Below, piece by piece: positions 1 to 64,000 of a DNA stretch of 64,000 bases. How positions within the stretch are numbered: position 1 is the first letter of the stretch; each line of letters starts with the position of its first letter. A program made the position numbers and the translations under genes. Origin of the DNA: a virus (taxonomy: Duplodnaviria; Caudoviricetes); IMG/VR virus record IMGVR_UViG_3300028886_000059, positions 52,415 to 116,414 of that record. One strand, given 5' to 3'. The notes below the pieces were generated by a model that saw only the letters and a list, made by a program, of their open reading frames with translations, made no database searches and had not been told where the DNA came from.

Positions 1-1121
1 TCAAGCAGCACGTCGTATGTTTCTTTCAGGTTGTCGCGCTTCATGTAGCCAAGCGTCAACGCCCTGCGCAAAGCCTCGCCGCTGAGTGTTCCAAGCCCCT
101 TCATCTTCTCAAACGAGAAATCAGGCGTGAAGGAGTCATTCAGGATGGAATCATGCAGGTTGTCATGCTCATCCCTGCGCGATGCGCTGTCTGACGGCGG
201 GTTGACATAGCCGAAACGTGATTTTTCGCCAGTAAGCTGAATCATCCTTCCGACGGTCTCTCCATTCTTGAGGTATTGCAAAACGTCTGCTGTTGCCTCT
301 GCCAGCGGGTCGGCAAAATAGTTGTTGTTGTCGGCATGTTTGGAATCGTTCATTTCCTCACGGGTGATTCTGCGCTCCGTGCCATCCCATGACTTATCCT
401 GATTGAAGTAAATCACTGGAATCTTGCCGAGGATGTTGTCATACACAGTGACCTGCCATCCCACGGCAGAACGCTGGCACTGGAAATAGTAGTCGGAAGT
501 CCAAATGTCATAGTGCTGCACATGGTTTCCATTTTCCTTCAAGGTATATCCCAGCGCAAAGGCCACCATGTTCTCATACTGGTCAATCAGCGGATGCAGC
601 CTGTAGCCCTTTGAATACGCGGCCACGAAATTATGGTATTTCAGCACACCGTTCTCTTGGTACAGCTGATAGACAAGTGCCGATTCCAGTTCCGAGCCTG
701 CCAGTCGCTTGCACTGCCTCCACTTGGCATGAAAGCGCGTGTCATCCAGCATGTCCTTATACAGCTGGAATGCCCTGTCAGTACCCTCCTTCTTCTGCCA
801 CTTCGGGGGTTTGGCCAGCAGGAAGAAGAGTTCCACCTCATTGATGTACCTCTGACGGGTTCGCGGCAGCTTCTCCGTCTGATAAGGCTCTTGCCCTTCC
901 CTCCACTTGTTCGGGCGGTTCATTACATCGTGCGTCTGCCAGTTGTATTCACGAATGGCATTCGTCACAGCTAATTCGTGGTCTTGCATCAGGCTGATAG
1001 CATGAGCCACATCGTTCTCAAGAATGTAGGCGTACAGTTCGCGCAATACGCCTGCACTGTTAAGTGTGACACCCCTAAACTGCGTCAACACCTGTAACTG
1101 ATAATCGTCCAATATTGGCAT
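1..1121 (-). CDS. Phage portal protein (SPP1-like), runs off the left edge
   Basis: Manual translation from ATG 1121: MPILDDYQLQVLTQF...EKLPRTRQRYINEVELFFLL...; directly after TerL; absent from the ORF track because its stop lies outside the window. Confidence 0.8.
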   Translation of the reverse strand, partial: MPILDDYQLQVLTQFRGVTLNSAGVLRELYAYILENDVAHAISLMQDHELAVTNAIREYNWQTHDVMNRPNKWREGQEPYQTEKLPRTRQRYINEVELFFLLAKPPKWQKKEGTDRAFQLYKDMLDDTRFHAKWRQCKRLAGSELESALVYQLYQENGVLKYHNFVAAYSKGYRLHPLIDQYENMVAFALGYTLKENGNHVQHYDIWTSDYYFQCQRSAVGWQVTVYDNILGKIPVIYFNQDKSWDGTERRITREEMNDSKHADNNNYFADPLAEATADVLQYLKNGETVGRMIQLTGEKSRFGYVNPPSDSASRRDEHDNLHDSILNDSFTPDFSFEKMKGLGTLSGEALRRALTLGYMKRDNLKETYDVLL

Positions 1122-1134
1122 AGTTCTTTCCGTT

Positions 1135-2490
1135 TTATTTGATTGCAATCTTACTATTCTTCTTTGTCACCTTTAGATTCTTCACTATCTTACCCAGCAG
1201 CTTGCCGAGCGTGTAGTAGCGGGCAGCGTCGATGGCGTGATTCCACTTGTCAACGGGAACGTTGATATAGTTTCCATCCTTATCCTTATCCCAAACGTAG
1301 TTGCGCAATTCCTCTTGCAGGTCGATGGAATCTTCCGTAACGAAGATGTCATCATAACTCTGCATCTTGTCAATGCCAGCCACTATTGAGCCATTCGGCT
1401 TCTGAACTGGATATATCATTATTCCACCAAGGGCGATTTCGTCGATGAGTCGCGGGTCTGCGCTATCGGCGAACACCATCAATCCACTATACGGCTTCAA
1501 GAACTCGATGATGTCCTTTGACAGCATTCCAGTCCTGTAGCACAGCAGTTTTATATAAAGCCTGTTATCCCATATTCCGCACATCACAATGGCCGTTGGG
1601 TCATGTGTGTAACCGAAGTCTATTCCGAGCGCAACATGCTTGCACTGCGTCGGGAACTCCTTCACGATACCCCATTTCTTGAACACAGCACCTTCCGCAA
1701 CATCAGCCCATTGGCCGATGACGATGTGCGCATACCTTTCAGGGTCATTGCGCTTCATGGTTTCCACGTTCTCAAGGAACTGCGGGGATAGGTTCTCTAT
1801 GTTGTCAAGGTATGTCGTATGGATATGAAGCACGTCGGGATGCGTCGAAATCTGCACTGGCACACCGTCGAAGTATTCAATCCTGTGCGTGTCCTTTATG
1901 TATTTCTGATAGATGAAGTGTCCGCTGTCCGTCGGGTTCATCACGATGATGATGAGGTTCTGAATGCCCAAGGTACGGATGGAAAGCATGATTTTCTCGA
2001 AGTCATCAAACGAAGTCCACTCTTCCGCTTCATCACAGACAAACACCGTCAGGCCGTGGATTGATTTCAGCTTTGCCGTCTGATTGCCCGATGAGGTCTT
2101 GATGCCTCGGAACATGATATGTGAGCCAGTCTGCTTGTTGATGACATCCTTCTTTGTGGCACGGAAATACTTCTGCGTACCCTCCATCTCTATCTTCTCC
2201 AAAAATTCGGGGATGACAGAAATATCGGCTGATACCATCGTATAGCGGGCGCAAAGAATCTGATGTGCAAGCAATTTCGCATCATCGCGGGGGCTCGGCA
2301 CGGCTTCAAAGGTCAGGCGTTCCAAGAAGGTTTCGACATTGAAAGACTTACCGCTTCCACGGCCTCCAGTGACAAGCACAATCATCTTTCTGCCGTTGTT
2401 CAGATAGAGAGGATGGTAAACAGGCTGCACCTTGATACCCTTGCGCACCTGCCCTCGTAAAACCTTCCGTCTATCTGCTACCCTTGTCAT
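1135..2490 (-). CDS. terL: Terminase large subunit (PBSX family)
   Basis: Walker A GGRGSGKS, Walker B FVCDEAEE, nuclease motifs GIDFGY, DSADP, NHAIDAARY. Confidence 0.95.
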   Translation of the reverse strand: MTRVADRRKVLRGQVRKGIKVQPVYHPLYLNNGRKMIVLVTGGRGSGKSFNVETFLERLTFEAVPSPRDDAKLLAHQILCARYTMVSADISVIPEFLEKIEMEGTQKYFRATKKDVINKQTGSHIMFRGIKTSSGNQTAKLKSIHGLTVFVCDEAEEWTSFDDFEKIMLSIRTLGIQNLIIIVMNPTDSGHFIYQKYIKDTHRIEYFDGVPVQISTHPDVLHIHTTYLDNIENLSPQFLENVETMKRNDPERYAHIVIGQWADVAEGAVFKKWGIVKEFPTQCKHVALGIDFGYTHDPTAIVMCGIWDNRLYIKLLCYRTGMLSKDIIEFLKPYSGLMVFADSADPRLIDEIALGGIMIYPVQKPNGSIVAGIDKMQSYDDIFVTEDSIDLQEELRNYVWDKDKDGNYINVPVDKWNHAIDAARYYTLGKLLGKIVKNLKVTKKNSKIAIK

Positions 2491-3218
2491 TCTTCGCTTT
2501 CAGTCGTTATGTCATTTTCTACATTCTTCCAGTCATCCGTCATTTCCGCATCTATCCAGTGAGATACAGGTATGCCCTGCTTGACGTTCTGCGGCAATTC
2601 TTCATCATCCTCGATTCCGCGCTGGATTTTCCTCCAGTTCGGGTCATGGTGAAACAGAAACGTCGATAGTGCCTGAATGTTCGGTGCAAGTTCCGATTCC
2701 GTCTCTTGAACTACGGCCTTATCCGTCAGTACAACGATGCCAGTACCACCACAATCGGGGCATTTAGGGTCGTTTCCGTTACAGATACAACGCGCCTGCA
2801 CATACCTTGTTGTAACCGACTTAATCTTCCTTCCACCGATGGCCGCACGGTAGTATGCAGCCCTTGCAACACCGATGGCCTTTTCCCGCGCACGGGCTAA
2901 GACGTGTGCGATGTGAGCGGAGCGCACGGCGTTTTCTGATGCTGTCCACCTGTTGTAGTTTCCGTTTTTCATGTGGCTGAACACCTCGCGTGAAATGTCG
3001 AGTTGTGCCGCAATCTCGGTGTCGGTCATCCCCTGTCCTGCAAGCTGGTCAATCTTCTTGAAAAAGATACCTTCGGGGTCATCGTAGTCGTATTTGGCTT
3101 TGGAGTCGGGAACCTTGACGAGCGGCGCAGATGTCTTGCGTCGCTTTGTAGCGGCCTTTTTCACCGTTTTCTTTTTCGGCTTGGCTGCTGCTTCGGTCTT
3201 TTTCTTCCTTTCTGCCAT
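2487..3218 (-). CDS. Terminase small subunit-like protein with HTH and Cys cluster
   Basis: Immediately upstream of TerL; HTH GMTDTEIAAQLDISREVF; CICNGNDPKCPDC. Confidence 0.7.
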   Translation of the reverse strand: MAERKKKTEAAAKPKKKTVKKAATKRRKTSAPLVKVPDSKAKYDYDDPEGIFFKKIDQLAGQGMTDTEIAAQLDISREVFSHMKNGNYNRWTASENAVRSAHIAHVLARAREKAIGVARAAYYRAAIGGRKIKSVTTRYVQARCICNGNDPKCPDCGGTGIVVLTDKAVVQETESELAPNIQALSTFLFHHDPNWRKIQRGIEDDEELPQNVKQGIPVSHWIDAEMTDDWKNVENDITTESEE

Positions 3219-3224
3219 GATGCT

Positions 3225-4067
3225 TTACTCCAGTATGTCAATTTTATCCATGAGTTCGCGCCCGTCCACGAATTTGCTATTGGGGTCGAATCCCAGCTGA
3301 ATGAGTGCGCCCTGTGTCTCTTGGGGGTTGGGGAACGATACGATGAAATACGACAACATGCCGCCGTCGTTGTTGGTGTCGGACTTCTTGTTTATGCGGT
3401 CTTTGATTTTCTGCACTTCGTTGTGACGCGCAATCTGATTCTCGGCACTGTCGGCCATGAAATCTACGCTGCGGTCAAGTTTCGTGTTCTCCTCGCTTCC
3501 GTGGGTGTTCGCATCAACCTGTGCAAGATGCTCGCTATCCTGTGTCAGATTACCCTTTCGCCAGTCGTTAGCGGGGTCTGTCTCTTCGGGTATGTCGGTG
3601 ATGTTCCGAAATTCCTCATCGTCAATGGGTGTTATACCCAGCATGTCGAGGTCGAAGTCGTTGAAGCCTGCGGCCTTGTGGTCTATCTTTGCCAGCACGT
3701 CACGTAACAGGTCATCGTCGAAGTCGCCCTGTACGGCCTTGTTGTTCAAGAACATGTTCTGTTCCATCTCCTCCTTTTCTGACAGATGAACCACCTCCAC
3801 GCGGATTTCATAGTCGTTTTCATGCGTTTCAGAATTGTATTTGTTCACCTCGTCGATGATTGACACCTTCTGATGACCGCCAACAAGATTTCCGCTTTCC
3901 TCATTCCACACGATACCGCCCATAAGCCCCAGCCGCTTCAAGTTGGCCTTTAGCTGCTTTCGGGCTTCTTCCGAAATCTTGCGGGGATTGTATGATGCAA
4001 AGTTTATCTGACTTCTCAGGATTACCCTGCATTCAGCTTGTGCGATTTTACTTTTCTTCACTGCCAT
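3225..4067 (-). CDS. ParB/Srx-like N-terminal domain protein
   Basis: YNPRKI, IVWN, LVGGHQK motifs. Confidence 0.85.
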   Translation of the reverse strand: MAVKKSKIAQAECRVILRSQINFASYNPRKISEEARKQLKANLKRLGLMGGIVWNEESGNLVGGHQKVSIIDEVNKYNSETHENDYEIRVEVVHLSEKEEMEQNMFLNNKAVQGDFDDDLLRDVLAKIDHKAAGFNDFDLDMLGITPIDDEEFRNITDIPEETDPANDWRKGNLTQDSEHLAQVDANTHGSEENTKLDRSVDFMADSAENQIARHNEVQKIKDRINKKSDTNNDGGMLSYFIVSFPNPQETQGALIQLGFDPNSKFVDGRELMDKIDILE

Positions 4068-4070
4068 AAC

Positions 4071-4847
4071 TTACTCCTCCTCCAGTTCTATGTCATCCGA
4101 CTGCAAGTTTTCGGGCATTTCCGTCTTGGTGGTTATGCCGTGCTCGTAGTCGAAAATCAGTTTTTCGCAATATGGGAACTCCTGCAAGCACCTTTGATAG
4201 TCACGCGGGTAGTTCTTTCTAAGAAACAGCAGATGGTCGAGGTCTATAGCCAAACCCTGCGACACATTGCCCTTCACGTATTCCAGCGGCCTAATCAGAG
4301 ACTTCGCCTTGATGTACTGCAACACCTCGCCGTTAGTCCACACGGCCAGCGGGTAAACCATGCCCTTCTTGGTCATGTATGTACCGTTCTGCTTCTTGAA
4401 CATCAGCAGACGCATACGCTTCATGTAGCCATCCACGCCCTTCATGCCGCTAAAGGCATAGGGTACGCCAGTTTCCTGCCTTACCTGTTCCTCGATTTCG
4501 CCGATGGAGCGCATACGCAGGTGGTTCGGGTCTTTCTTCGGCAGCAGATAGCGGGGGTCGGGGTCGCAGAAGAATCCTCCTGCCTTGAATGCGTCATGCT
4601 GAAAATGCAGGATTTTCCGTACTTCGACATTCTTGTAATGCTTCTCAGCCCAATCAATGTAAGGCTGCACATGGTCGCAGTTGTTCACAAGGTACATGTA
4701 ATAGCAGATGACCTTCGGGAATGTCGTTGCCAGCATCTCCAGCAGGGCGATGCCGTCTTTGCCACCAGCCGAATAGAATAGTACGGCAGTGTCGGTCTTT
4801 TCGCGGATGCCCTTGATGATGGCCATTGTCTCTGAATACTTGCTCAT
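4071..4847 (-). CDS. PAPS-reductase-like PP-loop protein
   Basis: SAGGKDG PP-loop variant, SGMK..DG..KR, YPLAVWT. Confidence 0.8.
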   Translation of the reverse strand: MSKYSETMAIIKGIREKTDTAVLFYSAGGKDGIALLEMLATTFPKVICYYMYLVNNCDHVQPYIDWAEKHYKNVEVRKILHFQHDAFKAGGFFCDPDPRYLLPKKDPNHLRMRSIGEIEEQVRQETGVPYAFSGMKGVDGYMKRMRLLMFKKQNGTYMTKKGMVYPLAVWTNGEVLQYIKAKSLIRPLEYVKGNVSQGLAIDLDHLLFLRKNYPRDYQRCLQEFPYCEKLIFDYEHGITTKTEMPENLQSDDIELEEE

Positions 4848-4868
4848 AGTTCCGTTTATGTAATTTTT

Positions 4869-5537
4869 TTAGTTTGAGCCGCCCAAAGCTGTACGCAAGG
4901 CAGCTGCTATCGTATTTCCGCTACCTCGGCGCAATACCCTTTCGCGGTCACTCATCATCCTATCCCAATCATCGTATGTCTTAACCCTGTCAAGGTTGAT
5001 TTCCCTGCTTGGGCTATAGCTTCGCATCATTGCCGACAATCCTTTTGGAAGGGTCATGGCAACGACGGGGAGGCGTGTGCGGCCATCCCAATCAGACGGT
5101 GCTAAATCGTCATCCCATTCTACTTTTCCGATGGCTTTAGCACCATATTTCGCATACATATTCTGTAATCCACCACCATAGCAATCCAGCTTTCGGCCAC
5201 CCCTTGCAGAAGCGAATGCCATGATGTTGGGCATCCTTCCGCGTGTCCTGCTGAATACGGCCTCCACATTGCCGTCGCTTGTTATGGCGAGTCCTGTCTT
5301 GTGGTCTTTAGAAAGGTAATAAGCCGTGCCACTGTTACGGTTATTCCTGAACTGTTTCTTTGTATGGGTGTCAACCATCCAGCCGTGCCTGTTTTTCTTC
5401 TTGGCATAGTTGATGGCATTCTTGAAAGCCTTTGGCGTTGCACGTTCAAATTCTACATGAGAATGACGAATACCCTTTCTTGTCAGGGCATTCTCGACGC
5501 GCTTGTTTGCTTTTTCAATATCGCTTATGTACCTGAC
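4869..5537 (-). CDS. GNAT-like protein, proposed GTC start (222 aa; first ATG at 5378 gives 169 aa)
   Basis: Frame is open 53 codons upstream of the ATG, back to GTC at 5537, and fills the gap to the upstream gene; GGRKLDCY..LQNMYAKYG resembles GNAT motifs. Confidence 0.65.
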   Translation of the reverse strand, partial: VRYISDIEKANKRVENALTRKGIRHSHVEFERATPKAFKNAINYAKKKNRHGWMVDTHTKKQFRNNRNSGTAYYLSKDHKTGLAITSDGNVEAVFSRTRGRMPNIMAFASARGGRKLDCYGGGLQNMYAKYGAKAIGKVEWDDDLAPSDWDGRTRLPVVAMTLPKGLSAMMRSYSPSREINLDRVKTYDDWDRMMSDRERVLRRGSGNTIAAALRTALGGSN

Positions 5538-5550
5538 TCAGCCGTTCCGT

Positions 5551-5748
5551 TTACATTGTCAAAATATCAGCCATCAATTCAGGGCTGCTATAATCCATGT
5601 CACTATCCAGCGAATCATCGCTGGGGCTGTCTGCCAGTTTTCTTGCCTCATCCTCTGTCAGGTAAGGCTTTCCATTCTCCTTGATTTTGCAGAGCTCCTC
5701 AAAAAGACGCTGGCGATATTCAGCAATCTGTTCTTTCGTATGCTTCAT
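5551..5748 (-). CDS. Small acidic hypothetical protein
   Basis: 65 aa ORF behind its own promoter. Confidence 0.7.
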   Translation of the reverse strand: MKHTKEQIAEYRQRLFEELCKIKENGKPYLTEDEARKLADSPSDDSLDSDMDYSSPELMADILTM

Positions 5749-5767
5749 TGTTGTTCAATTAATAGTG

Positions 5768-5799
5768 CAAAGATAAAGCAAATAAATTGATTTACCAAA
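5768..5799 (-). promoter_or_regulatory. Bacteroidetes sigma-A promoter
   Basis: TTTG (-33) and TATCTTTG (-7). Confidence 0.7.
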
Positions 5800-5856
5800 T
5801 ATTTTTCGTTATTTTTTGTTGCATATTACTTTATTTAACTCTTCCGCTAAATCAGA

Positions 5857-5894
5857 ATGGCCACCACCATCATTTTGCTGACGGCGATGGCCAT
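5857..5894 (-). terminator. 16-bp RNA hairpin after the small basic ORF
   Basis: ATGGCCATCGCCGTCA-GCAAAA-TGATGGTGGTGGCCAT with three G:U pairs. Confidence 0.55.
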
Positions 5895-5915
5895 GAGGTC
5901 GGCTCAAGGCAACCT

Positions 5916-6170
5916 TTAGCCCTCAGAGCCTGCGGCAGCACGAAGGGCGGCGGAGCGCAAGGCTGCACCACGAACACCACGCGCCCGCATAGCGGCTACG
6001 TTCTGACGTGCTTGTCGGGCGAATGCCACACGAAGGTCTTGACGACGCTGTTCACGGTTTCCCCAACCTGCACGGCCAGCCGCATAACGGCCACCATTTG
6101 CCAGTCGGCGACTACCTGCACCGTTCACGTTTGACGTGATACCAGTGATTCGATTGATTCTGTTTCTGAC
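5916..6170 (-). CDS. Small Arg/Ala/Gly-rich protein, proposed GTC start (84 aa)
   Basis: Frame open from GTC 6170: VRNRINRITGITSNVNGAGSRR...AAAGSEG; the only in-frame ATG lies far downstream. Confidence 0.65.
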   Translation of the reverse strand, partial: VRNRINRITGITSNVNGAGSRRLANGGRYAAGRAGWGNREQRRQDLRVAFARQARQNVAAMRARGVRGAALRSAALRAAAGSEG

Positions 6171-6203
6171 TCAGCATTCAAATTAAAGGGTTCGACATTA
6201 TTG

Positions 6204-6614
6204 TTAGTTGTCTGAATGGGCATCCTGTTCCTCGTCGAAGATTTCACAGTTCTCTTTCTGCATGACTTCGCCGAGTTCATACTGCATTTGCGTAACATAG
6301 TAGGTCTCGCCGTTATCCACGAAGGTAAGCGGCTCGCCAGTCTTTTCGTCATCCATCTGAACGACCTTAATCCCAACGACCTGCACCAGCAGACGGGGGG
6401 CATTCTTCTGACGGCCATTGATAAGCTGCAAGGCATCGTAGCCCACAACCTCGACATCGCTTGTGCCGTCGCCGTTGTCCTTTTCCACCAAATACTGCTT
6501 GGCGTTACGCGGGTAAACAAAGCGGTGCTCGACCTTTTGCTCACCCTTCAAGATTTTCTTGAAACTGTCGCGCTTGATTTGTAGCGTCAGTACATCTAAT
6601 CCTTCTAAATTCAT
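6204..6614 (-). CDS. ASCH/PUA-like domain protein
   Basis: LTLQIKRDSFKKILKGEQKVEHR resembles the ASCH GxKxxExR motif. Confidence 0.7.
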   Translation of the reverse strand: MNLEGLDVLTLQIKRDSFKKILKGEQKVEHRFVYPRNAKQYLVEKDNGDGTSDVEVVGYDALQLINGRQKNAPRLLVQVVGIKVVQMDDEKTGEPLTFVDNGETYYVTQMQYELGEVMQKENCEIFDEEQDAHSDN

Positions 6615-6647
6615 TTCAATTCCGATTTAATTGTTACTATAATTTTG

Positions 6648-6720
6648 TTGCGGGAGCAGGGCTCGAACCTGCGACCTCCAGTAAGTCAAACTGTTAAGCT
6701 ACCAACTGCTCCATCCCGCG
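6648..6720 (-). tRNA. Initiator-type tRNA body with GAC (Val) anticodon
   Basis: CGCGGGA TG GAGC AGTTGGTA GCTT A ACAGT TTGACTT ACTGG AGGTC GCAGG TTCGAGC CCTGC TCCCGCA A; C1:A72 mismatch, A11:U24, A73. Confidence 0.85.
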
Positions 6721-6884
6721 ATTTTCGGCAAAGTTACACATATTACTATTGTCATGTGAATCTATACCTACATTATGTTTCACCAATTTATATTAGTGAA
6801 AGAATCGCGGTGTTTTGCAGCTATTTCACTTCCATCTATTCAATCATTTTGCTTTATATTTCACCCAGCGGGCGCATTTATATT

Positions 6885-6925
6885 CGCCTTTCTTTATCCT
6901 GTCGGCATCAGGTCTAAACGGTTTT
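6885..6925 (-). ncRNA. Conserved pseudoknot leader, copy A
   Basis: AAAACCGTTTAGA CCTG AT GCCGA CAGG ATAAAGAAA GGC. Confidence 0.6.
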
Positions 6926-6932
6926 GTCTTTG

Positions 6933-6964
6933 CAAAGGTACAAAATAATATTGAAACTACCAAA
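6933..6964 (-). promoter_or_regulatory. Promoter for the tRNA/ASCH unit
   Basis: TTTG ... TACCTTTG. Confidence 0.7.
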
Positions 6965-6999
6965 CTTTTTTGCAGAAAAATAAAGCAAATAAATTTATT

Positions 7000-7932
7000 T
7001 TACCATTCCGCAAAGATGTTATGACTGGCATTCACGACTTGCACGGAGTACTGAACACGGCCATCCACCTTGTTTCTGATGCTGTCTTTCCAGTATATCC
7101 TCGACTTCGGGGCTTTCGCTGCCACAATCTCCTGCACGTCATTGACGAACTTCACTATGCCGTCAAGCGTGATTGGCTTCTTGTTGTGCTTCTTGCCGCT
7201 TTCCAGCCCTATCTTATAGACATCGCAGAATCCCAATGTGGCCTTTATCATCTCCAGCGAATCATCCAAGTCTATCACAGGCTCGATGCTGGCAAAGGTA
7301 TGAACGCCGTATTCTTTGACCTTCGCCATCGCTTCCACACGCTGCATGTTCGTTGACGCATTCGGCTCAAGGTCATCCCTGCCTGTCAGCGTGAAACCGA
7401 CGCACAGGTTCTTACCGCCATTGACCAGCAGACGATGCCCACCGATTCCGTACACCCACTCCGAGCGTTTCGTCAGCATGGTAACTGGCACTGGAGGCAA
7501 ATCGTTTCTTCTGCTTCCATCCTCGTTACACCCCAATGCGATATAGGCACACCGCATGAATGTATAGAAGGTATCGACTGGCTGCTGTAGGCACGGGTCG
7601 CTGCTGAACGTAAAGAAGATGCCACGGCCATCTGCCATGATTCTTCCCCTGTACTTATCCAGTTCCTTCTCAAATACCTGCACGGCCTTGTTACATCCTA
7701 CGATGAATGCGAGTTTTCTTGAAGCGTCGCAGTCATTCTTGAACTTGACATCCTTTGCCGTCAGCTGAAACTCCTTTTTCAGTTGCGGGATTTTCTGACC
7801 CATTCCGTGACCTAACACGCCTTTCTTGCAGTAGCAATACTCACAGTCGTTTGAACACCCGACAAAGATATTTGCCGCCCAAGGAGCGTATTCGCGGGCT
7901 TTTCCCGCTGGCTGATACACAATTTTTCCCAT
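7000..7932 (-). CDS. Radical SAM protein
   Basis: CSNDCEYC (CxxxCxxC); SIEP motif. Confidence 0.85.
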   Translation of the reverse strand: MGKIVYQPAGKAREYAPWAANIFVGCSNDCEYCYCKKGVLGHGMGQKIPQLKKEFQLTAKDVKFKNDCDASRKLAFIVGCNKAVQVFEKELDKYRGRIMADGRGIFFTFSSDPCLQQPVDTFYTFMRCAYIALGCNEDGSRRNDLPPVPVTMLTKRSEWVYGIGGHRLLVNGGKNLCVGFTLTGRDDLEPNASTNMQRVEAMAKVKEYGVHTFASIEPVIDLDDSLEMIKATLGFCDVYKIGLESGKKHNKKPITLDGIVKFVNDVQEIVAAKAPKSRIYWKDSIRNKVDGRVQYSVQVVNASHNIFAEW

Positions 7933-7933
7933 A

Positions 7934-8173
7934 TTACCAAAACTTAGATAAATCCTTCTTGAATACTACATACTTCCCATCAGTCCGCGCCCTGCACTTG
8001 CCAATCTGCGCACGCACAGAATCGACATCGCAATGCTTCTGCTTCCTGACTACCCTTCCATGAAAGTAACATCCACGGCAGAACGATTCAGCCTCCTGAA
8101 CTTTCAGATGAACACCGTCGCAGGTGAACACGTCATTAATCGGTCTTTCCATATCACTTCGTTTTTTCGTCAT
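7934..8173 (-). CDS. Small Cys-rich hypothetical, paralog of 25711-25920
   Basis: Shared MER.I..V, C.GC.Y/F, C.A..R.D.K.V.F pattern. Confidence 0.6.
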   Translation of the reverse strand: MTKKRSDMERPINDVFTCDGVHLKVQEAESFCRGCYFHGRVVRKQKHCDVDSVRAQIGKCRARTDGKYVVFKKDLSKFW

Positions 8174-8375
8174 AGGGCTTGCCGCAGAACGGGCAGAACT
8201 TCACCTTGTCATCCAAACCGATATAGCGATGGTGCTTTGAATAGTTCCCGCTTTTAGTCATTGGCTTGAACCATCCAGTAACATATATCCGACCATCAGG
8301 CGATACGTTTTCCACGCCTCCCAAACCGTACTTCTTACAAAGTTCAGCCTTAATCTTCACTACACAGTCACACAT
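8154..8375 (-). CDS. Zn-finger hypothetical
   Basis: MCDC...FCPFCG. Confidence 0.7.
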   Translation of the reverse strand: MCDCVVKIKAELCKKYGLGGVENVSPDGRIYVTGWFKPMTKSGNYSKHHRYIGLDDKVKFCPFCGKPYDEKTK

Positions 8376-8381
8376 AGTCTA

Positions 8382-8723
8382 TTATTTCTTAAATGGATTC
8401 TGAAACACTAACTTTGTCTTTTTTATAAAATCCCTTCCAGCAGTTCCCTTCGGTGCTGTTTCTTCATACCAAACGACTCTCCGCAATAGAAGAGACTTTG
8501 AATTGATATGCAACCAGCACCGATGTTCCTTTGATGGGCTACAACATTCAAAGTCACAACAACATTCATCACGCCAAGGGTTATGTATGGCGATGCCAAA
8601 CACTTGCAAGAAAGACTGAATACGCGCAGAAAAAGCAATGTTTTTCCGAAAAGCAGTCTTCCAGTAATATTTTCTGTAATACCAAAATTTTTTCATACAA
8701 CTATTTCTTACGTCTGTTGGCAT
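8382..8723 (-). CDS. Hypothetical protein
   Basis: Operon packing. Confidence 0.5.
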   Translation of the reverse strand: MPTDVRNSCMKKFWYYRKYYWKTAFRKNIAFSARIQSFLQVFGIAIHNPWRDECCCDFECCSPSKEHRCWLHINSKSLLLRRVVWYEETAPKGTAGRDFIKKTKLVFQNPFKK

Positions 8724-8967
8724 AGATTTTCATGGCCGTCTTTTTGTTCCGTGCCATGATTCTCTCGCCGTGGATTATAAACTCATGCTCCTGCATGTTC
8801 ACACCATACATCTGATGATTCCGTGCCTTTTCCTCTTCGGTAAGTTCACGGCCTCCAGTGCCTCTATATCTTCTACGTGTGCCAGTATCATAGATAGACC
8901 TATCGCCAGCACCCGCAACAGCTGCCATCATCAGCGTAGCGGCCATCAATTTGCTAATCTTACTCAT
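8701..8967 (-). CDS. Hypothetical protein
   Basis: Operon packing. Confidence 0.65.
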   Translation of the reverse strand: MSKISKLMAATLMMAAVAGAGDRSIYDTGTRRRYRGTGGRELTEEEKARNHQMYGVNMQEHEFIIHGERIMARNKKTAMKIYANRRKK

Positions 8968-9097
8968 TTCGGTTCCTCCTCTGCCTTTTCAGGTCGCCAT
9001 TCGTTGAAGAATCCGCATTCACGGGCGGCATTGTCATGGTTGCCAAATCCCGTCTTATGCAAATCCAGTTCCTTGAACTCGGCCATCTTTCTTACAT

Positions 9098-9727
9098 TCA
9101 TAACCATTCGATTTTATTGTTTGTGATATAGTAGTGTGACTTGCAGGGAAATTCAAAGTTCCCTACAGACGGGCGCATCGTTACCGTTCCATCATCGTTC
9201 TTTGTCAGACTCCAGCCGCCAGCCTTGAACGGCATGACTACCAACTCGCCACATCCACAGGCGCACAGGTGGGATGTCGTTTCAAACTTTTCGCTGATAT
9301 ACAGTTTCCCGTATTCCAGCTGATGCGGCAAATGCTCGACAAAGACAGGCTCGATTCTTTCAAGTGGCTTTCCAAGCGTTTTCTCATTGTGAAGTTCAAT
9401 CCTGATGGCCTCCTGTAATGGCGGCAGAATCTTCGCGGCAAATCGCTTGCACGATGCCTCGACTTTTCGGCCTGTTGCTGTGTATGATATTCCGCTATAC
9501 ATCTTGTCACCGAAATAGTCAACACCGATATTAAGGATGAACTCGCGAAAATCATCCCTGCCTGTGCTGCCCCAGCAGAAATTGAAATTGCCCCAATCTG
9601 TGACAGCGAAGAAATAGCCGTCGCCAGTCAGAATTACACGGCCAAGAAAGCCGCCAAACTCATTGTGAAGAATATACATCCACACAACAACACCGTTTCC
9701 GTGATTATTTGTTATTACATTTTTCAT
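9098..9727 (-). CDS. Two-domain protein with C-terminal DUF6527-like domain
   Basis: Start MKNVIT at 9727; HLCACGCG...W...PSVGN...CKSHY. Confidence 0.65.
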   Translation of the reverse strand: MKNVITNNHGNGVVVWMYILHNEFGGFLGRVILTGDGYFFAVTDWGNFNFCWGSTGRDDFREFILNIGVDYFGDKMYSGISYTATGRKVEASCKRFAAKILPPLQEAIRIELHNEKTLGKPLERIEPVFVEHLPHQLEYGKLYISEKFETTSHLCACGCGELVVMPFKAGGWSLTKNDDGTVTMRPSVGNFEFPCKSHYYITNNKIEWL

Positions 9728-9728
9728 T

Positions 9729-9998
9729 TTAATCCAATTTGTGATATACATGAAACCACCTGTTATCCAGTGTGCGCACCGTACCGATAAACTCCAGCTT
9801 GCCGCGCAACATCTGACGTTCCTCGTACATGATGACCTGAACATCCTCAAAGTCATCATTACCCAAGTCTATCTCCGCAAACAGGCAGATAGTCGGCAAA
9901 AGGTTTTCCACCGTCAGAATCCTGTACCCCTTCGGCATCGTCACCTTCTGCACGACGTTACTCTGCGCCTGTAGCGGATATTTCATTATCGTTTTCAT
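9729..9998 (-). CDS. Hypothetical phage protein
   Basis: Operon packing. Confidence 0.7.
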   Translation of the reverse strand: MKTIMKYPLQAQSNVVQKVTMPKGYRILTVENLLPTICLFAEIDLGNDDFEDVQVIMYEERQMLRGKLEFIGTVRTLDNRWFHVYHKLD

Positions 9999-10639
9999 TC
10001 CGCTTTGTATTTCGGTGCTGGTATGCCCTTTGCACGGTTCAGCACATACTCATATACCTTGTTGCAGAAATCATCGCCAAGAAAGGCATTTGACTTTGCG
10101 GCTTCATCCAGCCCGCACTCAAAGAACTGCGTTTTTGTGATTGAAGAAACATGGTAACGCTTCTGAATGGCACTCATTCCGTTCAGGTTGCCGTTCTTTC
10201 GATACAGCATGACAACATCATTCAGATACCATTTGAAGTTTTCCTGCTTGCGTTCCTTGTTGGTCATCGTATGTGTGCCGCCTGTCTGCTGTTTCAGCGT
10301 GTCAACAGCAAACTCCAATGCTGCGATAAGGGTGTCAAGTTCACAATCACCGCCGAATGTCAGTTCAACGAGGCTTGCATCGTCAATTTCCACATCCTTA
10401 TAGCTGGCATCATCCACGGAGTAGCCCTTCACCCTGCATCTCATATCGGTGCTGGCTTCATCCTTAATCTTTAGATAAGTACGGCCACCATGCCCGCTGT
10501 CGCCACCACAATAGCCAGTTGTTCCAACTTCTACCGTGATAATGTTTGCACTGACAATCTCCTGCGACAAAGTTTCAATCTTCGCTCCGTCGATTTCGAT
10601 TTGACCCTTTACGGGTTCACTACTTCCATATTCAACCAT
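9995..10639 (-). CDS. Hypothetical phage protein
   Basis: GTTGYCGGDSGHGGRT motif; operon packing. Confidence 0.75.
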   Translation of the reverse strand: MVEYGSSEPVKGQIEIDGAKIETLSQEIVSANIITVEVGTTGYCGGDSGHGGRTYLKIKDEASTDMRCRVKGYSVDDASYKDVEIDDASLVELTFGGDCELDTLIAALEFAVDTLKQQTGGTHTMTNKERKQENFKWYLNDVVMLYRKNGNLNGMSAIQKRYHVSSITKTQFFECGLDEAAKSNAFLGDDFCNKVYEYVLNRAKGIPAPKYKAE

Positions 10640-10641
10640 AA

Positions 10642-11064
10642 TTATTCTGTTTTTGTTTTACTTTGATGACCTTCACAGCTATCTGTCTTTTCAATGCCGA
10701 TGAATTGGCGCAATGTGCATTTCTTCCCAGCACGATGCAGACAACTTTCACACGACGGCTCAAACAGGATTTCCATTTCCCTGCCACCATCCTGCATACC
10801 TTTCACAAAATAGTATTCGACATGTGCGCCGTTGCTTTTCAGCCAGTTCGCCAGCATATAGATACCGTCGCACTTTCGCAGTTCCTCAAGGTCAACCATC
10901 AAGTAATCGTCAAACTCCTTGCAGTTGGTCTTGTCAAACTTCCACGGATTCACAGGCTCATATCCCTGCTTGGCCAAATACTTTTCAGCACGTTCAAAAA
11001 GCATCTGCGAATACATGGGCGGCAAACCTGCAATCTTACCTGAAATATAGATTCTCTTCATCAC
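10642..11064 (-). CDS. DUF4406 / nucleoside deoxyribosyltransferase-like protein
   Basis: IYISGKI, VNP, CDGIYML.NW..SNGA..E. Confidence 0.85.
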   Translation of the reverse strand: MMKRIYISGKIAGLPPMYSQMLFERAEKYLAKQGYEPVNPWKFDKTNCKEFDDYLMVDLEELRKCDGIYMLANWLKSNGAHVEYYFVKGMQDGGREMEILFEPSCESCLHRAGKKCTLRQFIGIEKTDSCEGHQSKTKTE

Positions 11065-11405
11065 TTGACCCTCCTATAAATCATTCCGTCGCAGCTGCCC
11101 TTGGTGTAGTCAGTACCCACGCCATAGTAGGGATGCTTGCAGTCGTTTTTCTTTCTAAAGCAACAACCCTCACAGCAATGCTTACTATTGCTTTCCGTCT
11201 GCTGGTAGGTCTTGCCGTCATGCGTAAACCTGATGTACTTCTTTCGCCACGGTGCTTTGCCGTTGATTTCGTCGGCTGCTTCATGCACGGCCTTATTCAG
11301 CTTTGCCAGCACACCGTATTTCAATAATCTGTTGGCATAGCTGGTGACTTTGATTGTACCGTCATCATTCGTGATGACCTCGCACTTATAGATATTCCGT
11401 TTCAT
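11061..11405 (-). CDS. Hypothetical protein
   Basis: Stop/start overlap. Confidence 0.65.
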   Translation of the reverse strand: MKRNIYKCEVITNDDGTIKVTSYANRLLKYGVLAKLNKAVHEAADEINGKAPWRKKYIRFTHDGKTYQQTESNSKHCCEGCCFRKKNDCKHPYYGVGTDYTKGSCDGMIYRRVK

Positions 11406-11767
11406 GCTTCAATCTTTGGTATCTGCATCCAGTGAGTAACCATTTCACAGCCATCAACGATAAACTTACCGTCAACGACATTCACCACACGCGCCTCGTT
11501 CTTAGGCATAATCCTTGCCAGCACAACCTTTTCTTCAGGGCGAACCTTCGCAGCAAGATTCCACTCGCTTTCACCTGCACCCTTCCAGCCGTGCCATTCC
11601 ATGTTTTTCTTGCTGGTCTCTGCAAGGCTTTCAAGATGGCGCGTAACAGAATCGGCAATGATATGGTCGGGCATGTTGCACTCGTTATCCCATCCGAATT
11701 GATTCAGCAGGGATGCCAGTTTTTCTTTGAACTCCTTCGTTTCCATACTATTCAGCAGATTCAGCAT
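11402..11767 (-). CDS. Hypothetical protein with DUF551-like C-terminus
   Basis: VTHWMQIP ending. Confidence 0.6.
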   Translation of the reverse strand: MLNLLNSMETKEFKEKLASLLNQFGWDNECNMPDHIIADSVTRHLESLAETSKKNMEWHGWKGAGESEWNLAAKVRPEEKVVLARIMPKNEARVVNVVDGKFIVDGCEMVTHWMQIPKIEA

Positions 11768-12014
11768 TTTCTTCTTTGGTTTCTACTGGCTTCGGCAGCA
11801 GGGCGAGATACTCCTCCTCGCTGATGCGCTGGTAAACGAAGATGACAACGCTTCCACGGGGTTCAAATCCCGCATTGATGGCCGTATGATAGGTATTCTT
11901 CTGAATCTCCTCATAGGTCGGCACTTCGTCATAGAACTGTGTGCTGTTACAGACACCGTTCCCAACCGCCACATTCGATGTGACCATGTAATAAGTCTTT
12001 TTCATTTTACCCAT
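11748..12014 (-). CDS. Hypothetical protein
   Basis: Operon packing. Confidence 0.6.
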   Translation of the reverse strand: MGKMKKTYYMVTSNVAVGNGVCNSTQFYDEVPTYEEIQKNTYHTAINAGFEPRGSVVIFVYQRISEEEYLALLPKPVETKEENAESAE

Positions 12015-12262
12015 AATTCTTTTGTCGTTTTTGTTACAAATTCTATATGATATTTCTTATCCTTCAACGATGGCCGCTTCTGTTCCACATATTCATAGAA
12101 CGCCGTCATCGGTATGTCAAAGACTGGCCTTTCACCTTCATAGCCTGTCAGGTATTCAAACCCAAGAGCCATTGTCAGGGTGCAAATCCAACGCCCGCCT
12201 AACATTACATCGAATTTGACTGAATAGAAGGGGGTATTTTTTGCCTTTTTCAAACATTGCAT
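12002..12262 (-). CDS. Hypothetical protein
   Basis: Operon packing. Confidence 0.6.
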   Translation of the reverse strand: MQCLKKAKNTPFYSVKFDVMLGGRWICTLTMALGFEYLTGYEGERPVFDIPMTAFYEYVEQKRPSLKDKKYHIEFVTKTTKELWVK

Positions 12263-12274
12263 ACTTTGGCAGAT

Positions 12275-12616
12275 TTAGAGGTGAGTGTATAAACCAGTCA
12301 TTTCGGTGAAAGTGGCCTGCACCATGTCGCAATAAACGCCCTTTGTCTCAGCGACTATTTTCTCAGTCGTTTCATAGGTCTTGCGGCTTGTGGTCTTACG
12401 AATCAGCTGCATAACATACGAATCCATTGCAGAATCATAAATCATCTTGAAGAAATTGGCAGATGTCTTGTTTCTACCTATATTCATAGAAAGAATGACG
12501 TTGCCACCCTTGCAGTCATAAACGGCCATCTTAACGCCTACCATGTAGCGAAAACTGCTACCACCTAACTGCTTCATCATTTCGTTGGCTATTGCCTTAA
12601 CTTGCTGCTTATCCAT
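12275..12616 (-). CDS. Hypothetical phage protein
   Basis: First gene after promoter and leader B; QLGG..F...TGLYTHL. Confidence 0.8.
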   Translation of the reverse strand: MDKQQVKAIANEMMKQLGGSSFRYMVGVKMAVYDCKGGNVILSMNIGRNKTSANFFKMIYDSAMDSYVMQLIRKTTSRKTYETTEKIVAETKGVYCDMVQATFTEMTGLYTHL

Positions 12617-12622
12617 GTTGTC

Positions 12623-12667
12623 TGTGCCTGTTTGTCATCAGTCGGCTCTTCTGTTCTAAATGGTTTT
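12623..12667 (-). ncRNA. Conserved pseudoknot leader, copy B
   Basis: 12621-12662 is identical over 42 bp to 19840-19881. Confidence 0.65.
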
Positions 12668-12683
12668 GTTCTTATTTCTGTTG

Positions 12684-12805
12684 CAAAGATAGTGATTATT
12701 TTCAGAACTACCAAATTTTTTCGTGAGTATTTTCAACCTAAATGCTTGTTTTAAGATTATTTAATAAATTAAATTGCTTTATTTATATAATAATGTGTAT
12801 CTTTG
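12684..12805. promoter_or_regulatory. Divergent promoters with operator-like boxes
   Basis: TATCTTTG on - (12684-12691) and + (12798-12805); boxes at 12693, 12724, 12765. Confidence 0.7.
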
Positions 12806-12834
12806 CACTCGAATTACAAAACGGAAATAGAATT

Positions 12835-13140
12835 ATGCTACGACTGAAAGAAATTTTGAAGGAGAAAGGTATGACTGGAGTACAACTTGCTGCACTCATC
12901 AAGAATGAAAAAGGCGAGCCAGTAACACCTCAGTACATCAACGGTATCGCCCGTGGACGTGGCAGCATATCCTTTAAGAAACTCAAGGAGATTGCAGATG
13001 CCCTTGGCGTGACGATGGCCGAATTGTTTGATGACTACAGGGAGCGCGATGCAAGCGTCGTGTTCTGCCCTAACTGCAATGAACGCCTGCGCCTTGTCAA
13101 AGACGATGACGATTCCATCAAGGCAGTATCAGAGAAATAG
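12835..13140 (+). CDS. XRE/Cro-type HTH regulator
   Basis: MLRLKEILKEKGMTGVQLA...IADALGV; C-terminal CPNC. Confidence 0.85.
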   Translation: MLRLKEILKEKGMTGVQLAALIKNEKGEPVTPQYINGIARGRGSISFKKLKEIADALGVTMAELFDDYRERDASVVFCPNCNERLRLVKDDDDSIKAVSEK

Positions 13141-13166
13141 GGAGTAATACTTCCGCACACTCCCTA
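13138..13166. terminator. Hairpin between convergent genes
   Basis: TAGGGAGT...ACTCCCTA. Confidence 0.55.
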
Positions 13167-13787
13167 TTTTACCCTTTGTCCTAATGCTATCTTGAACACA
13201 TCCTTATCAGGAGCACCCCATTCAGGATTACCCCTGCCAGCAGATATATTGAACACTTCAAACAGCATCCTGCGTGACCAGTCATCACGTTTCGGATAGC
13301 CCAGCGAAAACTCGACATGCGTATATGGTATCATAAAGGCCATAGGCGCAAATTCCATACCTCGCGGCAAATACATGTAATTGACCAGCCGCTTATTCCA
13401 AAATGCGTTGATTTCCCTGTATTCCTCCAACTTGATTCCAGCCTCTATCATCCTGTACCATTCTGCTTTCAATGACAGATGCAGGACGCGCTCCTCTTTC
13501 AGGTGCTCAAAAACGCACAGCAGGCCACGATAATAGTTGTGTACCTGTTCGGAGACCTCATCCAGCAGGATTTCTTCTATTGTCTTATCCGTACAGGTTG
13601 TGCTATCGCTATTCAGCCATTCGTGTTGCTCGATTTCCTCTTCCGTTTTCCAAACAGATTCATCAAGCGGTGTCAGCAGCCAGTCATCATGCTTTGGCAG
13701 CATTCTTGTGTTGATGCCTACATATTCCCCTTGGTCAACATAATCCAGCAGAACCATGTCTCTGACCGTTTTATACTTCATTTCCAT
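13164..13787 (-). CDS. Protein with C-terminal ASCH domain
   Basis: LHLSLKAEWYRMIEAGIKLEEYRE. Confidence 0.8.
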   Translation of the reverse strand: MEMKYKTVRDMVLLDYVDQGEYVGINTRMLPKHDDWLLTPLDESVWKTEEEIEQHEWLNSDSTTCTDKTIEEILLDEVSEQVHNYYRGLLCVFEHLKEERVLHLSLKAEWYRMIEAGIKLEEYREINAFWNKRLVNYMYLPRGMEFAPMAFMIPYTHVEFSLGYPKRDDWSRRMLFEVFNISAGRGNPEWGAPDKDVFKIALGQRVK

Positions 13788-14058
13788 AGACAGGCATTAT
13801 AAATAAATGTTCGGGATTCAGGATAACAGGCAGCGCATAGGCATTCTGTTTCATCACTTCAATGCGCTTTTCCGCTTCCTTCGCTACGGCTTCTTTATAT
13901 AACAGTTCACCAACCCGCAAATCAGCAGACTTATAGGCGATGACCCTTTTCATACCTTCATTGTAGTCGAATCTGTCACAGCCGCGTTTCTTCGCTTTAC
14001 GAATCCAGCGGACTAACTTTCCGATAGCCCGCCGCTCTTTCTTCGTTCTACCCTTCAT
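13771..14058 (-). CDS. Hypothetical protein
   Basis: Operon packing. Confidence 0.6.
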   Translation of the reverse strand: MKGRTKKERRAIGKLVRWIRKAKKRGCDRFDYNEGMKRVIAYKSADLRVGELLYKEAVAKEAEKRIEVMKQNAYALPVILNPEHLFIMPVYGNEV

Positions 14059-14905
14059 GTTTCATTATTTCATGTAACAGATAATCGTCGTGCTTCCAGC
14101 CGTCAATCTTGCCGAAAGCATCAATGTGCATAATGATGTAGTCGCCATCGTTCTCACAGCCACAGCACAGGATTTCGGGTACATATCCGCAATACTCCTT
14201 GACACAATGACCGTCATTATCAAGCACCGATATTCCGCATTCATCGCACACCTTATAATGGATGTCGGCAGTAATGCCCAACTCCCAATTCTTGACCTCT
14301 CCAGTCTTGATGTCGATTACGGGCTTCCAAATATAGCCGTCTTTGCCGTCAGGTATGGCACATGGCATTTTCGGATGTTCGTTGTCATCCCTTACACCAT
14401 TCAGCTTTCCATCTTCCCAATATCTTACTCCAGCAGACAGAACCAGTTGAGCCAAATTTGAATATGACTTCTTGCACTTCTGCTCCTTCCACCACTGAGG
14501 CTCCAGCATTTCAGGATTGTCATACTTATTGCCGACAACTTCAAACTCCTTGCCAAAGTCACGCCACCAGTCATCAGCAGGAACACCCCAAGGGTACAGC
14601 CATTCACGTTTCAAATCCTGAATGTTTGCCGTACAGAAAGCGGCACGGTTATCCTTGAATGCTACCAGCTTCGGATATTCCAGCCCGATAGCGATAATGT
14701 CACCGTCAAAGATTCGCTTGCCGTTCTTATCCTTCAATCCGATGTACTGGCCTATGGTATCTTCGGCCACATCAGACTCCAGCCCGCTACTTTCCTTGAT
14801 GGTCACTTTCTCGCACCGTGGGCGGTTGTAGTGAATCAAGTCACCTTCTACCCACTGGCCATCATGTTCGGCCTTTGCCCTAAACAGTATTTCCATAATC
14901 TTCAA
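14048..14905 (-). CDS. YopX-family protein with extra C-terminal domain
   Basis: ILFRAK, GQYIGLKDKNGKRIFDGDI, VVGNKYDNPE. Confidence 0.85.
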   Translation of the reverse strand: MKIMEILFRAKAEHDGQWVEGDLIHYNRPRCEKVTIKESSGLESDVAEDTIGQYIGLKDKNGKRIFDGDIIAIGLEYPKLVAFKDNRAAFCTANIQDLKREWLYPWGVPADDWWRDFGKEFEVVGNKYDNPEMLEPQWWKEQKCKKSYSNLAQLVLSAGVRYWEDGKLNGVRDDNEHPKMPCAIPDGKDGYIWKPVIDIKTGEVKNWELGITADIHYKVCDECGISVLDNDGHCVKEYCGYVPEILCCGCENDGDYIIMHIDAFGKIDGWKHDDYLLHEIMKHEG

Positions 14906-15108
14906 TGTTTTACCATACCTACATAAGTTTTTGTACGGCCATCAGTTTCATCTAAATGATAAACTTTGATGGTTGTTCCCAAAGGAGCACGGCGCACTAT
15001 CTTTTTGGCCAAATCGAGTGCTGCATCGTCATCCTTGCAATGTTTGTTAGCGCAATCGTCAATGCCCTTACCTTTGATGTATAAGAGATAACTTTCCATA
15101 TCAATCAT
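14902..15108 (-). CDS. Hypothetical protein
   Basis: Operon packing. Confidence 0.55.
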   Translation of the reverse strand: MIDMESYLLYIKGKGIDDCANKHCKDDDAALDLAKKIVRRAPLGTTIKVYHLDETDGRTKTYVGMVKH

Positions 15109-15247
15109 CCTTATTATTATTACCTGTATAATAGTTTATCGTCGGCCTTATTGCCTGTGCGATAATCACCAGCCCCAGCCAGCAAAGCAATGCAGTAATG
15201 GGGTGTGATTCAACAGCCACAAAGAACTCATTCATCTTTTCCAATTA

Positions 15248-15952
15248 TTATTTTTGATTTTCATTTACTATTTCATAAATCGGCTGAACCCTGCAATCAC
15301 CAAAGATGCTTAACTCCATATCGCAACATGTTCCATATCTGCGTTTGTATTCTTCATCCAGCTTTGATGATTCATCCCACACGCGGATTTTCTTGTTACG
15401 TCCTTTTCCAACATACTGCGCCACATAGACATGGCCTTTCACAGACATGCAGCCGTTGTCATATAATGCCCGAATGCGAAACTCACCATCCAGTAAACCA
15501 TTCTTGGGCGGCTGCGGTTTCTTCACTTCCAGCAGTTCGGGATTGTCGTAGCGATTACCTACGACTAACAGCCTGTCACGCCATGCCGTTAGTCCGATGT
15601 ACGATGAACTGCCGACTTGTTTCCCACGCATCCCACAATCATGCCAAACGACTACATAGAGAAAACCGTGCTCGCCATTGCGAACAATGTCACCCTCGTA
15701 TATTGATGTTCCATTGGAGTCTTTCAGTCCTGTGTTCTGCCCGATTGTATCAGGGTCGCAGATAGCGACTTCCTCGTAGCCAAAGACAAGAGCCACGTTC
15801 TCAAGTTTATCCACTTCTTCATCAAATGTAAGGTTACGATTGGTGATGATAACAAGTACTTTCTTGCCGTTATAACTGGCATTGTGCAAATCTCCATATT
15901 TCCACATGCCATCGTCATTGCACCTACCTCTGAAATTTATTGTTCTTTCCAT
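15248..15952 (-). CDS. YopX-family protein with extra C-terminal domain
   Basis: MERTINFRG, GQNTGLKD, IYEGDI, VGNRYDNPEL. Confidence 0.85.
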   Translation of the reverse strand: MERTINFRGRCNDDGMWKYGDLHNASYNGKKVLVIITNRNLTFDEEVDKLENVALVFGYEEVAICDPDTIGQNTGLKDSNGTSIYEGDIVRNGEHGFLYVVVWHDCGMRGKQVGSSSYIGLTAWRDRLLVVGNRYDNPELLEVKKPQPPKNGLLDGEFRIRALYDNGCMSVKGHVYVAQYVGKGRNKKIRVWDESSKLDEEYKRRYGTCCDMELSIFGDCRVQPIYEIVNENQK

Positions 15953-16349
15953 TGCAAAATTCGGGATTATCATAGATATTGCCGATTACCCAGCCTTTCA
16001 AAAACTCATAATCCAAGAAGTCGGTAATGCCATTCTTGACATTCCGAACAATCCAGCCATAGGCAGCGAAGCAATCCGTGACTGCTGGCCTGCCATGCCT
16101 TACATTGTGCTCTTTGTAGCCATATTCTACAACAACGACGTTTCCAAGAGGAGATTGGATGACATCGCCCTCATAGATTGGCGTGTCATTCTTGTCATGC
16201 AGACCAGTAAACTGCCCGACAGTCTTTTCATCGACTGTGCAATGCAAGCCGTCATCGTTAATCCAAACGAGGCCGTTGTCATGCAGCAAATCGCCGTGTC
16301 GCCACATTCCATCGTCTGTGCATTTGCCTCTGAACTTGATAATACGCAT
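15924..16349 (-). CDS. YopX-family protein
   Basis: MRIIKFRG, GQFTGLHD, IYEGD, IGNIYDNPE. Confidence 0.85.
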   Translation of the reverse strand: MRIIKFRGKCTDDGMWRHGDLLHDNGLVWINDDGLHCTVDEKTVGQFTGLHDKNDTPIYEGDVIQSPLGNVVVVEYGYKEHNVRHGRPAVTDCFAAYGWIVRNVKNGITDFLDYEFLKGWVIGNIYDNPEFCNGKNNKFQR

Positions 16350-16351
16350 AG

Positions 16352-16657
16352 CTATTTCTTTCTGTTTTTCACGCAGCCCTTGATAGAACCTTCCAGTATA
16401 GTTCTGTATTTCTTGCACTGTGCCGCAACCGTAGAAACGGCCATAGTGGTACTGCGAAGAATCAGCTTGTCAAAGTCCTGCGCGTCTTTCTGCGTCGCAT
16501 CGTAGATACACTGGCCTAACATTCCAGCAAGCGACTCAGAATCAATGCTGCCGACGTTTATAAACCCGTTATCATCACCACACATGATAAGGATGTTTTT
16601 GTTCTCACTTTTGGCCGCATCAGCAGCAGCCCTAATTGCCTGTTCTAACTTTTCCAT
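16352..16657 (-). CDS. Hypothetical protein
   Basis: Operon packing. Confidence 0.65.
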   Translation of the reverse strand: MEKLEQAIRAAADAAKSENKNILIMCGDDNGFINVGSIDSESLAGMLGQCIYDATQKDAQDFDKLILRSTTMAVSTVAAQCKKYRTILEGSIKGCVKNRKK

Positions 16658-16660
16658 ATT

Positions 16661-17164
16661 TCAATAATTTTCGTTTTGTCCTACATACACACACCCGTCA
16701 ACAGTTATTTGAGGGAATCGGCTTTCCGTATTAACCCTAATGTCAATCAGGTTGTTCTTTTCTATTTCATGCAGAATCTCCCTTACGCATGACTTTTTGG
16801 CTCTTTCTACCAATTCATTGATGCCACCAAATGCAGGGATTAAGTCCGCACGACCATTCCGACGCATCATTTCTTCACGTATATGTGCGTCGAATACTTC
16901 GCTTTCACCGATAAGCACATGGCTTTCAATACGAACAGAATTACGCGGCATCATAACGGTGTTCCGTCTTGAATTGGCTTCTTGATAATACATACAGCAA
17001 AAACGGTTGCAGTAGTCGATAGGCTTCAACCTGTCAGCATATTGCTCCAGCTTACCGCCGAGCCACCGTTTCCAAATCGGCTTTACATCATGTCCGTCTG
17101 CTATGCAAGCCAGCAGATACAGGATGCCAAATGATATATAAATAATCGCAATCGTCATAATCAA
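16661..17164 (-). CDS. Hypothetical protein with N-terminal TM helix
   Basis: Hydrophobic N-terminus. Confidence 0.65.
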   Translation of the reverse strand: MIMTIAIIYISFGILYLLACIADGHDVKPIWKRWLGGKLEQYADRLKPIDYCNRFCCMYYQEANSRRNTVMMPRNSVRIESHVLIGESEVFDAHIREEMMRRNGRADLIPAFGGINELVERAKKSCVREILHEIEKNNLIDIRVNTESRFPQITVDGCVYVGQNENY

Positions 17165-17391
17165 CAGTTTTTACAATCAACACAAATTCTATTTCCACAA
17201 CAGGGGCAGGTTATATAATACTGCCATTCATACATGTGGCTCTGCTGGCGTTCACATTCCGATTCTGTGTACTCCAGTTCCGCACCGCATTTATAGCATT
17301 TCGTCTGATTCACGGCCACAGGCTGCATCCTGTAATGCTTTGGCGGTTTCACTACCCTTACCATAATTCCTGCTGCTGTTGACCGAGCCAC
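17161..17391 (-). CDS. Zn-ribbon protein
   Basis: CYKC...CPCC. Confidence 0.65.
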   Translation of the reverse strand: MARSTAAGIMVRVVKPPKHYRMQPVAVNQTKCYKCGAELEYTESECERQQSHMYEWQYYITCPCCGNRICVDCKNC

Positions 17392-17798
17392 ACATCGAAC
17401 TTAATCATGGCATCTTCCATGTCGTACTGATTGCCGACAATTCGGGTCTTAGTGAAATCAAATCCCCTGCGAAGTGCCGTCTTGATGGTGACACGCTTTC
17501 CACGTTCTATCATACCCGATTCGTTCAGAGGTGCAATATACCAACCGCCCCACAGTTGAATGTAGTTTATCAGGTATGGCGTTTTCTGACCTTCTACAGC
17601 CAAAATGTCACGGTCAAAGATGAAATAATCCTCTTTGTCACGAAATCCCGTGTACTGGTCTATTGTGCCACGTTCCACCTGTACGGCCTTCGTGTTGTCA
17701 ACGCAAATCTCCATCGGCGCACGGTGCATCAGCAAGTCACCGTACACAAACTTTCTTGAAATAATCGCCCTTCCGCGAAAAAGAATAGTCCTATCCAT
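17358..17798 (-). CDS. YopX-family protein
   Basis: ILFRGR, QYTGFRD, IVGNQYD. Confidence 0.8.
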   Translation of the reverse strand: MDRTILFRGRAIISRKFVYGDLLMHRAPMEICVDNTKAVQVERGTIDQYTGFRDKEDYFIFDRDILAVEGQKTPYLINYIQLWGGWYIAPLNESGMIERGKRVTIKTALRRGFDFTKTRIVGNQYDMEDAMIKFDVWLGQQQQELW

Positions 17799-17799
17799 A

Positions 17800-18189
17800 T
17801 TACTTTTTGTTTATGATAAATCTTTGCCATGCACCGATATTCTCCATCAGCATATTGCCACCAACAATATTGAAGGTGTAATATGTTGTTCCGCTTTGGC
17901 CGTTGTAGGAGAAATTGTACCTGCCATTTTCGGCTGTCGTAACCACACATCTGCACAGGTACGCTTTATTCGATGTAGAAATAACGATATAAAGCTGGCC
18001 ATTCTTCGGCAATTCGCTTTCCAGCAGTTCATCATCAAATATGATAAACCCGTTCTTGTACTGAAACGTCATGCCAGCACGAAAGGCATCTGCAACCACG
18101 GCGGCAAACTCCTTCTCATGGTTATAGTCGTTTTCCGCTTTCTTGCAGACTGCATCCAGTTCATTCACATATTTTTCTGTATATCCCAT
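17800..18189 (-). CDS. Hypothetical protein
   Basis: Operon packing. Confidence 0.65.
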   Translation of the reverse strand: MGYTEKYVNELDAVCKKAENDYNHEKEFAAVVADAFRAGMTFQYKNGFIIFDDELLESELPKNGQLYIVISTSNKAYLCRCVVTTAENGRYNFSYNGQSGTTYYTFNIVGGNMLMENIGAWQRFIINKK

Positions 18190-18190
18190 A

Positions 18191-18577
18191 TTATTTGCCT
18201 TTTTTCTTGCATTTTATAATCAGGTTGCCAGTCTCTTCGTCATTACATGTCTGCAAGTTGTTCTCGCAGTTCCGACAGAAGTAACCGCCCATCAGAGGCT
18301 TGTCACCTTCAACATTCAGCACAGGGCATTCAACCCTTGCATTCGGTTTGATGACATACTGCTCATATTTGGGCTTTTCTACAGGTTCTTTGCCGACAGA
18401 CACTATTTCGCACTCCGTCGGCTCTTTGTCTATCCACTGCACATCGGGATGCTGCTTGTTATCAAGCGTCACCGACTGGCAGTTATGCTTTGTTTTCCAG
18501 CTTCCATTGTGCTTGAACGGTTTCTCGTCAGTCACCAACAGAATCAGGTCATTGTTTTGTTCACGAACTAAATACAT
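18191..18577 (-). CDS. Hypothetical protein
   Basis: Operon packing. Confidence 0.65.
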   Translation of the reverse strand: MYLVREQNNDLILLVTDEKPFKHNGSWKTKHNCQSVTLDNKQHPDVQWIDKEPTECEIVSVGKEPVEKPKYEQYVIKPNARVECPVLNVEGDKPLMGGYFCRNCENNLQTCNDEETGNLIIKCKKKGK

Positions 18578-18769
18578 AGTCTTTTCTATTTCAATTCGTA
18601 CTTTTCTTGAATATCTTCAGGAGTACAATCGTATTTGTTCCCTTTCTGTTCCGTTTCGGCCTTTGCTGGCTTCTCCAGCGTCACGGCCACCCTTGCATAT
18701 TGTCTGTTCATGTTTCTTTCCAGTTCTTTCCATTTCTTGCAACTCTTGAAAGAATTAGCAAGAATTATC

Positions 18770-19087
18770 TTAATCTTCGACCTTGCACCCGCAGGCTATC
18801 ATCCGCTGGTGCTCTGCCTTTACATTGTTGATGAATGCGTCCAATAACTCCTTGTTTTCTTTCGCCGTATAGAAGGTGTAAATATCAAGAGAGACAACAA
18901 CGAAATCCATGCTTCCATCGTCCTGCTCAACCTTCTTTGTCTGCGAGATAAAATGTGCACTAATGGCAATGCAGCCATCATCGTGATACTTGCGCACCCT
19001 GACTTCCAAATTCACTGTTTCCGCATACTTTCCCTGAATCGACTGCAATTTGCGGAGAAACTGCATCATCTTAGGTTTCTGTGCCAT
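18770..19087 (-). CDS. Hypothetical protein
   Basis: Operon packing. Confidence 0.65.
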   Translation of the reverse strand: MAQKPKMMQFLRKLQSIQGKYAETVNLEVRVRKYHDDGCIAISAHFISQTKKVEQDDGSMDFVVVSLDIYTFYTAKENKELLDAFINNVKAEHQRMIACGCKVED

Positions 19088-19258
19088 AGTCTGTATATAT
19101 TTTGTTGAACATCCGATTAACTAACGCCCGTACCTTTACGCCCTTGAGACGTGTAATCTTACGGCTACGGTGGCCACGCGGCTTTGCAGCGGCCTTTACA
19201 TCGTCAAACTCCCACGAATGGCGAATCTGCATGATTTTTCTGCCTGTTATCTTCATAA

Positions 19259-19531
19259 TCACTTGAATTGTTCTGTACCACATACCAGCACATCACCGAC
19301 AATCGCATTGGCCTTCCGTGCCATGTATGCAATCAGTGAAGCCTGTTTGTTATACGGCAAATTTCTAATCAGCCCCTCTTCGTTGACAATCATAATTTGG
19401 GTACTGCTTAGATGAATCACCTCGACATAACCTCCGACGATTTTCTGTGCCTCTTCAAGGCTGAAATCCGTGCCGTTCTTTGGCGTTATGCCATGATACT
19501 CGCCGTTTGCATGTATTACTGTTGCTGTCAT
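19259..19531 (-). CDS. DUF3846-like protein
   Basis: LEEAQKIVGGYVE, VNEEG, IVGDVLV. Confidence 0.8.
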   Translation of the reverse strand: MTATVIHANGEYHGITPKNGTDFSLEEAQKIVGGYVEVIHLSSTQIMIVNEEGLIRNLPYNKQASLIAYMARKANAIVGDVLVCGTEQFK

Positions 19532-19539
19532 AATCGAAA

Positions 19540-19577
19540 TGCCTGTTTACTGTCGGCTCGTCAGTTCTAAATGGTTG
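19540..19577 (-). ncRNA. Conserved pseudoknot leader, copy C
   Basis: CAACCATTTAGA ACTG ACGA GCCGA CAGT AAACA GGC. Confidence 0.6.
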
Positions 19578-19621
19578 TGATAAGGCCGCAGGGCTAATCC
19601 AGCGGCCTTGTATGCTGTTTA

Positions 19622-19834
19622 TTATAATTCTTCGGGCTTGTGCATTCTGTCGTACTCCTCATCCCAAATGGCATCCAGTTCATCCTCTTCTGCATAGACA
19701 TCGGTATTGTCGTACTTCAAAATCAGTCGCTTTGCGAAATTGATATGTGTCTTTGCCATTGCGCTGTCTGCGTTCATTATTGTCTGAGCGTCTGAAAGGT
19801 GGCTCATGATGGCGATTTGAATGTTGACTTGCAT
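19622..19834 (-). CDS. Hypothetical protein (start MQVNIQ)
   Basis: ATG lies just after leader D. Confidence 0.7.
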   Translation of the reverse strand: MQVNIQIAIMSHLSDAQTIMNADSAMAKTHINFAKRLILKYDNTDVYAEEDELDAIWDEEYDRMHKPEEL

Positions 19835-19841
19835 AATCTTC

Positions 19842-19885
19842 TGTGCCTGTTTGTCATCAGTCGGCTCTTCTGTTCTAAATGTTGT
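19842..19885 (-). ncRNA. Conserved pseudoknot leader, copy D
   Basis: Same core as copy B; promoter TACCTTTG at 19904-19911. Confidence 0.65.
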
Positions 19886-20054
19886 TGTTTCTTTTTGTTG
19901 GTACAAAGGTAAGCAAATAAATTGAAACTACCAAATTTTTCAGCGAAAAAATAAGGTTATTTGCTTTATTTAACAATTTAGCCAGCAAAAACAAAGAAAA
20001 AGGGGTGCAATATCGTTTTTTGCATCCCTATTATATATATGTATGGCTGAATTA

Positions 20055-20516
20055 TCAAATGTCGCTGAAATCCAGTGTGCAGTTAAGAGCCTGTGCAACA
20101 CTGAGGAGAAAATCGCAGTCAGACTTGTATTTGCCGCGTTCCGCGCCGCATATTGCTGACCGCTTCGCGCCTATCATGTCTGCAAGCTGCTGCTCCGTAA
20201 GATGACGCTGCTTTCGCTTGTTGGCTATCTTTCGGCCAAGACGGATGCGCTTAATCATCCTGTCTTTCAAGAGCAAATCCTCATCACCCTTTCGGGCTTC
20301 TGCCACAAAAGCAATCTCTGCCAGCACAGAGCCATCACCATCATAAACACGGTATGCTGGAACCTTCACCGTATTAAAGAAACTGACCTTCGGCGGCTGT
20401 GGGAAATCCTTACAGTTCTCTGCATAGAACGGCTCTATCTGACCGTTACCCTCCGTGGCGAGCATCTGTGCAAGCCTGCGGGCATCATCTTCGTAATATT
20501 CTGAATATCTTTCCAT
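20055..20516 (-). CDS. Protein with C-terminal XRE HTH
   Basis: RKQRHLTEQQLADMIG...ERG. Confidence 0.8.
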   Translation of the reverse strand: MERYSEYYEDDARRLAQMLATEGNGQIEPFYAENCKDFPQPPKVSFFNTVKVPAYRVYDGDGSVLAEIAFVAEARKGDEDLLLKDRMIKRIRLGRKIANKRKQRHLTEQQLADMIGAKRSAICGAERGKYKSDCDFLLSVAQALNCTLDFSDI

Positions 20517-20598
20517 GTGCGGTTGAATTTTTGTGCAAATATAAAGTTATTTGCTTACATTTCCAAATTATATGCTGTTTTTTATATCAAAATAACAT

Positions 20599-21036
20599 TT
20601 ACGGCTTAATCATTCCTTTCTCCTCCAGTTTTTTGATAATCTTATCATAGACCGCATCGACATCCGCATGAAATTCTGAATAGATGTAATAATACATCTT
20701 CACGTTCCTGCAATTATGTGATATGAGCGTTTTCTTGCAGCCAGTGACTTTTGCGATTTTGTCACGTATGCCGCCACGCTTCATCTTCCGTCCGCAGAAT
20801 GTTTCGGGTGAATACAGATACAGGATGATGAAAATGAACTTAGACCGCTGAATCGTGTTATTCAGCTGCTTGATGTTCGGATGAAGTTCACGCATCGCAG
20901 ACAAGAACATGTCATAGATGTTTCCTATCAGCGACACATCTGACAAAGTAGGGCGCAGCAGATTTCTCTCTTCTTCAAGCATCTGTTGCTTCCTTTTCTG
21001 CAAAGATTCGATTTGGATAAAAAAATTTTTCAGCAT
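20599..21036 (-). CDS. Hypothetical phage protein
   Basis: 145 aa ORF. Confidence 0.7.
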   Translation of the reverse strand: MLKNFFIQIESLQKRKQQMLEEERNLLRPTLSDVSLIGNIYDMFLSAMRELHPNIKQLNNTIQRSKFIFIILYLYSPETFCGRKMKRGGIRDKIAKVTGCKKTLISHNCRNVKMYYYIYSEFHADVDAVYDKIIKKLEEKGMIKP

Positions 21037-21121
21037 AAATTTGGATATTTACTACAAAACTTGTAACTTTGCAACGTCGAGTAATTCGGGGGATGGAATA
21101 CGCAAGTATCTGCCCCCTTTT

Positions 21122-21325
21122 TTATTCTTCGCTGTTGTTCAGTTCATCACTATCTCCCTCCCTGTAAGACAGGTTTATTTTCACCTTCTTACCTAACTCC
21201 TTCTTATACTGACGGCACAACTCAGAACGTTTCTGTTCCAAGTTGTCCGTCAGAATATCGCAGAAGCGGGTTTTCAGGACACCGCCGCTGCCATCAGTAA
21301 CCATAATTCTCGTTATCTTGAACAT
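21122..21325 (-). CDS. Hypothetical protein
   Basis: Operon packing. Confidence 0.6.
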   Translation of the reverse strand: MFKITRIMVTDGSGGVLKTRFCDILTDNLEQKRSELCRQYKKELGKKVKINLSYREGDSDELNNSEE

Positions 21326-22068
21326 ATTCCAAGTTTTTTCTTTTCAAGTTCAATCAATGTAAGGATGCAATAGTTGGCCGCATCCATCAGCGAGTCATTG
21401 ATGCTTTCCTGCTTGACCTGCCCTTGCGTCTCGGAAAGAACCTTGATTCGGTTTATCTTCTCCTTGAGGTGCATAAGGGCATAGGTCATTCCGTATTCCG
21501 CAAACAATTCAGCAAACGAATTGCCGTAGTCGTGATTCTTGGCCTTGAATGTGTCGGCCATCCATTCGGTGATACGCTTGAATCGGTCTGCATCGGTCAT
21601 GTTCAGTTCAAAGTCGCGGATGTTCTTTTCTACCAGCTTTGCAATCTGACTACTTTGAAAATAAGGGATAACCTTGTTATCACTTTTCAGTTGAGGATAT
21701 TTCTCCATAAACTCCAGTGCTGCATCCTTGCTGTTAAACAGAAGAACGGAAAGGTCATGCGCACTGCCCATGTGCATTGCTCCATTCTCGTCAATACGCT
21801 GGAATACATAATCGTGCATGTTCTTTCTGTAGCCTATCACCCATGCGTCAGGTCGAAGGTCGCCGATTCTGATGATTTCCTCATCCTTTGCGTAGTGCCG
21901 TGCATCATCGCGGCTTATGAACTTGAAGGCCAGTTCGATGTCATTTGTATAGCTGCCCTGAGACTGCATGAATGCCGTCTTGCAGCGTTGTGTTTCCCCA
22001 TCAAACTGGCAGTCAACAACAACAAATAAATTGTCTAACAGGTATTCTTTCTTTTCCATAACTGTCAT
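21313..22068 (-). CDS. Protein with C-terminal DUF1599 (nucleotide-modification associated) domain
   Basis: KNHDYGNSF...ESINDSLMDAANY. Confidence 0.8.
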   Translation of the reverse strand: MTVMEKKEYLLDNLFVVVDCQFDGETQRCKTAFMQSQGSYTNDIELAFKFISRDDARHYAKDEEIIRIGDLRPDAWVIGYRKNMHDYVFQRIDENGAMHMGSAHDLSVLLFNSKDAALEFMEKYPQLKSDNKVIPYFQSSQIAKLVEKNIRDFELNMTDADRFKRITEWMADTFKAKNHDYGNSFAELFAEYGMTYALMHLKEKINRIKVLSETQGQVKQESINDSLMDAANYCILTLIELEKKKLGICSR

Positions 22069-22697
22069 TTCGTACCTGTACTGCCAAAGCCGCCGTCACC
22101 GCGCTCACTTTCATCCAGCTTATCCACCAACAGAAGTTCTGTTTCAGGAACAGGCAGAATGGCCATCTGCGCAATCTTATATCCATTTGCCAGCGTCACC
22201 ATCGAATTGTCAACAGCACCGCTTTCATCCTTTCTGTAAGGCTTCGGAACACGGTTATCAACGATGCAGCCGACGATGCCACGGTAGCCTGCATCCACGA
22301 TACCAGTCTTGACCTCGGCATTGATTCGCCTTTGATTGATGTTTTCCAGCCCCTTCGACATATTGCCGCTTCTTGAGCGGATGTATGCACAATAGCCTTT
22401 CGGCAGCTGAATCCTGAATCCCAGCGGTATCTGCTGACGGCCATGCCGCAAGACTATTTCCTTCGGAAGATACAGGTCATAGCAGGCATCATCTTCATGC
22501 GATTTGACTGGCATTACACCGCCATCTTCCAACACTATCTTTATGCCTACTGGCATATCATGGCTTCTTCGCCATTCATCAAGCCGCCATATAGAAGGGA
22601 TTACAAACAATGCCACAAGCACAGACATGGCAACTACAATGATAAACACTCCAATACTACTTAGTTCCATTTTCGATAATTGATGTTTTTGTTTCAC
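22065..22697 (-). CDS. dut: dUTPase (trimeric type)
   Basis: DACYDL, RSRSG, GIVDAGYRG, KIAQ, RGDGGFGSTG. Confidence 0.95.
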   Translation of the reverse strand: MKQKHQLSKMELSSIGVFIIVVAMSVLVALFVIPSIWRLDEWRRSHDMPVGIKIVLEDGGVMPVKSHEDDACYDLYLPKEIVLRHGRQQIPLGFRIQLPKGYCAYIRSRSGNMSKGLENINQRRINAEVKTGIVDAGYRGIVGCIVDNRVPKPYRKDESGAVDNSMVTLANGYKIAQMAILPVPETELLLVDKLDESERGDGGFGSTGTK

Positions 22698-23007
22698 TAA
22701 ATCTTTCCTTCAATTTCACGCAGAAGGATTTCGCGTCGTAATACACGGATTCGACATACCAAAGCGACTGCCTGAATCCGTTTCTTAACTGGATGGTATC
22801 AAACGGATAGCACACCCATTCGTTATTGTTATTGAAACACTCCCAGCATTCCTGCCTGTCATGCACCAAACACATATCAGACGGAATCGTTGTCTTTGCG
22901 CTGTAGCATAGACGCTTTATCCAGTGTGCATTGAACGGGATGCGTACAATCCCACCAGCCTTGATGGAATCATACTCACCCTTTGTCATTTGATAATAGA
23001 GCCTCAT
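22657..23007 (-). CDS. Hypothetical protein
   Basis: Operon packing. Confidence 0.6.
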   Translation of the reverse strand: MRLYYQMTKGEYDSIKAGGIVRIPFNAHWIKRLCYSAKTTIPSDMCLVHDRQECWECFNNNNEWVCYPFDTIQLRNGFRQSLWYVESVYYDAKSFCVKLKERFSETKTSIIENGTK

Positions 23008-23282
23008 TGTTCCGAAATCTTTTGTCTCACAACCTTGTCTATTGCCCTATTCATACACACAGTAAACATCCTGTCGGCAATCATAAGAATTGCAGCATAG
23101 GATGACATGAAAGCCGCCAATCCGTACTTCCAGCCATAGAACAACGTCACAGCCACACCGATAACGCCAGCAAGCATCAGCAATATGGCTGCAAGCATGA
23201 ATTTTCTGTGATAGGCGTAGATATAGATTCCCAGCTTATCCTCATCTGTGATTTTGCACTTCAATTCGTACATCAGTTTCAT
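23004..23282 (-). CDS. Membrane protein (2 TM)
   Basis: Hydrophobic segments. Confidence 0.65.
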   Translation of the reverse strand: MKLMYELKCKITDEDKLGIYIYAYHRKFMLAAILLMLAGVIGVAVTLFYGWKYGLAAFMSSYAAILMIADRMFTVCMNRAIDKVVRQKISEQ

Positions 23283-23285
23283 AGA

Positions 23286-23771
23286 CTATTGCTCGTATTC
23301 GGGCTTATCGTCCTTTTCCTTCTTCTGATACTCAAACACATCCATAATGTTCGTTTCCGAGACAGATGCGATAACATAGTCTATCATCGTGCCGCCCATG
23401 ACTTCATCAATGGCCTTAACAGCACTGTTGAAGCTGCCAGCCTGCACAAGATAGCAGCAGTTCGTCCGTTTCTCCTTTTCCGTCTTTTCATCAATCGTGA
23501 TGAATTGCAGCTTGGCCTTATACCAGCGGTCTGCCATTTCGTCATCGTTGAAGAAAATCTCCTTGAACGGACATTTCTTCATGTCATCAACCGTGAACTC
23601 ACCGCTGATATACGCGGACATTTCCTCAATCATGCGGCCTTCGCCCTCAGTGAACGAAAGCGCATCGACAACGTAGTTTTCAGACACTTTCTTCTGCAAA
23701 CCATCTTCCATTGTCTTTTCATACCGAATCTTTACATTAAACCATTCGGCGGTTCTACTTCTGTAAGCCAT
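23286..23771 (-). CDS. DUF4494 protein
   Basis: WF.VKIRYEKTMEDGLQKKVSE.YVVDALSFTE. Confidence 0.85.
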   Translation of the reverse strand: MAYRSRTAEWFNVKIRYEKTMEDGLQKKVSENYVVDALSFTEGEGRMIEEMSAYISGEFTVDDMKKCPFKEIFFNDDEMADRWYKAKLQFITIDEKTEKEKRTNCCYLVQAGSFNSAVKAIDEVMGGTMIDYVIASVSETNIMDVFEYQKKEKDDKPEYEQ

Positions 23772-23776
23772 AATCT

Positions 23777-24310
23777 TTAATCTTCTTGTTTGTTAGACTT
23801 CATGTATTTAATTCTCTCGTTTACATAGTATTCCAAATCCACGTCTTCCGACTTCGCCCAGCTGATAACAAATCCTGTCATCATAATCACGCGCTTTTTG
23901 ATAGGAACTACAGACATTACCAGCTTCGCAAATGAAAAACAGTTGTTGTTGAACGTGAACTCCGTGAAATTGCGCCTAAATTCAGGCTCCAGTGCCTCAA
24001 AGTTCATTTCCTTTGCAGCGGCCAAATCCAAGATACCCAGCATCAGGTCTGCAAACCTTTCTTCTGTTGAGCATCGGATATAGAGCCTGTAGTTCTTTAC
24101 GGAATTTGGCTTCTTGAACAGGCTGCGCTCATTATTGAAATGCTCGTAACTGCCACGGTCTGCAATCCGCTTCAACTTCACCGCGATTCGCAGGGCTGTA
24201 AGATAATCCAGCAGCCTGACCAATCCCTCGCCGATGTCGGCCTTATTCCATTTGTCGGCATTCAGCTTATGTATTTCCTTTGATAATTCTTCCAGTTGTT
24301 GCTTAGTCAT
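23777..24310 (-). CDS. Hypothetical (MazG-like helical) protein
   Basis: EERFADLM; weak resemblance only. Confidence 0.55.
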   Translation of the reverse strand: MTKQQLEELSKEIHKLNADKWNKADIGEGLVRLLDYLTALRIAVKLKRIADRGSYEHFNNERSLFKKPNSVKNYRLYIRCSTEERFADLMLGILDLAAAKEMNFEALEPEFRRNFTEFTFNNNCFSFAKLVMSVVPIKKRVIMMTGFVISWAKSEDVDLEYYVNERIKYMKSNKQED

Positions 24311-24579
24311 TGGTTCATATAGTTTTCGACGTAGGCATCACGCAGATGCTTGATGACCTCTCCGACATCATCAGCCCTTACATTCCACCTCCCATCATTG
24401 TTTGATACCTGAAACAGCGGCATACCACAAACCACTATCTCGTTTATTAACTCGCCTTTTTCACCAGTCCTACAGGTAGGATAGATGTTTTGGTTGGCCT
24501 CTTCCGTAGCACGTTTCCGTTTGTCTGCCAACCTTTTCTCCTTGAAATAGTTGCCTATTGACTTCAATTTAGCCTCCAT
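24307..24579 (-). CDS. Hypothetical protein
   Basis: Operon packing. Confidence 0.65.
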   Translation of the reverse strand: MEAKLKSIGNYFKEKRLADKRKRATEEANQNIYPTCRTGEKGELINEIVVCGMPLFQVSNNDGRWNVRADDVGEVIKHLRDAYVENYMNQ

Positions 24580-24581
24580 GA

Positions 24582-25151
24582 TTATTTGTTTAACTTTTCA
24601 AAATTCTTGCCCCAGCTGTCTGACTTCCGCTTGCTGATGATAGACTTGGCCTTGTTTTTCATCATCTGATACATGTTATCGACCCTAACGCCCCATTCGT
24701 TATCTTCAAGGTACTGTGAGTTTTCACCCCAATACTTCATCTTGGCCTGAATAACTTCCGAAAGTTCCTTTAGGTCATCGTGCATTTCATAGTTCAGTGT
24801 CTTGTCTGTACGATGAAGCACGTCGTTAATGTCTAACAGGCAGGACTCCACGATGTCAATAGCCATGAACAGCGTCACGTTCAGGATGCTGATTTCTTCC
24901 TTATCTTCTTTCGGAATATCCAAATCCTTGAAATCAATCTCCTCACATTCGGCATTGACTTCATCGAGGTAAGCCTGCACGACAGTACCGAAAAGGACTT
25001 CAATCATCTTTCCGATAGACAAGGCAGCATTATACTCCTTCTTCTGCTGGAGAAGATACTGTTGCGTCCGTAACCCCTTGACTTGCGGCTCTTCTTCAAA
25101 CTTCTTGCGAATCATGGCCATCATGTCCGCTGGTATGTCCTTTGCTTCCAT
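24582..25151 (-). CDS. Hypothetical protein
   Basis: Operon packing. Confidence 0.7.
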   Translation of the reverse strand: MEAKDIPADMMAMIRKKFEEEPQVKGLRTQQYLLQQKKEYNAALSIGKMIEVLFGTVVQAYLDEVNAECEEIDFKDLDIPKEDKEEISILNVTLFMAIDIVESCLLDINDVLHRTDKTLNYEMHDDLKELSEVIQAKMKYWGENSQYLEDNEWGVRVDNMYQMMKNKAKSIISKRKSDSWGKNFEKLNK

Positions 25152-25152
25152 A

Positions 25153-25707
25153 TCAGAATTTCAATGTTTGCTGTTCACCGACAATCTGTTTCTTTCGCAT
25201 ATCCCAATACCTGCACGATGCCAGCCTTGCGACCGTCAGCCTTTCTTCAAGGAACAGCTTACGCGCACCACTGCGATTACTTAGCTTTTTCGGCTCGTAG
25301 CTGAGATAGCCACGTTCATCATACCAAATAACAGCAGGGTAGAACTGCGTCACGCGGTTTTCAAATTCGCTTTCGTGGTTGTAGAGCAAGCCTATCTTTT
25401 TCCATTCAGCCTGAAACAACTCCAACGCCTTTTCACGTATCGACTTTGGCAGGCAGTAATAGAATCTATACACCTTTTCGTCATTGTGAAAGATGTCTTT
25501 CTTGAAGTCTGCCCGCAAATCCTCGATTGAACGCTTGATTTCTATTTCCGTCAGATAGCCGCTTTTGTTGACGATGGCGAGGTCTGCCTCATGATTCAGC
25601 AAGCCCCATGACAGGTTAGGGATGATGATGTCATTCCGTACACTGGCCATGCCCGAACCGAATATCAGCGCGTTTTCTATGTCACGCACACTTAGATTCG
25701 TGTCCAT
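25153..25707 (-). CDS. PD-(D/E)XK nuclease-fold (MmcB-like) protein
   Basis: HEADL...EIEIKRS..DL.ADFKK. Confidence 0.75.
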   Translation of the reverse strand: MDTNLSVRDIENALIFGSGMASVRNDIIIPNLSWGLLNHEADLAIVNKSGYLTEIEIKRSIEDLRADFKKDIFHNDEKVYRFYYCLPKSIREKALELFQAEWKKIGLLYNHESEFENRVTQFYPAVIWYDERGYLSYEPKKLSNRSGARKLFLEERLTVARLASCRYWDMRKKQIVGEQQTLKF

Positions 25708-25710
25708 ATC

Positions 25711-25920
25711 CTACTGCTTGACGAATATCACATTCTTTCTGTCCTTTCGCTTGTCAGCCTTGCATTCACCGTGATAGTTCCACACGTTCATGCGGTTGCA
25801 GTGCTGATGACGATAGAAACAGCCATCACAACTCTTAATTTCTGACTCCTTGACCTGCAAAGAAACCGACCTGTTTCTGTCTGTGCGGTCATTGTAAACT
25901 TCACCAATTTGCCTTTCCAT
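25711..25920 (-). CDS. Small Cys-rich hypothetical
   Basis: Paralog of 7934-8173. Confidence 0.65.
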   Translation of the reverse strand: MERQIGEVYNDRTDRNRSVSLQVKESEIKSCDGCFYRHQHCNRMNVWNYHGECKADKRKDRKNVIFVKQ

Positions 25921-25922
25921 AA

Positions 25923-26459
25923 TTATATAGTTTTGAATTTATAACCATGCACAGTGCCGTTTCTTGAAAGCGCACCCGATATTTGATTCTTCGGGATGCC
26001 GAGGTCAACGGCTGCGGCCTTGATAGACGGGTATTCCTTCCCTGTTGTGACACAAAGGACTGGCTTTCTTACTACCACCTTGCCGAACCTGCAATTAGGG
26101 TCATGCACCAGCCTGTAAGCCGTCTGCCTGTACTGCTCTTTTCGCTTTTGCCGACTTTCCTCCGACCATTCCGACATGGGCTTGAATGTTGACGTGCCTT
26201 TCTTCATCGGCTGTGTGTACTTCGTGCGCTTATATGCCAGTTCATGCGTCCTGCCCTCAAGCCATAACTTATGATACTCGTCGTTATACATCCATTTCAG
26301 GCCATAGTACAGATGACCAGTCTTGCAGGCATCGCTAATCTTGCCTGCTGTCAGGTTGTATTTCCGTGCCGCATCGACTATCCTTTCAAAATAGCCGCAC
26401 ATCGAACCGTCAGCATCAACGGCCACGATGTCCTTTGTTCGTTTGTCTTTCTTTTCCAT
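25923..26459 (-). CDS. Protein with two NUMOD1-like DNA-binding repeats
   Basis: F..IVDAAR...ISDAC...YGLKW and YPSIKAAA...IS.AL...HGYKF; start MEKKDK. Confidence 0.7.
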   Translation of the reverse strand: MEKKDKRTKDIVAVDADGSMCGYFERIVDAARKYNLTAGKISDACKTGHLYYGLKWMYNDEYHKLWLEGRTHELAYKRTKYTQPMKKGTSTFKPMSEWSEESRQKRKEQYRQTAYRLVHDPNCRFGKVVVRKPVLCVTTGKEYPSIKAAAVDLGIPKNQISGALSRNGTVHGYKFKTI

Positions 26460-26461
26460 AG

Positions 26462-26602
26462 TCGAGGGAGCAGGGCTCGAACCTGCGACACACACAATCC
26501 ATGTGTAACTTCATGTATGCGAGGCTGCTATTCTTGCGCTCGTATTTACAGCCATCCTCCCGTTCCATATACGGGTGTGCTAACCAACTACACCATCCCT
26601 CT
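26462..26602 (-). ncRNA. tRNA-like RNA with very long variable region
   Basis: GAGGGA/TCCCTC acceptor, GTGT/GCAC D-arm, CCCGT-ATATGGA-ACGGG arm, about 72-nt insert, GCAGG-TTCGAGC-CCTGC T-arm. Confidence 0.7.
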
Positions 26603-26796
26603 GTTTTCAAAAATGGCGGCGGGTTGCGCTACCAACCTCTGCGCCCTGCATGACGGTAGAATCACACACCTTCAAGTTCATAGGTGTTTCTTTCCAAACG
26701 TATTGCAATGCAGGTTTTACCGCTATAGGACATACCTAACCACCGAATAACTTAATTTTTTATCAATCGTATGAACATGTAACCATTTCCCACCCT

Positions 26797-27081
26797 TCAA
26801 CCCTTGCACTCCCATTTAGCTGGCGGTCTGTGTCTGTAACCCGCCATCGTATTTGAATCGGGAGGTGTCATTGTAATGTATTCCGTAACGAATAGCATCA
26901 GCGTCGTTTCAGAATTGATTGGCAGCATTGTGAAACACGCCGTTTCAGCAGCATCGAAATGCAATGACTTTGCTACTACCGCCGTTTTCTTTCCGTCACC
27001 GTATAACGGTCTTGCTTCGGCGGTGAACATCAGACTGGCGAGAAATGCAGTCACCAAAAAGAGATTCATTTTCATGAGCAA
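26797..27081 (-). CDS. Hypothetical protein with signal-peptide-like N-terminus
   Basis: Hydrophobic N-terminus ending AEA. Confidence 0.5.
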   Translation of the reverse strand: MLMKMNLFLVTAFLASLMFTAEARPLYGDGKKTAVVAKSLHFDAAETACFTMLPINSETTLMLFVTEYITMTPPDSNTMAGYRHRPPAKWECKG

Positions 27082-27099
27082 ACGTAGTTTTTTTAGTTA

Positions 27100-27918
27100 T
27101 TAAATTGCCGAACTGAAAAGATTCGGCTGAATATTCTCTTCTATAAACTTGCAGGCTTCCCGATAGAAATTCTTGTCTATTTCAAAGCCGTAAGCCTTAC
27201 GCCCAAGATTCGCGGCTGCAAGCAACGTCGAGCCACTGCCAGCCACGGGGTCAATCACAACATCGTCGGGGTCTGTGAACAGTTCTATCAGACGCTCCAG
27301 CAGCGCAATGGGCTTTTGTGTAGGATGGATTTTCTTCACGCGGGTTTCACGGGGAAATTCCATACAGTTGAAAACCATATTGCCATTGTTGTTGAACTTC
27401 GGCAACCTGTCACGGTACAGGACTAATCCCCATTCCGTATTTCCGACAATCTTCATGTTTGCCTTGAGCACCTGTGCCGAATAGTTCTTTCTGAACACCA
27501 ACGGTATGTATTTTGCAAGGCCATAACGCTTTCCAAGGTCAATGAAATATTGAAGCTGGTCAAACGCACAGAACAGAACCATGCACGGCGACTGGCTTTT
27601 CATCTTACTGCCGACCTTCGGGGCGTTTTCAAGTTCCTCTTCACTGACACCGTTTTTCGGCTCTTTACGCAGCATGTGTGAGCAAAAGTGCATAAACTCA
27701 GCTGGCCTGAAATTATTGTCAGTGTTGAAGAACTGCTTGCCTGCAAGTTCCGATTCGCCGTTTTGGTTGTCACCGTCATTATACCATGCAGGATTGCTGG
27801 CATAGGCGTTATTACCCAAATTATAAGGTACGTCGGCTATTATCAGCTGTGCCTTTTGCAGTTGATAACTGCGAAAATTTTGAAAGCTATCATTAAATAA
27901 TTCTATATTCTTTGCCAT
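27100..27918 (-). CDS. DNA N4-C/N6-A methyltransferase (beta class)
   Basis: IADVPY, HPTQKP, DPVAGSGST. Confidence 0.9.
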   Translation of the reverse strand: MAKNIELFNDSFQNFRSYQLQKAQLIIADVPYNLGNNAYASNPAWYNDGDNQNGESELAGKQFFNTDNNFRPAEFMHFCSHMLRKEPKNGVSEEELENAPKVGSKMKSQSPCMVLFCAFDQLQYFIDLGKRYGLAKYIPLVFRKNYSAQVLKANMKIVGNTEWGLVLYRDRLPKFNNNGNMVFNCMEFPRETRVKKIHPTQKPIALLERLIELFTDPDDVVIDPVAGSGSTLLAAANLGRKAYGFEIDKNFYREACKFIEENIQPNLFSSAI

Positions 27919-27935
27919 TCCATTATTTTCTTGTT

Positions 27936-28619
27936 TTACATATCAAACATATCAAGCTGTTTTGCCACCCTGCCATCTTTCAGTACCACCTCGCCATGAC
28001 AGATTTCATTGAATCGTTTCTCCTGTTCGCCATAATACTCATCATCTATTTCCGTGGCGTAGAAGTCAAATCCAAGCCTGTAGGCTGCAATGCGACTGCT
28101 GCCACTACCCAAGAACGGGTCAAAGATGACATCACCCTTTTGTGCGTAGTTTTTCAGAATCCACGCATATAAGGCTATCGGCTTCTGCGTAGGATGTATG
28201 CGCGTTTCCTCGTTGTTCTGCTTCGTGGCCGCATACCTGAATATCTTTGCCGTCCTGTCCGTGAACGTAGTCAATGCCAGTTCACACATGGCAAAAGACA
28301 ATCCTTCGGGCTGTGCCTTATCCCACACAATCCACGCCTTTGAATCAACGGGTATTTCCGAAATGAAATGGTTTGCACCGAACACTATCAGATTCTTGGA
28401 TATTCGCAGCATTTCGTCGAAATACTCCTTTACTGGCGGTGTCCTATCCCATTCCTTGTATGCACGTCCTTTCTCCTTGCAGATTCTTCCGCTGGAGTTG
28501 ATGTCTATGCCATAAGGCGGGTCGGCAATGGTAAGGCTGAAATGTTTGTCGGGCAAAGTTTTCATGTAAGACAGGCAATCCATCTTGAAAACTTTACTTA
28601 TAGGTTCATTTTCTACCAT
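27936..28619 (-). CDS. DNA N4-C/N6-A methyltransferase (beta class)
   Basis: DPPY, HPTQKP, DPFLGSGS. Confidence 0.9.
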   Translation of the reverse strand: MVENEPISKVFKMDCLSYMKTLPDKHFSLTIADPPYGIDINSSGRICKEKGRAYKEWDRTPPVKEYFDEMLRISKNLIVFGANHFISEIPVDSKAWIVWDKAQPEGLSFAMCELALTTFTDRTAKIFRYAATKQNNEETRIHPTQKPIALYAWILKNYAQKGDVIFDPFLGSGSSRIAAYRLGFDFYATEIDDEYYGEQEKRFNEICHGEVVLKDGRVAKQLDMFDM

Positions 28620-28948
28620 TTTATTCTAAGTGTTCCAATATTGTTGTGTTTATACTTATACTCCACGTCAGGATGCTCATCCTTATATCGTCGCTGACAT
28701 GCCCTGCAATACGGCTGTCTGCCATCCTTTGCCTTTCGGGATAGATTGAACAGGTTGAACGGCAAAACCTTTCCGCAATATGGGCATCGCTTCTTTTTCT
28801 GCGTGAAGTCCATATCTTCAAACGGCAAAACTTGTTCTATGACTTTCTGCCGTTTTAGCGGCATCTGTATGATTTGCTTGCGTTCCGTTCTGCGTCTGAA
28901 TAAGTCGAGCGTCAGCTGTCTGTGTTTGTAGATTCGCCGTCGTTTCAT
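28613..28948 (-). CDS. Zn-finger protein
   Basis: CPYC...KDGRQPYCRAC; start uncertain. Confidence 0.6.
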   Translation of the reverse strand: MKRRRIYKHRQLTLDLFRRRTERKQIIQMPLKRQKVIEQVLPFEDMDFTQKKKRCPYCGKVLPFNLFNLSRKAKDGRQPYCRACQRRYKDEHPDVEYKYKHNNIGTLRIKW

Positions 28949-29194
28949 TTTTCTTACATCTGTTTTTACGATACCATTCTCGGTGATATGCCCTGCGTCT
29001 TTCCACATCATGCTGAAACTTAACCTTCGGTGGCTTTGATAGCATTTCAACACTACGTCTTTCCTTCGCCTTGGCCAGTATGTTATCACGGTTAGCGATG
29101 TAATATTCATGCCATTTGGCCAACCGCTCGTCACGGTTTCGCATATACCGCTCATGGTCGAGCCGTTTTCTTCTTTCCTTCGATGTCTCTGTCA
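28818..29194 (-). CDS. Basic hypothetical protein
   Basis: MTETSKERRK...; overlaps the next ORF. Confidence 0.55.
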
Positions 29195-29196
29195 TC

Positions 29197-30372
29197 CTAT
29201 ATCCTCCTGTCCTTTGTAACCTTCCATACTTCCGCAAGCGGTGAGAGGTCGATTCTGTTTACCATCAGCTTGACCTCTTCGGGTGCTTTCTCGTAATAGA
29301 AGAAATCCCCTCGCTGCTTGTGCAGCCTTAACATTCGCTTGCAAGTGGCTGTGAAGTTCAAAACAGGCTTCCCAGCAACGATGCGGGTCAAAAGCAATGC
29401 TGCCGCCTGTCTTGATGCCGTCAACGTCCTGTCCTTTCCGAATTTCAAGGTATGTGCGCAATAGTATGCCATGTGTGGCAACAACCGCTGTGTTAAGTAC
29501 TCGCAAATCGGCTTGATGTCCTTTGTCTGATGGTAGTCGTAAAGCAAAACGGATTCTTCCGCTGCATTGACAATAATCTCGTCGATGCAAGCCGCTTCAT
29601 CCTTGTGCTGTTCCATTCTCCACCAGTCAGCCTTGTTGTCAGTCGGCCTAATCTTGCCTTGCTTGACGGCTTTCAGCCAGTTCACGCAGTCATCCCTGTC
29701 CTTTGAGCGGTATCTGTAACGCTGGCCGCTGATGGTGATTTCTGCCCTCCAGCAATCCTTAAAAACTCGCTTTCCGTTTTTCAACCCTTTCGATGCGTTG
29801 TCGTAGTAGATAGTACCTGTGCTTTTTCGTCCGAACTTGTTCTCAGAATCATACATATTGATGTTTTTCTCGTCTGCATAATCCTGTAACGAATCCAAAT
29901 GTTCGGGATGCTTATCTGCTTTTTTCGTTTTGGGCTTGGTATATGACTTATTCCTGACTGGCTTTTGTTCAGCTGGAGGTTCTGTTTTGACAGGTTTTGA
30001 CTCCAACGATGCAGCTTTTGACGGCTTGTTTGACTTTTTTTGACGGGTTTTTGATTCAACTTTTGACTTTTTCGGTTTTTTGTCGGTCAAAACTTCCTTA
30101 TCGGGATGCAATAGGTCGCCATGATACAGGTCTGTTGATTCTGCCCACCTGAACATGTGTTCCATACATGAACGGGCTTTCACCTTTCTGTCATGTGGCT
30201 GCTCTGAACACGCGCACCATAAAGACAATGTGAAATCGCTGACCTCTTCAATATCCGTGTTTGCGTACTTCCTTAATATCACTGACTGCATACTTTGCAG
30301 GCTTGACGACGCAAAGCGTTTCCATTCGGGCAGATTGCCCCACATTTGATACAGCTGTTTTATTGTCACCAT
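29197..30372 (-). CDS. Hypothetical protein, possible AP2-like DNA-binding segment
   Basis: WRAEITISGQRYR. Confidence 0.7.
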   Translation of the reverse strand: MVTIKQLYQMWGNLPEWKRFASSSLQSMQSVILRKYANTDIEEVSDFTLSLWCACSEQPHDRKVKARSCMEHMFRWAESTDLYHGDLLHPDKEVLTDKKPKKSKVESKTRQKKSNKPSKAASLESKPVKTEPPAEQKPVRNKSYTKPKTKKADKHPEHLDSLQDYADEKNINMYDSENKFGRKSTGTIYYDNASKGLKNGKRVFKDCWRAEITISGQRYRYRSKDRDDCVNWLKAVKQGKIRPTDNKADWWRMEQHKDEAACIDEIIVNAAEESVLLYDYHQTKDIKPICEYLTQRLLPHMAYYCAHTLKFGKDRTLTASRQAAALLLTRIVAGKPVLNFTATCKRMLRLHKQRGDFFYYEKAPEEVKLMVNRIDLSPLAEVWKVTKDRRI

Positions 30373-31295
30373 AATGTCAGTTGTTGTGGCTGCTTTTTCT
30401 TTTCTTCCGCAACATTCGTTTGTTCGCCGATGGGTTGAACTGCCGCAGCGTCTTTGCGGTCAACCTTGCCATGCTCCTGTTTCGGTTCTGCTTCCTTTTC
30501 GTTCTGCATCCGTCTGATAGCCCACATTCGGGTACTGACGAATCGCATCGGATTAGTGTATTTCCGTATGCTTGGGATGTTTGTCGGAAATGGCCACATG
30601 GCCTCGTTGATGATATATCCCAGCCTAACCTCGTCGGGTTCGCAAAGCGTATCATGGCAGACAGCCTCGCCGAAACAGTTGTGCATCATCATGTTTATTG
30701 CCGACATCTTGACGCAGTTGTAATCCAAATCTTCCGCAACAAGATACGGTCTTCTCTCTGCAATCTTCGCTGCATCCCATTTCGCTTCATCACGCATGGC
30801 ATCCAGCATCAGTTTGTTTCCAGCAAGCAGAAGTCGGCTTGAGCCAGCCGCAGGGTCACTAATCGTAATCCTTCTACCGAATGTCGTTTGCGTAGTTGCC
30901 CACGTCCTGCCGTAGTCATCCCAATTCCCGCTTCTGATGCAGGTCTGTGCGGTAGCTATGCAGACACTTGGCGGTGTGAAAAACTGACCTTTGCCGCCAC
31001 CGTTGGAGTGCAAAGACATATACAAGTCACCGAAAGCATCATACCAGCCCAGCTTTTCCGTCTGCTCCTTCATTATCAGGAAGTACGCCCTTGCCATTTC
31101 ACCGAAAGCCATAGACTCATCTTTCCCGAATTTCCATCCGTCGGGTTTGTTACCATCGGGGTCGAACATCCATAGCAGGTAATCAAGAAAGCCCTTAAAC
31201 ACTGTGTCGTAGTCGTAGCCCTTTCTGTGACATAAAGCCGTCATCAGTCTTTCAAGTGGTCTGATAGCGGCCTCGCCCATGTAATCCTTGCTCAT
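30366..31295 (-). CDS. N-6 DNA methylase-like SAM-binding protein
   Basis: GQFFTP, DPAAGSSRLL; no NPP(Y/F) seen. Confidence 0.75.
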   Translation of the reverse strand: MSKDYMGEAAIRPLERLMTALCHRKGYDYDTVFKGFLDYLLWMFDPDGNKPDGWKFGKDESMAFGEMARAYFLIMKEQTEKLGWYDAFGDLYMSLHSNGGGKGQFFTPPSVCIATAQTCIRSGNWDDYGRTWATTQTTFGRRITISDPAAGSSRLLLAGNKLMLDAMRDEAKWDAAKIAERRPYLVAEDLDYNCVKMSAINMMMHNCFGEAVCHDTLCEPDEVRLGYIINEAMWPFPTNIPSIRKYTNPMRFVSTRMWAIRRMQNEKEAEPKQEHGKVDRKDAAAVQPIGEQTNVAEEKKKQPQQLTLW

Positions 31296-31574
31296 ACCCC
31301 GTGCTTCTTATCGTATTCTTTCATCATGTCACAATCGGCCATACACAGACCATAGTCAATATCGCAGTGCCAGTCGTATATGATATGCGGGCAAGTAGCG
31401 ATGAATGCTTCCCTTTCCTGCATTTCCGTCGAGCCGTCGAAGTAATACCTGCAAACATTCGTATCATCGTTTCTGACAATGCCCCTTTCGTCGCAAAAGC
31501 CCTTACCCATCATGCTCTCCTTGCAGAATTGGGTACTCAGAGGCTTTTTCTTGAAGATGCAGTTTCCACAAGTC

Positions 31575-32418
31575 TTAACCTTTGCCATACTTCTTGATGT
31601 AGTCCTGCGGCAACATCCCGTATCTTTTCTTGAATGCCTCAATCATATTGGCATGACCTTCTTTGTCAAGGCCATAGACGTTATCAACAGTTCCACGCGC
31701 TGATTTCAGGACTTCCTCAACATTATCATCCTTCGGCTTCGCCTTGAAGAATGTCGGCTGCGGCTGTTCACCAGTCGATGACGGCAACACCTTGGATGTA
31801 ATTCTTTTCGTCGGGTCTATGCCGTTCTTTTCGCAGTATTCCTTATAGGTGATGGCCGTTAGTTTGTCCTGCTCTTCCTTGAGTGCTTCCATCTTACGCT
31901 CATACTTGTATTTTGCGACGTTTCTTTCAACCATGAACTCACGCAGGGATTTTGTGATTGCCAGCGGGTCAACTGTACCGTAGAAATCCGCATACTTACC
32001 CAGCTTGAAGTTATAGAAGAAAAGCATCAGTTCCGTTACACGCAGATACGGATATTGCGTCACGATGATTTGCGCCAGCTGCCTCAGTTGGTTCTCGTTC
32101 AGCTTATCCTTTGCACCGACAAACTCTGACAGGTCGAAAAGCTGTGCCACAAGCCACTGTTGCGCCGTGTTGCTAAGATATGCCGCATTCAGGTGTGCCA
32201 GTGTAGGCACATTGCCGAAATAGCAGAAGAAATCATTCTTGACGGCATCAAACTGTGCATCAGGATTGAATGTTTTCAAAAACTGCTTATCAGTACCGAA
32301 CATGCGCTTAATCGTCGCTTTCAGTTCCTTCCGCTCTAAGTTTGCTAATAAGGTTGGCCGCGTCATTAAGGCGTTGCTCTGTTGTTGTGCCACTTCCATT
32401 GTAGGTTTGTTTGCCATG
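31575..32418 (-). CDS. Replication-associated protein (DUF6633-like)
   Basis: Follows the initiator-like gene; ELMLFF..FKLGKY..FYG.VDP. Confidence 0.65.
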
Positions 32419-32994
32419 ATTGAATACCCTTTCATTACCTGCCCATGTCGCAAGCCTTTGACCTATTTCAAACGCGCCTTTGTCGCGCTCCTTTTCAAAG
32501 AGCATCTTCTTACCGCCATCATTCATCTGAGTCCAGTATGAATAGAACTTGTTTAGCATTTCCCTGCCATACTTTTCCAAATACGGTTTCAGCTTCTCCG
32601 CAAACTCTGCCTTTCGTTCATCTAAGGTCTTTTTTGCAGAAGGTACAGGCGTTTTCGGCTGTTCGCCCTTGTCATCGTCTTTATTCCTTGCTTGTTTTTT
32701 GGGCTTTTTTGATGTGATGTATCTTTCAATGTCACAGACGGTTATCTGCAAAACGTTCCTTGTTGTTCCCCGTCTCGTCACCTTGTTAGTATCGGTTAAG
32801 CAGATTTCAGCCTGCTTAAATTTTGCGAGGCAGTTCCGAATGGTCTGCACAGACAATCCAGTATCATTCTCGATTTCGGCATAGGACTTTTGCAGCACAC
32901 CGTCATTCGATTCCAACAGCAGATACAGAAAGAAGTGCTCCATGTTGGCATTACCATTCAGGACGGCCAAAATTTCATCATCCAGCTGTATCAT
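32308..32994 (-). CDS. Replication initiator-like protein
   Basis: N-terminal wHTH; FYSYW...M.FE...RLATW. Confidence 0.7.
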   Translation of the reverse strand: MIQLDDEILAVLNGNANMEHFFLYLLLESNDGVLQKSYAEIENDTGLSVQTIRNCLAKFKQAEICLTDTNKVTRRGTTRNVLQITVCDIERYITSKKPKKQARNKDDDKGEQPKTPVPSAKKTLDERKAEFAEKLKPYLEKYGREMLNKFYSYWTQMNDGGKKMLFEKERDKGAFEIGQRLATWAGNERVFNHGKQTYNGSGTTTEQRLNDAANLISKLRAEGTESDD

Positions 32995-32996
32995 AC

Positions 32997-34175
32997 TTAA
33001 TAGAATTTATTGGTTAGTTGTCTGCCGTTTGATTCGACAATCCATTTGCCTCGGCCTGTGTCACGCAACCACAAGTCCTCGACCTTTCCGAATTGCTGGT
33101 AAGTCTTGCACAGGTCAACAATCCAGCCCTTCTTTTCGATATATGGGCGAATTGCACGGCCTACAATCTGATACCACATAGCCAGTGAACGTGTCGGCCT
33201 TGCCATTACGATAGTGTCTAATTCAGGATAGTCAAAGCCAGTGGTCAAAACGGCTGCATTCGCCACGACCTTGATAGTTCCAGCCTTGAACTCTGCCAAT
33301 ATCCTGTCACGCTCTTTCGTCTTGGTATCTCCAGTTACCAATGCCGCTGTCACACCTTCGGCCATCAGCCTATTCACAAGATAGTCGGCCTCATAGATGA
33401 ACCGCGTGAACACCAGTATTCCGTGACGTGGCACTTTGCTGTTATACACCAGCCTGTGCGTTATCTGATATAGCCACTCCTTGATGTCAACACGCTCATA
33501 TTCCTCTTGCACCGATTTGTCGGTATAGTCTGCACCTGTGCTGTTGACTACCAGCTTCGACGAATCCCATCCCTTCGGCGGGCAGTCGAAATAGTCAAGC
33601 TGTGCAAGAAATCCCTTCCGTAGCAAATCCTGTATCTGAACATAGTATATCACCCTGTCAAACACTCGCGGATTTGACCGCGTGATGAATTTCAGCATTG
33701 AGCCGTAATCCTGATATGATACCAGCCTGTAAGGTGTGGCAGTCAGTCCAAGAATCTTTGTGTCGCCCAAAGCCTGAAAGAAATCCTTATACATTCCTTC
33801 CTTCGGATTCACGCGATGGCACTCGTCAACGATGATATACTTGAACCTCTTGAACATTTCAGGATGGCTTTTCACGCTGCCAATCATGGCAAACGTTACA
33901 CGCGAAATCTCTTTCTTCCTGAATGATGCCGAATAGATGCTACAGTCAGTCATGCCATACGAGCAATACTTCTTATAGTTCTGTTCCAATATCTCTTTGG
34001 TCGGCTGAAACACAAGCATGTTATCATCCAGCCTGTTTGCGATGTCTGCAATGATAAGCGATTTCCCGCATCCTGTAGGCGCAACTATCAGGCCATTGTA
34101 TTTCTGACCGTCATTGAAGAAATTCACGGCTGCATCCGATGCTTCCTGTTGATAATCCCTTAATTTGTACGTCAT
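32997..34175 (-). CDS. SF2 DEAD/DEAH helicase
   Basis: LRDYQ, PTGCGKS, DECH, TAT, TGFD, QIVGR. Confidence 0.95.
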   Translation of the reverse strand: MTYKLRDYQQEASDAAVNFFNDGQKYNGLIVAPTGCGKSLIIADIANRLDDNMLVFQPTKEILEQNYKKYCSYGMTDCSIYSASFRKKEISRVTFAMIGSVKSHPEMFKRFKYIIVDECHRVNPKEGMYKDFFQALGDTKILGLTATPYRLVSYQDYGSMLKFITRSNPRVFDRVIYYVQIQDLLRKGFLAQLDYFDCPPKGWDSSKLVVNSTGADYTDKSVQEEYERVDIKEWLYQITHRLVYNSKVPRHGILVFTRFIYEADYLVNRLMAEGVTAALVTGDTKTKERDRILAEFKAGTIKVVANAAVLTTGFDYPELDTIVMARPTRSLAMWYQIVGRAIRPYIEKKGWIVDLCKTYQQFGKVEDLWLRDTGRGKWIVESNGRQLTNKFY

Positions 34176-34411
34176 CTTTCAAACCAGTATTTTTTCGGCC
34201 TGTCCTCAATCTGAGGCTCGCCGTTTCGTTTCTCTGACTTTCCACATGCCCGCGTACTGGCACACATATTGCCTTCTCCAGCACTGCATTCACTTATCTG
34301 CGGGTCATTGCCGTACCTGACAATATGCCCGAACTTGCAGTTATAGCAGGTGTCGGCTCGTTCCACTTTTACGGTTGTGGCGGTTGTTGTTGATGTCCTA
34401 CCTCTTCCCAT
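34172..34411 (-). CDS. Small Cys-rich hypothetical
   Basis: Operon packing. Confidence 0.55.
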   Translation of the reverse strand: MGRGRTSTTTATTVKVERADTCYNCKFGHIVRYGNDPQISECSAGEGNMCASTRACGKSEKRNGEPQIEDRPKKYWFER

Positions 34412-34413
34412 TC

Positions 34414-34956
34414 TTAAAACCTTTCAGATTCAAATGCCTTTACCAAGCATTCATAGTATTTGATAAGTTCCTGCAATTCGGGTGCTGACCATTTCTTTGT
34501 CATGTTCGCCCTTCGTCCAAGGGCTTCAACCTTGTCTTTGCCTAACTCCCGAACCTTGTAATATCGCTTTTCTACATCAGCGATATTCAGCCCACGGGCG
34601 AGGTATTCCTTATATCCTAACTTGTTGATTAGGTTATCCCGATAATTCAAAAGATTGCCCTGTTCAAAACGGTTGCAGTGGCGGCACTGGCCATTGCAGT
34701 TTTCTTCATCCCATCGTGTATTCATGTTCCGTCGGCTGTGAAAGTGGCCACAATCCATCTGACTGTACGGCTTCGTCTCACCGCAGGATATACACACAAA
34801 CTGATAATATCCGAAGTTCCTGCTATCCCTTAGTCTGATGTACTTGCTGAATACCACATCCAGCTTGTCTCTTAACGACTTGATGCTGGGTGTATGCTTA
34901 CGGGGCTTTTTCTGCTGAATTTCGGTCTTTTTCTTTGGCTTACTGTTGTATAGCAT
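34414..34956 (-). CDS. ninG: NinG/Rap recombination endonuclease
   Basis: FSKYIRLRD, CISCG, DCGHF.SR, QCRHCN. Confidence 0.9.
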   Translation of the reverse strand: MLYNSKPKKKTEIQQKKPRKHTPSIKSLRDKLDVVFSKYIRLRDSRNFGYYQFVCISCGETKPYSQMDCGHFHSRRNMNTRWDEENCNGQCRHCNRFEQGNLLNYRDNLINKLGYKEYLARGLNIADVEKRYYKVRELGKDKVEALGRRANMTKKWSAPELQELIKYYECLVKAFESERF

Positions 34957-34971
34957 GTTATAAGTTGTTAT

Positions 34972-35076
34972 TGGTGGGATGGCAGGGAGTCGAACCCTCT
35001 TTCAGTGTATTAACGTTTTCTTCTTATGGCACACAAAAAAAAGCTGCTTTGCCGCCCGTGCGACGTTTTCCACCCC
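34972..35076 (-). ncRNA. tRNA-like RNA (acceptor stem, T-arm, CCA; no normal D or anticodon arms)
   Basis: GGGGTGG/CCATCCC-A-CCA; AGGG-TTCGACT-CCCT. Confidence 0.5.
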
Positions 35077-35138
35077 GTTTGAAAAACCGCCACGCGCCCA
35101 CGAATGACGCGAGGCAGTCCTGAATAAAATGAAAGAAG

Positions 35139-35591
35139 TTAATACATAAATTCTTTGTTCGCTTCAATCTGCTGCTGGGCATAGATAAGAAACTCATGAT
35201 TCGATGCGTCAGGCAGCGGTATTCCAATCTGTGCCGACCAGTTCATAAACCTTTCGATAGACAGGCGCATTTCGTCAACTGACAAATCGGCTGAACTGCG
35301 AAGGTACTCGACGGTCTGACCTTTCCGATTCACGCGGGTAGATGTGAAAATATCCTTGTTGCACCTTTCCTTATAGAACCGAATCTTTGCTTCGTCAAGC
35401 CCACAACCGTATTCACAGGCGAAGAATGCCAAAAGCACATGCAGGTATGCGTTCTGCGACAAAGTGCGCTGGGGTTTCTTCTCGACCAGTTCCACGGTGA
35501 CGGTCTCTTTGTTCTTTACCCGTTCTATCAGCTTCTGAACCTTTTCAATAAACTTGCTAAACTGCAAGTCATCATTAAGCCTGTATATCAT
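35139..35591 (-). CDS. NinB-like protein
   Basis: RTLSQNAYLH, SSADL...EM. Confidence 0.7.
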   Translation of the reverse strand: MIYRLNDDLQFSKFIEKVQKLIERVKNKETVTVELVEKKPQRTLSQNAYLHVLLAFFACEYGCGLDEAKIRFYKERCNKDIFTSTRVNRKGQTVEYLRSSADLSVDEMRLSIERFMNWSAQIGIPLPDASNHEFLIYAQQQIEANKEFMY

Positions 35592-35608
35592 AGTTTACCT
35601 GTTTTGTC

Positions 35609-36178
35609 TTAGAAGGGTAAATCGTTGTTACCTCCTCCAGTCGCTCCGTCAGCAGGTGGCGGGAAAGGAACATTCCCCTCCTGTGGCTGTGCCGTGTTCT
35701 GCGGCTGCTGTACTGCACCCTGCGGCTGTTGGCCTTGGCCTTGGAAACCTGCCGTCGCTCCAGTCTGAGGGATGTTACCAGCACCGATTGCAGGTCGCCC
35801 GCTGTCGTTGCCGTCACCCTTACCAGTCAGGCAGATGTCAGATGCCACGATGTCAGTCACGTACATCTTTACATCGGAATGTGTCTTGTGGTCATAGGTG
35901 CGATATTGCAGTTCACCAGTTATAAACAGCATGTCACCCTTCTTGACATACTTCTCGACGATTTCTGCCAGCTTGCGCCATGCAACGATGTGATGCCATT
36001 GAGTGACTTTGGGAACTTCCGTACCATCCTGCCGTTTGTAGCCGCCTTTCGTAGTGGCCAGCGAGAATTGCGCCACCTTGACATTCGGCTCATTCGGGTT
36101 GTCGGTCGGTATTGTGGCAATTTCGGGGTCTTTTCCGACATTGCCCATCAACGTTACTTGATTGAATGATTTTGCCAT
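35609..36178 (-). CDS. ssb: Single-stranded DNA-binding protein
   Basis: NQVTLMGNVGKDPE, TQWH, DLPF tail. Confidence 0.95.
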   Translation of the reverse strand: MAKSFNQVTLMGNVGKDPEIATIPTDNPNEPNVKVAQFSLATTKGGYKRQDGTEVPKVTQWHHIVAWRKLAEIVEKYVKKGDMLFITGELQYRTYDHKTHSDVKMYVTDIVASDICLTGKGDGNDSGRPAIGAGNIPQTGATAGFQGQGQQPQGAVQQPQNTAQPQEGNVPFPPPADGATGGGNNDLPF

Positions 36179-36290
36179 TGTATTTTGGTTTTTGAAAGTT
36201 CAAAGGATAGTGGCAGCGGTTTTCCCAAATCACTGCCACCGAGGTCTCATAATTGCTATTTACGATTTATTCTAAACAAGTTGCTAAAGT

Positions 36291-37187
36291 CTATCTTACC
36301 TTCAATGTCAGACTTTCCTTTACGTTGGTTTCCTTGAGATACTTGTTATACAAGTCCTCATTGTCTGCCATCAGCTGTTTGGAGTCGAAACGCTTCTGCG
36401 TAGATGCGGCCTTGAGTGTAATCAGCACCTTTCCAGTGTCGATTGACTTCTTGCCGTCAGCGGCCATGCGCTGCATCAAGTCGGCCTTGATTTTCTCCAG
36501 TTCCTCGTCGATTTCGGCCTTGCGCTGTGACAGGGCGATGATTGACTCCTCCTCGATAGAAACGTAGTCGGGGATTTCGCTTGCCCATGTGAAAGGCATG
36601 TCGTTGATGTCTGCATGAAGCAACTCCTTGACAAGTTCCACTGGCTTGCGCTCAACCGCTATCAGGCGGGCGATGTCACCGCGAAGCCACAGGCCATACA
36701 AGCCCTTGACGGGGATATTGGGATTCATCAGTTCAAAGAAATAGGCATAGATTGACAGCTGCCACGATACCGATTCCTTGTCAAACTTTGATGTGGTCTT
36801 TGCATCGACCAAGAAAACGGCTGGCGTTCCGTCGGTCATCACGATGTCAACAGATGAAGCGTAATTCTCGCCATCGGTGACAAGGTACTCGTTTTCCACC
36901 GTTTTCAGCCCGTGCTCTTCTTTCAGCTTCAGATAGTTCTTAACCTCCTGCACGTCGGGATTGACACCCAGCGAATCAGCCAGTTCTATCTGTTCGTGAA
37001 TGAACGAGCCTCTTTCGGCTGCACGTTCCATCATTTCCTTCGACACAAACTTGTATTTGTCGGGGAAAAGTCGGCGTTCCAGTACACCAGTAACGCCCTG
37101 TAGCTGCTTGCCGTTCAGCCAGTACTCATGCTCTTCCTGCTTGAACTCAACAGCACACTTTGCTAATTTGATTTTCTTTGTTGCCAT
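36291..37187 (-). CDS. PD-(D/E)XK exonuclease-like protein
   Basis: RGSFIH, D...VDAKT, QLSIY. Confidence 0.8.
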   Translation of the reverse strand: MATKKIKLAKCAVEFKQEEHEYWLNGKQLQGVTGVLERRLFPDKYKFVSKEMMERAAERGSFIHEQIELADSLGVNPDVQEVKNYLKLKEEHGLKTVENEYLVTDGENYASSVDIVMTDGTPAVFLVDAKTTSKFDKESVSWQLSIYAYFFELMNPNIPVKGLYGLWLRGDIARLIAVERKPVELVKELLHADINDMPFTWASEIPDYVSIEEESIIALSQRKAEIDEELEKIKADLMQRMAADGKKSIDTGKVLITLKAASTQKRFDSKQLMADNEDLYNKYLKETNVKESLTLKVR

Positions 37188-37197
37188 AATGATTTAA

Positions 37198-38004
37198 TTA
37201 TTTTTTCTTGACTGTCTTTTTCTTTGCTGATAATGCCGCCGAAATGACTGCAAATCCACCTTTGCTCACCTGACCGTTATAACTGTTATAGATGTCGGTA
37301 AGATGCTTGATAGTCGTGGCCTTCTCGATTTCCGAAAGTGCCTTTTGCACAAGTGCCGTCTCTTCATTCTGAGGAGCCTGTGCGGTCGGTGCGGGGATGC
37401 CTACTTGCGGTGTTCCTGTAGGTGCTGGCAAACTGCTTTCCGATGACGGAGCAGGCTGCTCTTGGTTCTGAATGGTTTTGGGCGTATGTGCGTTTGGATA
37501 GCTGTATCTTAACCGTCCGAAAGCATCCACGATGAACAGTTTATTAATCTTGCGGCTGTCATTGTAGCCGATGTCGCTTACAAAGAACCAGTTGTTCCGA
37601 ACCTTGCCGTCTTTGCCGAAATCGTCTTGGCAAAGGTTGATGAACAGGTCTTTTGGTGCTGAATAGAGTTCTCGGCCAATGCCGATGTTCACGCAGGCAC
37701 GTTTGAAAGCGTCACTGGCCTCGCCTTTCTCCTTGGCCGTGAACGTTTCCTTTCCGACATCCTGCTTCGATACCCACTGCTTAGTGGTCTCGTCATAGAT
37801 TTCTACCGTACAGAACAGTTCAGTGTCAATCAACTGATGGCTTCGCTTCCATCCGAAAATCCCGAATGTCTCATCGAGCACGGCTTGGTCGCAGCGGGCA
37901 TCCTTATACAATGCCAGCTGACACCAGCTGTTGTTTTTCGCTGTCTGTAGCACCCTGCACTGGATTTCCTCCGCCAGCAGGGTTCTGATTTCTACATTTC
38001 GCAT
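37198..38004 (-). CDS. Rad52/Sak-like ssDNA annealing protein
   Basis: YKDAR...LDETFG..GW; SDAFKRA...GIGRELY. Confidence 0.85.
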   Translation of the reverse strand: MRNVEIRTLLAEEIQCRVLQTAKNNSWCQLALYKDARCDQAVLDETFGIFGWKRSHQLIDTELFCTVEIYDETTKQWVSKQDVGKETFTAKEKGEASDAFKRACVNIGIGRELYSAPKDLFINLCQDDFGKDGKVRNNWFFVSDIGYNDSRKINKLFIVDAFGRLRYSYPNAHTPKTIQNQEQPAPSSESSLPAPTGTPQVGIPAPTAQAPQNEETALVQKALSEIEKATTIKHLTDIYNSYNGQVSKGGFAVISAALSAKKKTVKKK

Positions 38005-38060
38005 AACTTCTTCATTTTTTATAATTAAAAAAGGGGATTATCTTTTCCAGTAGTACCAAT

Positions 38061-38089
38061 GCTCCCCTGCCCGAATTGACAGGGGAGCG
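38061..38089. terminator. GC-rich hairpin
   Basis: GCTCCCCTG-N10-CAGGGGAGC. Confidence 0.45.
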
Positions 38090-38140
38090 CATCGCTTGGC
38101 TTTTAGCTTATCACCAAGACGGGCATCTCAGGTTCCTACA

Positions 38141-38452
38141 TCAGATATGGAGATTTTCATTCATTACGTTTTTAAGCCTGACAGACATCAGCAGCTTCTT
38201 CGTGTCGGCGAAAGAAAACAGGCATGACGTGTTCTTTCCGTTATCCTGCCTCTGTTTCAGCAGACCGTCGGCAATCCAGCGGTCAATGATACAGGGCTTG
38301 AATCCCATACGGCTGACATACCGCTTTATCTCAGACCTTTTCACATAGTCCTGTTCGGGCTCGATGCTTCTCCTGTATTCCTGTACGCCAGCATCTACGG
38401 CAGACGCACACAACTCCATCAGCGTTTGGAGTTTGATAGTAACTGTTTCCAT
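38141..38452 (-). CDS. Excisionase-like / DNA-binding protein
   Basis: IDRWIADGLL; position in the early operon. Confidence 0.55.
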   Translation of the reverse strand: METVTIKLQTLMELCASAVDAGVQEYRRSIEPEQDYVKRSEIKRYVSRMGFKPCIIDRWIADGLLKQRQDNGKNTSCLFSFADTKKLLMSVRLKNVMNENLHI

Positions 38453-38456
38453 TGCC

Positions 38457-38672
38457 TTAGTCGTTGTTGATTATACACATCAGCCCAAGCGGGGCATTCT
38501 TCGTGATAGAATATCGCTTGTGGCCTATCTTTCCATTGATTTCAGATGCTTTCGCCCTGAATGACTTCACGTTGACTTTCGACAGGTCGAACTCCCGAAT
38601 GTCACCAGCCTGAACACCACGAATGGTTTTCTCAAGAAAGCCGTTGCGATAGGTTTTTCTTCTTTTCTTCAT
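38457..38672 (-). CDS. Small basic hypothetical protein
   Basis: Operon packing. Confidence 0.6.
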   Translation of the reverse strand: MKKRRKTYRNGFLEKTIRGVQAGDIREFDLSKVNVKSFRAKASEINGKIGHKRYSITKNAPLGLMCIINND

Positions 38673-38688
38673 CTTCTTTTCCTTTTAG

Positions 38689-38759
38689 TTGGAGAAACGG
38701 GAGTCGAACCCATACAAACAGACCCAAATTCTGTTGTGCTACCATTACACCATTCTCCA
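38689..38759 (-). tRNA. tRNA-Gln(TTG)
   Basis: TGGAGAA acceptor, ACAGA-ATTTGGG-TCTGT, GGGTTCGACTCCC. Confidence 0.9.
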
Positions 38760-38979
38760 GTATGACGGCCTTTTGAGCCGCCCACCTTGAACACCGCCAT
38801 GTCGTCACCGTCAACAGCCGCAGGATTTAAGCGGCCATCCACCCACATGTTACCCTTTCCGATTTTTTGGGGATTGCGCAGATACTCTCACATGCTTTAG
38901 GCTCGCTTTCGGTATAGGTCGCGCCCCTTAACGCTTCCAAATGTACTCGCTTGTGGTGCGTGTTCTGATACAAGACTTG

Positions 38980-39051
38980 TAGCCACAGGCAGAATCGAAC
39001 TGCCCTTCCAAGGTTGAAAACCTTGTGTCCTAACCGATAGACGATGCGGCC
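38980..39051 (-). tRNA. tRNA-Glu(TTC)
   Basis: GGCCGCA acceptor, CAAGG-TTTTCAA-CCTTG, GGCAG-TTCGATT-CTGCC. Confidence 0.92.
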
Positions 39052-39311
39052 AGCAGCCCGTATTTGAAGGTGCGGGCAACCTTATATTTTATATATAATG
39101 TGATACGTTCATCCGAAAATAGGATGTTCCAGCCATTATACTTACGTTCTTTTCAAATAACAGATGCCATTGCTGGCATCCCATCAGTCGAAGCGGCTTA
39201 TTTTGTTCACCGCTCCCGATGACCTGATTTCAACGCCAAAAGATGCTTCAATGCAGCCATTGCCGCGACACCTCTCCGTTTACTTTCAGGATTAGCCTTT
39301 ATTGTTCCACT

Positions 39312-39324
39312 ATGTCAAAGAACT
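39312..39324 (-). promoter_or_regulatory. boxA-like antitermination element
   Basis: AGTTCTTTGACAT resembles rrn boxA (GCTCTTTAACA); preceded by a TCGCC/GGCGA hairpin. Confidence 0.55.
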
Positions 39325-39365
39325 CCGTTTGCCTGTTCGCCGTTGCTGGCGAGACTGGCTACGCA

Positions 39366-39710
39366 TCAGAACCGATTCCTAAAGAACCAGCCATTTGCCA
39401 GTGACGGGGATTTTTCAAAATCACATCGGGGGTCTTCGGCCTCCTCGTAATCAACCTCCCACCAGTCGGGCAACTGCGATGCTATCTTCTCCTCCAGCAA
39501 TGGCGACTGATGCTCGTTAAGAGTTCCGTCAGCGTCATAGTGGTAGATAATGACTTCTTTTTCTGTCGGTGACATCGAGACTTCAATCTCCGTGTGACCA
39601 AATTCACGCAGGGTAATACGTGCGGTTTTTTCACCAGCGGCCTTGTTGTCTGCCACCGAAACCTTCACGGCCTCCTTCACCTTATTTATAATAATGCTTA
39701 AATTCTTCAT
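39366..39710 (-). CDS. Hypothetical protein, first gene of the leftward early operon
   Basis: Start MKNLSII after promoter at 39783. Confidence 0.65.
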   Translation of the reverse strand: MKNLSIIINKVKEAVKVSVADNKAAGEKTARITLREFGHTEIEVSMSPTEKEVIIYHYDADGTLNEHQSPLLEEKIASQLPDWWEVDYEEAEDPRCDFEKSPSLANGWFFRNRF

Positions 39711-39782
39711 TTTTTCAGCTTCTTTTTTGCCAGTCTGCAAAATATTCACTATATTTGCAGATGTATTAACGATTTCTGTTTG

Positions 39783-39834
39783 CAAAGATAGTGCTTATTT
39801 TCAGAACTACCAAGAAAAAGTCTGATTATTTGCA
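39783..39834 (-). promoter_or_regulatory. Early promoter with tandem operator boxes
   Basis: TATCTTTG; boxes at 39792 and 39823. Confidence 0.7.
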
Positions 39835-40129
39835 GAATGTTTGTATTTCTTAACGAGGTGAAACGGTTTTTAAGAAATTAAATAACTTTATTTGCCAACG
39901 TTTTGAGAAAGTTGCAAAGTTTAATATCTTAAAATGCACAGTATTTCGTTGATGGCGGTCTTTGATATTCTGACCCTGCTCAGACGGCCTTTCTGATTTA
40001 AGGTGATGATTTGCCGCTTTTCGGCGTTTTTTCACGTTCTATACGGTTTTCTGTCTGCTCACGCGCATACTGGAGAGCGCGGGTGCGCTATAATTGAGTG
40101 CTTTCTTTATGGGTGCGGTTTTGAATACA

Positions 40130-40925
40130 TCAGGCATACTGTCTCTCCCTTCGGATTAAGTCACAGGAATATTTGTAGATGTTGGTACGCTGGCACAGGA
40201 TTTTGCCGCCCTTGCGGAAGAAATAGCCTCCAAAGCCGATTTCTTTCATGTATAGCGGTGCAAGAGAGCAGAAGTTCGCTGGATTGATGCCAGTCTCTTC
40301 AAGCTGTTCATCCTTTCGGAGTACGCCGTTTGCCAAAAGTGCGCCCATCAGCTTACGCTCGGAATACCGCTTCGTGTTCGTCAGTTGCATGATGCGGCCA
40401 TTGCTCAGGCCACGTCGGAATGATTGGGATGGGAGCATACTTGATGTTCTACGGTACATCCGTTTCAGACGGCCATACGGGATGCGTCGGCCATCTTCAT
40501 CAAAGCCCGTAGTCAGTGCTTTATAAGTATTCCCGCAATCGTTCTGTTTCTTGACGTGGTTCAGGACAATGGAAGCACGGATGCCTCTGATTACATCGGA
40601 GATACGCATAGGGCATTCGCCATTCGTGGGAACGTCGAAGCTGAATCGGCATGTATAGTCACCAGCGGCCTTTACAGGACATGCGACAATGGATTTGCCA
40701 TCACGCCTTATATAGCCGCCGTCAAGGGCATTCTTCAACACGCGGGCGGTCTTAGCACTGCCCATGTGGAAGATGCGCATAAGGTTTCTGTTTGTGGGGT
40801 TGTTGACGCGAGATGAACGAAAGGCCATCTTCACCATCACGGCAAAGGCCAAGCCCTCCAGCCGTTCTTTGGAACGTACTGCGAAGGATGCCTCGCTGAT
40901 TGATATGTAGATAGACCTCTTCATA
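40130..40925 (-). CDS. Basic hypothetical DNA-binding protein
   Basis: Start MKRSIYI; has its own promoter. Confidence 0.65.
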
Positions 40926-41033
40926 TAAAAGGGAATCCCCGAATCGTGCTTGCACCACGAAACGGGGATTGGAAATATGTTAGTAACATAAATCGTTGCG
41001 CCAGTCATCAATGTGCAAGATTGATTTCGGGTG

Positions 41034-41082
41034 CAAAGATAGTGATTATTTTCAGAACCGCAAAACATTCTGATTATTTTCA
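41034..41082. promoter_or_regulatory. Promoter/operator region divergent from the repressor
   Basis: TATCTTTG (-); TGATTATTTTCA twice. Confidence 0.7.
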
Positions 41083-41102
41083 CCTAAATTAACTCTTGCA
41101 CT

Positions 41103-42047
41103 ATGGATATAGATGACAGGATTGAAGAATTTGTGAATCACCTCCACATCGGCAAGCGTGATTTTGAAATTGCAGTTGGCATTGCCAGCGGAACTCTAAG
41201 CAAAAAGACCAAAAACGGGGTCAGAAGCGACACACTAAGACGAATCAAGGAGAAATACCCGCAGCTTAACCTGAACTGGATAGTGGCGGGCGAAGGAATG
41301 ATGCTGAACGGACATATCGAAGTGCCGCCAGTAGTCACAGACGGTATCAAGGAGCGTTTGTTCGCATTCTTGGAACACGAAGGCATCGGCCAAACCGAAT
41401 TTGAGAAGAAATGCGGGATGGGGCAGGGCTTCGCCAGCAGGATTACGGATAACGTCAGGGAGGATTCACTCAAGAAGATTTCGCGGGCGTTTCCGCATCT
41501 GCGCATGTACTGGCTTCGCACGGGCGACGGTGACATGCTGCTGACAGAGGAGGAGATTGCACGGAACAGCCAGCCAGCAGCCGAGACGGCCACGCCTGAA
41601 AACGTCGTGTACGTGCCTTTGGTAAGCCAGTATGCCTATGGCGGCTATGTCGCTGGGTACTCCAGCATGGAATATCTCAGCCGCCTTGCCGTCAGGCCAT
41701 TTGTCGTTGACAACGAATCCAAGCACAGCAACTACATGGCCTTTGAAGTTCGGAATGACAGCATGGATGACGGGCTGCGCCACGCATACGCGCAGGGCGA
41801 CATCATCCTGTGCAGGGAGGTTGACAGGGCGTATTACATGGAAAGGCTGCTTGACTATGACCGCAGCGACTTCGTGATAGTCCACAATGACGGAATACTC
41901 GTCAAGCGGATAATCGCGCATGACGTGATGAACCATAAAATCACAGTCCACTCGTTCAATCCCATTTTTGATGATTTGGTCATCGACCTTGCAGATGTCA
42001 GGCAGATATTCTCCGTGATTCTGAAACAGCAGCAATGCAGACGATAG
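41103..42047 (+). CDS. CI/LexA-like repressor: two HTH domains plus S24 peptidase
   Basis: Two repeats ending W...G.G.ML; FEVRNDSM (Ser) and LVKR (Lys). Confidence 0.88.
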   Translation: MDIDDRIEEFVNHLHIGKRDFEIAVGIASGTLSKKTKNGVRSDTLRRIKEKYPQLNLNWIVAGEGMMLNGHIEVPPVVTDGIKERLFAFLEHEGIGQTEFEKKCGMGQGFASRITDNVREDSLKKISRAFPHLRMYWLRTGDGDMLLTEEEIARNSQPAAETATPENVVYVPLVSQYAYGGYVAGYSSMEYLSRLAVRPFVVDNESKHSNYMAFEVRNDSMDDGLRHAYAQGDIILCREVDRAYYMERLLDYDRSDFVIVHNDGILVKRIIAHDVMNHKITVHSFNPIFDDLVIDLADVRQIFSVILKQQQCRR

Positions 42048-42370
42048 ACCTGTTCATCCTCGTGGAATGGATGGCCGAGCAGGTGAACAGTGACAGGCTG
42101 GCCGTTCCGAAGTCCTTTCTTGCACAAGGGGCTTGGTCTGCCATCGCTGGAGGTCACACCTTTGATTTCTCGTTCACAGACACCGTAATGACGGCCACAG
42201 CCGACGGCAAGGAAACGGAGCGGTACTTATACCGTCTCGACGGCCAAACGCTGACAGCGGCAACAGGGATGGGCGAAGTGACAATGCAGGTCTATATGGC
42301 CGACATCGACACCCCTAACCTTATCATCGACGGCATCATTTTCCACCAAAATTCGCCCGAATGTCACTAA
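42035..42370 (+). CDS. Hypothetical protein in the lysogeny module
   Basis: Overlaps the repressor stop. Confidence 0.55.
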   Translation: MQTIDLFILVEWMAEQVNSDRLAVPKSFLAQGAWSAIAGGHTFDFSFTDTVMTATADGKETERYLYRLDGQTLTAATGMGEVTMQVYMADIDTPNLIIDGIIFHQNSPECH

Positions 42371-42670
42371 TTCACCGCAAACGATGAAAACAGCAGCATG
42401 TAAAACATCGGTAAACACAGGCGATTCCAGCGGTTTTGCCATTCAGATTGTGGTTCTGAATGTCCTCGGTTCGAGTCCGAGCGGGCACCCAAACGTTGGA
42501 AAGGTCTCAAAAATTGCTAAATACCAGTGTTTATCGGCTTTACGCGATATACCGCCATAGCTGAATCACTGATGAAGAAATGCAATTTTTGAGGCTTTTT
42601 TGTTTGCAAATTCACCGCAAATTCACCGCAAATCAGCCTCAATTCGGAAAATTCACCGCAAATTCACCGC
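42368..42670 (+). repeat. Integrase arm-type direct repeats AAATTCACCGC
   Basis: Copies at 42368 (1 mismatch), 42608, 42619, 42649, 42660, flanking the core. Confidence 0.8.
42440..42490 (+). mobile_element. attP core: 3' part of tRNA-His(GTG)
   Basis: TCAGA-TTGTGGT-TCTGA arm, CTCGG-TTCGAGT-CCGAG, CGGGCACC; no 5' half. Confidence 0.85.
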
Positions 42671-42687
42671 AAAAAATTTATCGAATT

Positions 42688-43974
42688 ATGGCAACATTAA
42701 AAGTAGAACTTGGCAATCAAGCGAAAGACGGTAGCCGCAAACTTTACATCATCCTTTCACACGCCTGCACCCGCAGACGCATCCCGACAACTATATCTGT
42801 CGAAGGAAAGGAAGTGTCTGCCAAAACTGGCAGAATCATATCGTCACAGAAGCAGCACCTCATTGATGACTTGGTGGCAGAATACAAAAACAGGATTTAT
42901 CAGCTTGACTTGGAACTGACTGGCGCACGGGTGGATGCCGATTACATATACCAGCGCATCACGTCATCGAAGCCGAAGAATGATGAATACGATTTCTTCC
43001 AGTTCACGGAAGAATGGCTCAAAGGTAAGGGCAAAGAGAAAAAGAACTATGCCACGATGCTGAACTCTGTGGAAAAGTACCTTGGGCGGCGCAAGCTGTC
43101 ATTCAAGGATATTGACTACATGTTTCTAAAGGGATATTCTGACTACATGAGCCAGTATCAACGGGCGCAGTCGCACTATCTTGGACTAATTAGACACATC
43201 CACAACCTTGCACGGAAAACATACAACACAGACGGACAAACGGTAATACCTTCAACTGCCATCGAGAACTTCGATTTTCCACGTCAGCAGTTGAAGGGCG
43301 GCAGGGCTATGGATATTGACATCCTTCTGCGTGTGTTCCGCTACCAGCCTATAGGCCGACGCGATACGCTTGCCCGTGACTGTGCCATCCTTTCCTTCTG
43401 TTTCATGGGCATGAACTCCGTGGATATGTTCAATGCCACATCGTTCAAGCGGGGTGTGCTGGCCTACAACCGAACCAAGACCGAAGGGCGGCGTTCCGAC
43501 AATGCCTATATCGAGGTCAAGATGTATGACCGTATCAAAGATTTGATGCACAAATATTCTGATGATACCCGCGTTTTCAGCTTTCACAAGCGATTCTCGA
43601 CACCTGCCAGTTTCAACAGAGCACTGAACATTGGACTAAAGACCATCATGGATGCCATCAATGCTGAAATTTCGCTGGAGAACAGGAAGCGGAAGCCAAA
43701 GGACAGGACAAAGATGCTTGATACCTTGCAATTCTACCAGTTTAGGCACACATGGGCTACTGTAGCAAGAAACAATGTCGGAATAGACAAGTACACCGTT
43801 CACGAATGTTTGAACCATATCGACGCTGATACACGAATTGATGATGTCTATATCAAGAAAGATTTCGGAATCGTCAATGCCGCCAATGCAAAGGTACTGG
43901 ATTATGTGTTTGGTCTGCTGGATGAACAAGAGCAACAAGAGAACAACAAGAAAGCAACAAGGTTAAACGTCTGA
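42688..43974 (+). CDS. int: Tyrosine integrase
   Basis: Arm-binding N-terminus, SAM-like domain, YQFRHTWAT, LNH, DVY. Confidence 0.92.
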   Translation: MATLKVELGNQAKDGSRKLYIILSHACTRRRIPTTISVEGKEVSAKTGRIISSQKQHLIDDLVAEYKNRIYQLDLELTGARVDADYIYQRITSSKPKNDEYDFFQFTEEWLKGKGKEKKNYATMLNSVEKYLGRRKLSFKDIDYMFLKGYSDYMSQYQRAQSHYLGLIRHIHNLARKTYNTDGQTVIPSTAIENFDFPRQQLKGGRAMDIDILLRVFRYQPIGRRDTLARDCAILSFCFMGMNSVDMFNATSFKRGVLAYNRTKTEGRRSDNAYIEVKMYDRIKDLMHKYSDDTRVFSFHKRFSTPASFNRALNIGLKTIMDAINAEISLENRKRKPKDRTKMLDTLQFYQFRHTWATVARNNVGIDKYTVHECLNHIDADTRIDDVYIKKDFGIVNAANAKVLDYVFGLLDEQEQQENNKKATRLNV

Positions 43975-44039
43975 TAATTAGAAAGTTCCTATCTTCGCAG
44001 ATTAACAAACAACAAGAGGCTAACAAATGCACAACAAGA

Positions 44040-44065
44040 AAGGGCGGTCAAATGGCCGTCCTTTT
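44040..44065 (+). terminator. Intrinsic terminator after int
   Basis: AAGGGCGGTC-AAAT-GGCCGTCCTT-TT. Confidence 0.7.
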
Positions 44066-44100
44066 CCTTTCTTTCAAAAACTGGCAGAAAGAAGAAAGGC

Positions 44101-44535
44101 TTACTTGATTACCAGTAAGCCTCTTGCTTCACGTTCCGAATATCCTATCTTCATGGCTTCATCACGAATCATGTACGACTTCTTTTGCAGAAACTCCTTC
44201 AATTTGATAAGGTTCTGTTCCATCGCCTCCCGTGGTGTGCCGTAAATCATCAGGTAGTTCCAGTGGTCTGCGCCATAGCTGAATGGCAGTCTGTGACCAG
44301 TGATGTAATAGTGAACGTGGTACTTTCCATCAATGTCCGACTTCGTGACCTCTATCTTCTTAATCTTTCGCGGCGTGACCTTCTCGATTTCATCCAGCCC
44401 CCACAGACACGGGATATAGACGGTATCGCCGACGTTGAAGCGCGGCACTGGCTTGATAGTTGCCAAGTCAATGACATCAGCATTCAGCGCAAGTTCCAGT
44501 TGGTGCGCCCTAATCTTTGCCTCTATTCTTTTCAT
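44101..44535 (-). CDS. Hypothetical protein
   Basis: Operon packing. Confidence 0.7.
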   Translation of the reverse strand: MKRIEAKIRAHQLELALNADVIDLATIKPVPRFNVGDTVYIPCLWGLDEIEKVTPRKIKKIEVTKSDIDGKYHVHYYITGHRLPFSYGADHWNYLMIYGTPREAMEQNLIKLKEFLQKKSYMIRDEAMKIGYSEREARGLLVIK

Positions 44536-44842
44536 ACTCCTCGATTGCCTGTTTGCCTACATTGGTAATGCAATACCCTGTATTCGTTCCGCTGAAAGCA
44601 CGGCTATACCATTTCACCAGCCCCCTCTTTGCCATCTTGCCAAGCAGCGACCCAGCACAGAGCCATGCCTTTTTACCAGCACATGCACCATTGCCGCCGT
44701 TGCTGACAGCTTCAAACAGATACCGCTTTTCTTCATCTTCACCCCACAATGCAAGGGCGAAGCTATTAGCGGGCATCGGGCGTGAAAAGGTGGTTTTCTC
44801 CAGTACCTTCAATGCCTTATAGGTTTTTTCCGTAACCATCAT
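44510..44842 (-). CDS. Winged-helix-like hypothetical
   Basis: KRGLVK...YCITNVGKQAI. Confidence 0.65.
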   Translation of the reverse strand: MMVTEKTYKALKVLEKTTFSRPMPANSFALALWGEDEEKRYLFEAVSNGGNGACAGKKAWLCAGSLLGKMAKRGLVKWYSRAFSGTNTGYCITNVGKQAIEEYEKNRGKD

Positions 44843-45228
44843 CTACTTTTTGTTTTATTCGCTTCATCATAAGTCCGTATAGGTTCTACACTCTTGATTT
44901 CTGTTTGAAACCCGTATGACAGCATCCTAATCCCACACATAACAATTCTGTTTCCAATACCATCACTAAACACATAACGTTTTGTCATTACTATCGAAGC
45001 GACAATATTTATAGGCTGGATTTTAATGCCAAAATACCTTTGATTCCGATATACACATTCAACCAAATCCTGAAATGTTCTGTGGCTCTTATGAAAATAC
45101 ATCCTACGAATTATATCAAGATGAATCCAGTTATTAAAGCCAAACGTTTTATGAAGCTGAAATGTCGCCACAATAAATTTATGGCATTCAGTTTCCGCTA
45201 TGTTATTGTATGGCTTGAATACACTCAT
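44839..45228 (-). CDS. Hypothetical protein
   Basis: Start uncertain. Confidence 0.45.
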   Translation of the reverse strand: MSVFKPYNNIAETECHKFIVATFQLHKTFGFNNWIHLDIIRRMYFHKSHRTFQDLVECVYRNQRYFGIKIQPINIVASIVMTKRYVFSDGIGNRIVMCGIRMLSYGFQTEIKSVEPIRTYDEANKTKSR

Positions 45229-45395
45229 ATCATAACGTCTTGACACAACGCAGGGCGAAATCCAGTGCTTCAATCTGATGCTGGCACTTCGCGGCTTTGT
45301 CATACAACTTCAACTTTTCAGCATCCTGCATTTCCGCATTCAGCTTTTCGACCTTCTCCTCGATGGTCTGAATAATCAACTTTCTATCTTCCATA

Positions 45396-45599
45396 TCAAC
45401 CTAATATTTTATTGTGAATTTTCTCTTGCAGTTCAATATGAATATCCTGCAATCCTGTTTCAAAATACTGCGCTTCCGCTGTTGGAGAAAATATGCCCTT
45501 CAATGACAGACAATGAAGATAATGACATTTCTCCAGCATCTCCAGTTGTTTTGCCGTGAACTTTTTACGCTTCACGTCTTTTAATTTCATCTTTGCCAT
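45396..45599 (-). CDS. Hypothetical protein
   Basis: Operon packing. Confidence 0.6.
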   Translation of the reverse strand: MAKMKLKDVKRKKFTAKQLEMLEKCHYLHCLSLKGIFSPTAEAQYFETGLQDIHIELQEKIHNKILG

Positions 45600-45726
45600 A
45601 TTACTTATAATTTACCATTCGTTTAACCGTGAATAATAATCTTTCTAACACATCTATTTTGTCATCGCTTTCTTGAACATCGTCAATAATAGCAATCAAT
45701 TCTTCGCGTTCTTTCTTCGTCATGGC

Positions 45727-45969
45727 CTATTCCTCCATCGCTTTACGAAAATCATCAAACATATAGTCAATGTCACGTCCTTTTACAAGATAGTCATTTA
45801 TATGGCTTTCCAGCCATTCGCAAGCATCATCTATTACTTTCTTGTTTGACCATTCCACGATTCTTACGGCCACGCCAGTAGTTACCTCATAGTCGGATAA
45901 AAGTTCATGCCCTATTTCGGTCATCAACTCTTCCGCCTTTTTCCGTACTTCTTCTTGTTTAATCATCAT
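45727..45969 (-). CDS. Hypothetical protein
   Basis: Operon packing. Confidence 0.65.
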   Translation of the reverse strand: MMIKQEEVRKKAEELMTEIGHELLSDYEVTTGVAVRIVEWSNKKVIDDACEWLESHINDYLVKGRDIDYMFDDFRKAMEE

Positions 45970-45973
45970 ATTG

Positions 45974-47842
45974 TTACTTGAAATATTTGTTTCTGAATGC
46001 CTGCGAAAACAGTGTGCGCTCTACCAGCGTATAGGTCTCTTTCTCCTTTGCCGTGATAGGCCGCTTCCACTTCAACCTGTTCTTTATCGTATCAATGGCC
46101 ACACGCACAATCGACTCAGCTGTTATGCCGTCTTTCGGCTGTAAGCCCTTTGCCATCATCTGACCCACGAACATCTTTATATATTCGTTTTCAGCCTCCA
46201 GTTCTTTCAGGTACATGGTCTTGAACTCCTTCAACAAACGCACAAATCTGTAATACTTTGACCTGTGCAGGCGCGAATTGAGGTAGTACTCAACATCTTC
46301 AATCTTCATGTCATCGTAATTCAGAATGCCGTCGTTGTCAAGGGCGACCCGAATTGAAACGCGATTCTTCCGCTTGCTATCTTCCCAATAACCGCGTACC
46401 TCATTCGTTGGCATGTATTTAATCAAGAAATCGTAATTATCCCAATAGCCTTTACGCAAACCATCATCCAGTTTCTCCAGTGTGTAGATTCCGCTGGTTG
46501 GCAGTTCAGGAGCAGACCATTTGTTTGTGTAGTATTTCACGAAATCATGCTCATCATTAAAATGGTAGCCGCGTTCCGTGCTATACTTCGCTACTATAAG
46601 CAACACGCGCTTACCTTCGCAAAGCTGGCTGTTCATAGACTTCATCCATTCTTCGATAGACGGCCTACCATCACCAAGTGCTCTGCTGGCATCCAGTTCA
46701 TACCGAAGCTGAATTTGTTCGTCTGTGAATCCTTCCATCTTGATAAGGCTACCTGTAACTGTGTGCGGCGAAAACACATCGGAGCGTTCTACCAATCCCT
46801 GCATCAAGAAAGCCACCTGCGTATATTGCTTGCGAAAACTTTCTGATTCAAGTGTTCCGCTGACATGGGTGTACTGCTTCTCCTTTTCAAGAATCTTTAG
46901 GTATTCTTCTTTGTTCGGGTACATCCTATCAAACAGATAGATATGTTCAGAATCTATCTTATAGAGGTTCTCACCGTTCCGAATCAGAAATACCGTATGA
47001 TGGTTTGGTATATTCATTATCCTGTTTGTCATCGCACCGCCAATGCTGCCATCTTCTGCATACTTCTTATCCGTCCGACGCGGCTTTACTGCCACCATAG
47101 ACTTCTCATCAGGCATGAACTCCTTGAAACGGTCATTCTGCAACAGCCATTCGTCGAACTTGTCAACCTTCTGCCAGTCGAAATCATCATCTATCAATGC
47201 CAGTTCCTCGTCCATAAAGATTACGGCCTGCCTGAATACTATCGGAGTGGTTTCGGGTGCTGGTTCGCCAGCGTGTAACTGTTCCACGCTTTCCTTGATG
47301 CCCGCATAGGTCTCGATGGTCTGAATGACATAATCCAGCCTTTTGACCTCACGCCCCATCTTTTCTATCATATCACGCATAGGCCGAAGCCGTGCCTCCA
47401 GTTCCCGTGTTTTCCGCTGAATCATTATATCAGCATACTTTCGGGTCTTTTCGGCCACGATTGCAGCCCTGTTGATATTCTCACGCAGAATCATCAAAGT
47501 GTCTTTACTGCCAAGCGACATCAAAGCCGTATCGCTGCTTTCCGTAAACTCTTCAAAGGTTTCTCCGTTCAGCAGTCTTTCGGCCATCTGCTTAATCTTT
47601 TCGACATCAACACCCAGCACACTGTAATAATGCAGGTTGTCTTTTCCGATTCTGTAATCCTTCTTGAAGGTGTTATCTATCACCTCCAGCGTTTCAGGGT
47701 TCACAGTGTCAACGACTACGCTCCCATCATCATTGACGGCCTTAATCCTGTAGATGTCATCACGGTCGTACAGGTAGCATCCGACCTTCAACTCTTCATT
47801 GACGGCCAGCTGCAAATCCGCTTTCTTGATGATTCCGTTCAT
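45974..47842 (-). CDS. Large hypothetical coiled-coil protein (622 aa)
   Basis: Long ORF; no motif recognised. Confidence 0.8.
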   Translation of the reverse strand: MNGIIKKADLQLAVNEELKVGCYLYDRDDIYRIKAVNDDGSVVVDTVNPETLEVIDNTFKKDYRIGKDNLHYYSVLGVDVEKIKQMAERLLNGETFEEFTESSDTALMSLGSKDTLMILRENINRAAIVAEKTRKYADIMIQRKTRELEARLRPMRDMIEKMGREVKRLDYVIQTIETYAGIKESVEQLHAGEPAPETTPIVFRQAVIFMDEELALIDDDFDWQKVDKFDEWLLQNDRFKEFMPDEKSMVAVKPRRTDKKYAEDGSIGGAMTNRIMNIPNHHTVFLIRNGENLYKIDSEHIYLFDRMYPNKEEYLKILEKEKQYTHVSGTLESESFRKQYTQVAFLMQGLVERSDVFSPHTVTGSLIKMEGFTDEQIQLRYELDASRALGDGRPSIEEWMKSMNSQLCEGKRVLLIVAKYSTERGYHFNDEHDFVKYYTNKWSAPELPTSGIYTLEKLDDGLRKGYWDNYDFLIKYMPTNEVRGYWEDSKRKNRVSIRVALDNDGILNYDDMKIEDVEYYLNSRLHRSKYYRFVRLLKEFKTMYLKELEAENEYIKMFVGQMMAKGLQPKDGITAESIVRVAIDTIKNRLKWKRPITAKEKETYTLVERTLFSQAFRNKYFK

Positions 47843-48117
47843 ATTCTAAATGGTTTTGAATGATTCTTATTTATACTTTTCTGCATACCAGTCCATCGCC
47901 ATGTCATCAAAATGGCCGACGCTGGCATCTTTGGATTCGTCACCGTATTTCGCGGCGACTTCCGCTCTTGATGAAATGTACTCGACCTTTTCACCGTCTT
48001 TTCTTTCAAACCGCATCTCATACCGCTCATCGTGTTCACAATAGCGTGACATGCTTTTCAAATCGTGCTCTATGGTGAAGAGCAAAAACTTCTTGTCTTC
48101 CATTTTTCCGTTTTTTA

Positions 48118-48360
48118 TTATAAGACCTTTTTTAATTTGTTCAGTGCCTCGTCGCGTGTCTTGCCCCAACAGGCGGGATTCACATTGCCGTCATTGTCGA
48201 TGATTTCAGCAGCAAGATACCAAAAATCATATTCCCATTCGCTGTATTCCTTCTTGGCTTCACGAATCGTTTCAAACTCATCCACAATATCCTGCGTGCC
48301 TTTGTTGCACACTGCAATACTGATACAGATGGTATTACCTTTATACTTAACTTCCTTCAT
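48118..48360 (-). CDS. Hypothetical protein
   Basis: Operon packing. Confidence 0.65.
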   Translation of the reverse strand: MKEVKYKGNTICISIAVCNKGTQDIVDEFETIREAKKEYSEWEYDFWYLAAEIIDNDGNVNPACWGKTRDEALNKLKKVL

Positions 48361-48371
48361 TTTCGTATGCT

Positions 48372-48890
48372 TTAGAATGTTTGACCCCAGCCCTCATTAC
48401 GATGGTATTCAGCCAGCTTGCAGCCGAAACTATTGTAATAATAGACCACTTCATCATGTTCCTTGGTGTAGTCACCCTCTTGGGCTGTCTGCTGTATGTA
48501 AGCCATGAAATCATCCTCGCTGACATGCGCCCTGTTGTACTCGTCGAAATCCAGTATCTTCATATTGAATGCTTTTGGTAGTTTCCTTGTCTGTTTCCTA
48601 AACCCGTTGTGCCACTTGCAGGCATCTATGAAATCCGCTGTCGTGACCTTTTCGCCATCGCCCAGCAGGTGCATCAGCTGTGCAAAAACTTCTATCGGGC
48701 AACTGTGCGCCCGTCCATTTATCTGAGCCGTCACAACAAAGGCATTCTGTCTGTTGTCGTATTCGCAGACGGCATCACATTCAAGGTAGGCTTTGGCAAG
48801 TTCTGTCATCGCCCTGCACTCTTGCATGTACTTACCCAATGCAACCTGTGCGCGTTGTGCGACCTTCCGCAGCTTTGTTTCATCCTTCAT
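48372..48890 (-). CDS. Hypothetical protein
   Basis: Operon packing. Confidence 0.7.
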   Translation of the reverse strand: MKDETKLRKVAQRAQVALGKYMQECRAMTELAKAYLECDAVCEYDNRQNAFVVTAQINGRAHSCPIEVFAQLMHLLGDGEKVTTADFIDACKWHNGFRKQTRKLPKAFNMKILDFDEYNRAHVSEDDFMAYIQQTAQEGDYTKEHDEVVYYYNSFGCKLAEYHRNEGWGQTF

Positions 48891-48903
48891 AAATCATCTG
48901 TAT

Positions 48904-49434
48904 TTAGAAACACTTATATACCTTATTATATATATTATCTCCGTGTAGTACCTTGATGACGGCCAGCATAGCGTTCTGCATATCATATCGCTTGTTGCAT
49001 TCATCAATCGTCATGTGGTCTTTATCCAGTAGGCTGTCGAAATACTTTTTGAAGTCTTTCAGCCCGAAGTATTTGGCAACCTCTGAGCATACCTCAGTGT
49101 GCAAGTTATCGGCGGTCATATCCTGCCACTCCATAACCTTCTGAATGAATGTTTTCTTCTTTCTTGATTCGCTTACCTGCGGCATCTTACCACCCCAAAA
49201 AGAACTTTCTTTGCATGTATAGATAGGATTTCCGCCCGTATGCTGATAGCCATTGGATTCTGTTACCCAACCGTAAAAGCGAACATCCTCATTCACCTCC
49301 GACCATACAGTATTATAATAAGAACTGCTAACAGCTTCGATGGCCTCTGTCAGACTGTTATAGACGTTGTGAACACAATTCGTACCGATTGTTACTGCAA
49401 CCTTATCGAATTTGTTGATGACTAATTGTTTCAT
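48904..49434 (-). CDS. Hypothetical protein
   Basis: First gene after leader E. Confidence 0.75.
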   Translation of the reverse strand: MKQLVINKFDKVAVTIGTNCVHNVYNSLTEAIEAVSSSYYNTVWSEVNEDVRFYGWVTESNGYQHTGGNPIYTCKESSFWGGKMPQVSESRKKKTFIQKVMEWQDMTADNLHTEVCSEVAKYFGLKDFKKYFDSLLDKDHMTIDECNKRYDMQNAMLAVIKVLHGDNIYNKVYKCF

Positions 49435-49440
49435 ATCTCC

Positions 49441-49480
49441 TGTGCCTTTGTTTATGCTGTCGGCGGCAGTCTAAATGTTG
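49441..49480 (-). ncRNA. Conserved pseudoknot leader, copy E
   Basis: CAACATTTAGA CTG CC GCCGA CAG CATAAACAAA GGC. Confidence 0.6.
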
Positions 49481-49499
49481 TTGTTTCTTTTATCTGCTG

Positions 49500-49636
49500 C
49501 AAATTTACGAATAATATTTGAATTGACAATGAAAAATTTTGTTTTTAACACAAAATTAACCTTTGCTAAATAAAGTTATTAAATTAAAGATTTTCAGCAA
49601 AATGTTTTGATAATAAATTTATTTGATTTATCTTTG
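49500..49636. promoter_or_regulatory. Divergent promoters
   Basis: TAAATTTG (-) 49500-49507; TATCTTTG (+) 49629-49636. Confidence 0.7.
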
Positions 49637-49655
49637 CACCCACAAATCGAAAGCA

Positions 49656-49697
49656 AAACCATTTAGAAGCGGATGCGCCAACCGTTCAAACAGGCAC
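49656..49697 (+). ncRNA. Conserved pseudoknot leader, copy F
   Basis: AAAACCATTTAGAA GCGG ATGC GCCAA CCGT TCAAACA GGC. Confidence 0.6.
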
Positions 49698-49707
49698 ATA
49701 ATATAAT

Positions 49708-50058
49708 ATGTATAAGGTAGATGAACATAGGCACTATAAACAGATACTCTTAGAACTTTCAGATGACAAGCTGAAAAACGAAATTATGCGCCTTTACGGT
49801 GATAGATTCAGGTTTCTCCAGTCACAGGGAGCAAACACAGATACCTATATCAAGAAGGTACGCGATAACGAGTACATTATGAAGGTGTGGAACTGTAACT
49901 ACAGATGGGCAGACGGTGAGATATTCGGCGAGGTTGCACCCTGTAAGAACAACACAGACCATACCATCACATTCACGAAGCATGGCGACCAGTGGCGCGT
50001 CATGCACATTCAACGTAGGTATTACGGACAGTCAGACATCAATACTCAATTACAATAA
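49708..50058 (+). CDS. Hypothetical protein
   Basis: First gene after leader F. Confidence 0.75.
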   Translation: MYKVDEHRHYKQILLELSDDKLKNEIMRLYGDRFRFLQSQGANTDTYIKKVRDNEYIMKVWNCNYRWADGEIFGEVAPCKNNTDHTITFTKHGDQWRVMHIQRRYYGQSDINTQLQ

Positions 50059-50229
50059 TTATGGTACAGGCAATAAAGGAATACAAGGATGATAATGTGA
50101 TTGCACATGTCACTATTGATAACCGTCAGCCGTTTGCACTGAAATTCGACAACGAACAGGATATGCAGCGGCTTGGTGAGTGTCTAATCGACCTTGCGCG
50201 TGGGTGCAAGTCATCAAAAATCGGATAGT

Positions 50230-50487
50230 ATGAGTACAGACTGCGATTTACTGAAAGAACTGCGGAAGGAACGCAGGACTAACAAAGAAGGTGGCAGGAT
50301 TGACTATGCCATCAGGCAAATCACAGAACTCGGCTATAAGGTGTCAATGGAAGGTAACACGGCCATCAGCTTCATCTTTAAGGGTGAGCGCGTCATGGTG
50401 TACCCTTATACTGGATGGTTCACTGGCAAGACGGTGAAAGACGGTCGCGGAATACAGAACTTACTTAAACAGATAAAACAGAAATAG
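50230..50487 (+). CDS. Hypothetical phage protein
   Basis: YPYTGWFTGKTVKDGRG; start MSTDC. Confidence 0.7.
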   Translation: MSTDCDLLKELRKERRTNKEGGRIDYAIRQITELGYKVSMEGNTAISFIFKGERVMVYPYTGWFTGKTVKDGRGIQNLLKQIKQK

Positions 50488-50490
50488 GTA

Positions 50491-50970
50491 ATGGCAAAGT
50501 ACGGAGGCGAAGAATATAAGGATATTTACGGCATTCGTGAAATCAGATTCAGAGGTCGTGTGGTGAACATGTGCAAGGAACTGAGCACGGACTTATACAC
50601 CATTGCAGAAGCATGGGTATATGGCGACTTGATTCAGGATGGCGAGAAATACTACATCAAAGACAGGCATAGCATGAATCTTATACCTGTACCGAAGGAA
50701 ACCATCTGTGAATATACTGGAGTCAACGGTTGCCATAGCAAGCTGTACGAAAACGACATCCTGAAAAGGGGCAAAAACCTGTATGTTGTCACATGGAAAG
50801 AAGGTGCTTTCGGCCTTGAGAATATCAAGACAGGGCGTTTCAAACCGTTCTATCAGATTACGACCATAACATATTGGGAAGATAACTATGAACATATCGG
50901 AAATACTATCGACAATCCGAACTTAATAAACAAAGATATATGCGAACAATCCAATTCAGAGCAAAGGTAA
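50491..50970 (+). CDS. YopX-family protein
   Basis: IRFRG, EYTG, LYENDI, IGNTIDNP. Confidence 0.8.
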   Translation: MAKYGGEEYKDIYGIREIRFRGRVVNMCKELSTDLYTIAEAWVYGDLIQDGEKYYIKDRHSMNLIPVPKETICEYTGVNGCHSKLYENDILKRGKNLYVVTWKEGAFGLENIKTGRFKPFYQITTITYWEDNYEHIGNTIDNPNLINKDICEQSNSEQR

Positions 50971-51383
50971 AAAAGACCCGTGCGGAAAACGCATTTGGTA
51001 AGAAGCCCGACGATGGCACTTGGGTTACAGGCGACTTGCATTATTACAATACAGGCCACCCGCACATTCATTATGACCTGAACAACCACCGTATTTCGGT
51101 TGATGTTGATACTATCGGCCAGTACACGGGCATGTATGACTCCAAAGGAAAGCAGATTTGGGAGGGTGACATCATCAAGGCCACCAACATTGAAGCGAAC
51201 CCGAACCTTGGAAAAGAACTCTTGGCGTATGTCTGTTATGATGAAGAGATAGCCGCCTTTATCCTGAAACACACCGACGGCAAGCATGGCGGCACTTTGC
51301 ACAAGAACAATGACTGCGCCATGCTGGAAGTGGTCGGAAACATCTATGATAATCCTGAACTCTTAAATAAGGATAAGCGATGA
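50940..51383 (+). CDS. YopX-family protein
   Basis: IQFRAK, GQYTG.YD, IWEGDI, VGNIYDNPEL. Confidence 0.85.
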   Translation: MRTIQFRAKVKKTRAENAFGKKPDDGTWVTGDLHYYNTGHPHIHYDLNNHRISVDVDTIGQYTGMYDSKGKQIWEGDIIKATNIEANPNLGKELLAYVCYDEEIAAFILKHTDGKHGGTLHKNNDCAMLEVVGNIYDNPELLNKDKR

Positions 51384-51772
51384 ACAACGACGAGCGCAAA
51401 ATAGAGAATCTGAATAAGGTTTTCAAGCCTGAACAGGCTGCACAGATATACGTGGCCAACGTGCCGCTTTTGGAAGGCCATCAAGGATTTACATATTCGC
51501 AGATGCGCCAAACATTCACGGCTGGCGTGACATGGGCAAACGAACTGGAGAAACGAAGTTACAAATCCCGCTTCAATGAGGGATGGTGGAACTGCCTCGA
51601 TTCTTTCTACCAGCAGACATCCAATGAATCAGCAGCATACAAGGTTATGGATGAAGCTGGCATTGAAGAGCGTGAGGTGCTATGGGCTATCAAGATGGGC
51701 ATTGTCGGTGAAACGACAACGAACATGCTAAAGGAATATGCGAAAGACCGTTTTAATACAGATATGGTATGA
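51380..51772 (+). CDS. Hypothetical protein
   Basis: Stop/start overlap. Confidence 0.7.
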   Translation: MNNDERKIENLNKVFKPEQAAQIYVANVPLLEGHQGFTYSQMRQTFTAGVTWANELEKRSYKSRFNEGWWNCLDSFYQQTSNESAAYKVMDEAGIEEREVLWAIKMGIVGETTTNMLKEYAKDRFNTDMV

Positions 51773-52359
51773 CAGACATTGAAATCAGATTGGAACTGGC
51801 AAAGGCCGCGTTAATGGGTAACATACCGCTGACGCTGCAAGAAGCCTACGAATTTGTGTCGAATGGCGTAAATGCAGAAAGAGCCGACATCGAAGAGCCT
51901 GCAAGCGGTGTGCCAAATCATCCTTTGGGCGATACCTACGATGAGCAGGAGGCTGCGGAAGAAAAGATAGTTGATAACATCATCTTATATATTCGCAGGA
52001 TGGATAGCTATGATGCAAGCGAAGTTATACGGAACTTGCTCGACCCCCGACAGGTCAGCTTGAACGCCGCAACGAAGATTGCACGACTATTCATCACAGC
52101 ACATGCCAAAGAAACCATTCTGCAAGAATTGAAGGATGGGAACATCAAAGGAACTGTGCCAGTCATGCGCGAAGTTGAAATTCGTCATGGATATAAGGAG
52201 ATATATGAAATCAAAAAGCGCACACAGCCTGTCGGAAGCTATGAATTTGACGTGGCCTCCTTGGTGTACTGGCTGACACAGCACTATCAATGCAGGGTGA
52301 TAGACAGTAACCTGCAAAAGATTATTCGTGAATGTTGCAAAAAACATACTGAAAGATGA
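51769..52359 (+). CDS. Hypothetical protein
   Basis: Stop/start overlap. Confidence 0.7.
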   Translation: MTDIEIRLELAKAALMGNIPLTLQEAYEFVSNGVNAERADIEEPASGVPNHPLGDTYDEQEAAEEKIVDNIILYIRRMDSYDASEVIRNLLDPRQVSLNAATKIARLFITAHAKETILQELKDGNIKGTVPVMREVEIRHGYKEIYEIKKRTQPVGSYEFDVASLVYWLTQHYQCRVIDSNLQKIIRECCKKHTER

Positions 52360-52757
52360 GACAGATTAAATTCAGAGGTAAATCCATCGGAACAGGTGAA
52401 TGGCTTTTCGGCAACCTGTTTAAGTTCGGCATTCAGCCACCTTCTAACGTACCGTGCATCTGCCCTTGCGTACCAACATGGAAGGATGCCGTTGACATCT
52501 ACAATGTGCATGAGAATACCGTCGGCCAGTTTACAGGTGTCTGTGACATGGACGGCAAAGAAATCTATGAGGGTGATGTGCTGGTCATTGAAGGTATCAG
52601 GACAGACCGCTACAGCAAAGTATGGTGGAACGATGAGCGATTCACGTTCTATATCGGCTATTCACCTATTAGTGCATACCTCTTGAATGATGGCCGCTTG
52701 CAGGAGTTTCGCATTGCTGGCAACATCTACGACAACCCACAATTACAAATCTTATAA
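52356..52757 (+). CDS. YopX-family protein
   Basis: IKFRGK, GQFTG, IYEGD, GNIYDNP. Confidence 0.85.
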   Translation: MRQIKFRGKSIGTGEWLFGNLFKFGIQPPSNVPCICPCVPTWKDAVDIYNVHENTVGQFTGVCDMDGKEIYEGDVLVIEGIRTDRYSKVWWNDERFTFYIGYSPISAYLLNDGRLQEFRIAGNIYDNPQLQIL

Positions 52758-52767
52758 TATTAGAACT

Positions 52768-53253
52768 ATGGCAAAAGGAATCTTGAAATTACTGCTTGGA
52801 ATATTCATGCTTGTGCCGTCTATAAGCATGTATATCGACTTTCAGCAACAGTGTGGCGGCTACCTCAAACAGGCCGCTGATGCAAACACTGTCGAACTGG
52901 CACGGGAAAGGCTTAACCTCGCTGTTAATTACATCGAGGCGAAGGGTTACACGACTGGTTACACGTCTATATTCGTAAAGACGGAAGATGAAAACATCGG
53001 CTACTGGTATCAGAACATCAAGGCATGTCAAAATGAACTTGACAGCGCATTGAACGGTTCACAACTGGAGAAATCCAATGTACTGATGAAGGTACGCGAA
53101 TCATTAACGGATAATGGCGAGAAAGGCACGGAACTGACTATCCCCAGCGGCCTTTACGCATACCCGTACAATTTGCTTTTGGGAATCATTGAGTGGATTG
53201 CCATTATTCTTATTGCTACTGGTGGATTTAGAATTTTTGCCGAATGGGATTGA
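52768..53253 (+). CDS. Membrane protein (N- and C-terminal TM)
   Basis: Start MAKGILK; hydrophobic ends. Confidence 0.7.
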   Translation: MAKGILKLLLGIFMLVPSISMYIDFQQQCGGYLKQAADANTVELARERLNLAVNYIEAKGYTTGYTSIFVKTEDENIGYWYQNIKACQNELDSALNGSQLEKSNVLMKVRESLTDNGEKGTELTIPSGLYAYPYNLLLGIIEWIAIILIATGGFRIFAEWD

Positions 53254-53558
53254 TACAGACAAAGATAGTTGACGGCTTTGAACTGGAAACGGTGGAATAC
53301 AATCAAAGCCTGTCACCCGAAGAAAAACTCCGTCGAAGAAAGGAGGCCAAGGGTGGAACGTGGTACGATGACAACTACACGCCATATTGCATGTGCTGCA
53401 AAGAAATGCCGCGAATGATGAATAGGGATTACGGATTTGAATGTCCTAACTGCGGAAACATGATAGGTCACAACATGGTAAGGCTGGCAGAATCCCCTCT
53501 CAATAACAAATTTTACAGAGAAATGATTGCGAACAAACTTTTACCCGAAAAAAGATGA
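53244..53558 (+). CDS. Zn-ribbon protein
   Basis: CMCC...CPNC. Confidence 0.7.
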   Translation: MGLIQTKIVDGFELETVEYNQSLSPEEKLRRRKEAKGGTWYDDNYTPYCMCCKEMPRMMNRDYGFECPNCGNMIGHNMVRLAESPLNNKFYREMIANKLLPEKR

Positions 53559-53965
53559 GACAAATAAAGTTCAGGGGCAAGGAAACGAGCAAACCGAACA
53601 GATGGGTGACAGGTCATTATTATGAAGAAAATGGCGCATCATTCATTTGGATTAAGGGCGAAATGAAGAATTGGCCTATTGAGGTCGATGCTGAAACCGT
53701 CGGTCAGTTTACTGGCTGGAATCCCCGTAAGTGTGGCGATTTGTACGAAGGCGATATTATCGGCTTTGACGATTGGGCTTTTAGTGAGCGTGAACGTAAG
53801 CGGATGAAACACCATGTCGGCGTTATTGAATGGTCAGATGAATATGGTAAATATCAGATAAAATGCAAAGATGGATTCTATGAAGGAAACGATATTGCAG
53901 ACCCGCAACTGTTAGGCAACAAATACGACAATCCCGAATTACTAAAGGAGATAAACGATGACTGA
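53555..53965 (+). CDS. YopX-family protein
   Basis: IKFRGK, GQFTG, LYEGDI, GNKYDNPEL. Confidence 0.85.
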   Translation: MRQIKFRGKETSKPNRWVTGHYYEENGASFIWIKGEMKNWPIEVDAETVGQFTGWNPRKCGDLYEGDIIGFDDWAFSERERKRMKHHVGVIEWSDEYGKYQIKCKDGFYEGNDIADPQLLGNKYDNPELLKEINDD

Positions 53966-54605
53966 TAACTTTGACAACTACAGAAAGCTGATTCAGCTGA
54001 ACGGTGGCCTTCCCGATGACAACGAGCGAGGTACACTGGATAAATACTACGTCGTGGAACTGATGCGCCGTGGCAAGGATAATCCCGATATGCCAGCGGC
54101 CAACTACCACTTTAAGAACTACTACATCTATTCGTGGCGGGATTTGGACAAGTACCAAGAGGAAATCAAGAATATCTGTGAATTGCTTCGCTTGCGGGCG
54201 TACTGCTCTGTAAATTACAAGCTGATGTCACAGGTGGCACTCGACACGATGGCCGAATCTGCAAGGCGCATTGCAGCCCATGACTTCAAGAAATTCTATG
54301 CAATCTTTGAGTCGTGTTCGGGAAAGTTCGTTGACCACAATAACGGCATGTGGGTTATTGACGTTGACGGCTGGGTATCGGAAGATGACCTCTACGACTT
54401 GCGCACATACATCAACCGCATGGATTCACGCTATGATGAGAAAGTCATCTTTGTGATGCCGACGCGGAACGGCGTACACCTGATTTGCAGGCCGTTCAAT
54501 CTCAAGCAGTATAAGGATGGATTCAGGGCGTTTTTCGGAAATCGCTATGATGAAATCCCTGAAATCAAGAAGAATCACTTAACATTGTTATACGAAAACC
54601 TGTAG
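53958..54605 (+). CDS. AEP/prim-pol-like protein
   Basis: WVIDVD and TRNGVHL motifs. Confidence 0.65.
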   Translation: MTDNFDNYRKLIQLNGGLPDDNERGTLDKYYVVELMRRGKDNPDMPAANYHFKNYYIYSWRDLDKYQEEIKNICELLRLRAYCSVNYKLMSQVALDTMAESARRIAAHDFKKFYAIFESCSGKFVDHNNGMWVIDVDGWVSEDDLYDLRTYINRMDSRYDEKVIFVMPTRNGVHLICRPFNLKQYKDGFRAFFGNRYDEIPEIKKNHLTLLYENL

Positions 54606-54609
54606 GATT

Positions 54610-55029
54610 ATGAAAGCATGTGATTTGATGATTGGGGATTACCTCAAATGGAACGGAAAGCCGTACAGGGTTGCACAGGTTAGTACACCGACTATAGCAG
54701 GTGACTTATACGATGGCTGGATGCTTGAAAACGGCGAGGAAGATGCTGGCGATGCCATACCTATCAATGCTACTATTCTGAAAAAGAACGGATTCAGGGA
54801 AAAACATGTAGCCGACGAAATAGACAGACAATTCATCTATGAAGGTGATAATGAAATCACGATAAAGGTCTTTTTCAACTATATGCGTGGTGACGATGGC
54901 GTTAATATCATTGAGCGGATGGTGCTTATGGAAGGGGCATTGTTTGAGATGAGCCTTTACATCAACTATGTTCACGAACTGCAACATGCTTTGAAACTTT
55001 GTGGAATCAAAAAGGAAATCAAATTATGA
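54610..55029 (+). CDS. Hypothetical paralog family, copy 1
   Basis: LMIGDY...LKKNGF...YVHELQH. Confidence 0.75.
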   Translation: MKACDLMIGDYLKWNGKPYRVAQVSTPTIAGDLYDGWMLENGEEDAGDAIPINATILKKNGFREKHVADEIDRQFIYEGDNEITIKVFFNYMRGDDGVNIIERMVLMEGALFEMSLYINYVHELQHALKLCGIKKEIKL

Positions 55030-55451
55030 CTTACGAAGAATCACAGAAGAAAATCCAAGCCGTAATTGATGGCACTGGAGAAATCGACAAAGAAGCGTTG
55101 GAATTTGCTTGCAAGGTACTGCAAGACGCTATAAACAGGAGCAGAAGGAGTAACTTTGCGCTGGAATGTGCCGAATCGAATTATGTAACAGCCATTGCAG
55201 CTGAACAGAATTTGTTTGGCGAAGATTCTGATGCCTATTTCGGAAAGGTCAAGGCAGATGGATTCGACTTGATGGATGCTTTTCACGAAGGGGCTGATTG
55301 GCAATCAGAAAGGGGAATCTGCACTACTGGAAAGCTATCAACTTTCGGCGGCGCAGCCTGTTTCTTTGTACCGTCTGAGGTGACAAAACAGATTTACCAT
55401 GATGGTGTTGACCATTATAAGGATGTGAAATTACAGATTATAAAGGATTGA
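55026..55451 (+). CDS. Hypothetical protein
   Basis: Start MTYEES. Confidence 0.65.
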   Translation: MTYEESQKKIQAVIDGTGEIDKEALEFACKVLQDAINRSRRSNFALECAESNYVTAIAAEQNLFGEDSDAYFGKVKADGFDLMDAFHEGADWQSERGICTTGKLSTFGGAACFFVPSEVTKQIYHDGVDHYKDVKLQIIKD

Positions 55452-55453
55452 CA

Positions 55454-55753
55454 ATGGATAGGACGATATTCTATAAGACCAGCCGCGACTATAAACGTCT
55501 GAAAGCCTTATTGGAAGCAGGCTATGTGGTCGTTTGCTTTACTACCTATGATTGGGGTAGCGGGTTTGAAGTCACTGATGTCTGTAGGGCGCGATTCGAT
55601 GGTGAAAGATACCAAATATCAGCCCGTGGCATTGAATACTGCTGCTATTGGGCTGGAATGCACCGCTATAAATCCTTTGAGGATGCTTGCGAACAAAGCA
55701 AAATTGAATTTATTGAACCAACAATAACGAAAGAAGAAAATGAAAACAAGTGA
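55454..55753 (+). CDS. Hypothetical protein
   Basis: Operon packing. Confidence 0.65.
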   Translation: MDRTIFYKTSRDYKRLKALLEAGYVVVCFTTYDWGSGFEVTDVCRARFDGERYQISARGIEYCCYWAGMHRYKSFEDACEQSKIEFIEPTITKEENENK

Positions 55754-56171
55754 ATTGATGATTGGCGACTACATCCGCCAAAAGCATAGCAACCTTATAT
55801 TGAAGGTTTCCGCTATTCATCCTCCCTATGTGCAATGTGAAGGTGAAGGTGGGCAGTTCCATGAAGATACCTTAGAACCGATTCTGCTTACTCCTGAAAT
55901 AATGAAGAAAAGCGGATTCAAGGCCAATAAGGAGTGTGATTATGTTTACACAGATTCAGACCCCGATATTGTCATAGACATGTTTGAGCCTAACAATCCA
56001 AGATACAGGACAACCAAAGAGGAATACCTGAAAGAAATTGGTATAAGCCTACTGCAATCCAACTACCTTTTTGGGCCAATGGACGCTGCTATTATCATCA
56101 AGGCATTATATGTTCATGAGTTGCAGCATTTCATCAAGCCATGTGGAATCGAAAGAGAGATAAAGATATGA
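55740..56171 (+). CDS. Hypothetical paralog family, copy 2
   Basis: LMIGDY...YVHELQH. Confidence 0.75.
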   Translation: MKTSELMIGDYIRQKHSNLILKVSAIHPPYVQCEGEGGQFHEDTLEPILLTPEIMKKSGFKANKECDYVYTDSDPDIVIDMFEPNNPRYRTTKEEYLKEIGISLLQSNYLFGPMDAAIIIKALYVHELQHFIKPCGIEREIKI

Positions 56172-56533
56172 TAGAAAGAATAGAACAACATTTGCCGATT
56201 AGCTATGACACCATCAGGAAGCGTTATGGCAGGGCTTATCTTGATGCTTGCGTCAGAATCCTGTTGAAGATGAACGCCAGCACAAGGCAATGGTACAACT
56301 GCGGCCAAAAGCTGTTTGGAGGCAAATATGACCGTTTCTGTCTTTCATATACTGGAGGCAGAACGTCTAACCAATACACCGTCAATGTAGATGGAACTTG
56401 GTACTGCATCAGATTAGGCCAGTTTTTCGGTGATGAAGTAACCACATTGCATGTCGGTGCGGTTGAATCGCTGTCTAAATTCTATAATTTCCTGCTAAAA
56501 CACAAGAATGAAGATTTATCAATAAAGAAATAG
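56168..56533 (+). CDS. Hypothetical protein
   Basis: Start MIERIE. Confidence 0.6.
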   Translation: MIERIEQHLPISYDTIRKRYGRAYLDACVRILLKMNASTRQWYNCGQKLFGGKYDRFCLSYTGGRTSNQYTVNVDGTWYCIRLGQFFGDEVTTLHVGAVESLSKFYNFLLKHKNEDLSIKK

Positions 56534-56535
56534 GT

Positions 56536-57063
56536 ATGGAACAGGTACAGGAAAAATTAATCTGCACGTCGATTGAACAGAGCAGAAAACTGATAGATGC
56601 TGGCATAGACCCGCACACGGCTGATATGCACTATCACCATAGTAACACGCGGATAAAATCATTGGAATGGGAACTAAGAACATATAAGCCGCAATTTTTT
56701 GAAGGTGATGGTATCAAACTCATGGAAAGGTTCGCATCAGCTACCAACACTTTCAATGAAAGGATGAACTTCAAAAACCAGCCCAAAGAAACAGCGAAAT
56801 CGTACTTTGAACGGACGCATGGAAAGGATGTGCCTGCATGGTCATTCATGGGATTGGTAAAGCTACTGCCAAAGCACATAGAAAAGGACGGCGTAAGGTA
56901 TGACCTCTGCATTAAGTGGACGGATGATGACGATATGCTGTACTACGTCAACAAAGACCATAAGACACTGCGCTTCGGAAAGCGTGTAACACCCGATTCA
57001 AAAGACTTGCTGGATTCTGTTGTTATCATACTGATATGGCTAAAACAATTAAAATATATGTAA
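56536..57063 (+). CDS. Hypothetical phage protein
   Basis: CTSIEQSRKL...TADM...PAWS. Confidence 0.75.
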   Translation: MEQVQEKLICTSIEQSRKLIDAGIDPHTADMHYHHSNTRIKSLEWELRTYKPQFFEGDGIKLMERFASATNTFNERMNFKNQPKETAKSYFERTHGKDVPAWSFMGLVKLLPKHIEKDGVRYDLCIKWTDDDDMLYYVNKDHKTLRFGKRVTPDSKDLLDSVVIILIWLKQLKYM

Positions 57064-57067
57064 TGGT

Positions 57068-57298
57068 ATGACAAAGAAAGAGATTGAATTTCACGGCAAC
57101 GGCGAGGCCACTGCTGGGATTGAAAGGGCTGTCGAAAGACTGCTTGAAGATGTGGACGCGATGGGTAAGTGTGACCGTTCACACTGGAACTTGAGTATCG
57201 GTGCTGGCAGCGTCCTGATTTCGGAGGGCGAACAGATTGTGAATGACGCAAAAAGCCTGCTGTCACTGATTAAAGGATATGTCGGAAACAGGAAATAG
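57068..57298 (+). CDS. Hypothetical protein
   Basis: Operon packing. Confidence 0.6.
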   Translation: MTKKEIEFHGNGEATAGIERAVERLLEDVDAMGKCDRSHWNLSIGAGSVLISEGEQIVNDAKSLLSLIKGYVGNRK

Positions 57299-57304
57299 AC
57301 GGTT

Positions 57305-57712
57305 ATGGCAGACTACAGGCAGATTATCAAAACAGAGGTTATACGGCTCTGCGATGAGTACTATGACAGTGAAACGCTTGGATGTGCCGTAAGTTCCCTG
57401 AAAAACGACATTACCGACTTCATCGACTCTTTGCCCGATGCAGACAACGGCATAGTCATTCGCGGAAAGGCATACGGCGGGATTGAACACTGGCTATACA
57501 ACATCCATGCACAGTTACTGAATAAATGGTATAACGAAGCGATGAAGCATAAGGATGGCACTAAGCTGGCAGATATTCCCGAACTTGAACCGCTGGCTCA
57601 GGATGTCGAGAATTTCAGAGCCATGTGTAAGCGATTCCTTGGCTATGAATACAAAGGCACTTTAGGGTTTGAAGATTTTGTCGATATAAACGATGACACC
57701 AAAAAAGAATGA
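57305..57712 (+). CDS. Hypothetical protein
   Basis: Operon packing. Confidence 0.65.
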   Translation: MADYRQIIKTEVIRLCDEYYDSETLGCAVSSLKNDITDFIDSLPDADNGIVIRGKAYGGIEHWLYNIHAQLLNKWYNEAMKHKDGTKLADIPELEPLAQDVENFRAMCKRFLGYEYKGTLGFEDFVDINDDTKKE

Positions 57713-57860
57713 TTATGAAGATAAATTTTTATTCGTACCACAAATGGTATGATTTTGGATTCAATTTCATACCATGTATCTATTTCTTTCGTGCAGAAAA
57801 ACATCCGAAGCCTGACCGTGTGTTTGGTATTGGCTGGCTATGCTGGAGTGTTGAATTGGA

Positions 57861-58277
57861 ATGGTAGAAGGAATGACTATGAAGATTAATGAAATTTGTG
57901 TCGGCGATAAGGTGAAAATCACTGGCCGACGGAGAATCTATACCGTAGTGGAAATCCTGAAAGATGGTAAGGTTGCGCTTGAGGCAAACTGCGGTACAGT
58001 GGATGTTAAGATAGACAGGATAAGACCTATCAAGCTGACACCGTACATCCTTGAAGAAAACGGATTTGAGTCATGGCCATGCGGCGACCTGACTACATGC
58101 TGGAAAGCCGTAGGGAAAAACGGTGACGATGATTTGGAGGTCGATTTTGAAAAAGGCCGTGACATCATGGTAAAGTTTGATATTGTCGGCATGTATATCT
58201 GTACGCAGAAGATTCAGTATGTTCACCAGCTGCAACACCTGATGCGCCAGTGTGGACTGCCTGAATTGGAAATTTGA
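57861..58277 (+). CDS. Hypothetical paralog family, copy 3
   Basis: VGD...LEENGF...YVHQLQH. Confidence 0.75.
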   Translation: MVEGMTMKINEICVGDKVKITGRRRIYTVVEILKDGKVALEANCGTVDVKIDRIRPIKLTPYILEENGFESWPCGDLTTCWKAVGKNGDDDLEVDFEKGRDIMVKFDIVGMYICTQKIQYVHQLQHLMRQCGLPELEI

Positions 58278-58376
58278 GGAAATCATGGGGGAATTTCCCC
58301 TAATAGAAATGCCCCTTGCGACCCTCACGGGCGGCTTGGGGCTGAATTACATAAACATGAAAGTAGTATGAAACGT

Positions 58377-58868
58377 CTAAATGAAAGGTATCTTCTTCCT
58401 GAATCTCAGGTATAGCCACACCAGCAGCCCGATGATGGCAGCAACGGATATTCCGATTGCGATGCCACCGACATCCATTTTGAAAGACTGCCATTTGTTC
58501 AGCGGCTTATCCCTGTACTGTATATCGTGAATGGTGACGGTATCTTTCTCTTCCGACTTCTTGACCAGCGAATCGCACAGGTTCTTATAGTAGGCCGTAG
58601 AATCCTTGACCTCCTTGTATTTCTCCTTATAGTGCCATTCGCTGCGCCCTATCTCGTTTCCTTGGGAATCCACGCGGATAACGACGCTATCGCGCACGTT
58701 CACGCTGTCCTTTATCTGCGTCTTTGTTTCCCACCGCACACTGTCAACGATATGTATCTCCACCGAATCCTTCTTTTCCGTAGAAGTCTCGATAGCCTCG
58801 TATGTTTTATGACTGCATCCAGTCAGCATGACGGCAAAGGCCATCAGCAAAAACAAAATCTTCTTCAT
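58377..58868 (-). CDS. Spanin-like lipoprotein (u-spanin architecture)
   Basis: Lipobox LTGC plus C-terminal TM; follows the endolysin. Confidence 0.75.
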   Translation of the reverse strand: MKKILFLLMAFAVMLTGCSHKTYEAIETSTEKKDSVEIHIVDSVRWETKTQIKDSVNVRDSVVIRVDSQGNEIGRSEWHYKEKYKEVKDSTAYYKNLCDSLVKKSEEKDTVTIHDIQYRDKPLNKWQSFKMDVGGIAIGISVAAIIGLLVWLYLRFRKKIPFI

Positions 58869-58927
58869 ATTCCGTTTGAGTTAAGTTACTACTAAACCAA
58901 GGGCGTGCGGCTACCCTCGGCAAAAGG

Positions 58928-59632
58928 TTACAGCATGAACTTTTGGATATAGTTCAATATACCCTCAACATGCAGGCGTGCAATGGCATGACGGCCTTCG
59001 TCGGAAAGCAGGAATGCCACATCGCGCTTGTTGTCCTGAAACAGATTCTCGGTCAGTACGGCGGGGCAGGCGGTTTTCCTGATGACGTAGAGGTCTGCCT
59101 CCAAGTCACGGTCGCCGTCCGTCTTATCCATCCTGAACGGTGTCTGCTTCTCCGTGTAGTCGCCGCGCCGCTTGCCTTCATCCACAATCTTGACGTATTC
59201 CTTCAAGTTGGAAAAGGCAGCGTCATACATACACTCTGCCAAGCTGTCTGCCATCGTGCGGCCTTTTGACGTGTAGCAGCACCAGCCGCCAGCACCGTGC
59301 CACTTGCCATCTGCTCCAGCGGCATTGACATGGATGCTTACATACAGGCACTTCTCCTTTCCATACTTGGCGCACAGGCTGTTTACAACCTTTACGCGAT
59401 ATTCAAGTTCACGACTTTGCAATGTGCCGCTGCCAGTCATCTTGTCTGACTTGTTAAGCGGCTCGTAGTCCACGAATACCTTATACCCGTAAGACTCCAG
59501 CTTTGCCTTAACGTCAGCCACGATTTGACGGCTATAGACACACTCACGCAGCGATTTGTCGGGTGAGCACTTACCCAAAATCTCATCAAGATGGGCAGTG
59601 CCAAGAATGACGGTAATCTCTTCCTTTCTCAT
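58928..59632 (-). CDS. Endolysin, N-acetylmuramoyl-L-alanine amidase (Amidase_3)
   Basis: GTAH, RE, SIHVNA, PAVLTENLF. Confidence 0.9.
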   Translation of the reverse strand: MRKEEITVILGTAHLDEILGKCSPDKSLRECVYSRQIVADVKAKLESYGYKVFVDYEPLNKSDKMTGSGTLQSRELEYRVKVVNSLCAKYGKEKCLYVSIHVNAAGADGKWHGAGGWCCYTSKGRTMADSLAECMYDAAFSNLKEYVKIVDEGKRRGDYTEKQTPFRMDKTDGDRDLEADLYVIRKTACPAVLTENLFQDNKRDVAFLLSDEGRHAIARLHVEGILNYIQKFML

Positions 59633-60129
59633 TCCATTTCCATTTCAATTTCCTTCGATTTGTCACCAAGAACGGAGCGACGCATGGCTTCTGCCAGTAT
59701 CTCCACCAACTCCTCCCTGCTGAATACCTGCTTTGCAAGTTTCTCAGCACGGGCGATTTCAGAATGCACCTTCTCGTCGGCCTTTTCACGCACTGACAGG
59801 AACTCAACGACACACCAAAAGATTGCCACGGCAATGGTAATCAATGGCAGGCCGAAGACAATATCCCATCCGAACCACTGATACAGCTTTGAAAAGTGAA
59901 TCAGCACGTCGATGAGCGTTGCTATCAGCAGACAGCCGTGATATAGCACGAACTTGAATCCTGTACGCTTCAAGTAGTCCGATTTCCACTTCTCTTTCCT
60001 GTACCAAGCCTTATACATGCCTGATGCAAGGTCGATGATGATTGCAAGGAAAACGACGATGATGGATATTACCGCTATCAGCATCATGGTTTCCGTTCCT
60101 TCTAATAGTTCTTTCATTGTTCTAATCAC
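59629..60129 (-). CDS. Holin
   Basis: Three TM segments, DL.SG..KA, EFLSVREK; upstream of the amidase. Confidence 0.8.
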   Translation of the reverse strand: MIRTMKELLEGTETMMLIAVISIIVVFLAIIIDLASGMYKAWYRKEKWKSDYLKRTGFKFVLYHGCLLIATLIDVLIHFSKLYQWFGWDIVFGLPLITIAVAIFWCVVEFLSVREKADEKVHSEIARAEKLAKQVFSREELVEILAEAMRRSVLGDKSKEIEMEME

Positions 60130-60235
60130 ATTAAGTTGTTACTGAAAAAGTTGACTTGTCGAGTAACTCTTCCATAGGCAGTAAGCCGCCTATCCGCTGT
60201 CTTGATAATCCGTCATAGGCATTCGTTTTTAAGGG

Positions 60236-60511
60236 TTAAACATCAGTGACCATATAAACCGAGTAATCGGGGTTTGCTACCAGCGGCAGAATCTCGCTGT
60301 CATCGAGAAACGCCATAGCGTACCTGTGAATACTTTTCTTTATCTGTTCCAACGTGGGCTTCGTCGGGTACTGCGACATGCCGAAGGTGACGATTTCCTC
60401 GCCAAAGGCATCCTTGCCGCCCGTCGGCCTTATCGCATACCTGATGACCCATTCGCCGTTTTGCAGCTGTTCTATAGGCTTCGCCTTGCTTCGTGGCAGA
60501 TAGTTTCCCAT
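60236..60511 (-). CDS. Hypothetical protein
   Basis: Operon packing. Confidence 0.65.
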   Translation of the reverse strand: MGNYLPRSKAKPIEQLQNGEWVIRYAIRPTGGKDAFGEEIVTFGMSQYPTKPTLEQIKKSIHRYAMAFLDDSEILPLVANPDYSVYMVTDV

Positions 60512-60512
60512 A

Positions 60513-60974
60513 TCAGTAATAGAATATCAGAACGATGTTAAGCAGTACGAACGCCAGTATTTCAGCCCAAAACGTATAGCACTTCCACCAGCACACAAGC
60601 ATTGCCGCAAGATACAGCAGCCACCACAGCAGCCACTCCCAGCAGTTCGCGGCCACTATGTACGTTGCGCATATCCCGCACATCCAGCCGCCGACATAGT
60701 GCAGTGCCTTTGCCTCCGTCTTATAGTAGGATGAAGCGGCCACACAGCACAGGCCGACGATGCAGAGAAAGCCTATCCACTGCCTGTTGTCGGGCAGGCG
60801 CTCCATGATGTCGGGCATCAGAAGAATGCCCACAACGGAAGCCCACGAAGAGAATGCCCAATGCGGGATGATGTATGCCATTTCCGACACCGAATCCAGC
60901 ACGCCGCCTTTCTTGCAGGTGGCATGACCTACGCCGATAATCATCAGCATTATCGCTAACCAAGTCGTAATCAT
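60513..60974 (-). CDS. Multi-TM membrane protein
   Basis: Several hydrophobic helices. Confidence 0.75.
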   Translation of the reverse strand: MITTWLAIMLMIIGVGHATCKKGGVLDSVSEMAYIIPHWAFSSWASVVGILLMPDIMERLPDNRQWIGFLCIVGLCCVAASSYYKTEAKALHYVGGWMCGICATYIVAANCWEWLLWWLLYLAAMLVCWWKCYTFWAEILAFVLLNIVLIFYY

Positions 60975-61717
60975 AGCGTGTACTCAAGCATTGGGGGATA
61001 ACCTGTCGTGTAGTCGTAATCCATCAGTTCCTCTTCGGTCTGCAATGCCCTTGCAGCCATCAGATGCGCCGTAGTAACGGCCATGCACTGCGTCGCATAG
61101 ACTTCCAGCTGCGTAATCATGCCGTCAAGCACGTTGCAGGGGAGTTGCGTCTGAATGCTGCCAAGCACAAAGGGGAAGTTGTCGATACCCGCCTTTTGGA
61201 AACGGTCAAGCGACGTTACCAGCGACTCGCGCATGGGCTTCGTCAGCCAGTATTTATCACCGTTGATGATGAATGCGTTCACGGCATCCGAGATGTCGTA
61301 GTTCTCGATGTCCTGCATCACCAATGCACGGGTGTTTTCCAGCGCGTCGAAACCTTCGCTGTCGCCGAGGCCGTTATCCATTGCGAAACGCATGGCTTCA
61401 CGGGCTATGACCTTTGCAGCACCGCGCCACCGCTGCATCTCCGTAAAGGCATCGGCGGCTTCCATGTCGCTTTGGTTGGCCATGTAGTTGTTTCTTACTG
61501 CATCCATCCTGTCGGCTGGATATTCATTGTTAATCAGCGCACTGACCAAGGCCGAATAGTCATCGACACAGATTCTTTCTTCCGTCAGCAGCGTTACAGA
61601 ACTGGCCTCGAACTCTTCTTCAATCTCTTCGATGCCGTAGTTCACGGTGGTATGGAATCCCGCTGGGGTTCTCGATACCGTTACGAATTGCGGTCTTTCT
61701 GAATACCTCATAACCAT
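60971..61717 (-). CDS. DUF4376-like tail-associated protein
   Basis: YD.SDAVNAF...LEVYA..C..VT..H...YDYTTGYP; start MVMRYS. Confidence 0.75.
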   Translation of the reverse strand: MVMRYSERPQFVTVSRTPAGFHTTVNYGIEEIEEEFEASSVTLLTEERICVDDYSALVSALINNEYPADRMDAVRNNYMANQSDMEAADAFTEMQRWRGAAKVIAREAMRFAMDNGLGDSEGFDALENTRALVMQDIENYDISDAVNAFIINGDKYWLTKPMRESLVTSLDRFQKAGIDNFPFVLGSIQTQLPCNVLDGMITQLEVYATQCMAVTTAHLMAARALQTEEELMDYDYTTGYPPMLEYTL

Positions 61718-61736
61718 CTGTTTTATTTGTTGAACA

Positions 61737-63272
61737 CTAATAATCGTATGGGAGCACCAGCTCCCTGTATTTCCGTAATGCCCTGATGCTTTCGTAGTGG
61801 CCACGGATGTAGAAGTACCTGAACAGCCCTTCGCCCATAGAGTCGAGGATTTCCTTCCGCTTCGCGTAGGTCTGCTTACCCTTGCAGAATCCAAGATATG
61901 AGTTTATGACCTGTTCGATGCGCTTGCAGTCAAGGATGGTCAGTTCGTCCTTTGACTCTATAAGCCGCCTGAAACCTATCGCCCGTTCCTCAAAACGAGC
62001 CAGCGTCCTGTTTGAAAGGTACAACCTGTTAGGCTTGATGTATGTACCGACGAATGAAAGCCCGTGCGCGATTGGCTGCAAGTACCGCTTATCCTTGTGC
62101 ATCTCCAGTTTCAGCTTATCACGAAGGAAATCCTCCATCTTCGGGATGGCACTAAGCAGGAAATCCAAGTCGTCGCACTGGTTATCCCAATCGTCAACGA
62201 AACGCTCGTATGAGAAATTCTTCCGTCTGAACAGGAATAGCACGTACATGTCGAAGAATGACATCAGGAAGTTCGCAAACAGCTGCGTAGTAAGGTTGCC
62301 GATAGGCTCGCCCTTCTCGTCACCGCAACCGAACAGCGACTTATTGGGTGCAAGACCTTCCCAAAGCGTAATCGGCGAGTTCAGCACGCAGTCGTTTTCA
62401 GGATGGTGCATGACGATGACCTCAACCGTGCGGATAAGAATATCCCAATACATTTCGGGCATTTCCGACATTCCAAGGCGTGACAGGATTTCAGTATCAA
62501 TCCTTTGCCAGCCCTCACGCTGCCAGCGTTTGCGCCAGCGGATGATGAAGCGTTCCAGCAGATACCAAAGCAGCTTCTTGTCTATCGACATGAAGAATCC
62601 CGTCAAGTCACCCTTGAACACCCAAGCGGGCTTAGTGAACCCGTCAGACACGCGCTTCATACCTTCTGCACAGTGGCGCACACAGGCATCAGTTCCGAAT
62701 CCCTTCCTACAGTTGAACGAAACATTACCCTGTGACATGAAACGCTCCTCAAACAGCGGCTCCAGTCTGAGACATACCCAGTGATGCACGATGCGGTCAC
62801 GGAAATTAGCCGCGAACACCTCGCGCAACTTCGGGTATCTGACCAAAAAGCAAGTAGAAGTCGTGGGCTTGTATGTTCCAGTCCACAACTCCCAAGCAAG
62901 ACAAGGCAAATCCGCATAGGCTATCTGCATATATTCGACGGCCTGCGGAGATGACATCTTCCCGCGTAAGCAATCCTTATAGGCATATACCACGGATTCA
63001 TAGAAAGCACTGTATAACCCCTCACATGCGGCCACAGGGCGAACAACGTTACTGTTATACTTGTTGTTGTTGTTGACGTTACCAGTATTGAAATTCACGT
63101 TCCAAGCATTGTTGCTGTTGTTCTCAGTAACAGACCAGTAGTTGCTGTCTTTCTGCGATTCTGCATCTTCGTAACTGTGACGAGCCATGAAGTCCATCAC
63201 AGTGAATCGCCCATTTAAGGGATTATGTAACACTCTGCTAATCATTACTTTTTGCGGTTTCCGAATTAGCAC
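61737..63272 (-). CDS. DGR reverse transcriptase (start uncertain; reading frame includes TR)
   Basis: REVFAA.FRDRIVHH, CRKG.GT, DLTGFF.SI, PIGNLTTQ, RFVDD, FVG. Confidence 0.93.
   Translation of the reverse strand: MLIRKPQKVMISRVLHNPLNGRFTVMDFMARHSYEDAESQKDSNYWSVTENNSNNAWNVNFNTGNVNNNNKYNSNVVRPVAACEGLYSAFYESVVYAYKDCLRGKMSSPQAVEYMQIAYADLPCLAWELWTGTYKPTTSTCFLVRYPKLREVFAANFRDRIVHHWVCLRLEPLFEERFMSQGNVSFNCRKGFGTDACVRHCAEGMKRVSDGFTKPAWVFKGDLTGFFMSIDKKLLWYLLERFIIRWRKRWQREGWQRIDTEILSRLGMSEMPEMYWDILIRTVEVIVMHHPENDCVLNSPITLWEGLAPNKSLFGCGDEKGEPIGNLTTQLFANFLMSFFDMYVLFLFRRKNFSYERFVDDWDNQCDDLDFLLSAIPKMEDFLRDKLKLEMHKDKRYLQPIAHGLSFVGTYIKPNRLYLSNRTLARFEERAIGFRRLIESKDELTILDCKRIEQVINSYLGFCKGKQTYAKRKEILDSMGEGLFRYFYIRGHYESIRALRKYRELVLPYDY
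63026..63142 (-). repeat. DGR template repeat (TR), at least this extent
   Basis: AAC-rich copy of VR. Confidence 0.93.
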
Positions 63273-63771
63273 CCTCGTTCATAGTATAATCGCGCCACGC
63301 CACAAGCTGCGCTCTTATACTTTTCACCATCGCTTTCACCTTGTTGTCGAGGTCTCTTCCTACGAGCGGCACATGGTGCGCTTTGTCGGCATCGGATTCG
63401 CCATCCTTTCCCGCCTTTTTCTTCGACGGTATCTCGATTCGGCGAAGCGTCGTGAAGTCATCACTCAAATCCTGCACAAGCACACAGCAGCAATCCAAAT
63501 ACCAAGCCCTTTCTTCGGGATTCCGAGAAATACTGGCCATGCCGATAGATTTCTTGATTTCCGAAGCAGTGCCGAGCATTTGGTCAAAGAACTTCGTAAG
63601 GCTCCTCGGACTTTTCGCCATCAAGTTCGCCACGATGTACTTCAAATTGGCTGATGCCCTGTAAACAGGCAGTTGAGCCAGTGATTTCTTGCCCTTACTC
63701 TTTTTGGTATTGCTCTCTTCCACCGTCAACTGTGGGATTACAACGCCAGTTGGATGAACCGTGTCCTGCAT
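63238..63771 (-). CDS. avd: Avd-like accessory protein
   Basis: Helical protein with LPVYR, between target gene and TR/RT. Confidence 0.7.
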   Translation of the reverse strand: MQDTVHPTGVVIPQLTVEESNTKKSKGKKSLAQLPVYRASANLKYIVANLMAKSPRSLTKFFDQMLGTASEIKKSIGMASISRNPEERAWYLDCCCVLVQDLSDDFTTLRRIEIPSKKKAGKDGESDADKAHHVPLVGRDLDNKVKAMVKSIRAQLVAWRDYTMNEGANSETAKSND

Positions 63772-63823
63772 CTTGCTTTATCTTTCTTTTCTGTTTTCTA
63801 ATTTTCTTTTTTGTTCCGAAGAG

Positions 63824-63850
63824 GGGCAGGGCTGTTGGAACAGCCCGCCC
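63824..63850 (-). promoter_or_regulatory. GC hairpin downstream of VR (DGR homing cis-element or terminator)
   Basis: GGGC-GGGCTGT-TCCA-ACAGCCC-T-GCCC. Confidence 0.7.
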
Positions 63851-63863
63851 TTAATGTAAAATG

Positions 63864-64000
63864 TTAAATGTCATAAATAAATGCGGCCACAGGGCGAACA
63901 ACGTAACTGCCATACTTGGTGCCGTAGCCGTAGACGGAACCAGTATTGAAAGGCACGCCCCAAGCACCGGTGCTGTAGCCCTCAGTAACAGACCAGTAGA
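63864..64000 (-). CDS. C-terminus of DGR target protein (C-type lectin-fold VR, likely receptor-binding)
   Basis: YWSVTEGYSTGAWGVPFNTGSVYGYGTKYGSYVVRPVAAFIYDI*. Confidence 0.85.
   Translation of the reverse strand, partial: YWSVTEGYSTGAWGVPFNTGSVYGYGTKYGSYVVRPVAAFIYDI
63881..64000 (-). repeat. DGR variable repeat (VR), cut by the window edge
   Basis: Substitutions versus TR only at TR adenines. Confidence 0.93.

Follow-up and report, generated by a model that had tools for sequence, protein, structure and literature searches.

Repeated leader element with a plausible small pseudoknot next to start codons of a rumen Prevotella phage

Background

RNA structures abutting the translation initiation region are known from phages and from bacteria. 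Proteins encoded by phage T4 recognize its translational operators, namely the pseudoknot of the gene 32 mRNA, the hairpin of the gene 43 mRNA and the targets of RegA. Those of genes 32 and 43 occur once each and mediate autogenous control, and RegA acts on many mRNAs at once. In E. coli, 30S function is controlled by the rpsO (S15) operator, a pseudoknot located just upstream of the initiation region and partly within it. At the phage lambda nut sites, a single-stranded boxA is followed by a short hairpin, boxB, with a 5-bp stem and a GNRA-like pentaloop. The stem-loop of PeSL cassettes reportedly lies upstream of the promoter. PeSLs of T4-type phages are described as composite promoter-terminator motifs (PMC4122927). 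Ribosomes of Bacteroidia do not recognize Shine-Dalgarno (SD) sequences, and initiation is tuned by mRNA structure, according to two studies (PMC7797042, PMC6847099). Self-regulating structured RNAs are poorly charted in Bacteroidota phages, and start-site choice and its control are largely obscure on mRNAs of hosts whose ribosomes ignore SD sequences.

The 45-base RNA element described here was found in 11 full copies in a 116-kb virus record of a phage of cattle-rumen Prevotella. It resembles the preQ1-I and SAM-II riboswitches in its hairpin of few base pairs with a loop that can pair with a downstream strand, its A-rich connecting loop, its 3' strand at the ribosome-binding position and its total length of ~35-45 nt. 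Unlike these, it has a variable first loop, no sequence or model similarity to them, no link to queuosine or SAM genes, as many as 11 copies in one phage genome, and a host ribosome without SD pairing. With the T4 operators it shares the place in phage mRNA leaders, abutting the initiation region, where it may set the translation of early genes; in contrast to them, no phage gene co-occurred with it in the genomes compared, and it is found singly in other phages. The rpsO operator differs in being cellular, single-copy, regulated by the protein of its own gene and unrelated in sequence. As in nut (boxA plus boxB) and HK022 put, a conserved single-stranded box and a short hairpin recur promoter-proximally at the heads of phage operons. 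Differences are the constant spacing to the ATG, the small stem of 3-4 bp that closes a loop of 7-9 nt, the plausible pairing of this loop with a triplet further downstream, and one intergenic copy that has no promoter. Repetition before small variable ORFs and signs of recombination at the borders recall PeSL cassettes (PMC2839356, PMC4122927), whereas the present structure comes after the promoter, 7-12 nt ahead of the ATG, with RNA pairing under selection.

Results and discussion

Copies and their surroundings

Six of the 11 full copies (A-F) lie in the window, i.e., the complete stretch of 64,000 nt that was analysed (Table 1). The others lie at genome positions 10597, 16962, 43442, 51272 and 51505, each on the minus strand. 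All copies have the same layout, consisting of a TTTAGA box, a hairpin of 3-4 bp, a loop with GCC(G/A)A, an A-rich linker, GGC, 7-12 nt and the ATG. Two partial, box-only copies were also detected, at 47862-47840 (-) of the window, with the box 4 nt upstream of the ATG of a 622-aa ORF, and at L049:16593. A strict pattern of the leader matched six times in the genome and zero times in the reversed control. A covariance model trained on nine copies recovered all copies with E-values of 1e-8 to 1e-13, and its next-best match (E 0.055) was a partial copy. The leader was confirmed as a real, repeated RNA-level element, and the repeats, their positions and their pairings are matters of observation.

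The original prediction had listed six copies. All six positions were recovered and their sub-elements mapped to the base, and the stem 1 pairs it quoted are correct; as a copy number, six is too low for the whole record. An ATG within about 12 nt had been claimed, and GGC was found 8-12 nt upstream of the ATG in each window copy. Five of these copies follow a TAnnTTTG box, as proposed, the exception being copy D, which is preceded by a GC-rich hairpin. Copy A does head the tRNA(GAC) transcript in the sense that it sits between a promoter and tRNA-Val(GAC) with a 7-codon ORF as the sole intervening ORF.

Table 1. Leader copies and associated features in the window (1-based window coordinates)
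Feature	Position	Strand	Details
Leader copy A	6875..6930	-	box 6918-6913, loop GCC 6906-6904, tail GGC 6888-6886, ATG 6877-6875; followed by 7-codon ORF, then tRNA-Val
Stem, copy A	CTG 6911-6909 / CAG 6901-6899	-	fourth pair C-G; sub-elements of copy A within 6918-6875
Promoter, copy A	6933..6964	-	Bacteroidota-type, TTTG ... TAnnTTTG
tRNA-Val(GAC)	6647..6720	-	first gene after leader A and its mini-ORF
Leader copy B	12614..12672	-	box 12660-12655, loop GCC 12646-12644, GGC 12628-12626, ATG 12616; followed by 113-aa ORF, phrog_9437
Stem, copy B	CAG 12653-12651 / CTG 12641-12639	-	sub-elements of copy B within 12660-12614
Promoter, copy B	12684..12715	-	Bacteroidota-type
Leader copy C	19832..19891	-	box 19879-19874, GCC 19865-19863, GGC 19847-19845, ATG 19834; followed by 70-aa ORF
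Stem, copy C	CAG 19872-19870 / CTG 19860-19858	-	sub-elements of copy C within 19879-19832
Promoter, copy C	19904..19935	-	Bacteroidota-type
Leader copy D	19529..19576	-	box 19571-19566, GCC 19557-19555, GGC 19543-19541, ATG 19531; operon-internal, no promoter; followed by gene of DUF3846 protein
Stem, copy D	CTG 19564-19562 / CAG 19552-19550	-	fourth pair A-T; sub-elements of copy D within 19571-19529
GC-rich 8-bp hairpin	19582..19609	-	terminator-like without T run; separates ORF C from leader D
Leader copy E	49432..49487	-	box 49475-49470, GCC 49464-49462, GGC 49446-49444, ATG 49434; followed by 176-aa ORF
Stem, copy E	CTG 49469-49467 / CAG 49459-49457	-	sub-elements of copy E within 49475-49432
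Promoter -7 box, copy E	49500..49507	-	TAAATTTG; no clean TTTG -33 element
Leader copy F	49650..49710	+	box 49662-49667, GCC 49677-49679, GGC 49693-49695, ATG 49708; followed by 116-aa ORF
Stem, copy F	CGG 49670-49672 / CCG 49682-49684	+	fourth pair G-T; sub-elements of copy F within 49662-49710
Promoter, copy F	49606..49636	+	divergent from E
Partial copy	47840..47862	-	5' box alone (AAAACCATTTAGA), no hairpin module

The distance between GGC and ATG was 7-12 nt, mostly 9-10 nt, in 51 of 51 parsed copies, and the spacer sequence was free. Nine of the 11 copies follow promoters of the Bacteroidota type (TAnnTTTG box) at a variable distance of 12 to 23 nt; the TTTG -33 element is present for A, B, C and F, and E has the -7 box only. 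The remaining two copies, D and K, are promoterless and operon-internal. The TAG of the box of copy K is the stop codon of an upstream 64-aa ORF, and neither a promoter nor a terminator was found upstream of this copy. Copy D and three metagenome copies are located directly 3' of a terminator-like hairpin. The genes downstream of the copies in this phage are functionally unrelated and encode an amidoligase, a DUF3846 protein, a WYL_2 protein, a tRNA and proteins of unknown function.

This arrangement bears on a nut/put-like antitermination RNA, in which box and hairpin, transcribed just after the promoter, would load a factor on RNA polymerase or influence the enzyme themselves, allowing it to pass the internal terminators of long operons. 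The position of nine copies shortly after promoters, the resemblance of a single-stranded box plus short hairpin to boxA-boxB, and the terminator-like hairpins in front of four copies would agree with such a function. It is nevertheless quite improbable, as the constant ATG distance despite a free spacer is unexpected for nut/put, stem and loop dimensions are unlike those of boxB, the compensatory loop-tail swap described below points to intramolecular pairing rather than to a protein-read loop, and copy K lacks promoter and terminator.

Pairing within the leader

Besides copies of this phage, the alignment of 55 distinct sequences drew on a sister phage, metagenomes of the rumen, proviruses of Prevotellaceae and a group of 55-kb relatives; part of it was gathered with a pattern fixing TTTAGA, CWG, GCCGAC and AGGC. 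Stem 1 was paired in 100% of cells, and each of its three core pairs had changed on both sides: the outer pair from CG to UA, the inner pair from GC to CG, and the middle pair among UA (30), AU (22), GC (2) and CG (1), counts that overstate the number of independent events since the copies are paralogues that exchange sequence. None of 500 shuffles scored as high as the observed stem, and structures slid by 1-3 columns collapsed. An optional fourth pair also covaried, a 5' G facing C or T in 16 of 18 copies as against 7 of 31 copies with a 5' A (Fisher p = 1.3e-5). The hairpin stem is strongly backed by these compensatory changes.

The second helix, between loop GCC and tail GGC, was invariant in 53 distinct rows, including copies not selected by the search pattern. 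The amidoligase leader of phages G205-G208 has the same architecture with the triplets exchanged (loop GGC, tail GCC), which corresponds to a compensatory flip of the middle pair from CG to GC; the four sequences are identical over loop, linker and tail triplet and represent one independent event. This single event supports the second helix without proving it, and the swap argues against a separate outside partner for each triplet. The leader had been described beforehand as a covarying pseudoknot. That holds for stem 1, which alone covaries within the window, and is overstated for the second helix, given its invariance in 53 of 55 distinct sequences; the proposed loop-tail pairing itself is plausible in view of the swap in a diverged lineage.

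RNAfold often chose GCC:GGC as the minimum-energy pairing, with the restriction that ViennaRNA cannot fold pseudoknots. Folding energies did not differ from those of shuffled controls (z from -1.8 to +1.4), and a stem of 3-4 bp plus a 3-bp helix would be marginal without a partner. The first loop has 2-4 nt, the junction 2 nt and the third loop 6-12 nt, and by general pseudoknot geometry such connecting loops fit helices of 3-4 bp and 3 bp. A small H-type pseudoknot, with a covarying stem and a loop-tail helix supported by one event, is plausible.

Comparison to known RNA families

No Rfam family matched the window or the leader stretches, in accordance with the original prediction, which had recognized no known family and had suggested this search. 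The preQ1-I riboswitch (RF00522) gave no match at E-values up to 10 in stretches of 161 and 441 nt or in the whole window, and no association with queuosine or preQ1 genes was seen among the downstream genes. Covariance models of SAM-II, SAM-V, fluoride, guanidine-III and other Rfam pseudoknot riboswitches gave no match either. The leader is considered a candidate new RNA family, a putative pseudoknot without catalogued match.

Conservation across lineages with diverged spacers extends to several unpaired bases, namely TTAGA, (G/A)A after loop GCC, and the linker bases AAA(C/T)A. Sequence and length (2 or 4 nt) of the first loop segment are variable. Strong conservation of this kind would suit a small-molecule riboswitch, in which a ligand stabilizes the loop-tail helix as in preQ1-I and SAM-II and switches translation of the amidoligase operon and, in this phage, of ten further operons. 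Topology and size are those of the smallest pseudoknot riboswitches with the 3' strand at the ribosome-binding position, no phage-encoded partner co-occurred in the genomes compared, and the probably ancestral single-copy site before the amidoligase pair fits the logic of a metabolic riboswitch. Such a switch is unlikely all the same: no riboswitch model matches, the first loop segment is variable, the genes downstream are unrelated in function, and close amidoligase homologues exist without the module.

Proposed function

We infer a regulatory role for the leader, and the same applies to its action on translation, the direction of this action and the factor involved. The preferred reading, to which a probability of about 0.5 is assigned, is that the leader acts in cis on its mRNA and controls translation initiation. 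A module of ~45 nt in the 5' leader of phage mRNAs would fold into a hairpin of 3-4 bp, and GCC in the hairpin loop would pair with GGC 7-12 nt 5' of the AUG to complete a small pseudoknot of the H type. Its 3' edge would occupy the place of the SD helix in a Prevotellaceae host not using SD pairing, and the folded leader may fix or block the mRNA stretch bound by the 30S subunit just 5' of the start codon, setting the expression level of the first gene of each operon. At copy K, a ribosome terminating at the stop codon in the box would open the fold, so that the two genes become coupled. Arguments for this reading are the pairings of stem and loop-tail helix, the narrow range of GGC-ATG distances beside a variable promoter distance, the stop codon in the box of copy K, the SD-blind ribosomes of Bacteroidia, and the lack of a co-occurring phage gene in the comparison that follows.

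No phage gene was found by tblastn, the only method used for this comparison, that is common to the module-bearing G000, G205 and the G054 prophage region (80 kb of the contig around the prophage) and absent from the module-less relatives G024 and G014. Since the fold is weak by itself, a stabilizing or reading factor is expected, which might be a host protein, the ribosome itself or a metabolite rather than a phage product. According to a bolder version, considered unlikely, the leader would be a new minimal pseudoknot riboswitch class or would directly sense in which state the SD-blind host ribosome is; a temperate Prevotella phage would have spread it over eleven operon leaders, placing the translation of much of its genome under one host signal.

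With covariation-backed structure at the ribosome-binding position, the ~45-nt leader offers a compact test case, present as a single copy before one operon in some phages versus 11 copies in another. As a sensor, it would be a rare case of one RNA switch wired through a whole phage genome; as a ribosome-positioning or repressing fold, it would bear directly on SD-independent initiation. Either way, it could become an expression-control part for Prevotella and Bacteroides genetics.

RNA-library contigs gave a weak hint of a different function, a processing or stability site at which an endoribonuclease would cut in the hairpin loop to make the mature 5' end of the message. In a single bovine-gut sample, represented by two runs of RNA libraries, contigs (rather than reads) covering the ORFs after copies B and C end at the last C of GCC (12644 and 19863). 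One run has the contig joined straight to Illumina adapter sequence, indicating a fragment end at the loop nucleotide, and processing of multi-gene transcripts would suit the internal copies D and K. Set against this, the stretch of 42 nt that is identical in B and C makes the assembly liable to break in its vicinity, and one contig stops right at the k-mer limit. Contigs pass uninterrupted through copies A and D, and cleavage leaves the conserved GGC and the compensatory swap unexplained. We regard processing as very unlikely.

Distribution and exchange between copies

Generality across phages of Bacteroidales was not borne out; the leader turned up solely in a limited group of phages and proviruses of rumen Prevotellaceae. 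Promoter, A-rich spacer and leader recur together as a block before small variable ORFs. Orthologous genes of related phages bear different module subtypes, which indicates exchange between copies, and RNA-library contigs of a related strain change partner exactly at promoter/leader borders (joint 12670 to 19904).

These three observations, together with the PeSL precedent (PMC2839356, PMC4122927), would agree with a leader that is mainly a passenger of a mobile promoter-leader cassette, repeated by spread and recombination and not on account of a common regulatory signal; an operator at the DNA level would be a variant. The odds of either are very small. That a stem of 3 bp was compensated repeatedly and that loop and tail triplets were swapped shows selection on RNA pairing itself. 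Other phages and proviruses retain the module in one copy, and a protein-read DNA palindrome would not be expected to show each of the four Watson-Crick pairs at the same position.

G205 and the proviruses have one copy each, always upstream of a pair of genes for an amidoligase and a glutamine-amidotransferase-like protein, and this site is probably ancestral. Close homologues of the amidoligase occur without the module. A simpler leader is widespread, and the hairpin module appears to have been inserted into it; as the ATG-proximal part of this simpler leader is itself conserved, the constant ATG spacing, one of the arguments for translational control, could partly be inherited.

Leader copies and architecture

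All six leaders predicted in the window were confirmed in place, every sub-element being mapped to the base, and shared one architecture (see the table). The count of six held for the window, which forms the right-hand 64 kb of the IMG/VR virus record, but not for the whole 116,414-bp record, in which a covariance-model search gave 11 full copies. A strict pattern yielded 6 matches in the genome and 0 in a reversed control. The covariance model was built from nine copies; all copies scored E 1e-8 to 1e-13 with it, and the next-best match (E 0.055) was a fragment of the motif itself. Two 'box-only' copies in the record consisted of AAAACCATTTAGA, followed by ATG within 4-12 nt, and lacked the hairpin. 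A peptide-coding reading of the leader was rejected, since no frame was kept across the copies.

Table. Elements of the leader and positions of the loci and contig borders discussed in the text
Feature	Position	Description
Leader, 5' part		A-rich run ending AACC(A/G), then TTTAGA box, then 0-2 nt
Leader, hairpin		3-nt strand (CNG), 2 or 4 variable loop bases, GCC, (G/A)A, complementary strand
Leader, 3' part		A-rich linker of 6-10 nt, GGC, 8-12 nt, ATG (six window copies)
Copy K	L051:11215-11272 (genome 51272-51215)	TAG of box is stop codon of upstream 64-aa ORF
Candidate distant member (L401)	G154:C1:1851953-1852009	Prevotellaceae chromosome; after promoter, before DGQHR-domain protein gene
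GC-rich repeats of locus L356	L356:1725-1790 and 2145-2205	About 60 nt; after previous ORF, before each leader
Unrelated amidoligase leader	L512:180-300	7-bp hairpin (CCGTGAT ... ATCACGG)
Related-strain join	12670 to 19904	9 other letters between; RNA-library contigs
Loose contig ends	6931/6932, 6964, 12674, 12714, 19904	Promoter borders
Contig ends in loop, copies B and C	12644, 19863	Last C of loop GCC
ORF after leader A	6854-6877	7 codons
Extra letters in related strains	6877/6878	174 letters, beside leader A
Reverse transcriptase ORF	61737-63245 (-)	phrog_1423, E 4e-54
Rfam tRNA match	26462-26602 (-)	141 nt, 40 bits

Covariation and folding

The final alignment comprised 55 distinct rows. 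Covariation of stem 1, as claimed in the original prediction, was found throughout: the 3-bp core paired in every cell, and all three pairs had changed on both sides. The middle pair was UA in 30 rows, AU in 22, GC in 2 and CG in 1; the outer pair showed one change from CG to UA, and in the inner pair GC had become CG in two rows, both from the same lineage. This covariation was reached by 0 of 500 shuffles, and the pairing was lost when the partner was slid by 1-3 columns. A fourth pair was formed where the 5' base permitted it: C/T stood opposite a 5' G in 16 of 18 copies but opposite a 5' A in only 7 of 31 (5' G versus 5' A, p = 1.3e-5), and both copies with a 5' C had G opposite it. The retrieval pattern fixed CWG on each side and demanded no complementarity between the sides. 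A stem-mismatched member would still have scored well above the model threshold, and none was seen among the rows. All four Watson-Crick pair types occur at one stem position, and a DNA palindrome operator was therefore discarded as the main interpretation.

The pseudoknot part of the prediction stood less completely. Loop GCC and tail GGC were invariant in 53 rows, which by itself is neutral as to pairing, and a single swap of the GCC:GGC pair was found. The swap occurred in the 55-kb relatives G205-G208, whose leader had the same box, 7-nt loop, 10-nt linker and 9-nt spacer, with GGC in the loop and GCC in the tail, i.e. a compensatory flip of the middle pair. A separate outside partner for each triplet would be hard to reconcile with this flip. 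Comparison of the sequences thus supports the second helix and, since the flip is a single event, falls short of proving it. The loop lengths would geometrically permit both helices at once. When the leaders were compared with their own shuffled versions, none folded better, and RNAfold often preferred GCC:GGC over the hairpin. Given these results, the modelled fold is marginal, and it probably depends on Mg2+, a ligand, a protein or the ribosome.

Comparison to known RNA families

In agreement with the original prediction, which recognised no matching family, Rfam searches at gathering thresholds and at E up to 10 (whole window, two short stretches and locus L356) returned nothing at the leaders. 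Full-text searches for leaders of Prevotella or rumen phages and for the DUF2693 RNA motif turned up no description of the element among the papers covered. Its topology matches that of the smallest pseudoknot riboswitches and of phage and ribosomal-protein operators, but for every named family open to testing it failed the membership tests. A ligand-sensing riboswitch, the foremost of the alternatives to the reading preferred below, is unlikely. The leader defines a candidate new RNA family with an architecture of a familiar kind, unusual in its up to 11 copies per genome, its spread as promoter-leader cassettes and its occurrence in a host without Shine-Dalgarno pairing.

Distribution and origin

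A sister phage (119 kb) had the same copy set with few substitutions. By exact-pattern scans, related elements were located in the genomes of two uncultured Prevotellaceae. Scanning of rumen-rich metagenomes and subsequent model searches added 42 matches on related contigs, in many cases with several on the same contig. The sequencing runs that contained the DNA came from several studies and were gut metagenomes, bovine or other. Covariance model R2 found one true copy in 151 sampled Prevotellaceae genomes, in the prophage-bearing G054. Model R1 gave only chance-level matches and no copy in fifty phages with a terminase (TerL) at about 65% identity, and blastn of 7 kb of the window against the INPHARED phages gave no match. 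A loose viral pattern scan contained, among the matches listed, one true new locus (L259) amid noise. Another viral pattern scan recovered no lineages other than those already known.

Single copies were present in Prevotellaceae proviruses and in G205-G208, always preceding a gene pair for an amidoligase and an amidotransferase-like protein. Twelve look-ups covered amidoligase homologues at 53-77% identity: those examined at 67-77% had ordinary module copies, the others (53-64%) had unrelated leaders, and none had an additional pseudoknot variant. It seems that the same amidoligase gene has been given different leader structures in different lineages; one homologue with an unrelated leader is that of L512. 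Many module-less amidoligase leaders correspond to the present leader without the segment from the hairpin to GG, so that the module has the look of some 26-30 nt inserted into a leader that is simpler and widespread. Later, the module together with its promoter appears to have been copied to ten further operons in the lineage of this phage. Upstream of the amidoligase genes of 55-kb relatives (loci L267-L345), a different conserved leader was observed, A-rich with CAATTTAAA and then CACACGATT before the ATG, and often preceded by a GCAGGGC-GAAA-GCCCTGC hairpin. With the hairpin module added to it, this leader would resemble the present one.

Locus L401 had a matching architecture, with a 4-bp stem (CTGG/CCAG), the loop AGCGCA and the tail TGC 9 nt before the ATG, giving the triplet pair GCG/TGC. 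Its E-value of 0.009 per genome is at chance level, about one false match being expected among 151 genomes; judged by its sequence, it is a possible distant member of the family, and it was left out of the evidence. In the AT-rich diverged lineage of L356, the GC-rich repeats next to the leaders had no match to an Rfam family.

Position of the leader and proposed action

The leader promoters were of the Bacteroidota type (TTTG ... TAnnTTTG) and lay 12-23 nt from the leader; two copies had no promoter. The first genes headed by leaders were mutually unrelated, encoding an Amidoligase_2 enzyme, a DUF3846 protein, a WYL_2 protein and proteins of unknown function. Copy D was placed after a GC-rich hairpin that follows ORF C. 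An antitermination element of the nut/put kind, ranking next after a riboswitch, is rather improbable. The distance from GGC to ATG was 7-12 nt, mostly 9-10, in all lineages, and the spacer sequence drifted freely. Copy K was located between two ORFs, and a ribosome terminating at its stop codon would occupy the hairpin. The TAG was replaced by TAA in one variant copy of the alignment (ATTAAA, L356) and in the unconfirmed candidate L401 (TTAAAG), i.e. the stop codon was retained.

The most economical reading, with a probability of about 0.5, is a pseudoknot that acts in cis, at the step of translation initiation. According to their abstracts, two studies (PMC7797042, PMC6847099) report that SD sequences go unrecognised by Bacteroidia ribosomes and that mRNA structure, along with the identity of several nucleotides, tunes initiation; the abstracts specify neither these nucleotides nor their positions. 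A compact fold with its 3' strand at about -12 to -10 could block or position the 30S subunit. In the direction towards which we lean, the fold would repress initiation and unfolding would relieve the repression, considering the weak fold, the A-rich unstructured surroundings and the resemblance of copy K to translational coupling. Comparison of the ORFs of G205 with those of the present virus, the G054 prophage region and two relatives lacking the module revealed no gene specific to module-bearing genomes. This result and the single-copy occurrences speak against a dedicated RegA-type repressor made by the phage, and in favour of a host factor, a metabolite or the fold acting autonomously.

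RNA-library contigs and cassette recombination

Assemblies of bovine-gut RNA libraries contained leader loci, one contig covering ORF C, leader D and ORF D. The contigs show presence only; depth and uncovered parts were excluded from the evidence. The contigs behind copies B and C ended within the loop (two runs of one sample), and in one of the two runs such a contig continued directly into Illumina adapter sequence. These ends may represent an RNA 5' end, a reverse-transcription stop or an assembly artefact beside a 42-nt repeat, and were treated as a lead only because they come from contigs of a single sample adjoining a repeat. They hint at a discrete 5' end or a reverse-transcription stop. 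A loop cleavage or mRNA stability site is a reading of low probability that stands behind antitermination.

Contigs of a related strain switched partner exactly at promoter/leader borders, and orthologous genes carried different module subtypes in related phages. On these grounds the promoter-leader cassettes recombine, and they look like recombination breakpoints in a manner similar to the PeSL cassettes of T4-type phages. That the module is nothing but a passive cassette or a DNA-level site is the least probable of the alternatives and quite improbable.

Genome context

The virus record represents a temperate tailed phage encoding a large terminase subunit, an integrase, a repressor-like protein, a helicase and a reverse transcriptase, the last matching phage reverse transcriptases. 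Copy A heads a 7-codon ORF followed by tRNA-Val(GAC), and only this ORF lies between leader and tRNA. Related strains carried the extra letters exactly at its border, and in metagenome relatives a leader of the copy-A type preceded an ORF starting MYYV; from these sequences, a small gene appears to have been lost after leader A. The Rfam tRNA match elsewhere in the window was not called by ARAGORN and is possibly a tRNA gene interrupted by a long insert or intron.
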